A stretch of DNA of 64,000 nucleotides, taken from the NCBI GenBank assembly GCA_000708835.1, contig DF237297.1, positions 34,724-98,723 of the forward strand. Direction: 5' to 3'. Below are positions 1-64,000 of the stretch, in pieces. Every line of letters begins with the position of its first letter. The stretch's first letter is position 1. This stretch comes from Klebsormidium nitens. Lineage: Eukaryota > Plantae > Klebsormidiophyceae. Under the pieces are notes generated by a model. It was not told the DNA's origin. It saw only the letters and a list, made by a program, of their open reading frames with translations, and did not search any database. The position numbers were made by a program, and so were the translations under genes.

Positions 1-363
1 CGGTCTATGGGTCCATGTTGTCTTTTCGTACTGACAGGACAGGCTATCTTACAGCTGCTGATGATTTGACGGTTGACCTGACGCTGCGGTTGCAGGAACG
101 GTTTGGGTCTGGAGAAAAGAGAACTCCTGAATTCAGAACGATAAGACACCTGGTCCTAAGCAAAGCAGGAGTTCCGATTGGGTCTGAAAGTATGAAGACG
201 AACTCGACGCATCCAATCCTGCACTCTGGGGGTAGTCGTTTCAGAAGACCGGTTGTAGCAGACGCGCGTCGCTCTGGGCCTGATGGTCGGCAGTGACTTC
301 AACAAAACTGCAAAGGAACCCTCTCTGAACCACCAACGGCTTGCATCCTTTCCTCTGGTCCAG

Positions 364-3300
364 CTGCCAAGTCGGCCAAGTGGGGCCTCTCCGAGGCGGA
401 GCTATTCATCTCCCGAGGTGCGGGCGAAGGCGAGATGGAGGCGATTGTGGGGCCCGCGACTGACGAAGGCGCTGAGAACGTCGTCCGAAGAAATCTGATC
501 ATTGGGGTTGCGCTCGCTGTCGTGGCGGGCGTGCTCGCTTTCGTGAGGCGCCTTCTTCTGATTCCTGTCTTAGCCGGTTGCGAGCTGACAGGCTCAATCT
601 CATCTTGATGGCAAATTGCATTCTTGAAACGTTTGTTGCTGATGAAAGGCTTCTTTCCAGTGTCTTTCCATCAGGAATTGCGAGTCGTGACTTATACTCG
701 ACGTGCCCTGCAGACGCTTGTCCGTCAGAGTGATTGACCCGTAAGTCTTCTGCACATCTCTTGCTTTCTCGGCAGCAGCGACCTAAATTTCCCCTCCTTG
801 GTGCTAGGTTCGTTTTCCCGGCGGCCGCCCCCAGCCCTCCAAGCCGCTCTTCTTCTACTTGGTGCCGCTGGTCCGGATACAGGGCCTCCTCCCACAGCTG
901 CAACTAGCCATCGAAGGTGAGGCCCTGTTCCGCTTGGGTCCGCCCCGCGGCCAGGCCGCCCGCATGAATCATTGATTTCCGCGTGCATGCTTTGTTGAAA
1001 GGACCACCAGAAGACAAGAATCTCACGTCTGAGCTCTGAAGAAGGCAGCCAACAGCCGTGCTGATGGCCGCAGGAAGAGCCAGCTACATTCCGGCACGGT
1101 CAACGGATCTGCATATTCATGCACGTTCTTCATGGCCGACTTGTCGCTTCGGAAGGATGCCGTTGCAGGCGTCACAAGAGTTTGGATTGTCGTGCCAATG
1201 CTTCATACGCTTTCAACGGGTTTGCCGATGCAAACGGTGCAGCCGCAAACGATTGCAAGGTTCCCTCTTCCAGCACTCGGGAAACGGGCCCTGGCGCTGT
1301 CTGTGACCACGTAAGCAGACAACGGTTTGGAGCATGTCTGAAGTCATGCTGACGTCACCTTGCTTGCGTCATGCAGAGGGCCGATTGGCGGACCTGCGGG
1401 AGCAGCTGAAGACAATCGTGGGGGAGCCCAACAACCTGAAAGATAACCTGCTCAAGTGAGCGCCGTTTTGCAATTTTGCGACAGCAGGGGTGGTTAAAAC
1501 CTGCAACTCTGATTTAGGACTCCATTTCAGCTTGAAGACGTGTGCTCTTGTAATTCTACAGATAGCCTATCCAATGGGGGTGACCCTGTTGACTTTGAGT
1601 CGAGAGAAAGCGATTGACGAATGCATGTGGTGCTTGAGTGCAGATGCGAGTGCAGGATCTGCTTCTATGAAAATCAGATTTTGTGGCCGGTAAAGGCGCC
1701 CCTTTCCGCTTAACGGCTCGAGAGGCCCTCGTTTTTCCGGTTTCAAGCCTCAAAGCCGGAAAGAGTTTGGGGAGGACCCGACAAACAACGAGCTTTTGTC
1801 CTGACCTTGGTTCCCACTTTGAGCGGATAGGCTTCTTTCTGTCCGTGGGTCCGTTCGATGTCGCTCTCTGGGCTTTTTCTGACACCTTTGCAATGATTTC
1901 AGTCTCTAGAGCAACACTGAGACGTTAAGGCGTGTACCGGCGTCAATACCAGGGGGGTCAAAATGTCGACCCACATGAGAACCTGCAGGACAGTCTATTG
2001 AAGCCTGCATATGCAAACCAGAAGCACAATCAAAGAGACAGGAGAAAAGCAGATGTAGGTCGTGGACACGAACCGGAAGGACGTCAAAAGAGACAGGAAA
2101 AGGTATCAGAAAGTAGAGAAGCGAAACGATAGAGCGTTTGTGTGTGCAGTGCGGCCAGCTGGTTGCCTACGGACGCCGAGCTGGACGCCGCCAATCAGGT
2201 GGCGTTTGACGTGCTCGAATACGTGGACCAGGTATGACTACGAGTCCCTTAGTTTGTTGCCCAATGTGAAATTTGAAGCCAAGTGTCTCGGAATTTCGAC
2301 AGAGCTTCCCAATGAGTAGCTTGGACTCTCACTTAAAGGTCTGGATGACGGCTCATTCTCGCGTACTCTTTCTTCGACGGTTCTCGTCCAGAGCTTCGAC
2401 TGTTCATTCAATACGACGTAGGACTATGCTGGATTTAAGGGCTTGTGGATTACATGCGTACAAGCTCGGCTTCCGACGGGATCGTCAAAATGAACGAAAT
2501 AGGTCCGAATATCTCTTATCTGGACTGAGTGTCGGATGCGCCAGATCTTTGATGGACTGTTTCGGACTTCTCGCGTGGTTGAAACGTGTCTGAAGGACGA
2601 AGACTCTCCCGTCGACGATTTTGAGGACGGCAGCCATTCAGAATGCCCGCGTTTACTCATCTGCGCATAACCTGTTATTCGACCATTCACGAGGCCATCG
2701 AGGGAATGAAGCTGCGCACTCGAAGGCAGTTCCTTCTTGCAAGAATCCAAAACGAGCCCTCCGCTCGGGTCGGTCCGCTTCCATCCGCATCAGACGTGTG
2801 GTTTCAGTCAAGGAACTGCGCTTATCGTCGTTGCGCTACTAGGTACCGAGTAGCGGCTCGAGTATTCTCTCGAACGGCTCGAGAAACTGTCCGGCGTTGT
2901 TTTGGAGCCATGCACTGGGAGATACTTTGCGCGCCAATTTGGGAGTGCGATCTCGTGTTAGGGTGGTGGCTTTCGATCAGGCTTCGCTTTTGAAGCTTGT
3001 TCTCCAGGTCTTCCTCTGACTGAGTTTCCTGTCTGTGCAGGCCGACTCCAAAAAGTACTTTGACAATTTTGGCGAGCCATCCGCTGCTCAGAGGTGAGCG
3101 ACGCCTCCCCCTCGAGTGTCAAAAAATCAGACGTAGAAGGCTTGCGAGATACATCCAAACAAGTCTTTTTGCAGCAAAGAAGATTAGAGACTATTCTTGG
3201 GCAACGCTGACTCTCAAACTTCGGAAACTTGGAAGTTGAGCTTGTTGGAGGTGTTCTGCGGGCACGATCATCGATATCGTGTCTTTCTAACCATAATAAT

Positions 3301-3776
3301 CGGCCTTCCTCACCGCAGATCCGAGTTTTCCAAGTTCAGCCTTCAGTCTATAAAGGTGAGAAAACTCTTGTATCTTGCTTGCCATGTGGGGAACAGCACT
3401 GGATGATTGCCTTTTTAATTTGAGGCTTTGTCTACTTCCTCAAGCAGGGTAGTCTCGGATTTGGATCGTTGATCATTTGCGGGGTGTATTACGGGCACAC
3501 GTTTTGGTTCTTAAGCTTCGCCATTGCGATGTTGTCTTCTGTTGGCGGCTCAGACGGGAGGAATTGCGCGACGCTGACTGCTCCAATCCGAGTATAATGA
3601 CCGCATGTGCACAGTCAGATTGCGAAGAAGTCGAGGGCTGTTTCAAATTGAATCTCTTGCAGGCCGCTTCTCGCAAGCTGGACGAGTTCTTCAAGCTGAT
3701 GCCCTCGGAAGACGTGGCCGCAGCAAAGGAACAAGTGCTCCGCACTAGTCTACCAGAGGAACAACTAACAATCTAG
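364..3776 (+). CDS. Multi-exon hypothetical protein with one TM helix followed by a helical domain, possibly thylakoid-associated; 5' end unresolved and may lie upstream of the window
   Basis: Phase-consistent GT-AG exons: ~364-542, 808-916, 1377-1455, 2150-2231, 3041-3093, 3319-3355, 3663-3776 (stop TAG). Translation: ...VVRRNLIIGVALAVVAGVLAF|VRFPGGRPQPSKPLFFYLVPLVRIQGLLPQLQLAIEE|GRLADLREQLKTIVGEPNNLKDNLLN|AASWLPTDAELDAANQVAFDVLEYVDQ|ADSKKYFDNFGEPSAAQR|SEFSKFSLQSIK|AASRKLDEFFKLMPSEDVAAAKEQVLRTSLPEEQLTI*. The exon structure is well supported; the function and the acceptor at 364 are guesses. Confidence 0.7.
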
Positions 3777-3899
3777 AAAATAAACCCGTGACCTCCCCTT
3801 TATTGTTCGATGTTCCTGGCTTGAGGGATGACAAAACGGGTTGGCAGCTAGACGCATCTGGTCCAATTGGAGTATCCAGCACGTCAGAGGGCCCGCCGC

Positions 3900-4420
3900 G
3901 TGTACACGGTCTTAGTAAGACATATCCAACGCCACTGAGAGTTGCGTGCATGATAGATCTGCAAGCTTCCATACAATACCACGTCTGTATATTCTACCAT
4001 GGCGTATACCGTCTGCACCGCAACCTCTTGAAATCCCATGCTAATTATAATTAGTGCAGTCTCAGTATGCAATGTGTGTCATTGTGGTAACTTTAGTACA
4101 TGTACACGGGCCGCAGCCGCGGCCGCGTTTATCTATAATGATACAACAGCGAGCTCGCGGCGCCATGTGTGCCAGTGGCTTCCGAGCCTTGGAAGAAGCA
4201 TATAATATATAGTAATATAAGAAGCCTTTCTTATGCCTACTCTCGGAGAGTGGACGGTATAGCTGCATCATTGGCCCACATTCGCACATGCCCAGTAGCT
4301 TTATATACGTGCTAACTACTCAAATACATGTATAGCCGGGATATGGATTCGAGAATCATCAATGACTGATTGGCGCGGCCGGGCTGCAGTTTAATGTTGT
4401 TCAGCTCTGCCCGGAGCAAA
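3900..4420. other. Palindrome-rich convergent-junction spacer A
   Basis: Dense self-complementary words (AGATCT, GTATAC, TAATTATAATTA, GTACATGTAC, CCGCGGCCGCG, GAGCTC, TACATGTA) between the 3' ends of the first gene and TEN1. Boundaries approximate. Confidence 0.65.
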
Positions 4421-4663
4421 CTATGGTTTTTGCTGTGTGTCTGTTGTTGCCGTGTGTCTACCTGGCGTTTCTGGCAACATTCAGGGGCTTTAAATTCATG
4501 CTTCTTTGCTGTACAAGCTTTGAGCAGCCCGTAGCAAGTATTAGCTTATCATATAGTATCAACATTTCAAAAACATGGGAACTTGTACAAGCGTACAGCA
4601 GCATATAGTTGCCAGAGGGTGCTGGCCTCCAGTCAATCAAGCTCAAGTTATTATAGTACAACA

Positions 4664-5565
4664 TCAACCTACGGGCATAGATTCCATGAAAGTTCTCCGG
4701 AGCTTCAAAGCTTGGTCATAGAGAGCTTGGTCCAATCCATCAACGTTCCTGACAACTCTTGCTGCCAGAAAAACCTGCAATCAGATTGGCAGCACAAATT
4801 TGTAACTGCTTGCGAAGGACAAATTACCTGCTAAGGTAGAGTAGGATCAGCTTCAATAGCTTCTGAGGTTTGAGTCCAGTATCTATCCTGTGTGTGGTTA
4901 AGAGGCACATGTGGATGGTACCAATTTGTCAATGCAAGGGGAACTCTGGGAAAAGCTTGCATGCTCACCGCTTGTGCATTAGACTCAGTTCGGTGGTCAG
5001 CACGATGAAGTTCTCCGATGACTTGGTATAGGGACCCTTCCTTCAATACCTCGTGAGAGATTGTGGATAGGTCAAGGAGCAATTGCTGGCCGCCGTTGGC
5101 CAGTTCAGCCGCATTGGACGCGAAGTCTATATTGTGCAGCCTGCAATGAAAATCCATGTAATTCACAAACCAAAAGTGAGCTGTATTGCTGTGCCACACC
5201 GAATAATGCCAGGCAGTTGCTGGTCCCCTCAATGTAATAAGAAGTACTGCTCCAGAAGCAATCTCTTGGACTTTTTTTTCAATCTCGTGATTTCTTTCAA
5301 TCTCGTGATTACTTTTTTCAATAGAAAGATTCTAAAAGATTCGCGAGAAGTTATATGAGCACAACAAGAGTAGCGCCAATCTGCACAAGCAGTGCACTCT
5401 CGGCTCAACGCAGGTGAAGGAGCACACCCGTGCAGGTACTGTAGCTTTGCTAGCTTTGGCAGTGTGGCAGCCTTACCTCCCCATCAGACGGATTGTTGAC
5501 CCTGTCGCAACATTGACAACCTCGTCTAGAGTGATAATCTGCCCCGACCGGAGTACGGAAGCCAT
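4664..5565 (-). CDS. TEN1: CST complex subunit TEN1 (telomere-capping OB fold), 123 aa
   Basis: Exons 5565-5477, 5140-4969, 4774-4664; phases consistent. MASVLRSGQIITLDEV...GSTIRLMGR|LHNIDF...LLLDLSTISHEVLKEGSLYQVIGEL...|VFLAARVVRNVDGLDQALYDQALKLRRTF matches plant TEN1 hallmarks (GSxYQxIGEL; ARxxRNVDGxDxxLY). Confidence 0.9.
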
Positions 5566-5911
5566 GCTCAACGGGTGGTGCAAGAGATGGGCGACACCAT
5601 CAATGTCCCTGATCAAAGTTTGCCAATCTTTGCAGTGCTGCCAACCAATGCATCAAGGGATTGCCAATGCTGGCAAGCGGAATTGGGATGAGCAAGACTT
5701 GCTGAGCTTGGAAAAGCCTGTGTTTTTGTTGGGAAATCCTGATGAACAGGCGTCGATTGGCCTTAAATGTCAATAACCAAGTTTGCCAGGGAGCAATGGT
5801 CTGGAGCCCCTTTCCAGACAATGTCAGCCTTCGAGTCAAACTTCTTGACACCCTCAAGCTCAAGAGTTCGCCGCCAGCTGCCACAGCGCCACAGCGCAAC
5901 AACAAAAAGAA

Positions 5912-5955
5912 GAAGACCTGATCCGAATCGTGAAGACCTGATCCGAATCGTGAAG
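5912..5955 (+). repeat. Perfect 20-bp tandem duplication abutting the MITE
   Basis: GAAGACCTGATCCGAATCGT at 5912-5931 and 5932-5951, then GAAG, immediately followed by the TTA target site. Confidence 0.9.
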
Positions 5956-6474
5956 TTAGGGAAGGGACACTTTGAAGCTGTACCCCCCGTATTAACTATG
6001 GAGCCCTTTCAGCCAGAGGACCTAAGTCCCCCCCCCTTCCTGACGGGCCGCGCTGGCGCGGGCCCCAAGCCTCCCCCCCTTGCCCGCTCAGCTTTTGAGG
6101 GTCTCCGGTCCCCGCCCCATGCAAAGGCTCAGTTTTTTTTTTCCAAATTTTAGAAAATCGATCATAGGGGAGTGCATTTGCAGAATTCTTAGGCTGTGTT
6201 GAGGCTGACTTCGATCTAGGTGCAACGTGAAGGGCAGTTTTTTGACCAATCACATGTATATTTGGAGGAAAAATCCATAAACCACACTAAACACCCCTTG
6301 AACCGGCCCCCAGATCTCAGAGTCAACTTGGTCCCCCCCCCATGTGACATTGGCCTTCCTTCAGTGGCAGTAGGTCCCCCCCCCATCTGCCCCCCAGAAG
6401 CGGCTCTCGGTCCTCGGTACCCCCCCATTAACAGTTAATTCGGGGGGTACAGCTTCAAAGTGTCCCTTCCCTTA
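5956..6474. mobile_element. Tourist-like (PIF/Harbinger-type) MITE, 513 bp (5959-6471) plus TTA TSD
   Basis: 39-bp TIRs: GGGAAGGGACACTTTGAAGCTGTACCCCCCGTATTAACT (5959-5997) and its reverse complement at 6433-6471 with 1 mismatch. TTA at both 5956-5958 and 6472-6474. No transposase ORF. TTA/TAA TSD with GGG ends is the PIF/Harbinger signature. Confidence 0.88.
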
Positions 6475-7112
6475 CATTGGACAAATTGTGAAAATTGTGA
6501 ATGTGCAATGATAGCGAGGTACGTTGCCGCGCGCGCGAGGCCGGCCGCGTGACCTCGCAGTTTCTCGCAGAAATTAACGACTCGAAGGTTTTACAAGGTT
6601 TATGCGGCTGACCGACCCGGTCGGGCCGCACGCGCCAAGCTGCCGCCCTGCTGAGTTCAAATTTTCAAGGAGGCCGACACAGACTGGATTCGACGGGGCG
6701 CTTCGATGTTCAAATATTTTGGAGCGCTAGGAAGGGTGTGTATTGACTTCAGAATTTTGGGCAGCCTAGAAAGTCCAAAGTGACCCCATTAGAAAGTTCC
6801 GGAAGCAAGGAAAATGTACGTTGTGTAAGACCAAGTCTCTCGAACCTAAGCTTGCAAGCAGCAAGAATTGCTGCCATGGCGGGCCTAGCTGGTCTTCCCA
6901 GGCCAGCTGCCCAGTGCCAAGCCACCACAAAACGTACCTTTCCAAGGAAAGCCTAGGTATTTCCTAAAAGTTCGTTTCTTGGCATCAGGCCCTAGTAGGG
7001 ATTGGTCAGCGATCTGGCGTGGCTGAGCTGGCTTGTCCGTCCTTTGCACCGTCCAGTGAGATAAAAGATGCGATAGGCCGCATGTTGGTGTTTACCAGGG
7101 TCTAGAGACACC

Positions 7113-10100
7113 ATGAGTGAGGAGCCGCAGTTGGTGGTGGGTGGAGAGGCGAGCGCTGAGAGGCAGCAGCCTGATGGTGGTGGCAATGAAGATCCATTGG
7201 ATGCTGAGAGGGCAGCTATGGAGCTGTTGGAACCACTTGAGAGGGTGCTGATGGCAAGCCTTCTAGACATGGGGTGGAAGGTATGGCACGCCTCAGCTAG
7301 TTGGGAGTTGGGACATTCATGAGTTTTTTAGGGTTTGAATTATGGTGGGAATTGGTTGCCCTCGATTGGGTCATTGGCTTTATGTGATTATGCCCTGATC
7401 AACGCCTTTAGTTTGACTCCATCGCAAGTTGTGTTTACTGGATGTCTTGGTTTATTTGCAGATTGGGCTGAAGCCAGGGAAGAATGGTTCAAGCAAGCCG
7501 ACTAGTCCAAAGCTCAGCTTCATAAGCCCAACAAACCAGGTCAGTGCACAACCAGTTCTCCAAGCTTTTTGATCAGTCAGCCGCCACTGCTTTTTGAGGA
7601 AGGTAGCTCAAGAATCAATCAAGACCCCGTACTCAGAATCAAGAGCATCTTATGAAACTTTTGGATTGCTGCACCAGGGCGCCCTCACCCACCATCTTAT
7701 ATCTTGTTATCCTCACTTGCGTAATTGTTCTTATTCAGGTCTTCGATGCCTGGGATGAGGTTACCCAATTTTTTGGGCAGACCAGCGAACAAGAGGGCTG
7801 GTTCGCCGGTGGGTCAAACTTGGCAGTGGGCAGGAACAAGGAGGACTCGGCACTGCCGGGCACAGAAGTGGGCGGCGCAAGCAGAAGCGAGCCTTCAGAA
7901 TTAGGGTTTTTGGAACAAGGGGCCGAGGCAGCAGGGGGCATTGAGCAGGCTGAGAAGCAGCAGAGGCCTTTGAACGGTGTCATCCATTCGCTAGAGCCTG
8001 GTGCAGCGGGTCCTTCCCAGGGTCCTCTCCAAACGTCCCTCAGTCAGGAGCCTGATCTGCTTTCCACTTTAGAGGAGGCTGGCACTGTTCACGCCGAGGA
8101 GCTTGCTCTCGCTGCTGAGATTATGAAAGAGCTGGAGGAGAGGAAAGAGCGGTTGCTGCTGTCGGCGCCAGAACCGAGCCCCCTCCCTGTAGCAGCTGCC
8201 AGGCGCTCCCCTCTCCCCCCCCCAATGGCATCAGCCTCTCTAGAGGGGCATCCTTTGGTTTTCCAAGGCTTCCAGCCTGCAGCCGTAGGCGCTCGAGGTT
8301 TTCCGATTGCTGCGCCGGCAAAGGCATTTGGGGGCCAGAACTTCAATGTTGCGGCAGGCAGGCCAGAATCTAACCACAGTGGCTCCACTCTAGAGGGGAA
8401 CAGCAAGGGGGGTTTCGTGTATGAGAGAAAGGACGGGGTCAAGGTGAGCCTCACTGATCCTCCGTCATTGGCTGCCTACATACATCTACCGCACGCTCTG
8501 CTTAAAAAGTGGTGGAAACGTTGGCGCTAGTATGGCCGATCCGTTTCAAAGCGCTTGGTTGTGACTGCTAAACGGGCTGTCATGCACAGTACACGTTTCT
8601 GGAGGTGCTCAAGCACCACCGCACTGTGAAATCCGGTCGTTCTACAAGTGTGACATCGTTGATCATGTGTCGATCACACCCTCCTCTCGCACTGCCGCGA
8701 AGGCTGCTGTGTTCATTGCATTTGCCCCATGTTGACGCTCGAGTTCATTATGATTCCTTCAGGTCAATTGGGGGCCTGACATCCCTTCCCTCCCTTGCAG
8801 GTATACCACAAAGAGGCCTGCAAGTGCCGCGGTTGCACTGCCAAGCGGAAAAGCGGCGAGGTCCCCGGCCCTCCGAGCTTGAGCCCGGAGGCGCTACCTG
8901 GGCCTCTTGCTCTTGTTGAGAGGCCCAACTTTTTGCAAAGTGCAGTCCTGCCGGCACTACCATGGGAGCTCACCGGAGACAGGTGGGGGGGAGGGGAGAC
9001 GACTCCAGTTCTTGACGAGGCGGCAGCGGCTGTGGCTGCTGCGGTGCGGAGCCTAGAGTTGCAAGGGGTGGAGGTTTCGCCCCAGAATCTGAACGGGCTA
9101 GAGATTATCCCAGGCTTGGCTACTCAGCGGTTTGACCGGGGTGACGAGTACCTCACAGCCGATGAGTCGCCGCAGGGATCGGTGAGCCTCGAGGGGGGTT
9201 TGGGGGGCTTGGCCGGTCAAGAGGATGACACGGCGTTCTGGCAGACACGAGGAGGTGAGGAGGAGGCAGGGGATGACGATGGGGCAGAGGGTTCTGACGT
9301 CGAGGACCTCGACGTGTTTCTCCCACGGATCATGGAACAGACGGGGTTCACACCATTGTTGGCGGGGCAAGACGCATTTATGGGCTTTGGCCCCGAGGCA
9401 TATGCCGCCATGCAGGCGGCTGTGCCTGTGGCTGCAGAAGACCAGTCGGCGCTTGTCCTCTATGAGCCCCTCCGCTCCGAGTTGGACCACCTGTCAGCCG
9501 AACAGCAAGAGGCTCTCGACTTGGGCACGACACGCAAGCGCAACGCATACCTGTGCAAGCGGTGCGGCCAAATAAAAAAGGGGCACAAGTGTAACCCCGC
9601 TGCAGCCCGCACCTCCTCGCGGCGCTCCTTAAGCGGTCCCCCCAGCCCCGACGCGACCCCAGAGGCCCCGCTCCCCCCACCAGAACCCGTTGCCCGGCCC
9701 CCAGTCGAACCCCCTAAGCCTCCTCCGGCCAGCCCCTCGCTCCAACCGTACAGCTTCTCCAGTCTTTCTAAACCACCCCCGCCGCTTCTTGACGACCTCC
9801 AGTCTTTCTTTTCCTCCCCCCGCGAGGAGCCCCCCCGGGCCGCGGTTCCGAGCGCTTCGGAGCGGCCGACGGTGCTCCAGTATGCCGGATACCGGCCGTC
9901 TAAAGCGGCGTCGGCAGCGGCGATCGTAGCGGTGGGGGGGCAGGGCTGTCCGAAAGTGGTGCTTCCCAAGTTCAAGGACCCCCCCACCAATGCGCGGCTG
10001 CTGTTGGCGACGGGGCTGCTGGAGGGGCAGCATGTGTCGTACATCATGCAGAGCGGGAAGGTACGTGGTGGTTTTAGGGTGCTTCTGTGCCCGGATCTCT

Positions 10101-13100
10101 AGCGCATCGTACCGTATGTCATGTTCTCGTTTGGTAGGCTGCTGTACGCCGTACGGCATCTTTCAGATGGTGACAACATGTGCCCACAAGCGAGATTCTG
10201 GACTAAGTTCCACATTGGGTTAACCTCACACTCCCTTTCGCAATCCGTACCCATTGGCTTGTCCATCAGAATCAAGCGGGGTGGATCGGCGAAAACCTCG
10301 CTGCTTGTGTACACTTTAAAGCATGACGATGGGACGGTGCTTGCTGTTTGTTAAGCGGTATCATCTGGGCCTGCCATGCAAGACCAAGGGTGATTCAGTC
10401 CGGTCCCCTTGGGCCCAAAACGCTTTGACAGAGGTGCTGACTTCTGCTATTTGTGGTGCAGTTGCTGCTGACGGGCTGGGTTAAGGGCGGGGGAGTCATT
10501 TGCGACTGCGAAAAGTGCAAGGGCAACTCGGTAAGTTGTTACCAATCGCCTCTTTACATAAGCCTGTTCTGCCCATATCTTTGCGTTCCGCTCCTCCTCG
10601 TTTCTGCCGCAACTCCCGAGGCCGTATGGATCGCACAGCTCTTGAGAAACATGGGGTCTTATTCCCCGTGACAAAATCTCCTCGAATATGTGAGGACGAG
10701 TTTCCTGCAAGCTTCTCGAGTCTCACCGTTAGGGCAGCCGCTCACTCCCTTTTCCGTTTGCCGCAGTTGGTCAGCCTGTCCGAGTTTGAGAAGCACGCGG
10801 GCAGCGTTGCGCGCCACCCGAGCGACTACATCTTTCTCGACGACGGCCGCAACCTGCGCCAGCTGGTGGAAGACGCTCAGGCGCTGGCGGCAGGGCGCAT
10901 CGTCATGTCCAACGAGATTGTGACCCGGGAGGAGGTGCCAGCTGGCGCGCTGGGACTAGACGCGGTCGCGGAGGGCGCGTGCAGCGCCTGCGGGGAGGAG
11001 GGCAACGTGCTGCGGTGTTCGTCGTGTAGTAGAGAATACCATGCAGGTGCGAGAATTTTTACCTACCTTCTGGAGGTATCTGAGGTGGATAATCTTGCAC
11101 ATGAGACTTCACAAGCACACATGATAACAAATATTTTGAATCTTCCGGGCCAACTCTGCGAGAAAAGGGACTAACTTCAATTACAGTCAACCCCCAGTTT
11201 CTGATCACTCAAGCAGGAACGACTAACGGGTCCCTCCTTGCTTCTTTCGAGCCTTGCTCTCTCAACAAAGATGCCTCTCGCCCGTTGAGGGAGCACTTAG
11301 TAACTCGTCAAGACAGACCGCTGTGTCACAAAGGGCATAGCCTGCCATCGCAACTCTCGAAACCAAGTCCTTCCTAACCCAGCCTCTGACGCCTACGTTC
11401 TCTGTTCGTGCAGAGTGCGTGGGGCTGGAGCGCCCCCCGTCTGCTTCCGCGCAGTGGACCTGTCCACGCTGCCAGGGGGGGGCCGGGCACGGCATCTACC
11501 GCGGCCCCCCCATTGCGCGGCTGGTCCACCAGTCTCCGGCGACCATCCGGCGAAGGACCCCCTCCAACGTATTCAGCCTGCTGTTCACTGACAATGGGCT
11601 GCCTGACGGGGAGGCGGTGTCGTACCGGATCAGGGGGGAGGTGAGCAAATTGGCGATGCTTCTTGAGTTCGTATGCACGTTGGAGGCTTGCGCCTTTTCT
11701 TGTATCAATGATTTTGTTTCGGGTGTTTATTCTGTAACAGGGACGTTTCCTCACCTTGCGAGAGGGCTTGCGAGATTCGGCAGAGCCCTAGATTGGGCTC
11801 CGCCATATGAGTCCAACTTAGAACGGGTGTCCTGCGTTCCCATCTTTCAGGCTGGAGTGCCCTGCTTTGGCGCATCCCAACCGTCTTCACTCTGTTCTGT
11901 CACACTGACTCCGTATTTCTGAATGCAGACGATCCTGGCGGGCAAGAAGGCGCGCGGCGGCATCGTGTGCGGGTGCTGCAGCTCCATCGTAAGCCCGTCC
12001 ACGTTCGAGCAGCACGCCGGGAAGGGCGCCCGCCGTAATCCATACACGTCCATCTTCGTCGACTCTGCCGACATCCATCTAAAGGATTATGCGCAGCGGG
12101 TCGAGGCGCAGGGGGGCCCCTCGCGGGGCGAGGCGGAAGCGGAGGAGTGCGCCGAGTGCGGGGACGGCGGGAACCTGATCCTGTGCGACGGGTGTCCCAA
12201 AGGGTACCACCCCGAGTGCGTCAGGTCAGTGGCCAGATGAGCGCGGCTCAAACGTCGGATATGTGCTTTTGCACGGCTGTGATTCTGATTAGACTTTTGA
12301 GCAGATCCATCTGAGTTCCGCCTTTCCATTCGAGATTTCTGGAAGAGAGCAGGATCTGGGATTCTCGCTCCTCTACGGCCACGGACCTTGACTGTAAGAG
12401 TAATTTCGGGGGGGCAATTGTGTCTTTCGACAAGGCAGAAGGTCTGGGCGACATCATACTCGCGCAACCATTCCATTCTCCTTTTCGTAGTCTTACCCTC
12501 TTCCCTTGCGTTCCAAAGAAAGTAACTCGGAATGTTTCACAGGGTCATAGTTGAACGGCCGCGTTTTTTCTGGCAGGCTGAGCAGCGTCTCCTGACAAAC
12601 ATCCCGTGCTCCTTTTCGGAATCTCACCCTTTTAGCCACGTACAAAGAGCTCATTCGAAGTCGTTCCTACGAAGCCAGGATTTTGACTCCCCGGGCTTTT
12701 TCCCGCAGGCTGAGCGCCGTCCCGAAGGGCGACTGGTTCTGCGGCAGCTGCGACAAGCCACGCATTGCGGCCGCCAAGGCCAAGGCGGCGGCACACCCCG
12801 CGGGGGGCAGCAACGCGAGCGGCGCGAGCGACATGGTGGCGCGGTGCGCGCGGCTGCTGACGGAGGTGGACACGACGACGGGGGGGTGCATCCTGTGCCG
12901 CATGCAGGACTTCAGCAAGACGTTCGGGGACAGGACCATCATCCTCTGCGACCAGGTACAGGGGCTTCGGACTGTGCTGCTTAGGTTGCTCTTCAAATGG
13001 TTCATCTTTGAATGGTTCAGTTACCCAAGAAGGTAGTCCAGATTTTATCATCCTCTGCGACCATGTGCGGTTGTGTGTTCTGTTCTGCTCAGGTCGCTGT

Positions 13101-16100
13101 TTGATCAGCGTCCGTGACTCAAAGTGAAGAGGTTATCCCTGTCACTTCTGCGGTTGTGATCATCTTCTGCGTCCTGACGAGGGCACCCCTAGCGTTAGGG
13201 GCTTGTCCTCGATATGTTTGTAGGCTTCTCAAACGGCGAAGATTTGGGAGGAGGGACGGACAAAACGCATTTACTGGTGGCAATCTTGCTGACGCGAGTG
13301 CTACTACCATCATTCTAAGAGACGCCCCCATTGGGCCATAAGCATTTCAAAAGGATTTGGTGCTCTTTATTTGTTCACAGAACAACCATCAGGGATGACT
13401 TCATCTCCTTACTTGCCCACACACTGCATTCGATTCTCAGTCAACAATAAAAAGCGCACTCCATTGTAGAATAGGGCTCCTGGCTTTCGCCTGCGGCGGA
13501 GGGTGATCCCGTCAGCAGAGTCATTCACACCCGTGCCCCTTCCCACCCGTGCAGTGCGAGCGCGAATTCCACGTGGGCTGCCTGCGCGAGCACGGCGTGG
13601 CTGACCTCAGCGAGCTGCCGGAGGGCGACTGGTTCTGCGGCGGGGAGTGCGCGCGCATCAGCGCGCAGCTGCAAGCGCTGCTGGAACGGGGCCCGCAGGC
13701 GCTGCCGAATTACGTCATGGCGGGGGGCAAGCCGGTGGATGACGGCCGCGAGAGGACGTGGCAGCTGCTCAGAGGGCGCCAGGGGAGCAAGGACAACGGG
13801 AAGGTGCTCGCGGCCGCGGTGGACATCCTCTCGGTGAGGGCACGCTCCAGCCGTCCGTTTCAGAAAGCTGTCAGAAGAGTACCGAAGGAACAAGTGATCT
13901 GTCGATCCAAAGGGCGCCTTTCAGCTCTTCCATGTCCATGCCCCCAGTGAAGTCCGTCACGAGTCGCCCCAGAAAAGCGGTGGGGATGCAGAGGTTTTGA
14001 CGGGATAGAGACGAGCGTTTGAGCCGTTAAGGGGAGCAGACTTGTGGGGTAAAGTAGCTCCCGTTCTACGTTTGAGCTGTTTCAAGTACGAACGGCGGAG
14101 GTCGGCTTCAGGGGATTCAATCGTCGGATCTTGGTGCCTATCAGCCTTTTGGGAAGTTGGAATTCGTCATAGGCGTGCCGGCGAAGGTTTCTTTTTGGCA
14201 TGCTGTGTGATTCTGCTTGGAATAGCAAGCGTTGCTTCTCGAAGGCGTTGCAGAGAGGGGCGTCTGCTTGCACATCTGCCATTTCGAAGGCGTTGCCGCA
14301 AAGGGCGTCCTCTTCTTGAAACTTCGCTTAAGTACTTTAGGCATCCAAATCCTCGCTCGTCGTCCCCACGCGGAAGTGCCTCAACCCAATCATTGACGGC
14401 GCGATCGGCGAGGACCTGCTATTACATCTCCCATCAGATTCATCGCATGAAGAACGGAGGGGATATCACAGATTGCCCCTGAAGTGATTTTTAAGCTGAA
14501 CTTCTCACCCCTGGTCCTGTACAGAGGTGTTTCGACCCGATCATCGAGCGGTAAGGACTTTATGTTGCGCCTTTGGTCAGTACTTGTCCCTGCGAAAATC
14601 AATGCACCATTTGAGCTATCAGTGACGAGCTGACTTCGTACCCGTTATCTCCGTGCAGCGGTGCTTCGACCCGATCATCGACTGCGCGAGTGGCGAGGAC
14701 CTGCTGCCCATGATGGTGCACAGCCGGCAGACCAAGGACCACGACTTCAGCGGCATGTACTGCCTCGCGCTGCGCGCCGCGGGGAAAGTCGCCTCCTGCG
14801 CCGTCATTCGCGTGTTTGGGAACAAGCTCGCGGAGATGCCCCTCGTTGCTACCAGCCTCGACGCTCGCCGCCAGGTGAGGGGTCGCGGCGGGGGAACGGG
14901 CATGAATGAGAAAGTTTGGCGTAAAGGCTGGAAAACTGTTTGGCTTTAGAAGGGCTGGACAATCGTGTTCTGGAGATCCGTTTGGTTTTGGTTGATTTTG
15001 GTAAGGGTCGATGTAGACTTTGTTATGGAAGAAGGCGGGGAGTAGCATGCAGGACGGACTGCCTGATTAAAATGTGTGTGTAGTAGGTTTACGCTCACGA
15101 TTGTTGCGGACCCCGGGTTGCCCTTTTGGAAACCGACTCCATCTTGAGCTGTAGCGGTTCCCTTTCTGCCAAAGATAGGCTGCTGACGTTGCAGAGCATG
15201 CTAATTGTTGTCCCTCAGGTTTGTCCAGATTGTCAGGACAGCAAGAGTACTTTTGGTACCCGGCAATGACGGTATCTTTGCTTTGCTCTATGAATTTCAG
15301 GGCTCTTGAACATAGTGAGAAAATCCAACGTCGGCTTTCTCCGCCTGTAGGGTCACTGTCGGGCGCTGATGACGGCTACTGAATGGCTGCTGACGACGCT
15401 GGGGGTTGCTCGCCTGTCGCTGCCAGCCGCAGAGGGGGCGGAAGACACGTGGCAGACCGGGTTTGGGTTCAACAAGATGTCCCATACAGACGTAAGTGAC
15501 CTTTCTTGGGTCTGCCACGTGGAGTACTCCCTGCCCCTGCGTTTAGCATTGTTGTTTGTAGGCGCGGGTACATTGGCCCCTCAAGCATCTAAGAACTTGT
15601 CCCGTAGATATTGCTGCATTGCTCAGATGCCTTTTTTGCATGGCTATCTTAACCCGCATCCGCGGAGTTGTCTTTCGGCACAACTCCATGATGGCAACTC
15701 CAGACTCATCGTTCTCTCGTACTCTCGCCATCAAAGCAGATTCGATCATTTGGCGAAGCAGTTTTTATGCCCATCACGAGTGAAACTGACGCAACGTAAC
15801 CACAATGCCTAGGGCCACTTGCTCTGTTCCTTACTGTGTCCGGTTCAGCACTTCGTCTCTTACAACCTTGGAAAGTCGCTTTGAATCACAAAAGCAACAC
15901 AGACAAGCGCCGACAACCGTCTGACCCGTTGCCTCTTGCCGCTTCTTTTCAGCTCCAGAAGTGGCGTGCGGAGCTGCAGGCCCTGCTAGTGTTCCCCGGC
16001 GCCTCCATGCTCGAAAAGGTGATCCCCCCACTTCCCGGGATGGCGCGCCCACAGCCGTCGCCCCCATCTTTGCACCCGCGCCAGCTGTCGGGCCGTGCCG

Positions 16101-19100
16101 CGGGAGAAGGGGGGGAGCGGATCATGGGGCGGCCGATTGAGGAAGCCCTGGCGGCAGCGGCGGAAGCACGCAGCCGCGGGATCAGCAAGGGGAAGAGGAG
16201 CAAGACGAGCAGGAGCGGGCAAGGTGAGGATTGATACTTCTGTAACTAGCAGATTAGTCTGAGTTGACTTTTCCTGACGAGTTCAGATGGAGCATGGAGG
16301 TTGTATGAATGTGCAGGAACGGGGGTGCCGCTTTGCTGGCCCGTGTGTGATGACGAATTGTCGAGATGTAAGTTTAGAATGTTTGCGCGAGATGGCTTGG
16401 AAATCCTCATGGTCGCAGAAGTCTGGCATACCCCTTGCGTATTTCACGGATTACATCTGGCATCCTAGTCCAGTTCGTCAGTTGGTTGGTAATTGACGGT
16501 TCACCGTTCTGTTTGTCGTCTTTCTCTGCCCTCTCCCTGCAAACGCCACAAGAGGAACTTTTCGATTCCGCAATCTTTCGATCCACGGTCTCTATCCCGT
16601 AGGGAGGTCTGGAGGCTTGTACTGACTCGGCATCTTTCCGCAGGTGCCTCATCGGCTCAGGATGAGGAGGCGTCAGGCCCCGCCGCATCCAGCCACTCCA
16701 CTGAGGAGGACGCCCCCATCCTAGTTCAATTTGGGCGCAAGAAAACCCCCCAGCCGGCAGATTCCGACGACTCGGTGCCCATTGCTCAAATGCACCTGCA
16801 ACTGTCGGAGGCCCAGTCGCCCGGCAAGAGGAAACGGGGCCGCCCGCCGGGTAGCGGAAAGCCAAAAGTCAAAAGCAAGCGGGGGCGACCGAGAAAGCTG
16901 CCTGTGGAGGGGGAGAGTCGCCCGGAAGAGGCGACGCGGGAGTCGGACGGGGAGAGCGTGGATCTGGGCGGAGATGGGTTGCCACCGGCGGCAAAGAAAA
17001 GCAGAACGGAGGGAGAAGGAGGGGTGTTGAATCTGGAGGGGGTGGAGGGAGGGGCGAAAGTGTCGCCGATCCAGTTGCAAAGGAAGGCGCTGCAACATAC
17101 GCGGCCCCGGTCGATTCTGGGGAGACAACAAGCGAAGGGGTCGGGCGGGGAAGATGGGACGGAGTCGAAGGGAGAGAGAGAAGGCCCGCCGGTGGACAAG
17201 GCGACGATGTTCCTGGCGAACGTGCAGAAGTTCAAGGACAAGAAGCGGCAGCGGAGGGAGAAGATGCTGGCGGCGCGGCTGGCCAAGATGGGGGGGGATC
17301 CCCCGGAGGGCGCGGCCGAGAAGGTGACGTCAGCAAGCGAGGCGTCGAGCAGGAGCACGGGGCTCAAGGGGCCGCGCAGCAAACGGCGCGCGCGCGTGTT
17401 TGTGCCGGGGGCTGAGTTCTGGCTGCCGGGGAGGGAGGAGGAAAGCGAGGAAAAGCAGAAGCCGAGCAAAAAGATGCGGGTCGTGACGGAGAAAAAGCAC
17501 AAGGCGGAGGTCGAGAGTGGGGCGGCGGAAAAAGAGGCGCTGGTTGTGCCAGAGGGGGGAAGCAGTCCGGCGAAGGGCTCGCGAAGAAAGAAGCAGAAGA
17601 AAGCAGGAGGAGAAGAGCAGCAAGACGGTGGGGGGAGCACCGCGTCAGAAAAGGCGCGCGATAGTGCTGTGGAAACGGCGGAGGCGCTGCGGGAAGTTCG
17701 CGTGCTAAGCAAAAACCTGGAGCCTCACACGGGGGGTGACGAAAAGGACGGGGGAGGTCAGAAGAGCGGACGAGAAGCAGCGCAGCGCGGGACCGCCGAT
17801 GGGGAAACGGCAGGCCGAGACCAGGAAGCGGAGGGAAAAGGGGCCAAGAAGCGGAGACGAATGGAGAACGCCGAGACTCCAGCGGGGGAAAAGAATTTCA
17901 CAGAAGGGGCGAAAGGTGTCCAAGGGGAGAGTAACAAAGAGGCGGAAGGTGTTGACGGGGAGACTTTTGTGGAGCAGGAAGAGGCGGGATCAAAAGAAGG
18001 GGCCGAAGAGGGCACTGCTGGAAAGGAAGTGGAAAAGAGGAGGTCGCGAAAGAGAGCGCGACAGTGGGGAAAGCGGAAACGGGCGCCGAGGAGTGGCGGC
18101 GACGAAGGCACAGAGCCCGTCGCAAAGGATTCGGTGGTCGATATTGATTTTAAGGGGGATAGCAGACCGGGGGACGAAGTATCCCCCCAGCAAGAGGAGC
18201 AGATTGGCCAGACAAGGAAACACGGTCGAAGCGAGCGGACCGGGACGGCTCAGATGGCTGCTGTTAGCGAGGGGACTGCCGCGAAAGGTGATTCGAGCGT
18301 GCAAGGCACGAAGAACGGGTTGACTGGACACGGCAAAGGGGTCGGTAACGGAGGGCAAAGAGTTGCGGAGCTGAGCGGGGGCTTGGAGACAAAACAAGCA
18401 ACGGGCCGAAGTGCTGAAGAAAGGCCGGGGGGGCTGGTTTACCGCAGAAAGAAAGGCAGGGGGGCGCAGGAAAGGTGGCGAGAAGCTGCACCGGAGGCGG
18501 AAGCTGCCCTCGTAAAAGAGACGGTCGAGACGGAGATTGTGTTTCAGGGGGCAAATGCTGCTGCAGGCAGAGAGGGGGGGCGAGAGCAGACAAAACCGCG
18601 GCCGAGCGGATTGCTCGTCAAGGGGGTAAAGGGCTTCCTGATGAGGCAACCCGCAGCGTCACCCCCTGCTGATGTCATCCCTGAGCCGCCAGCAGCCTCG
18701 GTGTCCCCAACCGGCGTGCTTAGCGAGAAGCAGGCGAAGAAGAGGCTCGATAAGGCTGCTGAGAAGAGGGCGAGCGGAGTGATTGTTAAGGGCGTCAAAG
18801 GGTTCCAGAAGAAGAAGGGTCCCGAACCTGGGCCGGTGGTTGGCAGCCAGGAAGTGGTACTGGAGGGGGGGACAGGTGGGGAAGTGTTGGAGGCAGGAGG
18901 CAACCATGACAGGGAGGAAGGAGAAGCGGTGACGGGGAGGGACGCGTTGCCTCAGGAGGAGAGTGCGCCAGAAATGGGCATAGGAGACGGGCCGGGGGTA
19001 GAGGAGGCAGTGAAGGGCGGAGAGGGCGGGACAGAGCCGGCGGAAGTGAAAGTTGTGGAGAGTTTGAGAAGGGTGGGCGGTAAGGGAAAGAAGAAGAAGA

Positions 19101-19477
19101 AAGGCAAACATGTACGCAAACCGCCGGGGGAGGTTGAAGTGGTTGAAGAATTGGTGGTTCGGTTAGATCAGGAGGCTGCTGATGGCGGGCTTGGCAAAGA
19201 AGGGGCTGACGCAAGCGCTTTGTCGCTGGATGGTGCTGTTAGCGAGAGAGGATCAGGGGAACATGCTGATGGGCGCAAGGGCAGGGATGGGGAAAAGGGA
19301 CGCGAAGAACAGGGGGAGAAACAGGGAGTTCCCAATGGGGCCGGCAGAAAGTTCAGAGTGCCGCGCGAGTTGCAAGCGCTGCAGGCTGCCCCGGGGACTG
19401 GTGCACCGGCAGACGGGAGCAAGGGTGCAAAGGCCTTTGCCGGCTTTTTGTCGAGTACTAGACAGAGGGTGCGCTAG
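7113..19477 (+). CDS. IDM1/ROS4-family acyl-CoA N-acyltransferase with two TDBD (Tify-binding) domains, three PHD fingers, a GNAT domain and a long AT-hook-containing tail; ~2356 aa
   Basis: 14 phase-consistent exons: 7113-7280, 7462-7539, 7739-8443, 8801-10060, 10462-10530, 10767-11046, 11414-11640, 11929-12224, 12709-12955, 13555-13833, 14659-14874, 15351-15491, 15953-16223, 16644-19477. Motifs: GVICDCEKC..VSLSEFEKHAG and GIVCGCCSSIVSPSTFEQHAG (TDBD); CSACGEEGNVLRCSSCSREYH, CAECGDGGNLILCDGCPKGYHPEC and CILC..IILCDQCEREFHVGC..WFC (PHD); FDPIID..DFSGMYC..VASCAVIRVFGNKLAEMPLVAT..RRQGHCRALM..LPAA (IDM1-type GNAT). The architecture is closer to the At2g36720/At2g27980 subgroup than to IDM1 itself, so no symbol is given. 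Confidence 0.9.
12938..13105 (+). repeat. Decayed ~60-bp duplication spanning the exon 9 donor of the IDM1-like gene
   Basis: ATCATCCTCTGCGACCA at 12938-12954 (exon end) and 13047-13063 (intron). The downstream intron sequence is also similar: TGTGCTGCTTAGGTTGCTCTT vs TGTTCTGCTCAGGTCGCTGTT. Confidence 0.85.
14500..14685 (+). repeat. Decayed ~50-bp duplication spanning the exon 11 acceptor of the IDM1-like gene
   Basis: TACAG|AGGTGTTTCGACCCGATCATCGAG at 14520-14548 vs TGCAG|CGGTGCTTCGACCCGATCATCGAC at 14654-14682 (21/24 identical exonic nt). The upstream pyrimidine tracts are also similar. Confidence 0.85.
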
Positions 19478-19719
19478 CCTATCCTGCCAGTTGAAGGATT
19501 GCTTGGTAAAGAACAGTGGCAGCATTGATGCTTCCAAAGATACACGAAGTGCCAGCGTTTAAAACCGGATGTCAAGACGAATGACTTCGACCTTGGCAGG
19601 AGTTCTTGTAGTCCGCTTGAAATAAAGCGACAGCCGAGGTCTGCACACGACCTTGAGTGCAAGCTCGAGTGTTCGCTGTGATCACGCTTTTGATGTGAAG
19701 GGATTTCGAAACCAGTCAC

Positions 19720-20420
19720 CCATCAGTATTACTAACTTGTGCGGGCCAATATCATGCATGTACCTAGCTCTGACAATAATTCATGCCGGGATAACGCAGG
19801 CCAAAGAATGTTGACTTATATTCAGCCGCGCCAGCTAAATATACAGCTAGAGAAAGCCAATATGGCAATGAGACGCTGACCGTGGCCGCACCGCGCACCA
19901 TGTTATATCCGTGTGAGGCCGGCATGCGCCGATCAGTGTTCGAGCCATGATGTATCATTATACATACGTATACTGCAACATGAGATGCAGTCACTGCCTG
20001 GGCCATCAGATGGCATCAGTGCGTATACGCTTGAATTAAAAATCTATGCACGCATTCGAGATATATCGAGCTAGCCCCTGCCGGCGGCCATGCATATATA
20101 TGCACGTTCAATAACTCATGGCCAAATTTGTGCAATTCAATATGCGTTAAGCCTGATCTACATAATTCATGCATATTGCAAATATCACACAATCATTCAA
20201 TGAGTCCCGATGCTATATCGGCACGGTCCGATCGTAATTAACTATAGTGACGGCGTACTAAAGCCTGGCCGCGCCACAAACTTTGCCAGACAGACATGCG
20301 ATTAATTGGCAGTATAGCACGAACGTTGAGAAACTACTCAGGCCATGCAGATCTTACCTGCATGATCTGCAATTGCACATGCTGAGTATCAGCTGGTACA
20401 ATTCAGACTGAAACTCCCCG
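19720..20420. other. Palindrome-rich convergent-junction spacer B
   Basis: CATGCATG, GCATGC, GATATATC, GAGCTAGC, GCCGGCGGC, ATGCATATATATGCA, CGATCG, TAATTA between the 3' ends of the IDM1-like and F-box genes. Boundaries approximate. Confidence 0.65.
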
Positions 20421-20708
20421 GAAGTAGTCAATAGTACACTCCGTCTCTTTACAAAAGTGCGCCGTGCAAGGTACATAATTCGAGTGCCCTTTCCTGTCTG
20501 AAAAGCTTGTCTTATTCCACTGCTGAGTCCATTCCCCGTCCATTCTATCAACTGCAACTAACGGTATCATCCAAACACAAGGCTCTTGCATTGATGCTCG
20601 CTAGACATCAACACTGGTGTAACGTTTGCCGTAAGCACGGTCCGCAGAAGTACGACGTGCAGCCTCACCAGCCCTACTTCCTCAAGTATAGTACAGTAAA
20701 TGTCGACC

Positions 20709-22052
20709 CTATGACTCGTCCTCCAGATATTCCACATTCGGGAAGACTGCCTCCAGCGTGCTCTTCTCCCAGCCCCTCAGCGGCCAGAGAGGCCTCACCT
20801 GAAACTGCCGCAGCGCAGGGCAGGCCCTCGCTAGTGCTGCCCCCTTCTCTAGACTGCTGGGCTGCCATAACTCGACCGACAGGTGGCGCACCAGGGGCAG
20901 CTGAGCCCCGCCCCACAGGAAGCGGCCTTCCCCCCCGGCATTCGGCAGCGAGTCCAGCAACCGCGCACTGATCTCCAAGCTTTCAAGCGCCGGCGCAGAC
21001 GCGAGTGCTTGCAGGAACCCCTGTAGTGAGGGTGCTCCAACTACGTCCCCATGCCCTGTGAACAGAAGCTGCAGACAGATGAGGTCTTGCTTGACAAATG
21101 ACAGCTGGTGCTCAAAGTAACGCCAGCGCCACCAGTCGTGGGACTCAATTGTGAGGTGCTTGATGCTGCGGGGGGCTTGCGAGATGGCCCCGTTGAAACC
21201 GCTGAAGATGCACAGGTGTTCGAGGCGCGGCGCCTCTAGGTGTGTGGCACCCATCCCTGTCGAACTGCTGAGAAAGAGGCGGAGGCAGGCCAGGCTGGCG
21301 GCGCGCACGGTGCAACTAGAGATGGTGCAGCGCACGCCCGAGATGTCCACCTCGAACAGGGAGTTGGAGAAGATGACAGGTGCGCGAAGCTGGCTTACGC
21401 CTGATAGAACTAGAGTTTCTAGCCGGGGGAAGGCTTCCTGCAGGCGCACCAGGAACTCATCTCGCAGGTCGCGCCCGCACGCGGTGAGGGTCAGGTGGAG
21501 AAGGCTGGGGGCGGGGGGGATGGGCGGCGGGCGACTCCAAAGCGGTTCAACCATGTCCGTCCAGGGGGTGAGGGCCAGGCTGCGCGCGCTGCTGCCGTAG
21601 CCCACGTCAATGGAACAGCTCTCCAGGCAGGGCAGGCCGTCGTGCAAGAACGGCAGGAAGACAACGAGCGGGACGGGGAACTGCACCAGATGAAGCACGC
21701 GTGCATGGTCCTTGGCCGGCAGGAGCGCTGCCTTGAGGGCCTCAAAGCCTTCCGGTGTGAAGCGCCCGGCGGTGCTGCTGGTCCAAGTCCCATCGACGTC
21801 GAACCGCAATTGCAGGATTGTGGCCCCACATGGCGCATTGCGTAGAGCGGCCCCGAGCTTAGGGACCGCGTTCTGCTGGGTGCAGTCCCAATTGAGAGCG
21901 TAGCGAGCGGTGATGCGGCGCCAGTCCTTGCACACGAGAAGCAGATTGCGAAAGCTGCTCCGGGCGCTGCTGCGCAGGACCTTGCCGAGGATAAGGTCCA
22001 ACAGGTTGTCTTCTAGGGAGGCTATCCAGCAAACGCTTCCGGGGGACTCCAT
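20709..22052 (-). CDS. Intronless F-box/LRR-like (RNI/FBD-type) protein, ~447 aa
   Basis: Single open frame (track ORF 20709-22241). Best ATG is at 22052 (MESPGSVCW). F-box consensus IASLEDNLLDLILGKV..SFRNLLLVCKDWRRI, followed by LxxLxL repeats (LESCSI, LLHLTL, LETLVL, LACLRL, LEHLCI, LESLEI, LRQFQV). Confidence 0.8.
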   Translation of the reverse strand: MESPGSVCWIASLEDNLLDLILGKVLRSSARSSFRNLLLVCKDWRRITARYALNWDCTQQNAVPKLGAALRNAPCGATILQLRFDVDGTWTSSTAGRFTPEGFEALKAALLPAKDHARVLHLVQFPVPLVVFLPFLHDGLPCLESCSIDVGYGSSARSLALTPWTDMVEPLWSRPPPIPPAPSLLHLTLTACGRDLRDEFLVRLQEAFPRLETLVLSGVSQLRAPVIFSNSLFEVDISGVRCTISSCTVRAASLACLRLFLSSSTGMGATHLEAPRLEHLCIFSGFNGAISQAPRSIKHLTIESHDWWRWRYFEHQLSFVKQDLICLQLLFTGHGDVVGAPSLQGFLQALASAPALESLEISARLLDSLPNAGGEGRFLWGGAQLPLVRHLSVELWQPSSLEKGAALARACPALRQFQVRPLWPLRGWEKSTLEAVFPNVEYLEDES

Positions 22053-23990
22053 GTTTTCACAGAGGAGGGCCGCAACATGACGGGCTAGACTCTCCTTTCC
22101 CCCGCAACTGCAAATCCTTTTCTGTTGAACGTCCTCCCTATGCTCGTCCTGCAAAATCCTCTGCCTGGCTTCTCGTCGGCAGTGGATTCTCGTTGACTGT
22201 CTTCTAAAACTCAGAAGAGAGAATGCCCACCAGCTCGTCATCCATCATCATGTGTCCATGGAGCCGGCGCACATGAGCATACCATTGAGCAATGTAGCAT
22301 TGGTGAACAACCGTCGCGTTACCTAGCTTGAAGGTACCCAGAATGGTACGTACCTTCTTGCCACCTCTATGCAGTTCCGCCCTTTGATTGGTCGAACTCA
22401 GTTCCATGTTTACCATGTGCACCATGTGGACAAGTCGAGGCCCAGGGTTGCCTTAATTTGACAGGCTTTGTGCTGGTGCCAGATCACTTGCAGAAGGACT
22501 CGGGCCATGAAGCAATGCACGCGGAACGCCGGATCTCGGAATTGGTTTCTTGTATCCCGCATTGGCTACAGCTATCACGTGGCTAATGATTTTCTGGGCA
22601 AACTTGAAACCGTCGATGAATTGATATTGGACCGTACAGATTGCTTGGACACTTGAAATGGTTCGCCCGTCCGAAAGGCTCCCTAAAACTGTCCCAATGG
22701 TGGACCTTCTTTTTGGCAATGCCAGCAAACGCATCAGGCGTGGCATTGCCTTGTATTACCCCTGTACGTCCTCTCCCGTTTCCGCCTCCAGAATCCATTG
22801 CCGGTCAACATTAAAATTTCAACGACAGTCTGAAGTGAAGTTCTCAAAGTTGTAACTCAGTATCTTTAAACGAATCAGGAGCCTGAAAAGTTGCTACCAA
22901 TTCCAAAAGTTCTACGATGGCCTGTACGGTTGCACCGGGTACCCTACCGGGCTCGATTATAGCCCCAGCTGTGCCCGGCGGAAGAAAGAATCTTTGGGCC
23001 ACCGCGACGGGACCGCGACATCATTTTGTACCGGGCGTCGTCGTACGGCATTCATTTCCGCATCTAGAGTGGGACGAATCTCAAATAAGCGAGGGAGCTG
23101 CGCATTGCCATTTTTCGCGATTGATAAATCGCCCCCAGAACTTGTCAGCCTCTCCACCAGCATGGCTGCCGCATGAGGCAAGACAGCTTCCGGAAGGCAT
23201 TGTCTTTGCTTTCATGGGGCTACATTTCTGCTCAGGGCCCTATGGGAAGCATCCTTGCAGATTTTAATGGCCGGTTTCTGCATTCTTCGTCTCAGCAGAA
23301 GGTTGTAAAGTGTGGTGAAACTTTTCGGGAGGAAGGTGAAAGACATTTGAAGTGACAAGCTGCATTCGCGGAAACATGTTCTCAGCTCGTTCTCAGGCAT
23401 AGAACAAAGGTGCAATGTGGTTTTGAATGCATCCTGAGAGGAATCAAGACTTTCGCAGACTAGAATGCCACAATGTTTGCCCTGTAGACCGGAATTTAGG
23501 CTGTCCGAAAGCTGAACATGAGCTCCCTAAGGAGAGCTCATTGATTTTTGCGTATGTGACAGGAGACAATGCAGCTTATAAATGCTTTCTCGCAGGAAGG
23601 CATTTTCATTTGCCAAACGAGCAGAACGGATCCTGCAAACGAAAGTTGGGAGTTGGAATCCCCATGACGAGCTGCACATTGCAGTGCTCATGCTCTCCCT
23701 CTCTACAGAGAGTACAGAGCTGCCAGCCATGGCGAGCTACTAAGCTACTCTTAGCTGGCTGAGCCGGGTTCAGCTCACAATCCGTCGATCCAAGTGTCGA
23801 TGGTACCGACGGTCCAAAGTTGAAGTTGAAGTTCCACTCGATCGCGTCTGGCCGCTCGATGACAAAGTGAGCTGATCGGACGGCAGCGGGATAAAGGAAC
23901 GGAAGTTCCCAGCCTTTTCAAGATCCGGCGTTCCGCGTGAATGAAGGTCATACCGTAACCTGTGTCACTACCCCGTCACTACTACAGATG

Positions 23991-24283
23991 CCTACAAGGC
24001 CTATCCTGGACTCGGAGGTCGCAGAGTCGCGGTGAAAGTCGCGGACGAAAGTCGCGGAAAGTCGCGGAAAGTCGCGCAACGTCGCGGTGCATTGCAAGCA
24101 TCTAAACACAAAACTTGCTTGAAAACATGTTTAACCTAAAGCTTAGTAAGGTTTTGGTGAAAGTCGCAAAGATCGCGAAACAAAGTCGCGGAGCAGTCGC
24201 GTAAAGTCGCGAAGAATCGCAGAAAGTCGCGCAACGTCGCGGGCAACTCTGGCAACCTCCGGGTCCAGGATAGGCCTCCTACA
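23991..24283. mobile_element. Non-autonomous TIR element, 281 bp (23997-24277), with 6-bp TSD CCTACA and internal GTCGC repeat arrays
   Basis: Left end AGGCCTATCCTGGACTCGGAGGTCGCAGAG; right end reverse-complemented AGGCCTATCCTGGACCCGGAGGTTGCCAGAG. CCTACA at 23991-23996 and 24278-24283. About 13 GTCGC copies, mostly AAAGTCGCG, in two clusters around an AT-rich core. Confidence 0.85.
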
Positions 24284-24899
24284 GCTAGATGAACTGCAAG
24301 CAGCCTCCTATTTCTCCGCTGACAAGCCAGAGCCAGGCATCCGATATTCTAAGACGACGGATTGAAGCATGCGAGCAAACAGAATAAACTAAAGTAAACA
24401 CAGTACGGTCGAAGGCATAAATTAAAACAGTAGATCACCGTTTTGAAGCCCACTGAGCAGAGGAGCAGGCTTAGATCGGTCCCCTTAGAGTCCGACCTCT
24501 TAGAGTCAAGGCCCACTGAGCTCTGCTCAAATACGTAGTGACGTATGTAGCACGTTTGCCATGTCCCTGCAGTGTTCGCATATACGAGCTCAGCTTGAGG
24601 ACTCAGCCCGCTTCCTTTCTTTGGGTTGTTGCCTGCATTTGGGATCCAATTTGCTGTTTCTGATTAGTTTGCAGCCAAAGAATCTGGGGACGGAATGTTC
24701 ACTGGTGAATTTGTGACGTTCTACACTGGGACTGGAGAGACCGTGACCGTAGTCGGGCCGTAGTCTAGGAGCTGTTACAGTGTGGCGGCATGCATACGGC
24801 CGGAGGAAAGAACGAAAATGCTAAGTTGGCCAGCACAAGTCAGCTGCGCTGTCGGGGCGCCCCCAAAGCTAGTTCAACGTAACTGACGTACCCAGCAAG

Positions 24900-25420
24900 G
24901 ACTCGGACCCCTAGCCACATCCAATTTTGAACTTCGGGATGCATGCACCTTTATCTCAAGTATGGTAAGCTCTGAGCGAGCTTCTGGCAGCTAAGGCCGC
25001 AAGGTAGTATCTCATCATCTAGTTGTCGAAAAACGGAAATGCGGAAAACGGCTCTCCCGCACGTCAATGATTCTATAGAGCTTGACAAGCGTACCGTACC
25101 TAGTACACTTTGCTATATGGGCTCCCGGTCCAGTACGCATGCATGAACTTGGTAGCGTATGATTCTGCAATTGGACAATTCGTGGAACGTTATCATATAT
25201 CTAGACGGTGCTAGTAGGCTTAGTAGCGACTATTCACGTCGTCATATGATCATCATGCGCATCAATTGTTGCACACCGGCTATTGCATAGTGTATGGACG
25301 GACGGTGCAGGCCGGGCAAACATTGTGAAGAGCTAGTTCATTGAAGACAGTTGCGCTGCGACAAAGTCAGACCTAGCTCGAGCTAAACTGCGGTCTTCAT
25401 TGCCAGCACTACTGAGAAAT
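24900..25420. other. Palindrome-rich spacer C, downstream of the RUB gene
   Basis: GATGCATGCA, CGTACCGTAC, TACGCATGCATGA, ATATATCTAGA, CATATGATCATCATGCGCA, GGCCGG, AGCTCGAGCT. Same texture as the convergent-junction tracts. Boundaries approximate. Confidence 0.6.
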
Positions 25421-25937
25421 CATGATGATGCCACGGAGATACGAATATTGAGGTCACTAGACGGGCTGCACTGATGCGCATGCATGTGAGCTAGTTCTTC
25501 TGGCACTGAACTATAGACGATATTTTCAACAGATGCATCGAGTGACCTCGCCGGGCTGTTGCATGACAGCACTTGTGGAACGCCGGCTTTCATTCGCAAT
25601 GACATCCGAAACCTCAGCATTTATATCCATCGCATGTACTTTGCCATTGGGACACCGGCAGATCATACAAGCTCAGCGGCTGGCTCACTTTGCCTTTTGT
25701 CAGCGCCGCGCTCGCAGTCCAAGCGGATGTGGTTAAACAGCACAACGACATGCCTGACTGCCATGACGGCTGTGGTCTGGTTTGGACTTCACCTAGATCG
25801 GGCATCAGCCAGAGCGGCGCCCATTCAGAGCACAATATCAGCTATCTAAGGTCGAGAAGCGTGTACAACGTATGTTTAATGGTCCGCCGGGCGTAATAAG
25901 ATGGCAGATAGAAACAGATCCGTCGTTGCCCAGAGGA

Positions 25938-27556
<1,619 letters not shown>

Positions 27557-28383
27557 CTATTGCAGAGCCTGGGTTACGGTAGTTTGCCGAGTCCGAGTCT
27601 GACTCTGAGCTGCCATGCAAGGACTCGCAACCCCGGTTATAGCTTGGGTTATGGCGGGACTACATGTTAACCCTGCTTCTAAACCACTCGCGCCAAAATC
27701 GTTTGAATCTGCAGAGGGCCTGCTGATCAGTGATCTTTGTGGGATTCTGAGTGAAAGCGTCTTGGAAGTTGGAGTACCGTAGTTCTGCTCTGCTTTGCAC
27801 CAATATACAGACTTTAGCATGTTCAGGACGCCTTCTGCTTGCAAGGACAGAAGAGGCGCTTCAGGGGCGCTTCTGACGTTAGCAACTTTTGATTTCTGGT
27901 CCTTGAAGGCCCTAGATCATTCATTCTAGGCGGATTGCAGTGGTTTCATTGAGGATACTGTCAATGCAAACATTGCAGCAGCCTGTCATTTCTCCTGGGA
28001 GGACCCTGTTCTGAAGGGAGTGGCTGCAAAGTGCGGGCAGCGGTCTAGTGGACTTGCAGAGAAAGGGGTGATGTCTGTGCAGCTAAGAGATTGCCGCATG
28101 GTTTGCTGGCAGCCAACTCATGAGCCCAACTAGAAAGTTGTAAGAAGAAGGCAAGTGGGCCATGAGCATTTGAGGCTCCTTAATCTGCGAAGCTGGGGCG
28201 CACTGTCGTAGAATCAGGATTGAAGCTTCAAAATTGCTAGTCATCGTACAATGTTCAAAGCAGGTGGTCGGCCAAGTGTGGCAAGATAACCCACATCAGT
28301 CTACATAGGTCAGTGTCCAGCAAACCTCTGCTTGTCCTGGTGAACTGAAGGCACATCAACCTTTTGCTCAGCGGGGGCTGAGA

Positions 28384-30288
28384 ATGCCTGCCACTTCCGC
28401 AGTGGTTGAGCGCTTGTCTGTCCCTGCGGCGCTGGAGAAGGAAACTCTCCATCACCTTCCATGTTCCATTGGATACAATGGGCCCGCCAATGTACACAGC
28501 TTCTTCCAACCAAAAAGTACAGGTGAGCTGTTGCTTGAAACCATCCCTTTCAGGGCTCACTACAACAGCTGGAAAGGGAAGCAAATAACCATGGCTGGGC
28601 AGCATTAAGCTAATCATAAGCCACATAATGAATATAAGTGGCAGACCTGCTTACTGGCTTCGATTTGATCACTCCATCATCTGGAGTGCCTTTACTGGTC
28701 CTGACGCAGTCATGTCTGGTGTATTCATGCCACGTTCTAAAAGTGCTTGGGAAGACCAGCAGCCCAAGAGGTAGTAAGTAGTACCTCCTTTGCTGTTGTC
28801 AACCTCCATCACTAAGTGAACCAGTCTTGTTGCAAGTTTATGAGAGTAATATGTCCAGACAAAGTTTGCGGAAGAGCAAGCTAACGTCTGTAAACCATGG
28901 TGACTTCTCATCTCAAGAATGAACGTTGTGCTGTCATCAGGGTCCACCTTTGATGGGGTGACGATTGTGGAAGCAGCCTTTCGAGGACGGAAGTTGCTTG
29001 GGGCTACTGTAGACATTCCGGCAGGTTATCAAGGTGAGTTCTTTTCTAAACCAGTGCAGGAACCAGGCTCCTGTGCCTAGAAGCCCACCAGCCCGTAGAT
29101 TCAGCGCCAGGCCTTGACTCCGCTGCCCCATAGTACTGGATTCGGGGTTGCAAAAGATTTACAGTCTTCATTGAGAGTTGAGAATGGGCAATGAGGATGT
29201 CGACCGCACTCGCATGCGGTGGTGTAAAGCAGTGCGGGACATCAGGGATCACAGCCTGTTAGAGATTCAGGTCATTGTTCTTGAAAAGGAGGGCTTGAAA
29301 ATCTTTGTCTGCAATCTATGTAGGACTGGTTCTGGCCAAGCGTCCACTGGACGCATCACATGAGAAGGAGGGTGAGGCCATCCAGGAATGGACGGCGGAG
29401 GCAACCTTCAGCGCTCTCAGCTACTGGAAGCATGACACCACACCAAGCTCCGCCGATGGTGTCAGGCGCTGTTTCGGGTGGTTGCAGTTGGCAGATCTGG
29501 TGAGCAGGACGGCCAAAGTATACCAGGCTGCCTGGTGCAGCCGCTTCAGACAGTTTCACCCTTGTCTTGTGGGAGGCTCTACGAGCTATTGGAGAAGGGA
29601 TCTAAATGCCGAGCTGAAGGAGCAAAGCAGTAACTTCGATATGATGTAGGAGCAAAGCAGTAACTTCCAGTGCATGACTTCTTTTTTGTCGTCACCTTCT
29701 CACCTGATTGAAAACCTGAGAAGGTCTCAAATGTTTGCAAATTCAGTTGCTTGCTTGGGAAGCATATACTATGATATAGGCCATAGGCATCTCGATTTCT
29801 TTGTCGAAGGAAGTTCATTTTCGAGGTTCAACTCGAAAACCTCCTTTGCACCATCGCTACAGATTCATTCACCGGTGGATGGGGCCACGCATATGCAGAT
29901 GCTACAGAAGATCACTGCAAGTGAGTATTGGATCGGGACTCCCATCGCCAAAGCAATTTCGAGACATGCTTGGAATGTCAGAAGCGACTAGTTTTGCAAG
30001 CTTCTTTAACCTCTCGTACTAAACAATGCTCTCTATGTGTTCCATCATGACGTCCTAGTTGCTGAGGAGAACACGTCTCCTGATTCGACGGAGTTTCGGC
30101 GCAACTATCGTGATCACACATTGGGCTTGTTGGATCAAGAAAGAGGACGGAATTTTTTTTTCACATTATTCTGTAGGACTGGAATCATTTAGCCGCCCTC
30201 ATAGATCTTCTACTGAAGCATCGACCGTTCGTTTCTCTTTGCAGGTGATAGCAGGCCAGGGTCGAAACGCAAGTTGCCAGCTGCTTGA
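28384..30288 (+). CDS. RNASEH2C: Ribonuclease H2 subunit C, 169 aa
   Basis: Exons 28384-28522, 28941-29033, 29324-29499, 29863-29920, 30245-30288; phases consistent. Motifs LHHLPCSIGYNGPANVHSFF, EAAFRGRKLLGATVDIPAGYQGLVL, FSALSYWKHDTTPSSADGVRRCFGWLQLADLIHSPV. Confidence 0.92.
29618..29667 (+). repeat. 20-bp direct repeat in RNASEH2C intron 3
   Basis: AGGAGCAAAGCAGTAACTTC at 29618-29637 and 29648-29667, with a 10-bp spacer. Confidence 0.85.
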
Positions 30289-30359
30289 GATGCTGTTCTT
30301 GCACCCACTACACTCGTTCAGTGCGTCTGCATTGAACCACCGTCGTACAGATTTGGCCT

Positions 30360-30620
30360 CGTATGAATAACGATTACGGGTCACATGGTCATTTATCCCC
30401 ACCTCACATATCATGCATTGGAAGCTTCGATCGTGCAGCCGGCGGGGCGCGCATATATGAACAACTTGACATGATATGGTCAAATCAAGCTAGTTGCGCA
30501 TATAGTCTTTTGATGCACAATTAGGTTTTGCCGCTGCTCAGAGTCCGACCTGGCTCATTGATCAAGTCGTATACAATCCGATGAACGTTCCCTGCATGGC
30601 CGCCAAAATATCTTCAACCA
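30360..30620. other. Palindrome-rich convergent-junction spacer D (short)
   Basis: CATATCATGCAT, AAGCTTCGATCG, GCCGGC, GCGCGCATATATG, TGCGCATATA, TTGATCAA between the 3' ends of RNASEH2C and EMC8/9. Boundaries approximate. Confidence 0.55.
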
Positions 30621-30847
30621 CTGCATGATCATTTAACAACACCGGTAGCTTCGTGTTACTGTATCCTCCATGCAGGCAGCGTGCGCATGTTGAGAGCCTA
30701 GCACAATACCCTCCAGAAAGTCGCTCATTGACCAGGACAGATTGAAGATGACTGCGCAGTTCATTACTTGGAAAAGTCCGTGGTAGAGGTATTCCTCAAT
30801 TGAAGACACATTTACTGAGTGAAAATACCGAGAAGCATTCGCTCCGT

Positions 30848-32962
30848 CTATCTGAAGAAGTCGAGATTCCTCCAGTCTCTGCACAAGACAGCGACGCAAA
30901 AACTGTCAGGCTACTGTGCAGAATGAGCATCGCTCTAGATGTGTATTTCTGAAATGGTCACTTCAGTAGTCTCTTTTCTGTGCCGGAAGGTCCAGAAAGA
31001 AAATACCCAGCAATCTCGAAGTCGAAGTCGAAGTCAAAGTCAAAGTCAAGTAAAGCAGCGCGACTCCAAGTCTTCAAAAACGATGGTACGCTAAGTACCT
31101 CGGAGGGTCGAAAAACGTTTCAAGACTCCTTTAAGAAGTTATTTCAGATCCTTCAAAGTTGAGAGACGGAAAGAGTTCTCACTTATAGAGTTGATGACTT
31201 CAAATTTGGCCGTCCTCAAACAACAAAGCACTTCAACCGAACACCGCTTTCAAAACTTTCAAAACTCCAAAATAGAAGGTGACGGGTGACAGCGCAGCTT
31301 ACTTGGAAACATCGTCAAGGTGGTCGTCGAAGTCTGTGAGACTCCGGTACTTCTTTCCCGCCACGTGGTCGACCAGTACACTTCCCGCCGAAGCATCCCG
31401 CAAGCTCAGGCGAGTGTTCCGCTGCCAACTTGATCGAGCGGTGGTGGTAAAAAGCTGCATGAGGGAGGCAAGGACAACTGGGTGCCACAAACCACGAACC
31501 GAGGACATGGTCGTTTGATACATACGACTGACCGTGGTTGGGTCAGACTTCGTGGCCGACATGAGGAAGCATCTGGGCATGTTGCTAAACTCGCTGGTAT
31601 GTTTCGATAATGCAGAGGTTACATTGAATGCAACGATCCGGGAAAAAATCTAGTCTCACCTGCAGAGTAGCTGTTGATTCCTTCCGCAGGTTCTGTAGCT
31701 TCGTGTTGTCAATCTGCATACAAGAAGGTTGCTCAATAGAGTGTTTACTACCCGGGAAGACACACCAGGCCGAAAATCAACAAGTTGCTAGGTCCATGAA
31801 GTCAAGGACAGACAGAAGACGAAGACTTGGGTGAAGTGCTTGTGATCCGTAACACCTGCAGTCAGGCTTGCATCTTGCTGGCATGCCTTGGAGCATGAAT
31901 CAGGCAGGTCTCGCAAATCAAGCTGCGACAGAATCTGTCATCCCAATTCAAGGAGACTTTGCATGACTAGTTTGATAGGGGCCGCCAGGTTACTGATGGG
32001 CGCGTGTTATTTACTTGGCAACTTGAGCTGACACTCAGGCAGAAGTCTCACCAGAATCACCGCTGCCTGCGGGACATATTGAGCAATCTTGTCAGCAATC
32101 TTCTTGGCAGCGGAGCCCAGATCTGCATCGTTGTACCGTTCATTTGCATGGTAGTACCCTACGATCGAGAGGCCGCCGGCCTGAGACGAGTAATATTCAT
32201 CAACCTGCATCAAATCAGAATCACTCATCAGTGCTTGCTGAGATGTTTGTTAGGCTGTCAGGAACGATCGCAGATATGTGCTGACAGACCTTCGGACCCA
32301 TTTCATTAAGAATAAGGGGTCCAATTCACCTACTTCTACAACACGTTCTCCTGGACAGGCAAGTTCAGACTTAGCATTTGTTTCCGGCAAGAAAAGGGAT
32401 GGAGAGACAATGAGATTGTCAGCCTCAATCAAGCCTCAGCATTTGAGAACCCATCACTGAAACGCCGGTGCTTGAGAGCAAAGAAAGGTGGATCAACAGC
32501 AAGAAGGAAAGTTAAGGAACATGAACTATTAGAACCACTTGGCAACAAAATAACTCTTGTATCTAATCTCTTGCTGAAACAGAGGGGCGGTCCGTAAAAT
32601 GTTCTTCAGGCAGCACAAGGGTGGCTGGCTAGGTACCAGTCCAACCGCAATGACGATTGTTGTTGAGATGCAGACGATGACAGGGACTGCAAAAGCTTCG
32701 GGCAAATTACCTGAGCCAAAGCAACTTCCAGCATGGGCGCCAGCTCTAGATGACTGTGAAAGAGCGGCACCGCATCGTGGATGTCGACCGCCCCTCCCGC
32801 AGCGACAATTGCCTGTGCTCCAGCGTCGTCATTCTGAGGAGACGCGCTGGACACCTTTCCAATCAGCAGCCCATTGACAGCAGCAGCTGGATGCTTGATA
32901 GCGTGCAGGATCAGTTTTATGTATGCTGCCTGATGCAGGCTGTACTTATAGCCACCCGACAT
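30848..32962 (-). CDS. EMC8: ER membrane protein complex subunit 8/9 (UPF0172, MPN-like), 213 aa
   Basis: Exons 32962-32711, 32204-32052, 31713-31660, 31454-31303, 30878-30848. Motifs AYIKLILHAIKHPAAAVNGLLIG, DAVPLFH..LAPMLEVALAQ, IVGYYHANER, LTDFDDHLDDVSKDWRN. Confidence 0.93.
31016..31050 (+). repeat. Hexanucleotide microsatellite in an EMC8/9 intron
   Basis: (TCGAAG)3(TCAAAG)2TCAAG. Confidence 0.85.
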
Positions 32963-34195
32963 CCGGCCCCCAGGTCCGGAAGGAAAGCAGAATTGCGTTC
33001 TCCTCTTCCGTTTTAATCTGCTGAGTACCCGGCTTTTCAAGAGCTATGTGGGACCGGTGGGTGGTGCAGCCACCAATTGAATAAGCGGAGAATGCAGTGC
33101 TGCCTTCAGATCTTCTGCATTGAACAAATCAATTCCGCAAAAGTGGTCTAGCAAGAATCCACCCCGTCCCTCCAAAGTAGCCCTGTCGTGTGTATGTTCA
33201 TCCGCGTGTGTTCCTTTGCTAACCTTCGGGCGCTTTTGGCAGTTTTGCTGAGCGCCTGCCAAATGTTCTCCTGGAAACTCGTCTCTGAAGCTGCTCTGCC
33301 ATTGCAAACGTAGCCGCCCTGACCGGAACCTTCTGCAGACCGGAACCCACCGGAACCCACTACATACAAGGCTAAGCTCAAGCGGAATCCGCCGGTGCCC
33401 TTCCGAGATTCCGCTAGCTGCTTGCCGGCCCTGAGGCTGTGGATTCCGTGCGGCACTCAGAACTCTCTCAACTTCTTGATCGAGCTCTAGAGTGCGGTAG
33501 GCGGGCAGCAGAGGCCGCCATGGATCACAAATGAGAAGCAGCTGATGTTTGCAATCGCAGCAGGCTGCGGATCCAGCTATGTCTGCTTTGCAGCGAGTAC
33601 CGCACAAGTCTGCGGTCGCCCCTTTCCCCATTGACCTTCTGACGGCAGGCGTGGGCTGGCAGGGCTCTGATAATCTGTTTCTGGCACTCGGGAAAGTTCG
33701 CAATACGCCGCAGTGGGAGCACAAGGCAAGGGTTAGGAAGCTTCTGTACCGCTGCATAGGAACTTGTAGAGTGTACTCTGTAGGGGAAAGGCAGCTAGTG
33801 TCCGAAGGTGTTGAGCAGCGGGCCCCTGGCTTGGCATCTGGTGCAAGATCCAGGGAACAAGGCAGGAAAAGGACACGGGCGAATGCAAGCGAGAGTAGTG
33901 GGGCTCGCAGCGGGCCAGAGGATGAGGTGGGGCCTTCAGAAACTGCACACTCAATGCAAGGCTGGTAGCTGGTGCGATCTACAGGTGGTGGTCGTAGTTG
34001 CAAGATCTGCGCGGATAGCCAGCAGGGATACTTCGAGACAGGGTGTTAGCAGGAATTAGCGATGACCTTTGTTCTGGTCTCCAACGCCCATATCACTCTT
34101 CCTGGCCAGGTTCTCTTCAAGATATTTTGCGCGCGCACAAGAACCTTCTTGACAACGTGATGTTCAGAAAGTGGAGATAACTGTTAGAGTCAGGG

Positions 34196-37144
34196 ATGAA
34201 GCACAGCTACCTGGACAGATTGCCGACAATAGTTTCTCTCCTCTTGCAGGTGACACTGGGCGACAGATTGAATGCCATCTCCCATAGAAAGCCGCTCCCC
34301 GGTGTCAATGGCACGGCTGCCCAATCACGGGGCTTCAGCGCTGCAGCTGCGGCCGCGGAGTCAAATGACCCTTCCCTCCCACAATCGCGTTTCCGAAGCC
34401 GCGCTCTCCCGGAACCATCACACGCCCCCCCCGTTGTCAAGGTGTCCAACCGCCACGATGTCGTTGGTGTTCTAGGGGGCATCAGCCCCCGCGCGACGGC
34501 AGACTTCATGCGGCAGGTCATCCAGGCGACCCCCGCCAACTCCAACAAGGACCACATTCCGCTCGTTGTGTCGAGCATCCCCCAGATCCCGTCCCTGTCT
34601 GCGCCCATTCTGAACCGGCCTGCCGGGCCAGCGCTAGATCAGGCGGTCGTGTCCCCCCTGCCAGCCATGCTCGAGACTCGCAGGTTTCTGGAGCAGTCTG
34701 GTGCTCGCTGCATCGTCATGCCCTCCAACATGGCGCACTTCTGGTGTAAGTACTCATCGCCTCATTATCGCCTGCCGTTGGGCACCGGATATGGGACAGA
34801 GACTAAGCGGTTACATGTATCATTGGTGCTTTCCCCTTGCTTTATCAGGTCAGAGCTATACCGTAAATTAGACGTTAGTGGCAAACAGGGATGGATATGG
34901 ACGTCTGAGAAAGAAGTTCAGTTGTAGCATTGAAGTCTACAGCCTGATTGCCTTGTTGGGAGCGAGTCCTTTGTTGCTCTTGGCTGTACTGCCAAAGAAT
35001 CACTGGTCGCCTGGTTCTAATGTATACCGTCCCTCTCCTGGTCCAGACGACCAGCTGGCGCTGGACTGCAGCGTGCCATTCCTGCACATTGCGGATGCGG
35101 TGGTTGAGGAGTTGGACCTGGTGAGAGCGCAACGTAACATGCACTCTGCCAGATCTGAGGCTTGTTTGGAAGCAATCAGGTCCTTGCAGTGTCAGATTCC
35201 TGGAGAGCAACGACTCAATCGGTCTTTCTTCGGGGACGTGAGATTGTCAGATTCTCGGGTTTGTCAGTTAAGGCTCATTCGTACTCTTCTGCAATCTCTT
35301 CCCTCATGCTAACAAAACTCCGAGAGCCTCATGTACACACCAAGGTGCTTCAGATTGCTTGTGAGACACCGACCTCGTCTGGCTTCCCGAGTCTGATTTC
35401 GTTCCTGGACGCGCAGGCGAAGCTGGAGCCGCTGGAGGCGGGGAGTCGGCCCAAGGTGGGGCTGCTGGCCAGCGAGGCCACGCTGAAAGCCAGCATCTAC
35501 CAGCAGAAACTGGAGGCCAGGGTGAGCAACCGCGCGTGGGTGCTCAGCTTCACAATCAGCAAACGTGTGTAGCACGGCGGTGCTGGTGCAACAAGTTCTG
35601 ACGCAATGCCACCCGTTGGTGGAAAGTCTCCCAGCCTGGAGCGCGGGAGTTTTCGTACTCAAAGGTCTCAAGATGAGGGAGCATGAGGGTTGCTGATATC
35701 CAGCAGGGCCGTTCCTCTTGCCGTATCGCAATAACTTCTGATTGCGAGATTCGCTCTACTTAATCACACAACAACCCCGGTATACCTCTTTTCTCCTCTC
35801 AACCACTTTCCATCAAAGGGCGTTGCCGCTCAAGCCTCGATTACGTGGCAATGACGTATCGGGGAATGGCCGAGTTTTGTCGACGTCCGATCTTAAGCCC
35901 TCCGACGCTGTTTCACATATTAATGCAGAAGCTTGTATGACCAACAGGGCAGCCCCGCACCCAGCCAACTTACCCCGCCCGTTTCCAGGCTCGTGGGACC
36001 TCAATTGACCTAAAGGAATGGCGTCTTGCCAACATCCTTCGAAGCTGAAGTGGCTGAATTGTCTTTCGTCATCGTGGTTGCACCCTTGCTGTCCGACACG
36101 GCCCTTCTAGCACTGCGCCGCACGTGAGACCCGGAAAAGGAAATCATGAACCAGGTGCTTGCCCCTTCTCTCGAGCAGCTGTGTCTTTCTGCTGCGCAGG
36201 GGTACACGGTGGTGCTGCCTGACCGCGACACCATGGCCCACGCGGTGCTCCCCGGGATGGAGGCTCTCGAGCGGGGCGACAACGAGGGCGCCAAGAACCT
36301 GCTCGGAATCGGCGTCCAGGTACGTGCGCCCGCAACAGCATCTCTGCTCGCCGGGGCTCGTCAGAGTATGGGCCGTCTGCTGAAGGCTGTGTTTGGGGGG
36401 CGGATTGCTTTTCGTGGGATCGTTTGTTGTTTGTCACAAAGAGGAGAATGACCAAAAGACGATGCTTTTGGAGGAGCGGCGAAACAAAGCCTTTTAAGAG
36501 ACGAACATTGGGACGGCTTCTTCGTGCGTATGGCGATTCTAAGGGGGAACGTCTTGCCGAACCTGTTAAGCAAGGACCCACACTTTCTTAGGATTCTGGT
36601 GGGGCTCAAGCGAGCTCGACGTGAATCTCGTTGTCTTTTGGTTTGGGACGACTTCAGAAAGGGCTTTTGGCGTGTTTTCACATTTTGCAATTGAGAGATT
36701 GGAAATTCTTGCGCTTTGGCCGCGACTCCAACGGTTGCCATGATATCGTTGTGGGACGATTCAATAGCGCCAGCTCCAAAAGCGGCTTTGTCATCAGTTT
36801 ATGAAGACAACTCCGAACTCCCGTGGAGGGGCACCCACCACTACTACTACCCAAAATTACTTTCAAAGCGATGCTTGTTCAGCAGCACCGTTCATTCGCG
36901 TAAGTCATGCTGTCAAGCAGAGTGTGGTGCATTGTCATCATTCCTCAGCTCTGGCTTTCCTGTGTGCCAGATGCTGCTGGTGAACGCGGTGAACGTGGTG
37001 ATCCTGGCCTTCAGCGAGGCCAGCTCCGTGTTCCCGCCGTCGGACCCCATCCTGAAGCGGTGCCTCAGCCCCACCGCAGCCCTGGCCAGGGCGACCGTGC
37101 GCTGGGTCCTTAAGACCAGGGCGGACGCCACTCCGGGCGTGTGA
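34196..37144 (+). CDS. Aspartate/glutamate racemase family protein (AT1G15410-like) lacking both canonical catalytic Cys; N-terminus uncertain
   Basis: Exons 34250-34745, 35047-35120, 35417-35521, 36200-36319, 36971-37144. Motifs VVGVLGGISPRATADF, DHIPLVV, LEQSGARCIVMPSNMAHFW, PFLHIAD, KVGLLASEATL, VNVVILA, DPILKRCLSP..ALARA. The start is either ATG 34196 or an upstream exon (candidate 33578-33731). Confidence 0.85.
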
Positions 37145-37299
37145 ATAGTCAAATAGGTCCTGGTCCGAATACATGTTCTGAATCTTGAGGCTGTTGTGTT
37201 GAGCTTCACGCAGGTTGCTCATCGGTTCCATTTGTCATTAAGTAGTAAAGACAGATTCAACCTTAGACCGATGGTAGCATAATCGTGTACAGATTGCAA

Positions 37300-38260
37300 A
37301 TGATTTGATCAGACCGGGTCTGAATTGATGGAAGCATAATGGTCGATCGATCGGTGTCCAGGCAAAAGCGAGGGATAGCTAGATAGTCGAATAGTACGTT
37401 AGAGCGGATTTGAAGTGATATTAACATTTTCTCCGGGCACGCACATTGGCATGCCCTCAGGTTAGCCAGCCAGGCACGAGCTGCTGCGTTCGGTACGTCT
37501 TCTTCGACCTACAAATCAGAAATGTCAAAAGTTTTAGTACTTCGATGTCTTGAATCTCGACAGCGGATTGGATCAGTAGCGAGTCGTGTAGTGTTCGCTT
37601 TGCATGAAACATGTCACCCACTGTCACTGCATATACTGCGACATGGCAACCACGCGGTATCGAATGATCGGATTGCGATTTTTATTCTTTCAATTCAGCC
37701 AATTAATTTGTTTAGCTCGAATTGCTAGCCGCGCATGCGGGATCCTGAATCAGCTGAGCCGTACAGCAGCCGCCGCGCATGGTACGTACGTACAGCTCGA
37801 TGGACCGGCCGCCCTTTTAAACAAAGTTACTAACTGTACGCATAGCAGGCCATAGGCGTGCAGCTCGAGCGACTAGTCGATCGATCGAGCATATCACATG
37901 CATGCAATGATGACGGCCGCCGCGCGCCGCAATCATGAACGCGCGGTACATTCATGCAGTCTGGCACTGTAAGTCTCATGCAGCGCAGCTGGCAGGCATG
38001 GTAACAATTGGGCATTTACACTGCAATATTCGCACATTGTGCGACATGGCACGCTTCTCAGTCAGGCTCCTGGCGTACCAATAGTTAAGCAATGGTGAAC
38101 ATGCGCACAGTCGGACCACGTAATTATAATCAGTCATTCAACCATGGATCCCTCCGCGGCTGCACTTTTGAGTACTCTGCTATGTGCAACATTTAATCAA
38201 TCAATACTGAACTACGGTGATGTGCATTCTTTTAAAGATTTCTGTCCAAAAGTCAAATCA
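37300..38260. other. Palindrome-rich convergent-junction spacer E
   Basis: GTCGATCGATCG, TAGCTAGA, CGCGCATGCG, GTACGTACGTAC, CCGGCCG, TCGATCGATCGA, CATGCATGCA, GCGCGC, TAATTATAAT between the 3' ends of the racemase and At5g43822-like genes. Boundaries approximate. Confidence 0.7.
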
Positions 38261-39490
38261 ACCGGCTAGGACCAAACATTCTGTTGACAGTGGCCAGTGG
38301 GCCGTGTCGGCACTTTCAGAGGATTGAGCAGTTGACTACTTTGATGGGCTAGTCAACAAATCCGCAAGAAGCCGGCCTTCAGGACTCGGTGCAATAACAA
38401 GCGTCATGTGCACATACGGGCGGCCCTCGGAAAGCGCGCAACAGCCATGCATTCGTGCTCCACAACCGGCCTCCTGGCCGTCCGACTACAGGAAGAGTTG
38501 GTGGGTTGTAATTGCTCCAGTCCCTTGGCCGAAGCAAATTCAGAGATTGTCTGAGCTGGCAGTCAACCCGTCGTATTCGCGCAGTGACTCGCTCCAGCCC
38601 AACACCGAGCTGCAAACAGTGCGGGACAAGGAGAATAAGTGTCTGCATAACCGGGGCGGTTTTGGAAAGGTAGTGACAGAAGGCTGAATCGAAGTTGAGT
38701 CAACCGTCGGAGGGTTTGAAGGAACTCTAACTGGCGGCTGGATTGCCACCCTCGACGGAACTTGCACCAGGTCGTCTCTGAGGCATGACTATCTAAGACG
38801 CCATAAGATCCTACTTCTAGAAAGCATCAAGGGCCAAAAGCACCGCCGTGGCACCGGATCCCGCGACACTGACACCGATCCCGGTGCATTGAATGTTTCT
38901 CCTTGTCCCGGCTCAGACGGAAGTAGATAAGATCGTAATACGAGGTGATCCTGCTGATGCACCGAGTGGGGCCGTGTATGTATTTGCTCAACGCACCTTA
39001 CCAGTGTGGACGGCCTGGGCATGCACGCGGGTCCGGAGCTGCTGCGCGAATCCGACGTGGCAGTCCGCCCATCGAGCGGCATGCACCAATGGCAAGCAGG
39101 CAACTGCGAGCACGCATGATATAAGAAAAATCTGTACATTGATCTTTGCTAGTACTATTCGATATGCGGCAAGGCACGGGTGCATGCGGTCGCTGCAGAC
39201 GGCCTAGGGAACTCGACGAGGCCGCACGAGGAGGCTGCGCCTAAGGCGGTGACGACCTTACCTGTGCAATATCGGACTGAATTCAAATGATTGGGACCCA
39301 CGAACAGAAGGAAGAAGGAGGAAGTTAATATCGGAAAGGATACGGAAAAAGATGGAGCGCAACAGGAGCAGACGTCGGCAAAGATTGCCAGCTCAGGTTA
39401 CCTTGCTGTGGTGGCCAGTCCGATGGCACAGCATGGCCGTGCTTGGGCGGCGGAAGATCCCCCCCGCGCGAGGTCAGTGTCGCGCCTCCA

Positions 39491-41937
39491 CTACGAACGT
39501 CGCTCCCCAGTTGACGTCAGCCGACCTTTTTCGAGGATTTCGCTTACTGCAGTCACATAAGAGGAGCGGGAAATGAGAGCAAGTGACGCGTCCGAGGAAG
39601 CGGCACAGAAATCAAAGACGACTGCAACTGGGCGAAAGTGCCAAACAGGAGTAGAAGAGTGAGACCACACAACATCAGCACAAGCATCGATGTTGCATCA
39701 GCAAAGCACATGAAGTTGCTTCGTTCGGATCAACGCGTAGCTCAGGCCATAAAAAGTTGTCCCAGGGTAGAAAGCTGATTACAGGATTATTATGACTCTA
39801 TCACGACGAAACCTGGAGGTGACACTCCAGGGACAGACCGCAGCCACGTGGCAGCCGAACCCCAGCCAGCGGCGCCCTCGCTCTTCCCAAAATCGAGCTA
39901 GCATCGGGCGCTCAACATGGCAGCACGGCCTTACCCACCAGTCCGTCCAGAAAGTGAGCAATAAGACACAGCCGCAACACATGTCAACGAAATCCATACG
40001 ATTTGCAAACACGGCGTCCCATGCAGGACTTGTTGAAGGGAGGCGATAGCGTGCGGGAGCGCAGCTGCTCACTTGTGGCGTGCTGCACGCTGGGCTGGTC
40101 GCCCAGAAGGGCCGCAGTGGCGGCCAGCTCGCCGGGGGCAGCGCCGTAAGAGAAGCGCGGGACCGCAGCCTCGATCAAGCGATACCTGTACAGACCAAGG
40201 AAGAAAAGCGTTTGACGTCCTTGAGGCTTGGAGGGGGAGAGAAGTTAACGGCCAGTGTCAAACTCACGAAGCCCGCTGTGAATTCATTGCAGAGATGTGC
40301 CAAATGCACAGAGCGGCACCATTCAATTCCAGGAGGTAGCCGGAGGGTCACTCAAAACAGGAGAGACAGGATGCGAAAACTCCACAACCAGGTTCGTTTA
40401 GCGTGGCAAACAAACTTTGTGCAGGTTCATTGGCGTCTCCCGACGGTAGCTTGCTAATCGCGTAAGTCTGAAGGAGCGCGGCTTAACCACAACAGGCAAA
40501 ACAAGTAGAAAACGTCGCTGTACGGCGATCTTCACAAAGGAGCACAAGACGAGGCTACGGAGACAGACTCCCCGACTGGGCTGAAGGGGCCTAGATTGGA
40601 AAAATGCACACAAAGGAGGCTGACAAGACAAGTGATGGGACCATTGAAAGCCTTCGTACTTATCTACAAGTTGCAAATCCACATTCTACAACAAGCTGAT
40701 GAGCGCAACAGGGCTGTTTGTAAGAGACAAGAGGGCCGATGCCAATGCTTGGCAGGTCAATGGACGCCATCAGCCAACCTGAAAGACTATCATCGACACT
40801 GTCATGATCTTCCGGCTGTACTCACTCGTCCTCGTACATTTGGGCCACCTGGCGCAGCCCATCAATGCAGCTTTGCAGCGACGCCTCGCAGCCGCTGTGG
40901 CCCACCAGCTGCTGCACTGTCAGCTGAGGCCGCTGGGACGCCACCTGGCGCTGCGCGTCGCGGGCGCAGCGGGACAGGCCCTGCGCACATGCGCGGAGGG
41001 AGGCCCTGCGGGGAGCAGAGGAGCCGGTCAGGCAACAGTAAGGTGATGCATGGCTGGCAGGGGGCTTGCAGCTAAGTGACGCACACATGGTAGACACTGG
41101 TGGCAATGAGAGAATTGTCGATTCTGGAGGAACACACTGGTTCTAATTCCATTATCTGTGCCTTCTTCAAGGTCTCTCTACACCGCAACGATTAGAATGG
41201 ATCTTGTCGCAGGGGCGACCACTGTGGCACCTCCCCATTGTTGCCAGGCTCGTAAGGAAGAGTCCAAGTGGTGACCCTGAAGAGACAGAGCAGCGCAGAG
41301 CCCCTGCTCGGGCGGCAATGTGCCCCTGGCAATGAGACAGCATGCCGCAAGGGCACCAAGTGCACGTCAATGATGGGATCGAATTGCACAACTGTGGAGA
41401 GGCAGCCCACATTGCATCGTGACACTTGCTGAGAAGGCCCTCGAGTGCCCCCACTTGCTGTGCCTGCAGCCGCTCAGTGTATCCCTCCACCTCCGCCAAG
41501 ACGCCATAGCTGGCACGGTTGGCCAGAACCTGCAACAATAGCTATTTCTTTACTTTAGGAGCCTGCCTTCAACCAGGCTTCCTCTTACTGGTATGGGCTT
41601 TCCGCCGGAGAGCAAGGCTGGCCGGTCGCACCAATGTAATACTTAACACAGCGCACAACTTTGGCCCCAATGCCGGCACTTAGGAGGAGGCTGAAAAGAG
41701 GCAGGGCAATCTCGAAGGTGACGGAATGCACCGCCGAGTCAGCTGGACAGCTCGAAGTAACAGTTGGTGACATCGCACATGAGAAGCTCAAGCATCGGTG
41801 CTCACCGGCAGCCTGCCCAGGATTGCCTGCGCGTTGCCCAGAAGTGCCAGCAGGCGGACGTGCTGCTGCTGCCACTGTTCCGTGTACTCCTCAGCGCAGG
41901 TGTGCAGGCCAGCCACCTTCTGCCGCAGCCGCTCCAT
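39491..41937 (-). CDS. At5g43822-like / C1orf109 (AIRIM)-family coiled-coil protein, ~199 aa; last exon tentative
   Basis: Exons 41937-41806, 41529-41411, 41005-40826, 40185-40073, 39546-39491 (tentative); phases consistent. Matches the remembered plant family pattern W..Q..RL..L.NA..I..RL.VL....YG.L; SL..C.DGL.....M...EY; LL.DQP (here LLGDQPSV). Confidence 0.7.
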
Positions 41938-42453
41938 CACGCCACCGAGGACCCTGCACTGGCAGCATTTTCTTTCTTTCATATGCAAGAAAAAGACTTG
42001 GCATATGCGCAATTTGCCTCGCAAATGAAGGGACGGGGCAGGTAAATCTTGGGTGGTAAGAACAGGCTCAGGTTTTCACACCTCGCCCCGCCCAGCTTTC
42101 AGAATACGGCCTTTTCAGATGTCCCTTATGTTGCTACGACAGCCGCTTTCTTCCTTCAAAGCAAAGCAGGTGTTAAAAGAAGAGGGCTGTCGTCCCTTTT
42201 CACACTTTTTAAAAGTGGCCCTGACCCAAGCGCTGCACTACGTGAAGAAGACGCGTCTGCATGCAGCATCGCAGCACACCATGTGCTCAGCACGGAAACT
42301 CGGGAGGATCACTAGTTGCAGGGGCGCATCGGCCTTCCCTGATGGTGTTGCCTGGTGCTGTGGTGGTGCTTTCATCGGCACAGCTTGAAGTGCCTGTTTT
42401 TCTTCCGCTGATTGCGCGACAGCTGGCGTGCCTTCTGAGCAACCTGTTCAGAG

Positions 42454-45400
42454 ATGAAGATTGTGAGCTTCAACGTGAACGGGCTACGGCCCCGCGCCAA
42501 GGAGTTTGGCGGCCTCAAGCAGCTGCTGGACGCCCTCGATGCTGACATCATCTGTCTGCAGGTGGGGGTTGCATGTCGAACTTTGTCCTCTTGATAATTT
42601 TGGTGCGAGATTGACAGGACTTTGTTTGAATCAACGTCCAGACAGTTTCATGCTTTGCAGTTTGCTTTCCATGTTGACGGGGGACAATATGTCAGGCAGT
42701 TCTATGTGAGGGCTAAGCAATCAGGAGGGCAGTTACAGCATTGCGTCTTTGTCAAGCTTCTGTGAATACCTGGCACTCCGTCAGAGTGGGGAAGAGACGG
42801 GGCTACTTGTTTTGCCCTTTTGTACTTCAATTTCATGTTCGTTTCAATTCACCTCACAGCCAGCTTTGTGAGAAAGAGGTGCCTTTGATCTGCCCCCTCT
42901 TTTCGTAAAAATGCTTTCAGCTCCTGCCGCTCTTCCCCTCCCCCAGGAGACCAAGCTGGCCCGCACTGACCTGTCTGCGGACGTTGCCGTCGCCGACGGC
43001 TACGAGTCTTTCTTTGCGTTCCCCCGGGGCAAGCACGCGCGCGGCGGCTGGTCCGGCGTGGCCACCTTCTGCCGCACCGGGGGTGGCACTTCGGGGACAA
43101 GCGCAGTGCTGCCCACTGCCGCGGAGGAGGGCTTTACGGGCGTGCAGCACCTGCGGGCCGGGGGGGCGCTGGCAGAGGGAGTTGTGGGGCAGTATGAGGC
43201 CGTGTGGGCGGGCGAGACGGGGAGCCGGGCGCGGCTGGAGGAGCTGGACCAGGAGGGCAGGACGGTTGTAACCGACCATGGCGCCTTCGGTGAGAAGGGG
43301 AACAAAGAGGTTGAGCGGAGGAAAGGCTTGGAGATCTGAAGATATTGACGGTTTCGCGGCTGGAACAGGGTCTGTACAGCACTGCCACTTTGTAAATCGG
43401 AGACAAAACATAGGCTTCGAAGCATGGACACATGTTTTGTAGATGTTGGCCAGAGAACTGAATGGCACCAGCGCCAGTTTGCTTGGCTTGTGAGCATCGC
43501 GGTGACGATTTCCCTGAGTCACAATGCTTCGGAGCTGACGATAGCCCCCATCATGCATGCGCAGTGCTGTTCAACATCTACGGGCCGTGTGTTCAGCCGG
43601 GGGACGATGAGCGCATCGCCTTCAAGCTCGACTTTTACCGCACGTTGCAGGTCAGCCCCCACTCCAGCCCAAGCTCCTGTGGCCAACCCAGACCCTTCGA
43701 CAGACATTTCGGCAGTTGTTCGTAGATTTACTCCGTCTTTTGTGATACTGGCGCGGATGTGCAGGTTAGCCTTATGATCTGGATACTTTGGTTTTCCGCA
43801 GTTTTTCTCATGTCTACCCTGTAGGGGAGTCTGAACTACTCTTCCAGGGCTTGCCGTCTCTGTTGCAGAGCCACATGCTCGGGCCATGTGAATTCTTCTG
43901 CTCAAAAGGGCTAGTGCGTATAGAGCGCACTACTCGCGTCCTGATCACTGCTCTTTTGTCAAGGGGGTCCCTGCTTCTGGGTGCTGACACGGTGAGTCTT
44001 TGCTCCCTTTCCAGCGTCGATGGGAGAGTTTGTTGGCGGCGGGCCGGCGCCTGGTGGTGGTGGGCGACCTCAACATCGCCCCCGCCGCCGTCGACAGCGT
44101 GCACGCCGGGCCGGACGTCAACGCCAGCCCGTGACTCATTCGTGCCGCCTTGCTCCGAATTTCTCAATGGGCCGACTAGGCGCAGCAACAACTTGTCTCT
44201 CAAGAGGGCCAAGAATTCAGCGGATCTGATTCGGTTTACACAACATGGTTATGACAAGGTTCCTCACCACTGCCTAGGGGCCTTCAGACCAGCCAATGGA
44301 GGGGCACAAGGAGCCTGTTTGTTGAGCCCCCAGTATATCAAGACGTGTTCTGGTCTACTATTCGGATAAACGCCAGGCCACCTGCATTGAATCTGTCTTG
44401 TGCTGCACGAACCGAACCAGGTCCAGCTTCATCGTGCATAGTGTGACAAGTCGATTCCGCCTTTTGGTGAAATCGAGCCGTTTCATGCCTCCTTGGTGCG
44501 GCTGTGCAGTCTGACCAGCCAGTACTGCTCCACTTTGGGTGTCAAAGTCAATACTTCGAAACGGGCGACCGGCCAACCATCCCGTAACGCACCTTCCCTT
44601 GTACAGGAGCCGTGTGTGGTTGCAGTCCATGCTGCGCGCTAACGGCGGCCCCTTCACGGACACCTTCCGCACAGTGCACCCCGACCGGCGGGACGCCTAC
44701 ACGTGCTTCTCCACTGCCAGCGGTGCCGCGGCCTTCAACTACGGCTCGCGCATTGACCTCATACTCGTGGCGGGGCTCTGCCAGCACGCCGCCCAGCGCC
44801 GGCCGGCACAAGGGCAAGGGGGCAAGCAGGCGGTAGATTGGGGTGGTCACGGGACTGGGGAAGTGGGGATTGCAGAGGCAGATGAGTATAGAAGGGACTG
44901 CGTAGGCTCTACAAGCGGACAGAGGGAGGCGTTTGAAGGGGCGTTGCAGCACATGGTTGATACCGACGCCTCACTTGCAGGGTCGTTTGATGTTCGCGAG
45001 GGATCGCGAGGAGTTGCGGGGGCGGGTGGCCTGTCGGGATCGCTGCAAGCCCACTTGTTTGAGGAGTTCCGGGAAGCGGTGCGCCGACACAGTACTGGGG
45101 CAAACGAGGCAGCGGCAGCTGACGGACTAGCGCGGTTTCGGGCTGACACAGCGGGATGCAGCCCCCAGTCGACAGTCCAATGTACAGAAGAGGTTAACGA
45201 GACGCAGAAGGAACAGCGGCAGACAGAGGGGTCTGTTCGGGTTGCCGGCCAGGGGCAGGACAGCCTGAAAGACGACCTACCGGCTGCTAGCGTCGATAAA
45301 CCCGTCGGGCGGCCCGAAGTGGCATGCTGGCCGTGTTCCGCAAAAGACGGTGCGCACGGGCTGGCCGAGTGCGAGGTGGTGGGCGCGGACATCTGCAGCG

Positions 45401-47218
45401 TGTTCCCCGGCTCGTCGGACCACCGCCCCGTCTTCGTATGCCTGCGGCCGCAGCCGGAGGGGCCATCGCACCGCGTGCCGCCGCTTTCGACGCGCTTCAT
45501 GCCCGAGCTGCGGGGCAAGCAGACGCGCATCCGTGAGCGCCGCAGTGCATGATCGCCCTCGTATCGTTTCAGCCGTGTTTCGCGTGACCCTGTGCTATGG
45601 TTTGCAGTGAGGCACCGCGCCGATGAGTTGTCGAGCTTGACAACGTCAAAGCGGTCGTCGCATCCACCACCTTTGGCAGCTCTCTTCTCTTGAGCCTCTT
45701 CCTTCTGGACCTTGAGACGGCCACTTGCTGGGACGGGCTGAACAAAGGCGTGGATGCTGCGAAGTCCACAGCTACGGAGTTCAGTCTCTGGCGGCCCTTG
45801 CCTCTCAGCCGGTTTCCGCTGCCGGATCCGGTCGTCATCCGGCTTTTATCCGATGTATTCCGTTGTTTCCCGGGTTTCGATCGTGCTTCATCAGGTCTGT
45901 AATCCGGGATAATCCAATGTCAATCCCGCATAAGATTCGCCGTACACCTGGATTCATGCGCCGTGTGTCCGTTTCGCAGTGGGTTACCTCGGCAGCCGTC
46001 CCACAGTGGGGCCCGCTGCCGCCGTTGTGGCGGCCCCACTGCCCCCCGCTCCCGGCGATGCCAGCACCAGCAGCGGGCCTGCCGTAGACGGCGCGGCAGC
46101 AGCACGCCGGGCGGATGCGGGCCTCGGAAATGGGCACTCTGGAAGGACGACGGGCGGGCTGGCCGGTTGGGCGAGCAGCCGCGGGCCGGAACTTGGAAAG
46201 AAGCGGAAAGGGGCAGCCGACGGCGGCCGGCCCGCCAAGCAGCGGAGCTTGCGGGAGCTCTTTGGGGCAGCGGTCGCCCCAAAGTTGAGCGGGGCAGTCG
46301 AGCGGAGCAGCTCCTTACGGGCGACGGTAACGGCGCTCGCCGCACCGGTCAGCGTTTCAAAGGAGCGCGAGGACGACATCGAGGATACCTCGTCAGCGGA
46401 TGTCGAGGGGTCGTCGCGCGGTGCCTGGTCGGAGCCGCGGGCTGGCGGGGACGCTGCGGCGGGGTGGGCGGCGCTGCGGGCGCGCATGGCGGCGCGGCAC
46501 CCGGTGTGCCGGCACGGGGAGCCTGCAGTGGCGCGCGTGGTCAAGAAGGCGGGGCCCACCGTGGGGCGCACCTTCTTCTGTTGCGCCAGGGCCACCGTGA
46601 GCCACCCGCACAAACACAGCCGGCCGCCCCCGGCGGCTGATCTTATGTGCTAACGTGCGGGGTCGACCCTGATTAAGAACGCGAGCTTGACTGGTTATTT
46701 GGAAGTTTCTCAAGAAACGCTGTGCAAAAGAGACTTCCAGGCACCTTCTGGTGCCAGTTCAGGGTGTCGAGTGTCGTGTTGAGACTCGCTTGGGGCTCGT
46801 CCAGTCTGACCGGGTTGTCCTTCCGCGCGTAAAGTGCACCATTCTTGCAGCAGCAATCCGTTCCTTTCCAACAAACTGTTACTGCGCTTTGCCACGTCGA
46901 GGTAATCATCTTCTGCACAAGACCGGCTGAGCCTAGGAAGAAAGAAGCAAACAGATGAGATTCGAGGTATTGAAAGGATTGGGCTGCAGCTAAAGTGAAC
47001 AAATCTTGGTACAGTCTCTCACCAGCAAGTTTTAGGATCTCCATAAAATCCAAGACGGTATCTCGATCACTGATCCTTACAAACCTTCATTTCACTGAGT
47101 GCCATTGCATGTCATGCAGGGTCCCAGCTCCAATCCCGAGGCACGATGTGATTACTTCGAGTGGGCTTTGTCGAACACCGCGAGGTCCTTGAAGCCCTCC
47201 TCTGGTCGAACGCGCTAA
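42454..47218 (+). CDS. APE2: DNA-(apurinic/apyrimidinic site) endonuclease 2 with C-terminal Zf-GRF, ~764 aa
   Basis: Exons 42454-42561, 42947-43289, 43565-43650, 44015-44130, 44607-45532, 45980-46596, 47120-47218. EEP motifs [63 protein letters not shown] finger [33 protein letters not shown]....ARCDYFEW. Confidence 0.95.
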
Positions 47219-47379
47219 TCAGTAGCGTATTGTTTCTTAATCTGACTTGGTGAGAGTTGGCCTTGGCACGCTCTTCTAACAGGTCCTCTTGAAGACCTCG
47301 GTACGTCGGATCCATGGGGTCAATCATTGAATTGAGAAGAAGCCAGTCACGTGACTCACCGAGTTCATCGAATTGAACA

Positions 47380-47900
47380 TCATGGACAATGATAGAGCCA
47401 GGCAGCAATTAATGCCAGGATCGTTTGGAAGAACAGTACGCGTTCGCACGCAAGATCACGCAGCTAGATATGTATTGTGAATCACTATTACTGAGTATAT
47501 AAATACTTGTTAACCTGGGATCGACAAGCAGGCTGCAATCGCGCTCATGTGCACCATTCCGACCATGCGGACTCACGTATACTATATACATGATACTAAG
47601 CAACATGTACGTTGCATTACAACTTATTGTCATATATACGCACGTGCATCATTGTGCCTATAGTACACTGAGCTATATATTGCATGGACGTACGTATACA
47701 TTCATCGCGCATGCATGCATCATGGCGTAATTGCATAATGCGCGGGCCGCCGCACATATACCAGATGTCCCACATGCGGGGACGGTGCTGGCCGGAAAAC
47801 TGTATATGCATCTGAGTCTAGCTGCCGACCGAATACGTGCCTTCACTGGAATCATCACGACAATGTTTCTGCAGAGCCGCATGGTATGCACAGAAGTTGA
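47380..47900. other. Palindrome-rich convergent-junction spacer F
   Basis: CGCGTTCGCACG, CAGCTAG, TATATACATGA, ACATGTAC, ATATATACGCACGTGCAT, GTACGTATAC, GCGCATGCATGCATC between the 3' ends of APE2 and Aurora. Boundaries approximate. Confidence 0.7.
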
Positions 47901-48233
47901 CTGTAATCACATTCTCGTCTAAAAGGAAATGCTGTCCACTTCCGAAGCAATTTGCGCGAGGGTACCTTGACACGCTTGTGCTGACAGATGATACACGACT
48001 TAAATGAAAAGGACCTGCTTTGCAGAATTAGTTGCATAAGATCGTCGACGATAAGTCGGAAGCCCAGAGTGGACCTTCGATTGAAGCAAATAGGCGTCTG
48101 CACTTATCTAACGTAGTTCCCTTCTACAAGGCCGGCCGCTGATGTCAAATCCTCAGGGACCAATGTAAACAGTAGCATCTATTCGTTAAACCTGCTCCAA
48201 GCATTGAGCAGGCAGGCTGAGGCGAACCGGGGG

Positions 48234-51016
48234 TCATGAGGTGTAACTCCCGCTTGGTTCAGCGTTGGCCAGGATCCACGGGTGTTGAAGGACTTGCGAT
48301 AAAGGCATCCTCTGTTTGGGGTCTTTTATAAGAAGCTGCACAAAACAGCCCACGGTCAAAGCAGGCACTTCTTCGAGGAGCGAAACTCTGCCATCATTGG
48401 ACACAAGACAGACGGGAACGCCGAATCACTTCAGTCTTCGGCCCTTACCACCCAGCGAATCAAGTCAGACATGGCTCCTTCAGAAGGCTCTCACTACGTG
48501 CACAAAGCCATGCAACAAACGTACGGACAGTCCTGCAGCGATTAGGATCATTGAACATCATTGCTGACCTGGAAGCGGACGGCAAAGAGAAACATGTAAT
48601 TTCGCGCCAACGTGTCTTGACTCACTTTTGTGATCAGGTCCTTTGCCCCGAGGCTGACTTGCGGGTGGGCTGGGTACTGGAGGTCCACTCGCAGAATCCT
48701 GCACAGCAAGCAGTGACGTACTCAGAATCTTAAGGGGTACTTCGAGCAAGCAAGTACATTGCATACTTTTCTAGGAACGGCCAGCGGAGTGAAGGGCGAG
48801 GTGGCACGCTGCCCGAGCTGCCCCCGCCGGTGCGTAATCGGCTGCGCACCTTTTGTACGTCTCGGAGTGGCCCGCGGCCTCAAAGGGGGGCACCCCAAAG
48901 AGAAACTCGAAGAGGAGCACGCCCAGGCTCCACACGTCCACCGTGGCATCGTGCTCGCGGCCCTCAACTGCACGGGACAGAAACGCACGGCACGGCGGTG
49001 AGACGCCCATGGCATCGTTGGTCTCTGAGCAAGCTCCAGAGATCAACCGGACTGTGGACACGAACGATCATGGAAACAGCTCACGGTCAAGGATCAACTG
49101 TCGACCACAGAAAGAAGCACACAAGAGAGGCCGACTTTGGATGAACAGCTTTGCTCCGCGCATTGCAGTCCCCTGAAAAGTGTGAGTCGACAGGTGAAGC
49201 ACCAAATGTCGCCTCAAGCGTCTTTGCATGGCTGCGATGGATGATTGTGCATAAGTTTCTCAAGTGTCAAGAGACACGTGGCCTCACCCATCTCTGGCGG
49301 CAGATAGTCCAGCGTCCCGCACAAGGTCTGCCGGCGGCTGTTTGGAGCATGCACCGACCAGCCAAAGTCGGCGATCTTCAACTCGCCCTGCACAAACGGA
49401 AGAGTCTCAGAAAGAGTCCTTTCGTGAGATTTGAGAGCGATACAGAGGACAATACGAGCAATCACAGTTCTCTTGTCGGGAGAGATGCCGCGCAATGGAA
49501 AACCAGTCGGAGAACCTCAACCAGCACTTTGTTGCAGCATAACATCCTTTTCCCGGTGCTTGCCGGACGCGCTGACCTTGATGCCCATGAGCAGGTTCTC
49601 GGGCTTGATGTCGCGGTGGATGACGTGCTTGGAGTGGCAGTAGAGCAGCGCGCGCGCCAGCGAGGCGATGTACGTGGCGGAGCGGCGCTCGCTGAAGTAC
49701 TTGCAGCGCTGCAGCTCCTTGTACAGCTCGCCCTTGGCCGCGTACTCCAGGATCAGATACACACGGTTCTGCACCAAGCAACAGCAGGCCGTGTCACCAC
49801 AAACCCATCATCATGTCACCACTCAAGTGCATATCTCTGAAAGTGGAGCCGGGCAAGGGAGCAAGACAGTCCTGTGGCATGCCAGAGCGACGGGGTGAGC
49901 TTGCGCGGTGGCCACACCGTGTCATAGAAGTAGCCATAGAGGCGCAGGATGTTGGGGTGGCGCAGGTGGCTCTGGATCTCGATCTCGCGCCGCAGCTGGT
50001 GCTCCACCTGCGACTGCTGCAGCTGGTTCTTGAAGAGCACCTTCAAGGCCACGATGTACTTGCTCTGCATGAGGGGGAAAGGGAAGGACACGTTCAGCGC
50101 GCACAACTGGGAAACAGAACCTTGGCTGGGGGCAAAGACAAACTTGGGAGTTGCTGCCAGTGAAGTGTGTGCAGTGGGCTTGCACACACTTTGCCACAAC
50201 TATAGGTCTCATGTCTTTCAACTTATCCCCACCCACCCTTCCCCCCAAAGTTTGTCTTCGGTGTCCAAGAAGGGCTGCGGCAAATGTATGACTAACTAAG
50301 GAAGTCTGACACTTGGAATTACCATGTTCTCGTAAGAGAAGGAACATGTCAGGTGGACTCACAGCTTTTTCTCGTGCCAAGTATACATTTCCGAACTTGC
50401 CCCTCCCAAGAGGCTTGCCAATGTCAAAGTCCCCCAGTTGCCACCGTTTCTCGTCCTTCCCTTTCTGCAGGCTTCCAACCTCGCAAGATGTTGACTGCAG
50501 AGGAATTGTCACATCAGGGGGTCAAACGTCAGCTCTGCGCCGGTGCCAATTGCACAAAACTGTTCTCAGTTATAGACTGGCGGGGAGAGTAGGTGCCGAC
50601 GAAATTGTTTTCAAAGCTGAAGAAGATGTGTCATAACCATCTCTAGTATCTCAGGCGCAATCGCGGGGAATCGAGCAATGAATGCAAGCAGGTTTGGCAG
50701 ATGGTCATGTTGCTTGCACAAAATATGCTCTGCAGCAGGACCGCAAGAAACAGGGTTGCCCAATGAGTCTGAAAGGACAGGCATGTGACCAAGGTGACCA
50801 CTCAGGACCAGCCATAGGACTTGAGCTTGCGCTGCTGACCTCCTTTCCTCGCAAAGCCTGCTTGGGATCTAGTTGCTCTTCATCCATCCCAGATACACTT
50901 GCGTCCATGTTGGGCCTGTTCTCATCATTCTCCGCCAGCACAGCTCGACCTGTTTTCTCCGACACCAAAAATTCGTTGCGTGCTTTCTGGATTCGCCCAG
51001 TGGCAGGTGGAGTCAT
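48234..51016 (-). CDS. AUR: Aurora kinase, ~346 aa; extreme N-terminus uncertain
   Basis: Exons 51016-50840, 50494-50363, 50064-49918, 49768-49577, 49387-49288, 48967-48850, 48698-48626, 48335-48234. Motifs [104 protein letters not shown]. Confidence 0.97.
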
Positions 51017-52592
51017 TCTGCATTAAGGAGACCAAAATGCATTCAGATAAGCGTCGGGCAGCCAAGGCTGATGCCGCTGGAAACAAGAAGCAGAGCAGTA
51101 ACGACCATGCCCTTCTTTCGCGGATGCAAGATCCCCTGTCCTACCATTGAAGAGAGAACAATCGAACGGAATTGTATTCACAGACGGTGGGCAAGCACAA
51201 CAGGTAGTCAAGTCCGAACCATCTCAAGGCGATGAAGGAACACAGGAAGACTCCTGTTGACAATTGCCGACAGCTCAGGATGACCAGCTTCCGTTGGACA
51301 TCTACAAGCTCTTCAGTCGGTTACACGTCAGACCGATTCGGTGCGCTGCATACCGAGCAGCTTGCTTCATGGTAAACTGATGCCGCAAGACAGTCAAGTA
51401 CCGCTGAAGCTTTCATGCTATAAAGTCACAAAAGGAGAAATAGAAAGGAGATGTGCTTCACCTTTGAGGTTGCCCTAAAGCTTCACTTGTTCTCAGCAAT
51501 ACCTCCTCGGTTGCATGATCTCTCTGCTGCTGCTAGGGGTTTCAAGCCCTTCTCGAAGTCCTTTACAGGCCTGATAGAATAGACTTTCGACGACCACACC
51601 TTGTGTACCTCCACCTAGGCCCCGACTCTAGAAGCTCTCGTGCAACATCAGTGGACTCTGACAGGAAGGACGGCCTTCTCACAAAGATGCAGGAACTCCT
51701 CACACAAATCAAAATGATTTAATATTTGCTCTGTCGCTGCTGCCAAATGTACTACAGAACTGGCTAAGCTTAAGCATCAGGATTTAGATAACCTCCCCAG
51801 TAAAGAAGACCTTGGATTAACAAAATGCACAGAAAAGCTCCCGCAGCTCGAAAGCGAGGACCAGAGAATCTCCTTTGTGGCAAAAGAGTAGTGAAGATGG
51901 GAAGACTGAGTTTCGCCTGCTGTTGAAGGGCGCCTGGTAGACCTGCCTATGGGGCCCTAAAACCAGCTCCTAGCTAGCTACCTCTGCACCACAGACAGAA
52001 GCTTGGAAAATGGTGGCGCAATGGGCCAATGGCGTGCTTCCCTAGCTCTGTCAGATTCACATGGTGTTCAAATTGTTGCCCGTTGAGCTCTGTGGCAAAC
52101 CTGCTTGCCTGACCCAAGTCCAGTTTGCCTATCCCGTATCTCGGGCAGTCCGATTAAGAAGAAGCCTTCATCGGACGGCTTCCGCAATTTCGAATTGGAA
52201 AACTTGGTCAGGCGGCGCGGCAAGGGTTTGAACTCCAACTTTCATACTTTGATATCAACCGAGTTCCGTTGGTTCCGGTCACCGGACTGCACGACTCACG
52301 ACTCACCGGACTCTGCGTTGAACCGTCGCCAAACTAGAAATCTACAAGATCAACATCAAGATGGATACTTCGCTCCACACCTAGATGCAATACCCTCTGT
52401 GCAATGTTTTAACTCGTGCGTGCATGCCAAGTCACAGCGCACCTAGGAAGAGAAGAAGTTTTAGAATTGTAAATTATGTATTAAATCGTACTACAGGAGG
52501 AAGACGGAGGCACGCGGAGGCGCCCACCAGCGGAGTGTCACAGGCTTACGCGACACGTAAATAAGTCGCATAAGGGCTCCCTGTCTGCAGCA

Positions 52593-55532
52593 ATGTTCGT
52601 GGTTACCAGCCTCGGGGCGTGCGCCGCATCATGTGCCGCGACTTGTGCGTGCGCAGCATGCAGAGGCGTGGCCGGCGGCATCAGCCGCAGGAGCGCACGT
52701 CTGGCGTACTGCGGCATCTTTTTGATGACCATGCTACTGGCATGGTTGCTGCGGGACTTTGCGGAGCCACTGCTCGACCATATTCCCTGTGAGTTTGCGA
52801 GTACCGGTTGCCGATGCTGGCGCGTCAGGACCGGGCGCAGTCCCGTCCATCCTTTCTGTGTTTGGAAAGTGCTTCCGGGTGATAAGTGAACAGGTCAGAG
52901 GTGGCCAGATGCTAGAGAGCAGCCTCGCAAGGTTGAAGTTGGGGAGTGCACGGTCACGTGATCAAGACGCTGTTTTAGTCTTTGCCCTGGTTTTGTTTTT
53001 GTAGAACACTCGCAACCCTAAAGCCGGAACTGCACGTCACGAGTTGCAGCGCTCTTTCATCTACACAACAGACATGGGGGGCTTCGAAAGTACAACTCAG
53101 CTTTAGGTTTCCATCTTACTGGAAAGTACATTGGAAGGTCGTAGTAAGGACAAAAAGCTGAAAAAGCTCAAATGCTAGACATAGAACTGTCAACTTTGTT
53201 TCACCAGTTCAACTTTGGTTCCTTGCACGCAAGATGTAGGTATGTAATCTAACAACTATTCTTTTCAAATACTTGCAACTTAACCTGCAACCAATGTTTT
53301 TGGCAGGGATCCATGCAATTGGGCTGAAACCTAGCAAAGAATGGTACGGCACGCAAGCTGTACTCCGCGTCAGCTTTGGCAGCTTCGTAAGTCGCCTTCC
53401 CTAAACCCTTCCATTTGAGAATCTGCAGACACCTCTACGTCAAAGGGTCCTCTTGAGCTGGTGTAGCTTATGTAGGAGCCTCCGTGCGGGGCTGGCACAT
53501 GGAAGAAGACTGCGTAGCCTGTTTAGCCCTTCAAAAAATGGTTGTGAGGAGTGCAGAAAATCGGTCTGCGGGTCTCAGCTGACTACTCGTGCACATGGGC
53601 CCCAGTTGGCTAGCTGTTGCTGAGAGGCGGTGCCGCCGGTGCCCTGACCCGTGTATGCGGCTCCTCCGGCTGCAGGCGTTCTTCACCCTGTTTGCCCTGG
53701 TCCTGATTGGCGTGAAGGACCAGCGTGAGCAGCGCGACGGCTGGCACCACGGCGGCTGGATGCTCAAGCTCTGCCTCTGGGGCCTGCTCATCCTGCTGGC
53801 CTTCCTCGCACCAAACGGCCTCATTGGGGCGTATGGTGAGACATAGCAGCATGCTCGAGGCCCTCTCTTCCCCAGCCTCCCTGCCAGCATGCGCAGCTGG
53901 CGAGCGTTGAAACACACAACCAAAAACTTATTCTGCTTTCGCAGGCTGGGACGTTCAGGTCTTCTTGATTGATTGGCACTATTTGTAAGTTGTGATCGAG
54001 CTGGCGGATTCGTATATGGCATTCCTTGGCGACGAGCATCTAGGCATCGACCCTGACACTGTTTTCGCTGCCGCGTTGTGCAGGCCAGGTGGCACGCTTT
54101 GGGTCGGGTCTCTTCTTGCTGGTGCAGGTCGTCATCCTCCTCGACTTTTCTCACTCGTGGAACGCGGCCTGGGTCGAGAAGGACGAGCAAAAGTGGTGAG
54201 CCTTCCTCGAGCTGGCCTCAGGTCTGCTGCACAAGCCAGCTGGTACTGCTATCGTCCTTGTTGCAGCCCTCGAGGAACAGAAGAGCGAGCCTGGGAGCCG
54301 TTTGTAAGAGTAAGCCGTTCCTCCCCATCTTGGTCGCAGATTGATGCAGAAGCGTCATTGAGGTGATGCTGAACGTCCATGCTGGGCCCGTTTTGTGGTC
54401 CCGAGCGCCCAGCTGACTCGACACGCCTGCTGTCCGTGTGCCCAGGTACCTGGCCCTGCTGGGCGTGTCGCTCTTCTGCTTCCTGCTGGCGCTCACCATG
54501 GCGGGCCTGCTGCTGCACTGGTTCCTCCCCGCGGGCGAGGACTGCCAGCTCAACCTGTTCTTCATCACCTTCTCGCTGCTCCTCGTGGCCGGCTTCACCG
54601 CCGCCTCGCTACACCCCGCCGTCAACGGCAGTCTGCTCCCCAGCTCCATCCTGGCCGTCTACTCCATGTACCTCTGCTACAGCGCCCTCGCCAGCGAGCC
54701 GCGCGCCTACGCCTGCAACGGCCTCGCCAAGCACCTCAACGCCGTCTCCGCCGGCACCCTGGCCAGCGGCATGCTGCTCACGCTGCTCTCCGTCGTTTAC
54801 TCGGCGGTGCGGGCCGGTTCTTCCAGCGGCACCTTCCTCTCGCCGCCTGGCTCCCCGCGCGGGTCCTCCCGGGAGCCCATGCTGCCCACCACGGCAGAGG
54901 GCAAGCACGGCCGCGCGGATCCAATCGACGAGGTGTCGGAGAGTGACGATGATGACGCACCCATGATGCGGCGGGGCAAGTCGACAGGGGGTCGCCCCAA
55001 GCCTGTGCGCTATGTGTACAGCTTCTTCCACGTCATCTTCGCGCTGGCGTCCATGTACAGGTGAGATTCGGACGGATGGCAGCGTCTGGGGTGCTGGTCA
55101 CTGGAGTTAAGGAGCTGGCCATGAAGGGCAGCAGGAGCAACAGCTTATCGCAATCTACGACCAGAGACGGTCACCTTGGTCCACTGCTCAGGCGTGTGTC
55201 CAAAAACTGATCGGCAGCCTTGGTTGCTGGTATCTGCGCTATGATGCTTCATGCATTCGTGCTTGTCAAGGTGCAACTGGGACCGTCTTTGATGACTCAA
55301 GACTCCACAAGGGAAGCTGGCTGTGGTTGCCCTTTTTGTAATTCTTGTCCACATCGTCTGCAGTGCCATGCTTTTGACGGGCTGGGGCTCCGCCGGCATT
55401 GAGGGCAAGGACATCATCGACGTAGGATGGCCGTCCGTTTGGGTCAAGATCGTGTCTCAATGGGTGACAGCAGCACTCTACATCTGGACCATGGTGGCGC
55501 CAATCATATTCCCCGACAGGGACTTCTCGTAG
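52593..55532 (+). CDS. SERINC: Serine incorporator (SERINC/TMS family) membrane protein, ~443 aa
   Basis: Exons 52593-52788, 53307-53386, 53676-53835, 54084-54195, 54446-55060, 55364-55532. Cys-rich N-terminus, SARLAY, AVLRVS, HHGGWMLK, LFLLVQVVILLDFSHSWN, GSLLPSS, YSFFHVIFALASMYSAMLLTGW, VWVKIVSQW, PDRDFS*. Confidence 0.95.
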
Positions 55533-55879
55533 GTAAGAAGTATGATTAGCAGCCTTCAAAATGTATAAACATAGCAGAACGAGCCGAAGAATCGATGTTT
55601 TTTATTGGCAATCGACCCTTTTTTGTAACATTCGAACATGGTCAGAGGGTCTGCCAAACATTTAGAGTACAACTGCAGTCTTGACCAGTATAGACAGGCA
55701 GGCTATAGTCCGAATTACTGTTCCTAGTGTCTGTGGATCCCCGTCACGTTGTATTTTGAGGACTCATACCTCACATTATCGTTGCCAGGCGGCCAGCCAA
55801 AGGTTGCCAGGCGGTGGCAATGGCCTCCCGATTTGTGCAGCCCAATCTAACTTTTTTGAAGTCACATCTTCGTGAGTAG

Positions 55880-56720
55880 CTGTATATATGCAGTGGGATG
55901 AAAATGAATCCACTGACATCTCAGAGTCGGCTCTGAGCTAGTCGGACCATTTGTCCGAGCTGCCTCGCATCATGCATTCACATTTTCAATTCTCAAAACT
56001 ACACATACGGTTCATATACAAAAGAATTACCTTTGATCCGGATGCAACAAGTTCATATCAGTATAGCTCATGGTTAGGCCCCCGCCCGTGACGCCCGTCA
56101 AGTCAAGCCTCGTATACTAGATCATTCGTGACTGCACACATGTATATATAGAGGCTATACGATCGGACCGTCCTATAGCTGGCACGTCAAATGCAGTCGG
56201 CCTCGAAGCTCACTGAGTCAGTGCCAGCCACATGTCACATGGCATGCAGCTTGGCGCAGCTAGCCTGCCATGGCGCAGGGCGGGCGGCCGCATATGGGTA
56301 TATGCCAATCATGATGCAAGATCGCGCCTATATATACTAGTGAGCGCTAGCAGGGCCTCCGGCCTCTGAACATGTGCAATAGCCAGCTGCGCGCCGGGAA
56401 CGGTATAGTATATATATAGCTGCGCATTATAAATCATTAGTATGCATGCGCATGACACACTGAAGTGCGCGCCGCCCGCGCACTGCGCGGCATCATGTGG
56501 ATTGTTACGGTAGTGGTACAGGCTATATAACGTGGCCGCGCGGCGCGTGCAACTTAACTATGAACGTATTGGTGATCTCGAATCGCGATCAGACGTCGCC
56601 GCGCCCTCGCACTAAGCTAGCTGGCTCTACTGGTGCATCATACACTAAAACTTCACATTCATTGAATTTTAGAATTGGGCCATGCACTGAACGTGCGCGT
56701 TCGCGACCGTACACAAGCAA
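55880..56720. other. Palindrome-rich convergent-junction spacer G
   Basis: CATCATGCAT, GTATAC, ACATGTATATATAG, CGATCG, GGCATGCAGCT, GCGGCCGCATATG, TATATATACTAGT, TATATATATAGCT, TATGCATGCGCATGA, GCGCGGCGCG between the 3' ends of SERINC and AHA1. Boundaries approximate. Confidence 0.7.
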
Positions 56721-57807
56721 CCTGCGATTTCTTTTTTGTTCGCGGTAGATTCTTCGTTATCTGTTTGAGTCGAGCGCGGCGGTGAATTTTCGAATTACCG
56801 CCGGCGAGTCGTACGGCGGTTTTGGGTTCAGTGTAAAAATTCGGGACTTAGCCGTTTTCGGAGGTCAAAATCGCCCGGACACGGGGCAAAAGTCAAAATC
56901 TGGCCGAAAAGCTGCCATAAGTCGGTCGAAAAAAATATTTGGACCAAACCCTCCGGTCAATCTCTTGTATACGCCCTCCCCATGAACTCCAACATTTTAC
57001 ATCTTCCTATTTGACTCACATTTGATACCGACCATGTCAAATATGATCGTAAATATCAGAAAATGGCGATTCTGCGGGTAAAAATCGCCGTGAGTACAGG
57101 CATACGCGACTCGGCGCGAAACTACCTATCGCGCACGGATTTTCCAACTTTTTGCCTCTAGACTCGCGGGTTCAGGTTGCTTGTGTATCGAATTGTGGCC
57201 CACAGATCAGTTTCGCATCGGATAGAAGTTGGAATGATCGGACCGCCGCCGGTGGTCGCTTGTATGTTAGATGCTCATTCAATTATTTTACTGCATCGGG
57301 GATAGTTGAAAGAAAACCACTCGTTTGCATCAAGCAATGATCGCCACGCTGCCGCCAAAGTGCGCGTTCAAGTTATCATCTAGTATACGTATATATTATC
57401 AGTGGTCAGTCGACCCAGCCGGGCATGGTTAGTCATTTCTCAATTGCCATGCAGTTACTGCTGCTCGGGTACGTCCCTGCACGCTACTTGTTGGCAGCGA
57501 ATCGTTTCCCATTCCCAATCCAAGGACATTCTTAAGTCCGTTGAAAGTACTGTCGATCTCACTTCGAGAATCAATTTGCATAATTCAAGACCCATTCCAG
57601 CGTGATCCATAAGTCACAGATTGTATGTCAAACAATCTCTTCCAATCATCCAGCTAGATCAGGCACGTGCTCTTCATAACACGAATAGCCTCACATCCCT
57701 GACAATATTTGCAAGGTCTGTTTGGTGCAAACAATGCCCACTGTTCTGAGGGCAGGTTACGAGAAAAGTTCTGGCAGGTACGGAATCTGATCGATCAGGC
57801 CCTTTTG

Positions 57808-59921
57808 TCAAGCGCCGTAGCCGAATACCACACGGATCTGCAAGCAACAGAACGATGGTACGTTTTGTTGATCAGATAGCCCCTCATAACAGCATTGATC
57901 AGACTAATACACGCAAGGGTCATGCAATGTCCCCAAATGTCGACTGTGCCAAGCTCGGACATGATACTACAATAAACCTACACAGAAATCCTGTGTGTGA
58001 AGCCGTTGCCACCAGACAGGTCTTGCACCTGCCCCCATGGCTCGTTGGGGTCAGAATGGGTCATCTGAGAGGAAGACCAAGTCCAGGCACGCACCTTTTG
58101 GAAGATGAGCTCCCGCCACCCGTGCTCCGCAGTTTCCACGATCCCGCCGTTGCCGTACCTGGGCACAGGGGTATAGAAACAGGTGATTTGAAGCTCTCAT
58201 CTGGCTCGAAGCACTCTTTCCAGTCGAGCAGTTACGAAGGTACCGGTGGCCATGAAGAGGGGGCCTCCCAACACTCCGCGCAGCACCTGTGCAATGAGTC
58301 AGACCAACGTATTCACAAGCTAGCGAGCGTCTGCATAGAGGCCATGGCCTCTGCCCGTGTGAAGCCTGTCCGCCTCTCCCTTCTTACCTGTCCTCGTCCG
58401 GGATGTCCGTTTGGCTCAGCTTCACGAGGGTGGTGCCCTCCTCCGGCTCCTCCAGCGTGAGGCACACCTGCACACACGCTCCCCCCACACCTCAGCGCGA
58501 ATGCCGCCGGCAGCCTCATTGAGTGTACCGCAGCCCTAGGAGACACGGGCTCAGATTTGTCGTGCATTTCGTGGAAGAATGTACTGGCAACCACCAACCA
58601 GGAGAGTGTCTGGATCCTGATCAGCTCGCGCCTGCCCTGGCAGCCGTGTGCCGTTGGCTCACCGTGGAGTAGACGCCGTCGGGCCAGTTACTGAAGCGCC
58701 ACTTTTGGATGATCAGCTCATACGGCACCACGTCTTGGACCACGCCCGTCACTGCCCCGTCAAAGAGCGAAAACGCGCGACCCTTTTCCGCTGCGATGCT
58801 GGCATTACTCTGTGTGAAAGCCTTCACACGCCGCTCGTCCAGCAGTGCCTCGAACACGTCGCGCGCCCGGCAATAGAACTTTTGCGTCATCTTGATGCTC
58901 TTGGTCCCCGCCTTGCCGCCCTTCTGCTCTGACCCTTTTTCGGCCTCCCCCTTGCTGCTAGCCCCGCTGTTGGAGACTCCAGCACTTGACGCCGATGGCT
59001 TGGCTGACGTTGCAGCTGGCACGGTCCCTTTCACCTCATCCTTGGCTGCTCCCCCTGCTGCGAACTCCTTCACAAACATTCTCAGCGCCTCAGCAATGAG
59101 CGGCCGCCCCTTGCTGACCACGGCGTCGCGCAGCCGCGTCCCCGCTGGCCCCGCCCCCTCCGCCACACTGACTTTGATCTCGGGGTCCTCATCCGCGTTC
59201 TCGTCCGCCAGATACGGGATGACAATGGCCCCGCGCGCACGCGCCACCGCGGCGCCCTCCCCATCGCGCACTTCACCCTCCCAGGCCAGCTTGACGGTCA
59301 GCTCGTAGCCAGGGATCATCTTGCCCTTCCGGATGTTGATGTACTGCGCAGCGCACTGCAGGTCAGCGCAGCAGCCACCAGCAGTGCAGACGGTGAAAGA
59401 AGCAATGATGCAGAGGGCAGAACAATGAGGCCAAGAGAGCGCCCGTCTAACCTTCCACAGCCAAGCAAAGTTGTTGTCCAATACGGGCGGGCGGCAGGTG
59501 CGGGCTCACCGCATCCCCTTTACAGGAGTCGAGGGTGGTGGTCTTGGCCCAGCAGCCGCCCTCCCCCTGCAGCATCTGAATGCCGCTCAGCAGCTCGCCC
59601 AGCCGCCGCTGCGACCACGGCAGGCAGTCCTTCTCCGTCCACTGGCAACACAGGCACACGGCAGTGAGACGCAGCGGAGAGCCACATTGCCTACTCATCA
59701 AACAATGAACTTGCACCAGGCACACATTGCAAGCAGATACTGTTCCACTCATCTACTCCTGGGACCAAATTGCGAGAACCAACAGCCCGCAAGCGATTAT
59801 TAGAAAGAAGTCGCATAATCTGAATGTTTGAAGGGCCACTCACATGATAGTTGTTCACATTTCTCCCATCCTGTCGCTCGCTGACAATCCATCGCTTATC
59901 TCCTTCCCCCATTTTAGCCAT
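57808..59921 (-). CDS. AHA1: Activator of Hsp90 ATPase (Aha1_N + AHSA1 domains), 354 aa
   Basis: Exons 59921-59844, 59641-59510, 59343-58663, 58467-58388, 58158-58095, 57837-57808. MAKMGEGDKRWIVSERQDGRNVNNYHWTEKD (NxNNxHW), RKGKMIPGYEL, QKWRFSNW, GWRELIFQKIRVVFGYG. Confidence 0.95.
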
Positions 59922-60509
59922 TGTTGCTGCTGATTTCAAGGCGCCTCCCGTGATACAAATGCGAAGAATGTGATATTAAAGGCCAGCACTGCGGATCTCA
60001 ACCACCACCACCAATGTGAACAGTGAAGCTGTCCATTCAATTTCAAGAGAACATTCGAGAAAATTGAAGGACATCATACATGGATTTGCCACTGATCTTA
60101 GGGTTTGGTTTCTGACCTTACAGGCCAAGTGAAGGTAGTTGTTCAACGTTCGACATACAACGTTCGAAAGAGGTGCAGGAATGCTATGAGTGCCTCGTCG
60201 ATACATACCCTGTCGAAATTAGGTTACGTATTGGTGGAAGCGCTCAGCTTTAAACCGTCCACCGGCAGTTTCCGCACATGTTTGAATTTCAAATTTGTTT
60301 GGCCAGCCTGCTGCCTAGGCTTGCCTGACCTGAAGTTCCATCTTCCAATTTCCAAAGCAGATTCAGGGGCGCAGTTGAGCAATGCCTATAGCGAGCCATA
60401 CCTACTAGGTACTGATTCATGTAGAATAGCATTTATAGCTGCCTCTCATCTCTCGTCTCTGTTCCTGCTGGACCGCTGATTGCATTCTGTTGCTGTCTGC
60501 GGCGCTGGC

Positions 60510-62936
60510 ATGGCGCGCGGTGCGGACCGCGATGAGGACGAGGAGGAGGAAGAGAAGGATGGGGGCACTGCGTGGGGCAGCATCTTCAGCATCCAGAACG
60601 TGGGCGGCAACCTGTTCACCGTGCTGCAGCTGGCGCTCATGACGTGGGGCATACGGGAGGTCAGTCGCACCCTGCAGCACGACAATGCAAGCGGGCAAGG
60701 CCAGGGGACGGCAGATCTCAACGTTGTTTCTTGGGCCTCTTTGTGCTGATCATATCGAGCTCATCAGCTGGAGCGTTGGGACGGACAGCAGTTCTCAAGC
60801 ATGGGTGCAACCAAAGACAGAGAAACTGCATTGAGTGCGTCAGAGATTTTTATCTTTGGATGTGGTCTGATTAGAAAAAGCTCAGAATCAAAAGTGGCAG
60901 TTGGCAATTAGAATAGCACAGAATAAGCATGAGCATCAGGGTGCATCGGGAGAGTGATTGATGCAGGCAGCTCACCGCTGGCCTTATGATGCATATCATG
61001 CCCCTGTAGAGGGGTAATTTCTCTGCGTGTCTGCTTGGCTTTCCTCTTCCGTCCAGATAAGGGAGCTGCACAACATAGAGCTCTAAGATGGACTCCTTGC
61101 GGCAACTTGCGGGGTCTCTGATGACTGGGCCCTTAAAAAGGCCATCTTTCTACCTGATGCACTAACCTCAGCATGGGTTCGCATGCGGGTAATCATCAAG
61201 GAAAGCTCTGTGCTTTTGTCCTCCCCCCCTCCTAGCCCCCCATCCCCCCCCTCGCTGGTCACCGGCTTGGGACCCCTGTTGTCGTGTGCAGCTGCGGCGT
61301 GCCTGGGCCGCCCACTCTGCTGCCAAGGCGCGTGCTGCCAGCTTTGCTCAGGGCAGCGCAGCTCCCGCCTTTGCGGGCATCAGCGCTGCGGCGCTGCGCC
61401 TGCTGGTGGACACTCAGCCGCTGCCGTACGCCATCATTGATTGCCGCCCGCGCGAGGAGGCGCGCGCCAGCCCCGCCCCCTTCAAGGACGTGCTAGTCAT
61501 TCCGGGTGAGCACGCCGGCGCGCGGCCTGCCACAGCGCAGCAGCCTGGAGAGAGCTCATCTGATGTTGGGGCCAGCAAATGTGTGCATTCTTTACTTGAA
61601 TACCGGTCGGAGTCCCAAGTACAGATCTCGCTTGCCTCCCGGCACTGTCAATGTTGGGGCTCCCGCACTTGGTCTGGTCTGGTCTGGACTCAAGTCCCAC
61701 TGATCTCTCGTTCGCCCCCTTCTTCTCTCTACAGAGCCGGAGCTACGATTCGCCCTGCAGCTCCCCCCACCCGCCTGGGAGGCCCGCTACGGCCCCGCCC
61801 CTCTTCCCGACCGCCGCAAGGCCGTGGTGTTCCTGTCCGCCAATGGGCGCCGCTCAGCGCAGGCGGCTGCGAGCGCGGCGTCGGTGGGGTACAGCCGCTG
61901 CCTGGTGCTGCAGGGGGGCCTGGCCGCGTACATGAGCGAGGCCAAGAGCGAGCGCCGCCCCGCGCGCTGCCTCAGCCGCCACGCGGTGGCGCTGCTCCTG
62001 CAAGGCCAGGCGCGCCCAGTGGCCAACGGGGGGGACGGCCACGCGGAGGCGGGCCACGCAGCAGCGGGGGGATGCGCGGAGAGGGGGGGGCAGCCCCCGG
62101 TGGTGGTGGTGGACCTGCGGCGGCACGACGAGCGCGCGCTGTATGGGGCCATACAAGGGTCGGTGCACATCCCAGGTGAGGAACAGGAGGGAGGGTAAGA
62201 GACGCGACGAGAAAATACGAGGGGGGAGCTGCAAGCGGGCTGCTGTTGTCAGGTGATGATGCAGCCATGGCCCCACCCTGTTGCAGCGTTGTCTTGGTAT
62301 GATTGGCCACCTGCTCGTTCTTCATGAGGTACGAGGCTCATCCGTTTGCCCATTCTTCCCCACTTTGTGCCCATAAAGTCACCCACGCGACGCTGGCCTG
62401 ACTTGCGTTGGTGTCGCGGTGTGGCAGTGGACCAGTGGGCGCGTGCGCTGGCGCTGGACGGCGAGGCGTGGGAGGCGGTGTACCACTGCCCCAAGCTGGG
62501 CCGCGACGCCCTGCTCGTGCTGGCCTGCCGCACCGAGCGCCGCTCCACGTGGGCCGCGCAGGTCGCGCACGACTGCGGGCTGCGCCGCGTCTTCGTGCTC
62601 AGCGGGGGGACCAACGGCTGGCGCTTCGACCCCCAGGTCGAGGTCTACGACGGCTACAAGGAGGTGAGCGCCACCGGCCCTGTTGACGGAAGGGCTGCAC
62701 CCAGCGGGGCAGGGGAACGGCCGCGACAGGGGCGGGCGGAATTGTCCAGTTTGCACAGTCAGTTTGTGTTTGCCAAAGGTGGACTGCTTGTCTCATGCAT
62801 CCTTTCTCTGGTGCTAATAGAGGAAAGTGCGCGGCTGCAGGGGTCGGCCCCACCGGCTCCCGTCCCTTTTGAGGTGGAGAAAGTGGACGAGGAGGCAGCC
62901 ACCAAAGAGCTGCGAGACTTAGGACTGCTCAGGTAA
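60510..62936 (+). CDS. Tandem rhodanese-domain protein with an N-terminal acidic stretch and hydrophobic helix, ~378 aa
   Basis: Exons 60510-60659, 61292-61505, 61735-62175, 62428-62663, 62841-62936; phases consistent. Domain 1: IIDCRPREE..VIP..VVFLSANGRRSAQAA..GYSRCLVLQGGLAAY. Domain 2: VVDLRRHDE..IQGSVHIP..LVLACRTERRSTWAA..VFVLSGGTNGW. Confidence 0.82.
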
Positions 62937-63279
62937 TTAGACAGACGGACATATAGGAACTGACGGTTTGGCAATTTGGACGTTTCATGTAGACTCTAAA
63001 GCAAGAAGTGCGCTGGTTATATCTGAACGGTCGGACTTGGAAAGGCGACGGTGTTCGAACCACTAGGATCCAACTATGGTGTACATGTGAGAAGTCTGAA
63101 CAAGGCAGCTTAGATGTAACGCTTCACTGGAGATATTTGGGGCCGGTTAGTGAGGATATTCCATCATTGTAGATCATACGGTGCTTGTAAAGGGGCATCC
63201 TAGCTTGAGCTCAAGTCTTCAAAGATCAAGAAGGGACTCTACTTCAATCTGCAACGTGTACTCGAAGCTTGATTTTTGA

Positions 63280-64000
63280 ATGCCTCGAGCTAGCGCTTTT
63301 GGATTAGACCTTGACAGTTTGACCTTAAGGGCAACTTGAATTTTACTGATGTTATTTTGCTGCATGATCGATTATATATTTATATGCATATCTTGCATGC
63401 AGTGAGGCGGATGAATCCCGAGTACATTGATTTGCGCCCCGCAGTGTTATTGGAATTCGGTACCGTACACTGAGGTCGGCCTACTACACATAGCGATCAA
63501 ATGTATATCGAATTCCAATCCGATCTACATGCATGCACTGCGGCGAACTGGCCGCGCCGGCCTACATACAATTACAGTGGGCGGCCGATTTACCAGCTGA
63601 GCGGTGTGCATATTCAATTGGGTCCGATCACACGGCCGTTTGCATGACAGTTTGAAATATCATGTGTATATAAAGTCGGCGGATCGATCATGACGCATAT
63701 ACTCAATCTGTAAACCTAGCTAGGTTTACAGCTAGCTAGGTCAATATATGCTAGCTACCTAGGCTCGTAACAGATCGAACAAATAAGGATCGATATGCAT
63801 GTGCAGAAAAACTTAAAAGCTAGAAAGCTAGAAAGCTAGAGACCATGCACAAAATTACATGCACGCGGGAATGCGTCAATGACTGTCAGCAGTGAGCTAG
63901 ACCGTCTAAATTAAACGATTAAATAATTAATTAAATGATTAAGTGATTATAATTGTTAATTGTTAATTGTTTATTAACGTCGGTTCGGAGCCATGACATG
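63280..64000. other. Palindrome-rich spacer H, downstream of the rhodanese gene, running off the window
   Basis: GCATGATCGAT, TATATTTATATGCATAT, TACATGCATGCA, GGCCGCGCCGGCC, CGGATCGATCATGA, TAGCTAGCTAG, (AAAGCTAG)3, TTAATTAA arrays. Confidence 0.7.

Follow-up and report, generated by a model that had tools for sequence, protein, structure and literature searches.

Palindrome-dense spacer DNA behind gene 3′ ends in Klebsormidium nitens: a lineage-limited texture and its possible origin as a repair or duplication scar

The DNA just behind gene ends in Klebsormidium nitens carries a dense texture of short self-complementary words. The window analysed here is a 64,000-nt stretch of contig DF237297.1, in which eight tracts contain 10–16 palindromic 4-mers per 100 nt (1.31–1.94 times the local trinucleotide expectation), compared with 5.8–7.3 per 100 nt (0.98–1.21 times) in promoters, introns, UTR-like DNA and exons. 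Taken together, the tracts (5048 nt) contain 697 palindromic 4-mers where 427–432 are expected under first- and second-order Markov models, an excess of 1.61–1.63-fold (z ~12–13), and the rest of the window stands at 1.05-fold. Based on the observed/expected ratios (o/e; second-order, M2, for the individual tracts), the texture is missing from divergent promoters (1.11), RNA-proven introns (1.05), UTR-like DNA from stop codon to tract (1.02) and large exons (0.98), and reaches 1.20 in the unannotated segment 22426–24899. Sliding windows of 300 nt contained 19.5 palindromic 4-mers on average (sd 8.3). The mean plus 2 sd was reached in 26 windows, every one of them within seven of the eight tracts that a first-pass annotation had delineated. 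These results confirm that the texture is real, as is its reported absence from divergent promoters and introns. All eight tracts are enriched, that at 24900–25420 more weakly.

The first-pass annotation had assigned six of the tracts to convergent junctions. Five of these are backed by annotation, RNA or homology and codon evidence. The tract at 3900–4420 (11.9 palindromic 4-mers per 100 nt, o/e 1.31) lies between a plus-strand gene, with coding signal to ~3743 and codon scores favouring plus at 366–3743, and a minus-strand Ten1-like gene (Ten1_2 Pfam match at 4834–5331, E 2e-5); convergence here is based on those codon scores and on the minus-strand Pfam match, which is below the gathering score. 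For the next two, convergence was taken from the public DF237297.1 gene calls. The tract at 19720–20420 (15.3 per 100 nt, o/e 1.63) is flanked by a PHD/TDBD/IDM1-like gene (plus, stop at 19477) and an F-box gene (minus, stop at 20709), and conserved 3′ UTR blocks stop at 19635 and 20569. The short tract at 30360–30620 (11.9 per 100 nt, o/e 1.37) sits between an RNase H2 subunit C gene (plus, 30288) and a UPF0172 gene (minus, 30848), in a stop-to-stop gap of 560 nt, so short that the poly(A) sites are probably located at the edges of the tract or within them. The tract at 47380–47900 (14.8 per 100 nt, o/e 1.44, four TATATA) follows an endonuclease-like plus-strand gene (exon 44539–45549, with homologues) and faces a minus-strand gene at ~48.6–50.5 kb, for which the best tblastx frames to L042 are minus at 49592–50172. 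The strongest tract, 55880–56720 (16.2 per 100 nt, o/e 1.65, five TATATA), separates a Serinc gene (plus, left) from an Aha1 gene (minus, right), whose convergence is evident from RNA contigs, in which introns of the left gene run GT..AG and those of the right gene CT..AC. The sixth junction, 37300–38260 (11.9 per 100 nt, o/e 1.53, with the runs (GTAC)3, (TCGA)3 and (CATG)2), is a candidate convergent junction, for which the strand is established on the left side, by an Asp/Glu-racemase-like gene proven to be on the plus strand by Pfam and homologues.

The two remaining tracts each lie behind a single gene. The weaker one, 24900–25420 (10.2 per 100 nt, o/e 1.39, under the mean + 2 sd threshold), is situated 0.5–1 kb behind the stop (25938) of a minus-strand ubiquitin-like gene in the DF237297.1 gene calls and marks the sole tandem junction within the window. 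The other, 63280–64000 (16.2 per 100 nt, o/e 1.94), follows a plus-strand rhodanese-like gene, includes a 24-nt perfect palindrome (63708–63731) and reaches the window end, which is also the end of the contig. The tie to gene 3′ ends therefore stands, while the restriction to convergent pairs falls with these two tracts. What defines the position is a place in untranscribed DNA directly after the poly(A) site or gene 3′ end, not convergence itself: between convergent genes the tract occupies all of the DNA separating both 3′ UTRs, and the texture is present in every 3′ spacer of the window.

This position was resolved most finely at the Serinc–Aha1 junction. The last exon and 3′ UTR of Serinc (55361–55870, plus strand) are covered by contig pieces from three RNA runs that end at 55745, 55829 and 55870, at the left edge of the tract; the last exon and 3′ UTR of Aha1 (57450–57837, minus strand) are covered by an RNA contig from 57583 and by depth in the 57401–57600 bin. 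No RNA contig fell on 56001–56600, though both neighbouring genes were covered, indicating the lack of steady-state RNA from this interval. Adjoining the tract, the same spacer contains a multi-copy repeat (56712–57185), with RNA contigs from other copies (~4% differences, loose ends at 56712) and a bisulfite-run depth 3–4 times that of the flanks. Such a neighbour might suggest that the tracts descend by decay from a single family of transposons, MITEs or satellites, which we regard as extremely improbable. The repeat itself lacks the texture (o/e 1.01, computed over 56721–57450) and is not part of the grammar, and the tract is single-copy by bisulfite-run and bisulfite-contig depth. Tract-against-tract BLAST (word size 9, E 0.01) found no similarity between tracts, and TRF detected just three tiny arrays, all within one tract. 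These searches, with the o/e values per sequence class, uphold the first-pass view of a position-specific shared grammar, with no alignable sequence between tracts.

The bisulfite contigs retained nearly every CG in gene bodies. The right end of the tract (56550–56755, 18 CG) was fully converted, and is therefore unmethylated on the one strand read, which gives no support to the suggestion of a symmetric 5mC platform. The K. nitens methylome paper described the exclusion of methylation from promoters, and not the 3′ spacers or a palindrome bias (PMC5890265). The readable stretch resembles the unmethylated islands between CG-methylated gene bodies (PMC5890265). Within the tracts the CG o/e is 1.11, up from 0.82. 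Lost CpG decay cannot account for the excess of AT, TA, GC or palindromic 4-mers, and the first-pass view that the texture does not stem from CpG decay is supported.

The symmetry is generic and short-range. Fifteen of the 16 palindromic 4-mers are raised (1.25–2.4 times the M2 expectation), with AGCT the most enriched and CCGG (0.92) the exception. All four self-complementary dinucleotides are also raised (AT 1.45, GC 1.55), AA/TT and GG/CC steps are depleted (0.72–0.81), and TA and CG are undepleted. Purine–pyrimidine alternation, described as frequent by the first-pass annotation, is not the essence of the tracts: palindromes that do not alternate, eight in all and including AGCT, CTAG, GATC and TCGA, are enriched equally to the alternating ones, and AC/GT steps show no enrichment. 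Palindromes in the tracts are more likely to extend than those elsewhere mainly over the first two base pairs (0.32 and 0.43 vs 0.22 and 0.27). The arms are 1–2 nt long, and the dyad signal falls off over spacers of 0 to ~5. Mirror repeats show no excess in the tracts. Half-tracts oriented by the upstream gene exhibited no strand asymmetry (χ2 35.7, df 32; genes give 181).

These properties bear on the proposal that the tracts absorb supercoils as Z-DNA or cruciforms, or form hairpins in read-through RNA. Positive supercoils are expected at this location, and some alternating runs do occur, such as (GTAC)3, (CATG)2 and (TA)4–5. However, the mean fold-energy z against dinucleotide shuffles was +0.10 ± 0.16 (29 windows, each 150 nt long) and did not differ from that of controls; 6-mer and longer palindromes are at expectation once the 4-mer content is modelled; and, of 94 perfect palindromes at least 10 nt long, the tracts contain just 23, mostly of 10–12 nt. 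Given no added folding energy, the Z-DNA and cruciform readings fail, and we consider the whole proposal very unlikely. Palindromic DNA concentrated between convergent genes also recalls bacterial REP elements and bidirectional intrinsic terminators. Those are repeated families or long GC-rich folding stems, and the K. nitens tracts, in contrast, have neither family, stems nor folding excess.

An unlikely alternative is that dyad-symmetric, A-tract-poor DNA serves as a chromatin or chromosome-architecture platform, setting nucleosome occupancy or forming a site for cohesin, an origin complex or 6mA at ApT. The distinctive step composition, the unmethylated tract end amid methylated gene bodies and a location like that of yeast 3′ nucleosome-depleted regions, cohesin and positive supercoils are consistent with it. 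Against it, autocorrelation in the tracts is confined to lags 1–4, with no ~10-bp periodicity, and more distant relatives show little or none of the texture.

Within this short range, exact tandem duplications of period 4 occur at 3.4 times expectation (z 9), and those of periods 3, 5 and 6 are at expectation. Palindromic families supply 62% of the duplicated units vs 19% of all 4-mers. Masking tandem repeats removes 6% of tract bases and leaves a 1.55-fold excess. TATATA is nearly confined to the tracts (14–18 in 5 kb vs once in the other 59 kb), and 18 of the 20 (TA)3+ runs are in tracts or spacers.

Comparison with relatives separates the texture from the sequence that carries it. Between K. 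nitens and a close relative, identity is 87% in exons, 65% in introns and 41% in the tract, matching the shuffle baseline of 41 ± 1%. Three orthologous spacers of the close relative nonetheless have an o/e of 1.57–1.76, as strong as in K. nitens; the centre of 19720–20420, for instance, barely aligns to L002, where the texture stands at 1.58, and the L042 flank (600–1350) orthologous to 63280–64000 stands at 1.76. Since the texture is kept despite randomised sequence, a restoring force exists. The strength of the texture is limited by lineage: more distant species have an o/e of 1.04–1.38, and their orthologous Aha1/Serinc convergent spacer gives 1.04. In the L004/L006 pair, the tract diverges by 16.0% vs 10.0% for introns (p 1.5e-5), palindrome-covered sites by 18.8% vs 14.8% for other tract sites, and only 35 of 116 palindromes are common to both. 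Turnover is rapid, faster than in introns, and single palindromes are not conserved. Fast turnover and symmetric strands would also fit passive drift to an ordinary equilibrium of unconstrained, untranscribed, unmethylated DNA with no special process, as would undepleted TA and CG, expected where mRNA and methylation pressure are lifted. We find this improbable: neighbour-dependent substitution alone does not give 1.6-fold over a trinucleotide-based expectation, promoters and unannotated intergenic DNA are without the texture, and it is far weaker in more distant relatives that share the genome layout.

As the first-pass annotation had stated, no description of such an element was found in the papers searched. 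The closest functional precedent is in yeast, where bidirectional termination zones are centred on palindromic UAUAUA (bioRxiv 10.1101/2022.11.02.514956) and short inverted repeats occur at poly(A) sites (PMC6420913). The tracts might be a density-level grammar marking a zone where RNA polymerase II is terminated from both directions, or one of fail-safe polyadenylation or insulation. Words that read alike on the two strands, among them TATATA, TGTATA/TATACA and TGCATG, would serve polymerases from either side, and the density of such words, rather than any single site, would be under selection. This reading is possible, though doubtful. Like the yeast zones, the tracts lie at gene 3′ ends in a compact genome, are common to convergent genes, are strand-symmetric, as suits two-way use, and nearly monopolise TATATA-type words; their start at transcript-contig ends, the RNA-free interval, the filling of every 3′ spacer but of no promoter or intron, and the persistence in the close relative also favour it. 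On the other hand, the yeast elements span ~120 bp upstream of and around cleavage sites and use one motif family, whereas the tracts are 0.3–0.9 kb long, mostly downstream of transcript ends and enriched in nearly every self-complementary 4-mer class, GC-rich ones included, so that no single reader is implied. Folding potential is absent, and palindromic sites are no more conserved than their neighbours in DNA that evolves faster than introns. Furthermore, the more distant Aha1/Serinc spacer lacks the excess, and the grammar is therefore not needed for convergent genes as such.

We tentatively favour, at somewhat less than an even chance, the view that the spacer DNA is unconstrained and that its texture is a scar of repair or duplication specific to this lineage. 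The generic short-range symmetry, the period-4 duplications, the missing polarity, the lack of sequence constraint and the lineage-limited strength count in its favour. Positive supercoils gather behind genes, chiefly between convergent ones (PMC8360656). According to two reports (PMC8795545; bioRxiv 10.1101/2020.05.03.075358), trapped topoisomerase II yields 2–4-bp duplications via end joining, and AGCT is the 4-mer duplicated most often in human data. As outlined there, this ID17/ID_TOP2alpha signature resembles the tracts in that tandem duplications of 4 bp (and 2 bp) are in excess in non-repetitive DNA, at sites where topoisomerase II is expected to work; it also shares with them the same foremost word, AGCT. 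Unlike in the signature so described, duplications cover only part of the palindrome excess (intact ones at most ~1/3, by a rough steady-state estimate), and such indels were not caught in the species comparison. Several results weigh against the scar reading. A direct mutational footprint was not observed: of 27 L004/L006 indels in palindrome-rich aligned DNA, only 5 were tandem and 3 inverted copies of adjacent bases, and none of the four 4-nt indels was a duplication; this test is soft because the texture is weak in those species. Their substitution spectrum was ordinary, with zero micro-inversions. At the 15 sites where the young repeat copy in the spacer differs from its relatives elsewhere, it has no surplus of palindromes (4 vs 8, unpolarised), and promoters, also unmethylated intergenic DNA, lack the texture. 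The published TOP2 duplication motifs are non-palindromic (PMC8795545), and the flux required is large, with an estimated ~1/5 of all changes creating palindromes beyond chance.

Under the scar reading, we infer that the restoring force is mutational, and likewise the enzymes responsible. Torsional stress from converging or arriving polymerases would build up in the termination zone, where a type II topoisomerase and end joining would act, and every event of error-prone break repair would leave 2–4-nt duplications and self-complementary junctions. The tracts would then be not conserved elements but the most ancient DNA in a single compartment, namely the spacer that lies past the poly(A) sites and is not transcribed. 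Short self-complementary words may be continually renewed there by a strand-symmetric process, which would act strongly in K. nitens and its close relative and weakly in Klebsormidium-like algae at greater distance.

The density of short palindromes along the window was determined by counting the 16 self-complementary 4-mers per 300-nt window, which gave a mean of 19.5 and a standard deviation of 8.3. All counting windows at or above the mean plus two standard deviations (26/26) fell inside seven of the eight tracts proposed by the first-pass annotation (3900-4420, 19720-20420, 30360-30620, 37300-38260, 47380-47900, 55880-56720, and 63280-64000); the eighth, 24900-25420, is weaker. The pooled tracts, 260-960 nt wide, contained 697 palindromic 4-mers versus 427-432 expected from Markov models of first and second order fitted to the tracts, an excess of 1.61-1.63-fold (z = 12-13, 200 simulations), versus 1.05-fold in the remainder of the window. 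The observed/expected ratio (o/e) ranged from 1.31 to 1.94 in the eight individual tracts and from 0.98 to 1.21 in divergent promoters, RNA-proven introns, UTR-like DNA between stop codon and tract, large exons, and a 2.5-kb unannotated stretch. The location of the tracts, their enrichment beyond a composition-matched background, and the lack of this texture in divergent promoters and introns were therefore borne out.

All-versus-all BLAST yielded no matches between tracts, in agreement with the earlier impression that they have no alignable sequence in common. TRF detected almost no tandem arrays in the tracts, and their read depth was single-copy; these observations reject an interspersed repeat, MITE, or satellite family. 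Microsatellites were also rejected as the cause, since masking of short tandem repeats (6% of tract bases) left a 1.55-fold excess. A full-text literature search retrieved no account of tracts like these from Klebsormidium or other eukaryotes, and they are best placed among the 3' intergenic or termination zones of special composition, which are a known class. Window position w corresponds to position w + 34723 of DF237297.1 (GCA_000708835.1), so that window and contig (98,723 nt) stop together inside 63280-64000, and the assembly thus breaks within a palindrome-dense tract. The longest perfect palindrome of the window (24 nt, 63708-63731, CTGTAAACCTAGCTAGGTTTACAG) carries TGTAA on both strands; TGTAA is a poly(A) signal word in some green algae. 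As a separate observation, TGACGTCA occurs three times in the window (1350, 17325, and 39512) versus 0.9 expected, a count reached in 9 of 100 shuffles.

The self-complementary dinucleotides were all raised in the tracts (AT 1.45, GC 1.55, TA 1.07, and CG 1.11; outside the tracts, TA 0.55 and CG 0.82), all purine-purine and pyrimidine-pyrimidine steps were reduced, and AC/GT was flat. Fifteen of the 16 palindromic 4-mers exceeded the trinucleotide expectation 1.25-2.4-fold, the exception being CCGG (0.92). The eight non-alternating words (AGCT, CTAG, GATC, TCGA, AATT, TTAA, GGCC, and CCGG) were enriched equally with the alternating eight. The variable is palindromy, not purine-pyrimidine alternation, which the first-pass annotation had noted as frequent. 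The probability that a palindrome extends was elevated chiefly at its first and second pair (0.32 and 0.43 in the tracts versus 0.22 and 0.27 elsewhere), restricting the enrichment to arms of 1-2 nt, and 6-mer palindromes matched expectation once the 4-mer content was modelled (third-order Markov model, M3). The inverted symmetry decayed over spacers of 0 to 5, odd spacers included, and mirror repeats were not enriched. Autocorrelation in the tracts was limited to lags 1-4, with no nucleosome-like 10-bp periodicity.

Exact tandem duplications of period 4 were 3.4 times as frequent as expected (z = 9), while those of periods 3, 5, and 6 were at expectation. Rotations of palindromic 4-mers, e.g., (CATG)n, (GATC)n, (GTAC)n, and (AGCT)n, accounted for 62% of the duplicated period-4 units. 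The top 6-mers of the tracts were TGCATG/CATGCA, CTAGCT/AGCTAG, GCATAT, TATATA, GTATAT, and CATATA. When half-tracts were oriented by their upstream gene, no directional signal was detected as strand asymmetry (chi2 = 35.7, df = 32; genes, 181), and TGTAA and AATAAA showed no clear concentration in the tracts.

The very short arms bear on the proposal that the tracts form cruciforms or Z-DNA and thereby act as a supercoil sink. Extrusion requires arms of about 6 nt or more, versus the 1-2 nt found here, and alternation is unnecessary for the enrichment. Cruciforms, Z-DNA, and RNA hairpins were rejected by a fold z of +0.10 +/- 0.16 (29 windows), the same as in controls. This null result, the 6-mers at expectation, and the equally enriched non-alternating palindromes also speak against the supercoil-sink proposal.

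Gene strands in this nuclear DNA (GC 54.5%) that came from a self-trained codon model and splice-motif counts, reliable for GC-rich genes only, were superseded by annotation, RNA contigs, Pfam, and tblastx. Public annotation places the PHD/TDBD/IDM1-like gene (stop 19477) and RNase H2C (28384-30288) on the plus strand, and the F-box gene (stop 20709), the ubiquitin-like gene (25938-27403), and UPF0172 (from 30848) on the minus strand. In the Serinc/Aha1 region (53801-59800), strands were read from contigs of three RNA runs: the Serinc gene is on the plus strand (introns with GT..AG ends), and the Aha1 gene, which ends near 57450-57580, is on the minus strand (introns with CT..AC ends). The Ten1-like gene (minus) was assigned by a Pfam match below the gathering score, the racemase gene (plus) by Pfam and homologues, the endonuclease-like gene (plus) by homologues, and the gene at 48.6-50.5 kb (minus) by tblastx frames. 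Among 20 ORFs from unclear regions, Pfam gave matches only for Ten1, Serinc, and racemase. Protein searches were run exon by exon; a 337-aa exon gave a 2.6-kb contig as its sole lead, and the Aha1 exon, with a top match of 48% identity, found no Klebsormidium-like locus among metagenome contigs. A 503-aa product encoded in the window is NCBI protein KFL_003480090, and a 510-aa ORF has no exact-match protein record because the annotated start differs. Rfam and tRNA scans of the window gave no matches.

Based on these assignments, five of the six junctions described as convergent have evidence from both flanking genes; at 37300-38260, the left gene (racemase, plus) alone has a proven strand. At the sole tandem junction, the texture lies at 24900-25420, beside the 3' end of the upstream gene, and the 2.5 kb leading up to the following promoter are near baseline. 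This placement indicates that the position rule is "behind a poly(A) site" rather than convergence itself; because genes alternate in strand within the window, the two rules coincide. The earlier statement that the tracts mark convergent junctions therefore holds two-sidedly at five of six and is replaced by a rule that includes the tandem junction. The baseline stretch (22426-24899), which runs from the start of the F-box gene to the weak tract and has no called gene, includes at 24025-24242 a AAAGTCGCGG-like tandem array (10/20 nt).

On the Serinc side, transcript contigs, which do not resolve exact poly(A) sites, stop at 55745-55870, at or before 55870. No RNA contig was found on 56001-56600, though both Serinc and Aha1 have RNA-contig coverage. 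In the alignment of K. nitens with the locus of its close relative, about 150 nt are conserved 3' of each stop codon, and the tract fills the DNA between these blocks. The sequence TGTACAGATT (37277-37295), which follows the stop codon of the racemase gene by some 130-150 nt, is shared without change by K. nitens, L004 (counterpart at ~13335-13350), and L006, the latter two being Klebsormidium-like genomes of greater distance; it may be a conserved 3' UTR or poly(A)-region element. Adjoining the tract in the Serinc/Aha1 spacer is a multi-copy repeat (56712-57185, to ~57450), where RNA contigs from other copies match with ~4% differences and loose ends at 56712, and where depth in the bisulfite run reaches 3-4 times the flanking level. 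Neither the related loci nor the remainder of the window yielded a further copy.

The sequencing run X21 showed 741 G>A versus 133 C>T differences on 53801-59800 and was on this basis taken as a bisulfite library, consistent with the 2018 MethylC-seq study of the same strain (PMC5890265). Methylation was read on one strand of one contig by comparing per-piece differences with G and CG counts. In the gene body at 58264-59800, 116 G were kept for 118 CG, indicating near-complete CG methylation, which agrees with the K. nitens methylome (PMC5890265). The right end of the tract (56550-56755) was fully converted (0/43 G kept, 0/18 CG) and is thus unmethylated on the strand read. The piece at 55500-56271, which mixes 3' UTR and tract, kept 21 G for 34 CG. 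On the one strand of the one contig read, the fully converted right end thus shows no sign of the proposed symmetric 5mC platform.

The close relative, a Logan assembly of SRR23617307 with exons 87% identical to those of K. nitens, carried the texture at all three orthologous spacers retrieved: the F-box/PHD spacer (o/e 1.58), the Aha1/Serinc spacer (1.57), and the rhodanese 3' flank (1.76). The remainder of those loci gave 0.98-1.10. Tract identity between the two species was 41.5% and 46.5%, versus 41 +/- 1-2% in shuffles and 65% in the introns of flanking genes. The single 3-kb exon of the PHD/TDBD/IDM1-like gene (16493-19477; gene product at least 2356 aa) is just ~76% identical to the close relative; it is strongly purine-rich (GC skew +0.39, AT skew +0.5) and encodes low-complexity sequence rich in Lys, Glu, and Gly.

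L004 and L006, from JGI metagenome 3300060284, have exons 73-85% identical to K. nitens and are 85-92% identical to each other, alignable through introns. Between them, the tract behind the racemase gene diverged by 16.0% versus 10.0% in introns (p = 1.5e-5), with more indels. Divergence was 18.8% at palindrome-covered sites versus 14.8% at other tract sites, and 35 of 116 palindromes were common to both. Their texture was weak (o/e 1.04-1.38) and was absent from the orthologous Aha1/Serinc convergent spacer (1.04). At orthologous junctions, the texture was thus present at 3/3 spacers of the close relative and weak or absent in the distant species. The near-shuffle identity and the excess divergence reject a conserved non-coding element, and the turnover data reject a site-specific function. 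In these two genomes, the ~4 kb that separate the racemase gene from the PHD gene (L004 14062-18576 versus L006 14083-17934) are unalignable and show no common coding signal, in a gene order unlike that of K. nitens.

Ordinary substitution at the observed rate would erase a 1.6-fold excess well within the divergence of K. nitens and its close relative. The sister-species texture is equally strong at three spacers where similarity has been lost, with introns still at 65%; hence a restoring force exists. It acts on palindrome density and is either mutational or weak selection on word density.

The reading that we rank first, at somewhat less than an even chance, is that the termination zone bears a scar of repair or duplication specific to this lineage. 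The generic, very short symmetry, the duplications specific to period 4, the fastest-evolving DNA in the locus, and the lineage-limited strength all favor this reading. Positive supercoils build up behind genes and between convergent genes (PMC8360656), where the tracts sit, and the resulting torsional stress could act there. Trapped topoisomerase II, which leaves 2-4-bp duplications (PMC8795545; bioRxiv 10.1101/2020.05.03.075358), might leave them in the termination zone. The period-4 excess (3.4-fold) resembles these ID17-like scars. In contrast, the indels in palindrome-rich DNA of L004/L006, a weak-texture pair, are mostly not duplications: 5/27 were tandem, none of the four 4-nt indels was a duplication, and most did not copy the adjacent bases in either tandem or inverted form, with no templated-indel or P-nucleotide footprint. 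No micro-inversions were found in this alignment, and a young repeat copy in the Serinc/Aha1 spacer was no more palindromic than its relatives. These footprint tests are small, and the only usable species pair has weak texture.

Ranked second, after the scar, and possible but unlikely in our estimate, is a termination or boundary grammar that works in both directions at the level of density. TATATA-type words are almost confined to the tracts, with 14-18 copies of TATATA in 5 kb of tracts versus one in the remaining 59 kb, and 14 of the 19 window copies of TGTATA/TATACA. Yeast UAUAUA zones offer a precedent (bioRxiv 10.1101/2022.11.02.514956; PMC6420913), since the bidirectional termination zone contains a palindromic element of this type. 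The yeast zone is ~120 bp wide, coincides with or precedes the cleavage sites on both strands within shared 3' UTRs, and is nucleosome-depleted, with sense and antisense RNA 3' ends symmetric about the element. Unlike it, the tracts span 260-960 nt, with no transcript contig on 56001-56600. The tracts fall outside the definitions of the yeast zone (width and position), structural inverted repeats, repeats, and conserved elements. A bolder form, which we consider more doubtful still, is that K. nitens and its close relatives carry a genome-wide "dyad grammar", a two-way RNA polymerase II stop and boundary zone kept by density-only selection. Dense short self-complementary words behind poly(A) sites would be readable equally from either strand, e.g., by homodimeric factors or owing to the mechanical properties of this kind of DNA, and selection would keep their density while individual sites turn over faster than introns.

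[quoted passage not shown] If selection acts on word density, they would represent a terminator or insulator code of a new type, working without conserved sites, and would provide compact terminators that act in both directions for use in engineering algae and plants. Under either reading, annotators of Klebsormidium assemblies can use the texture to flag the 3' ends of genes and the points where the strand switches.
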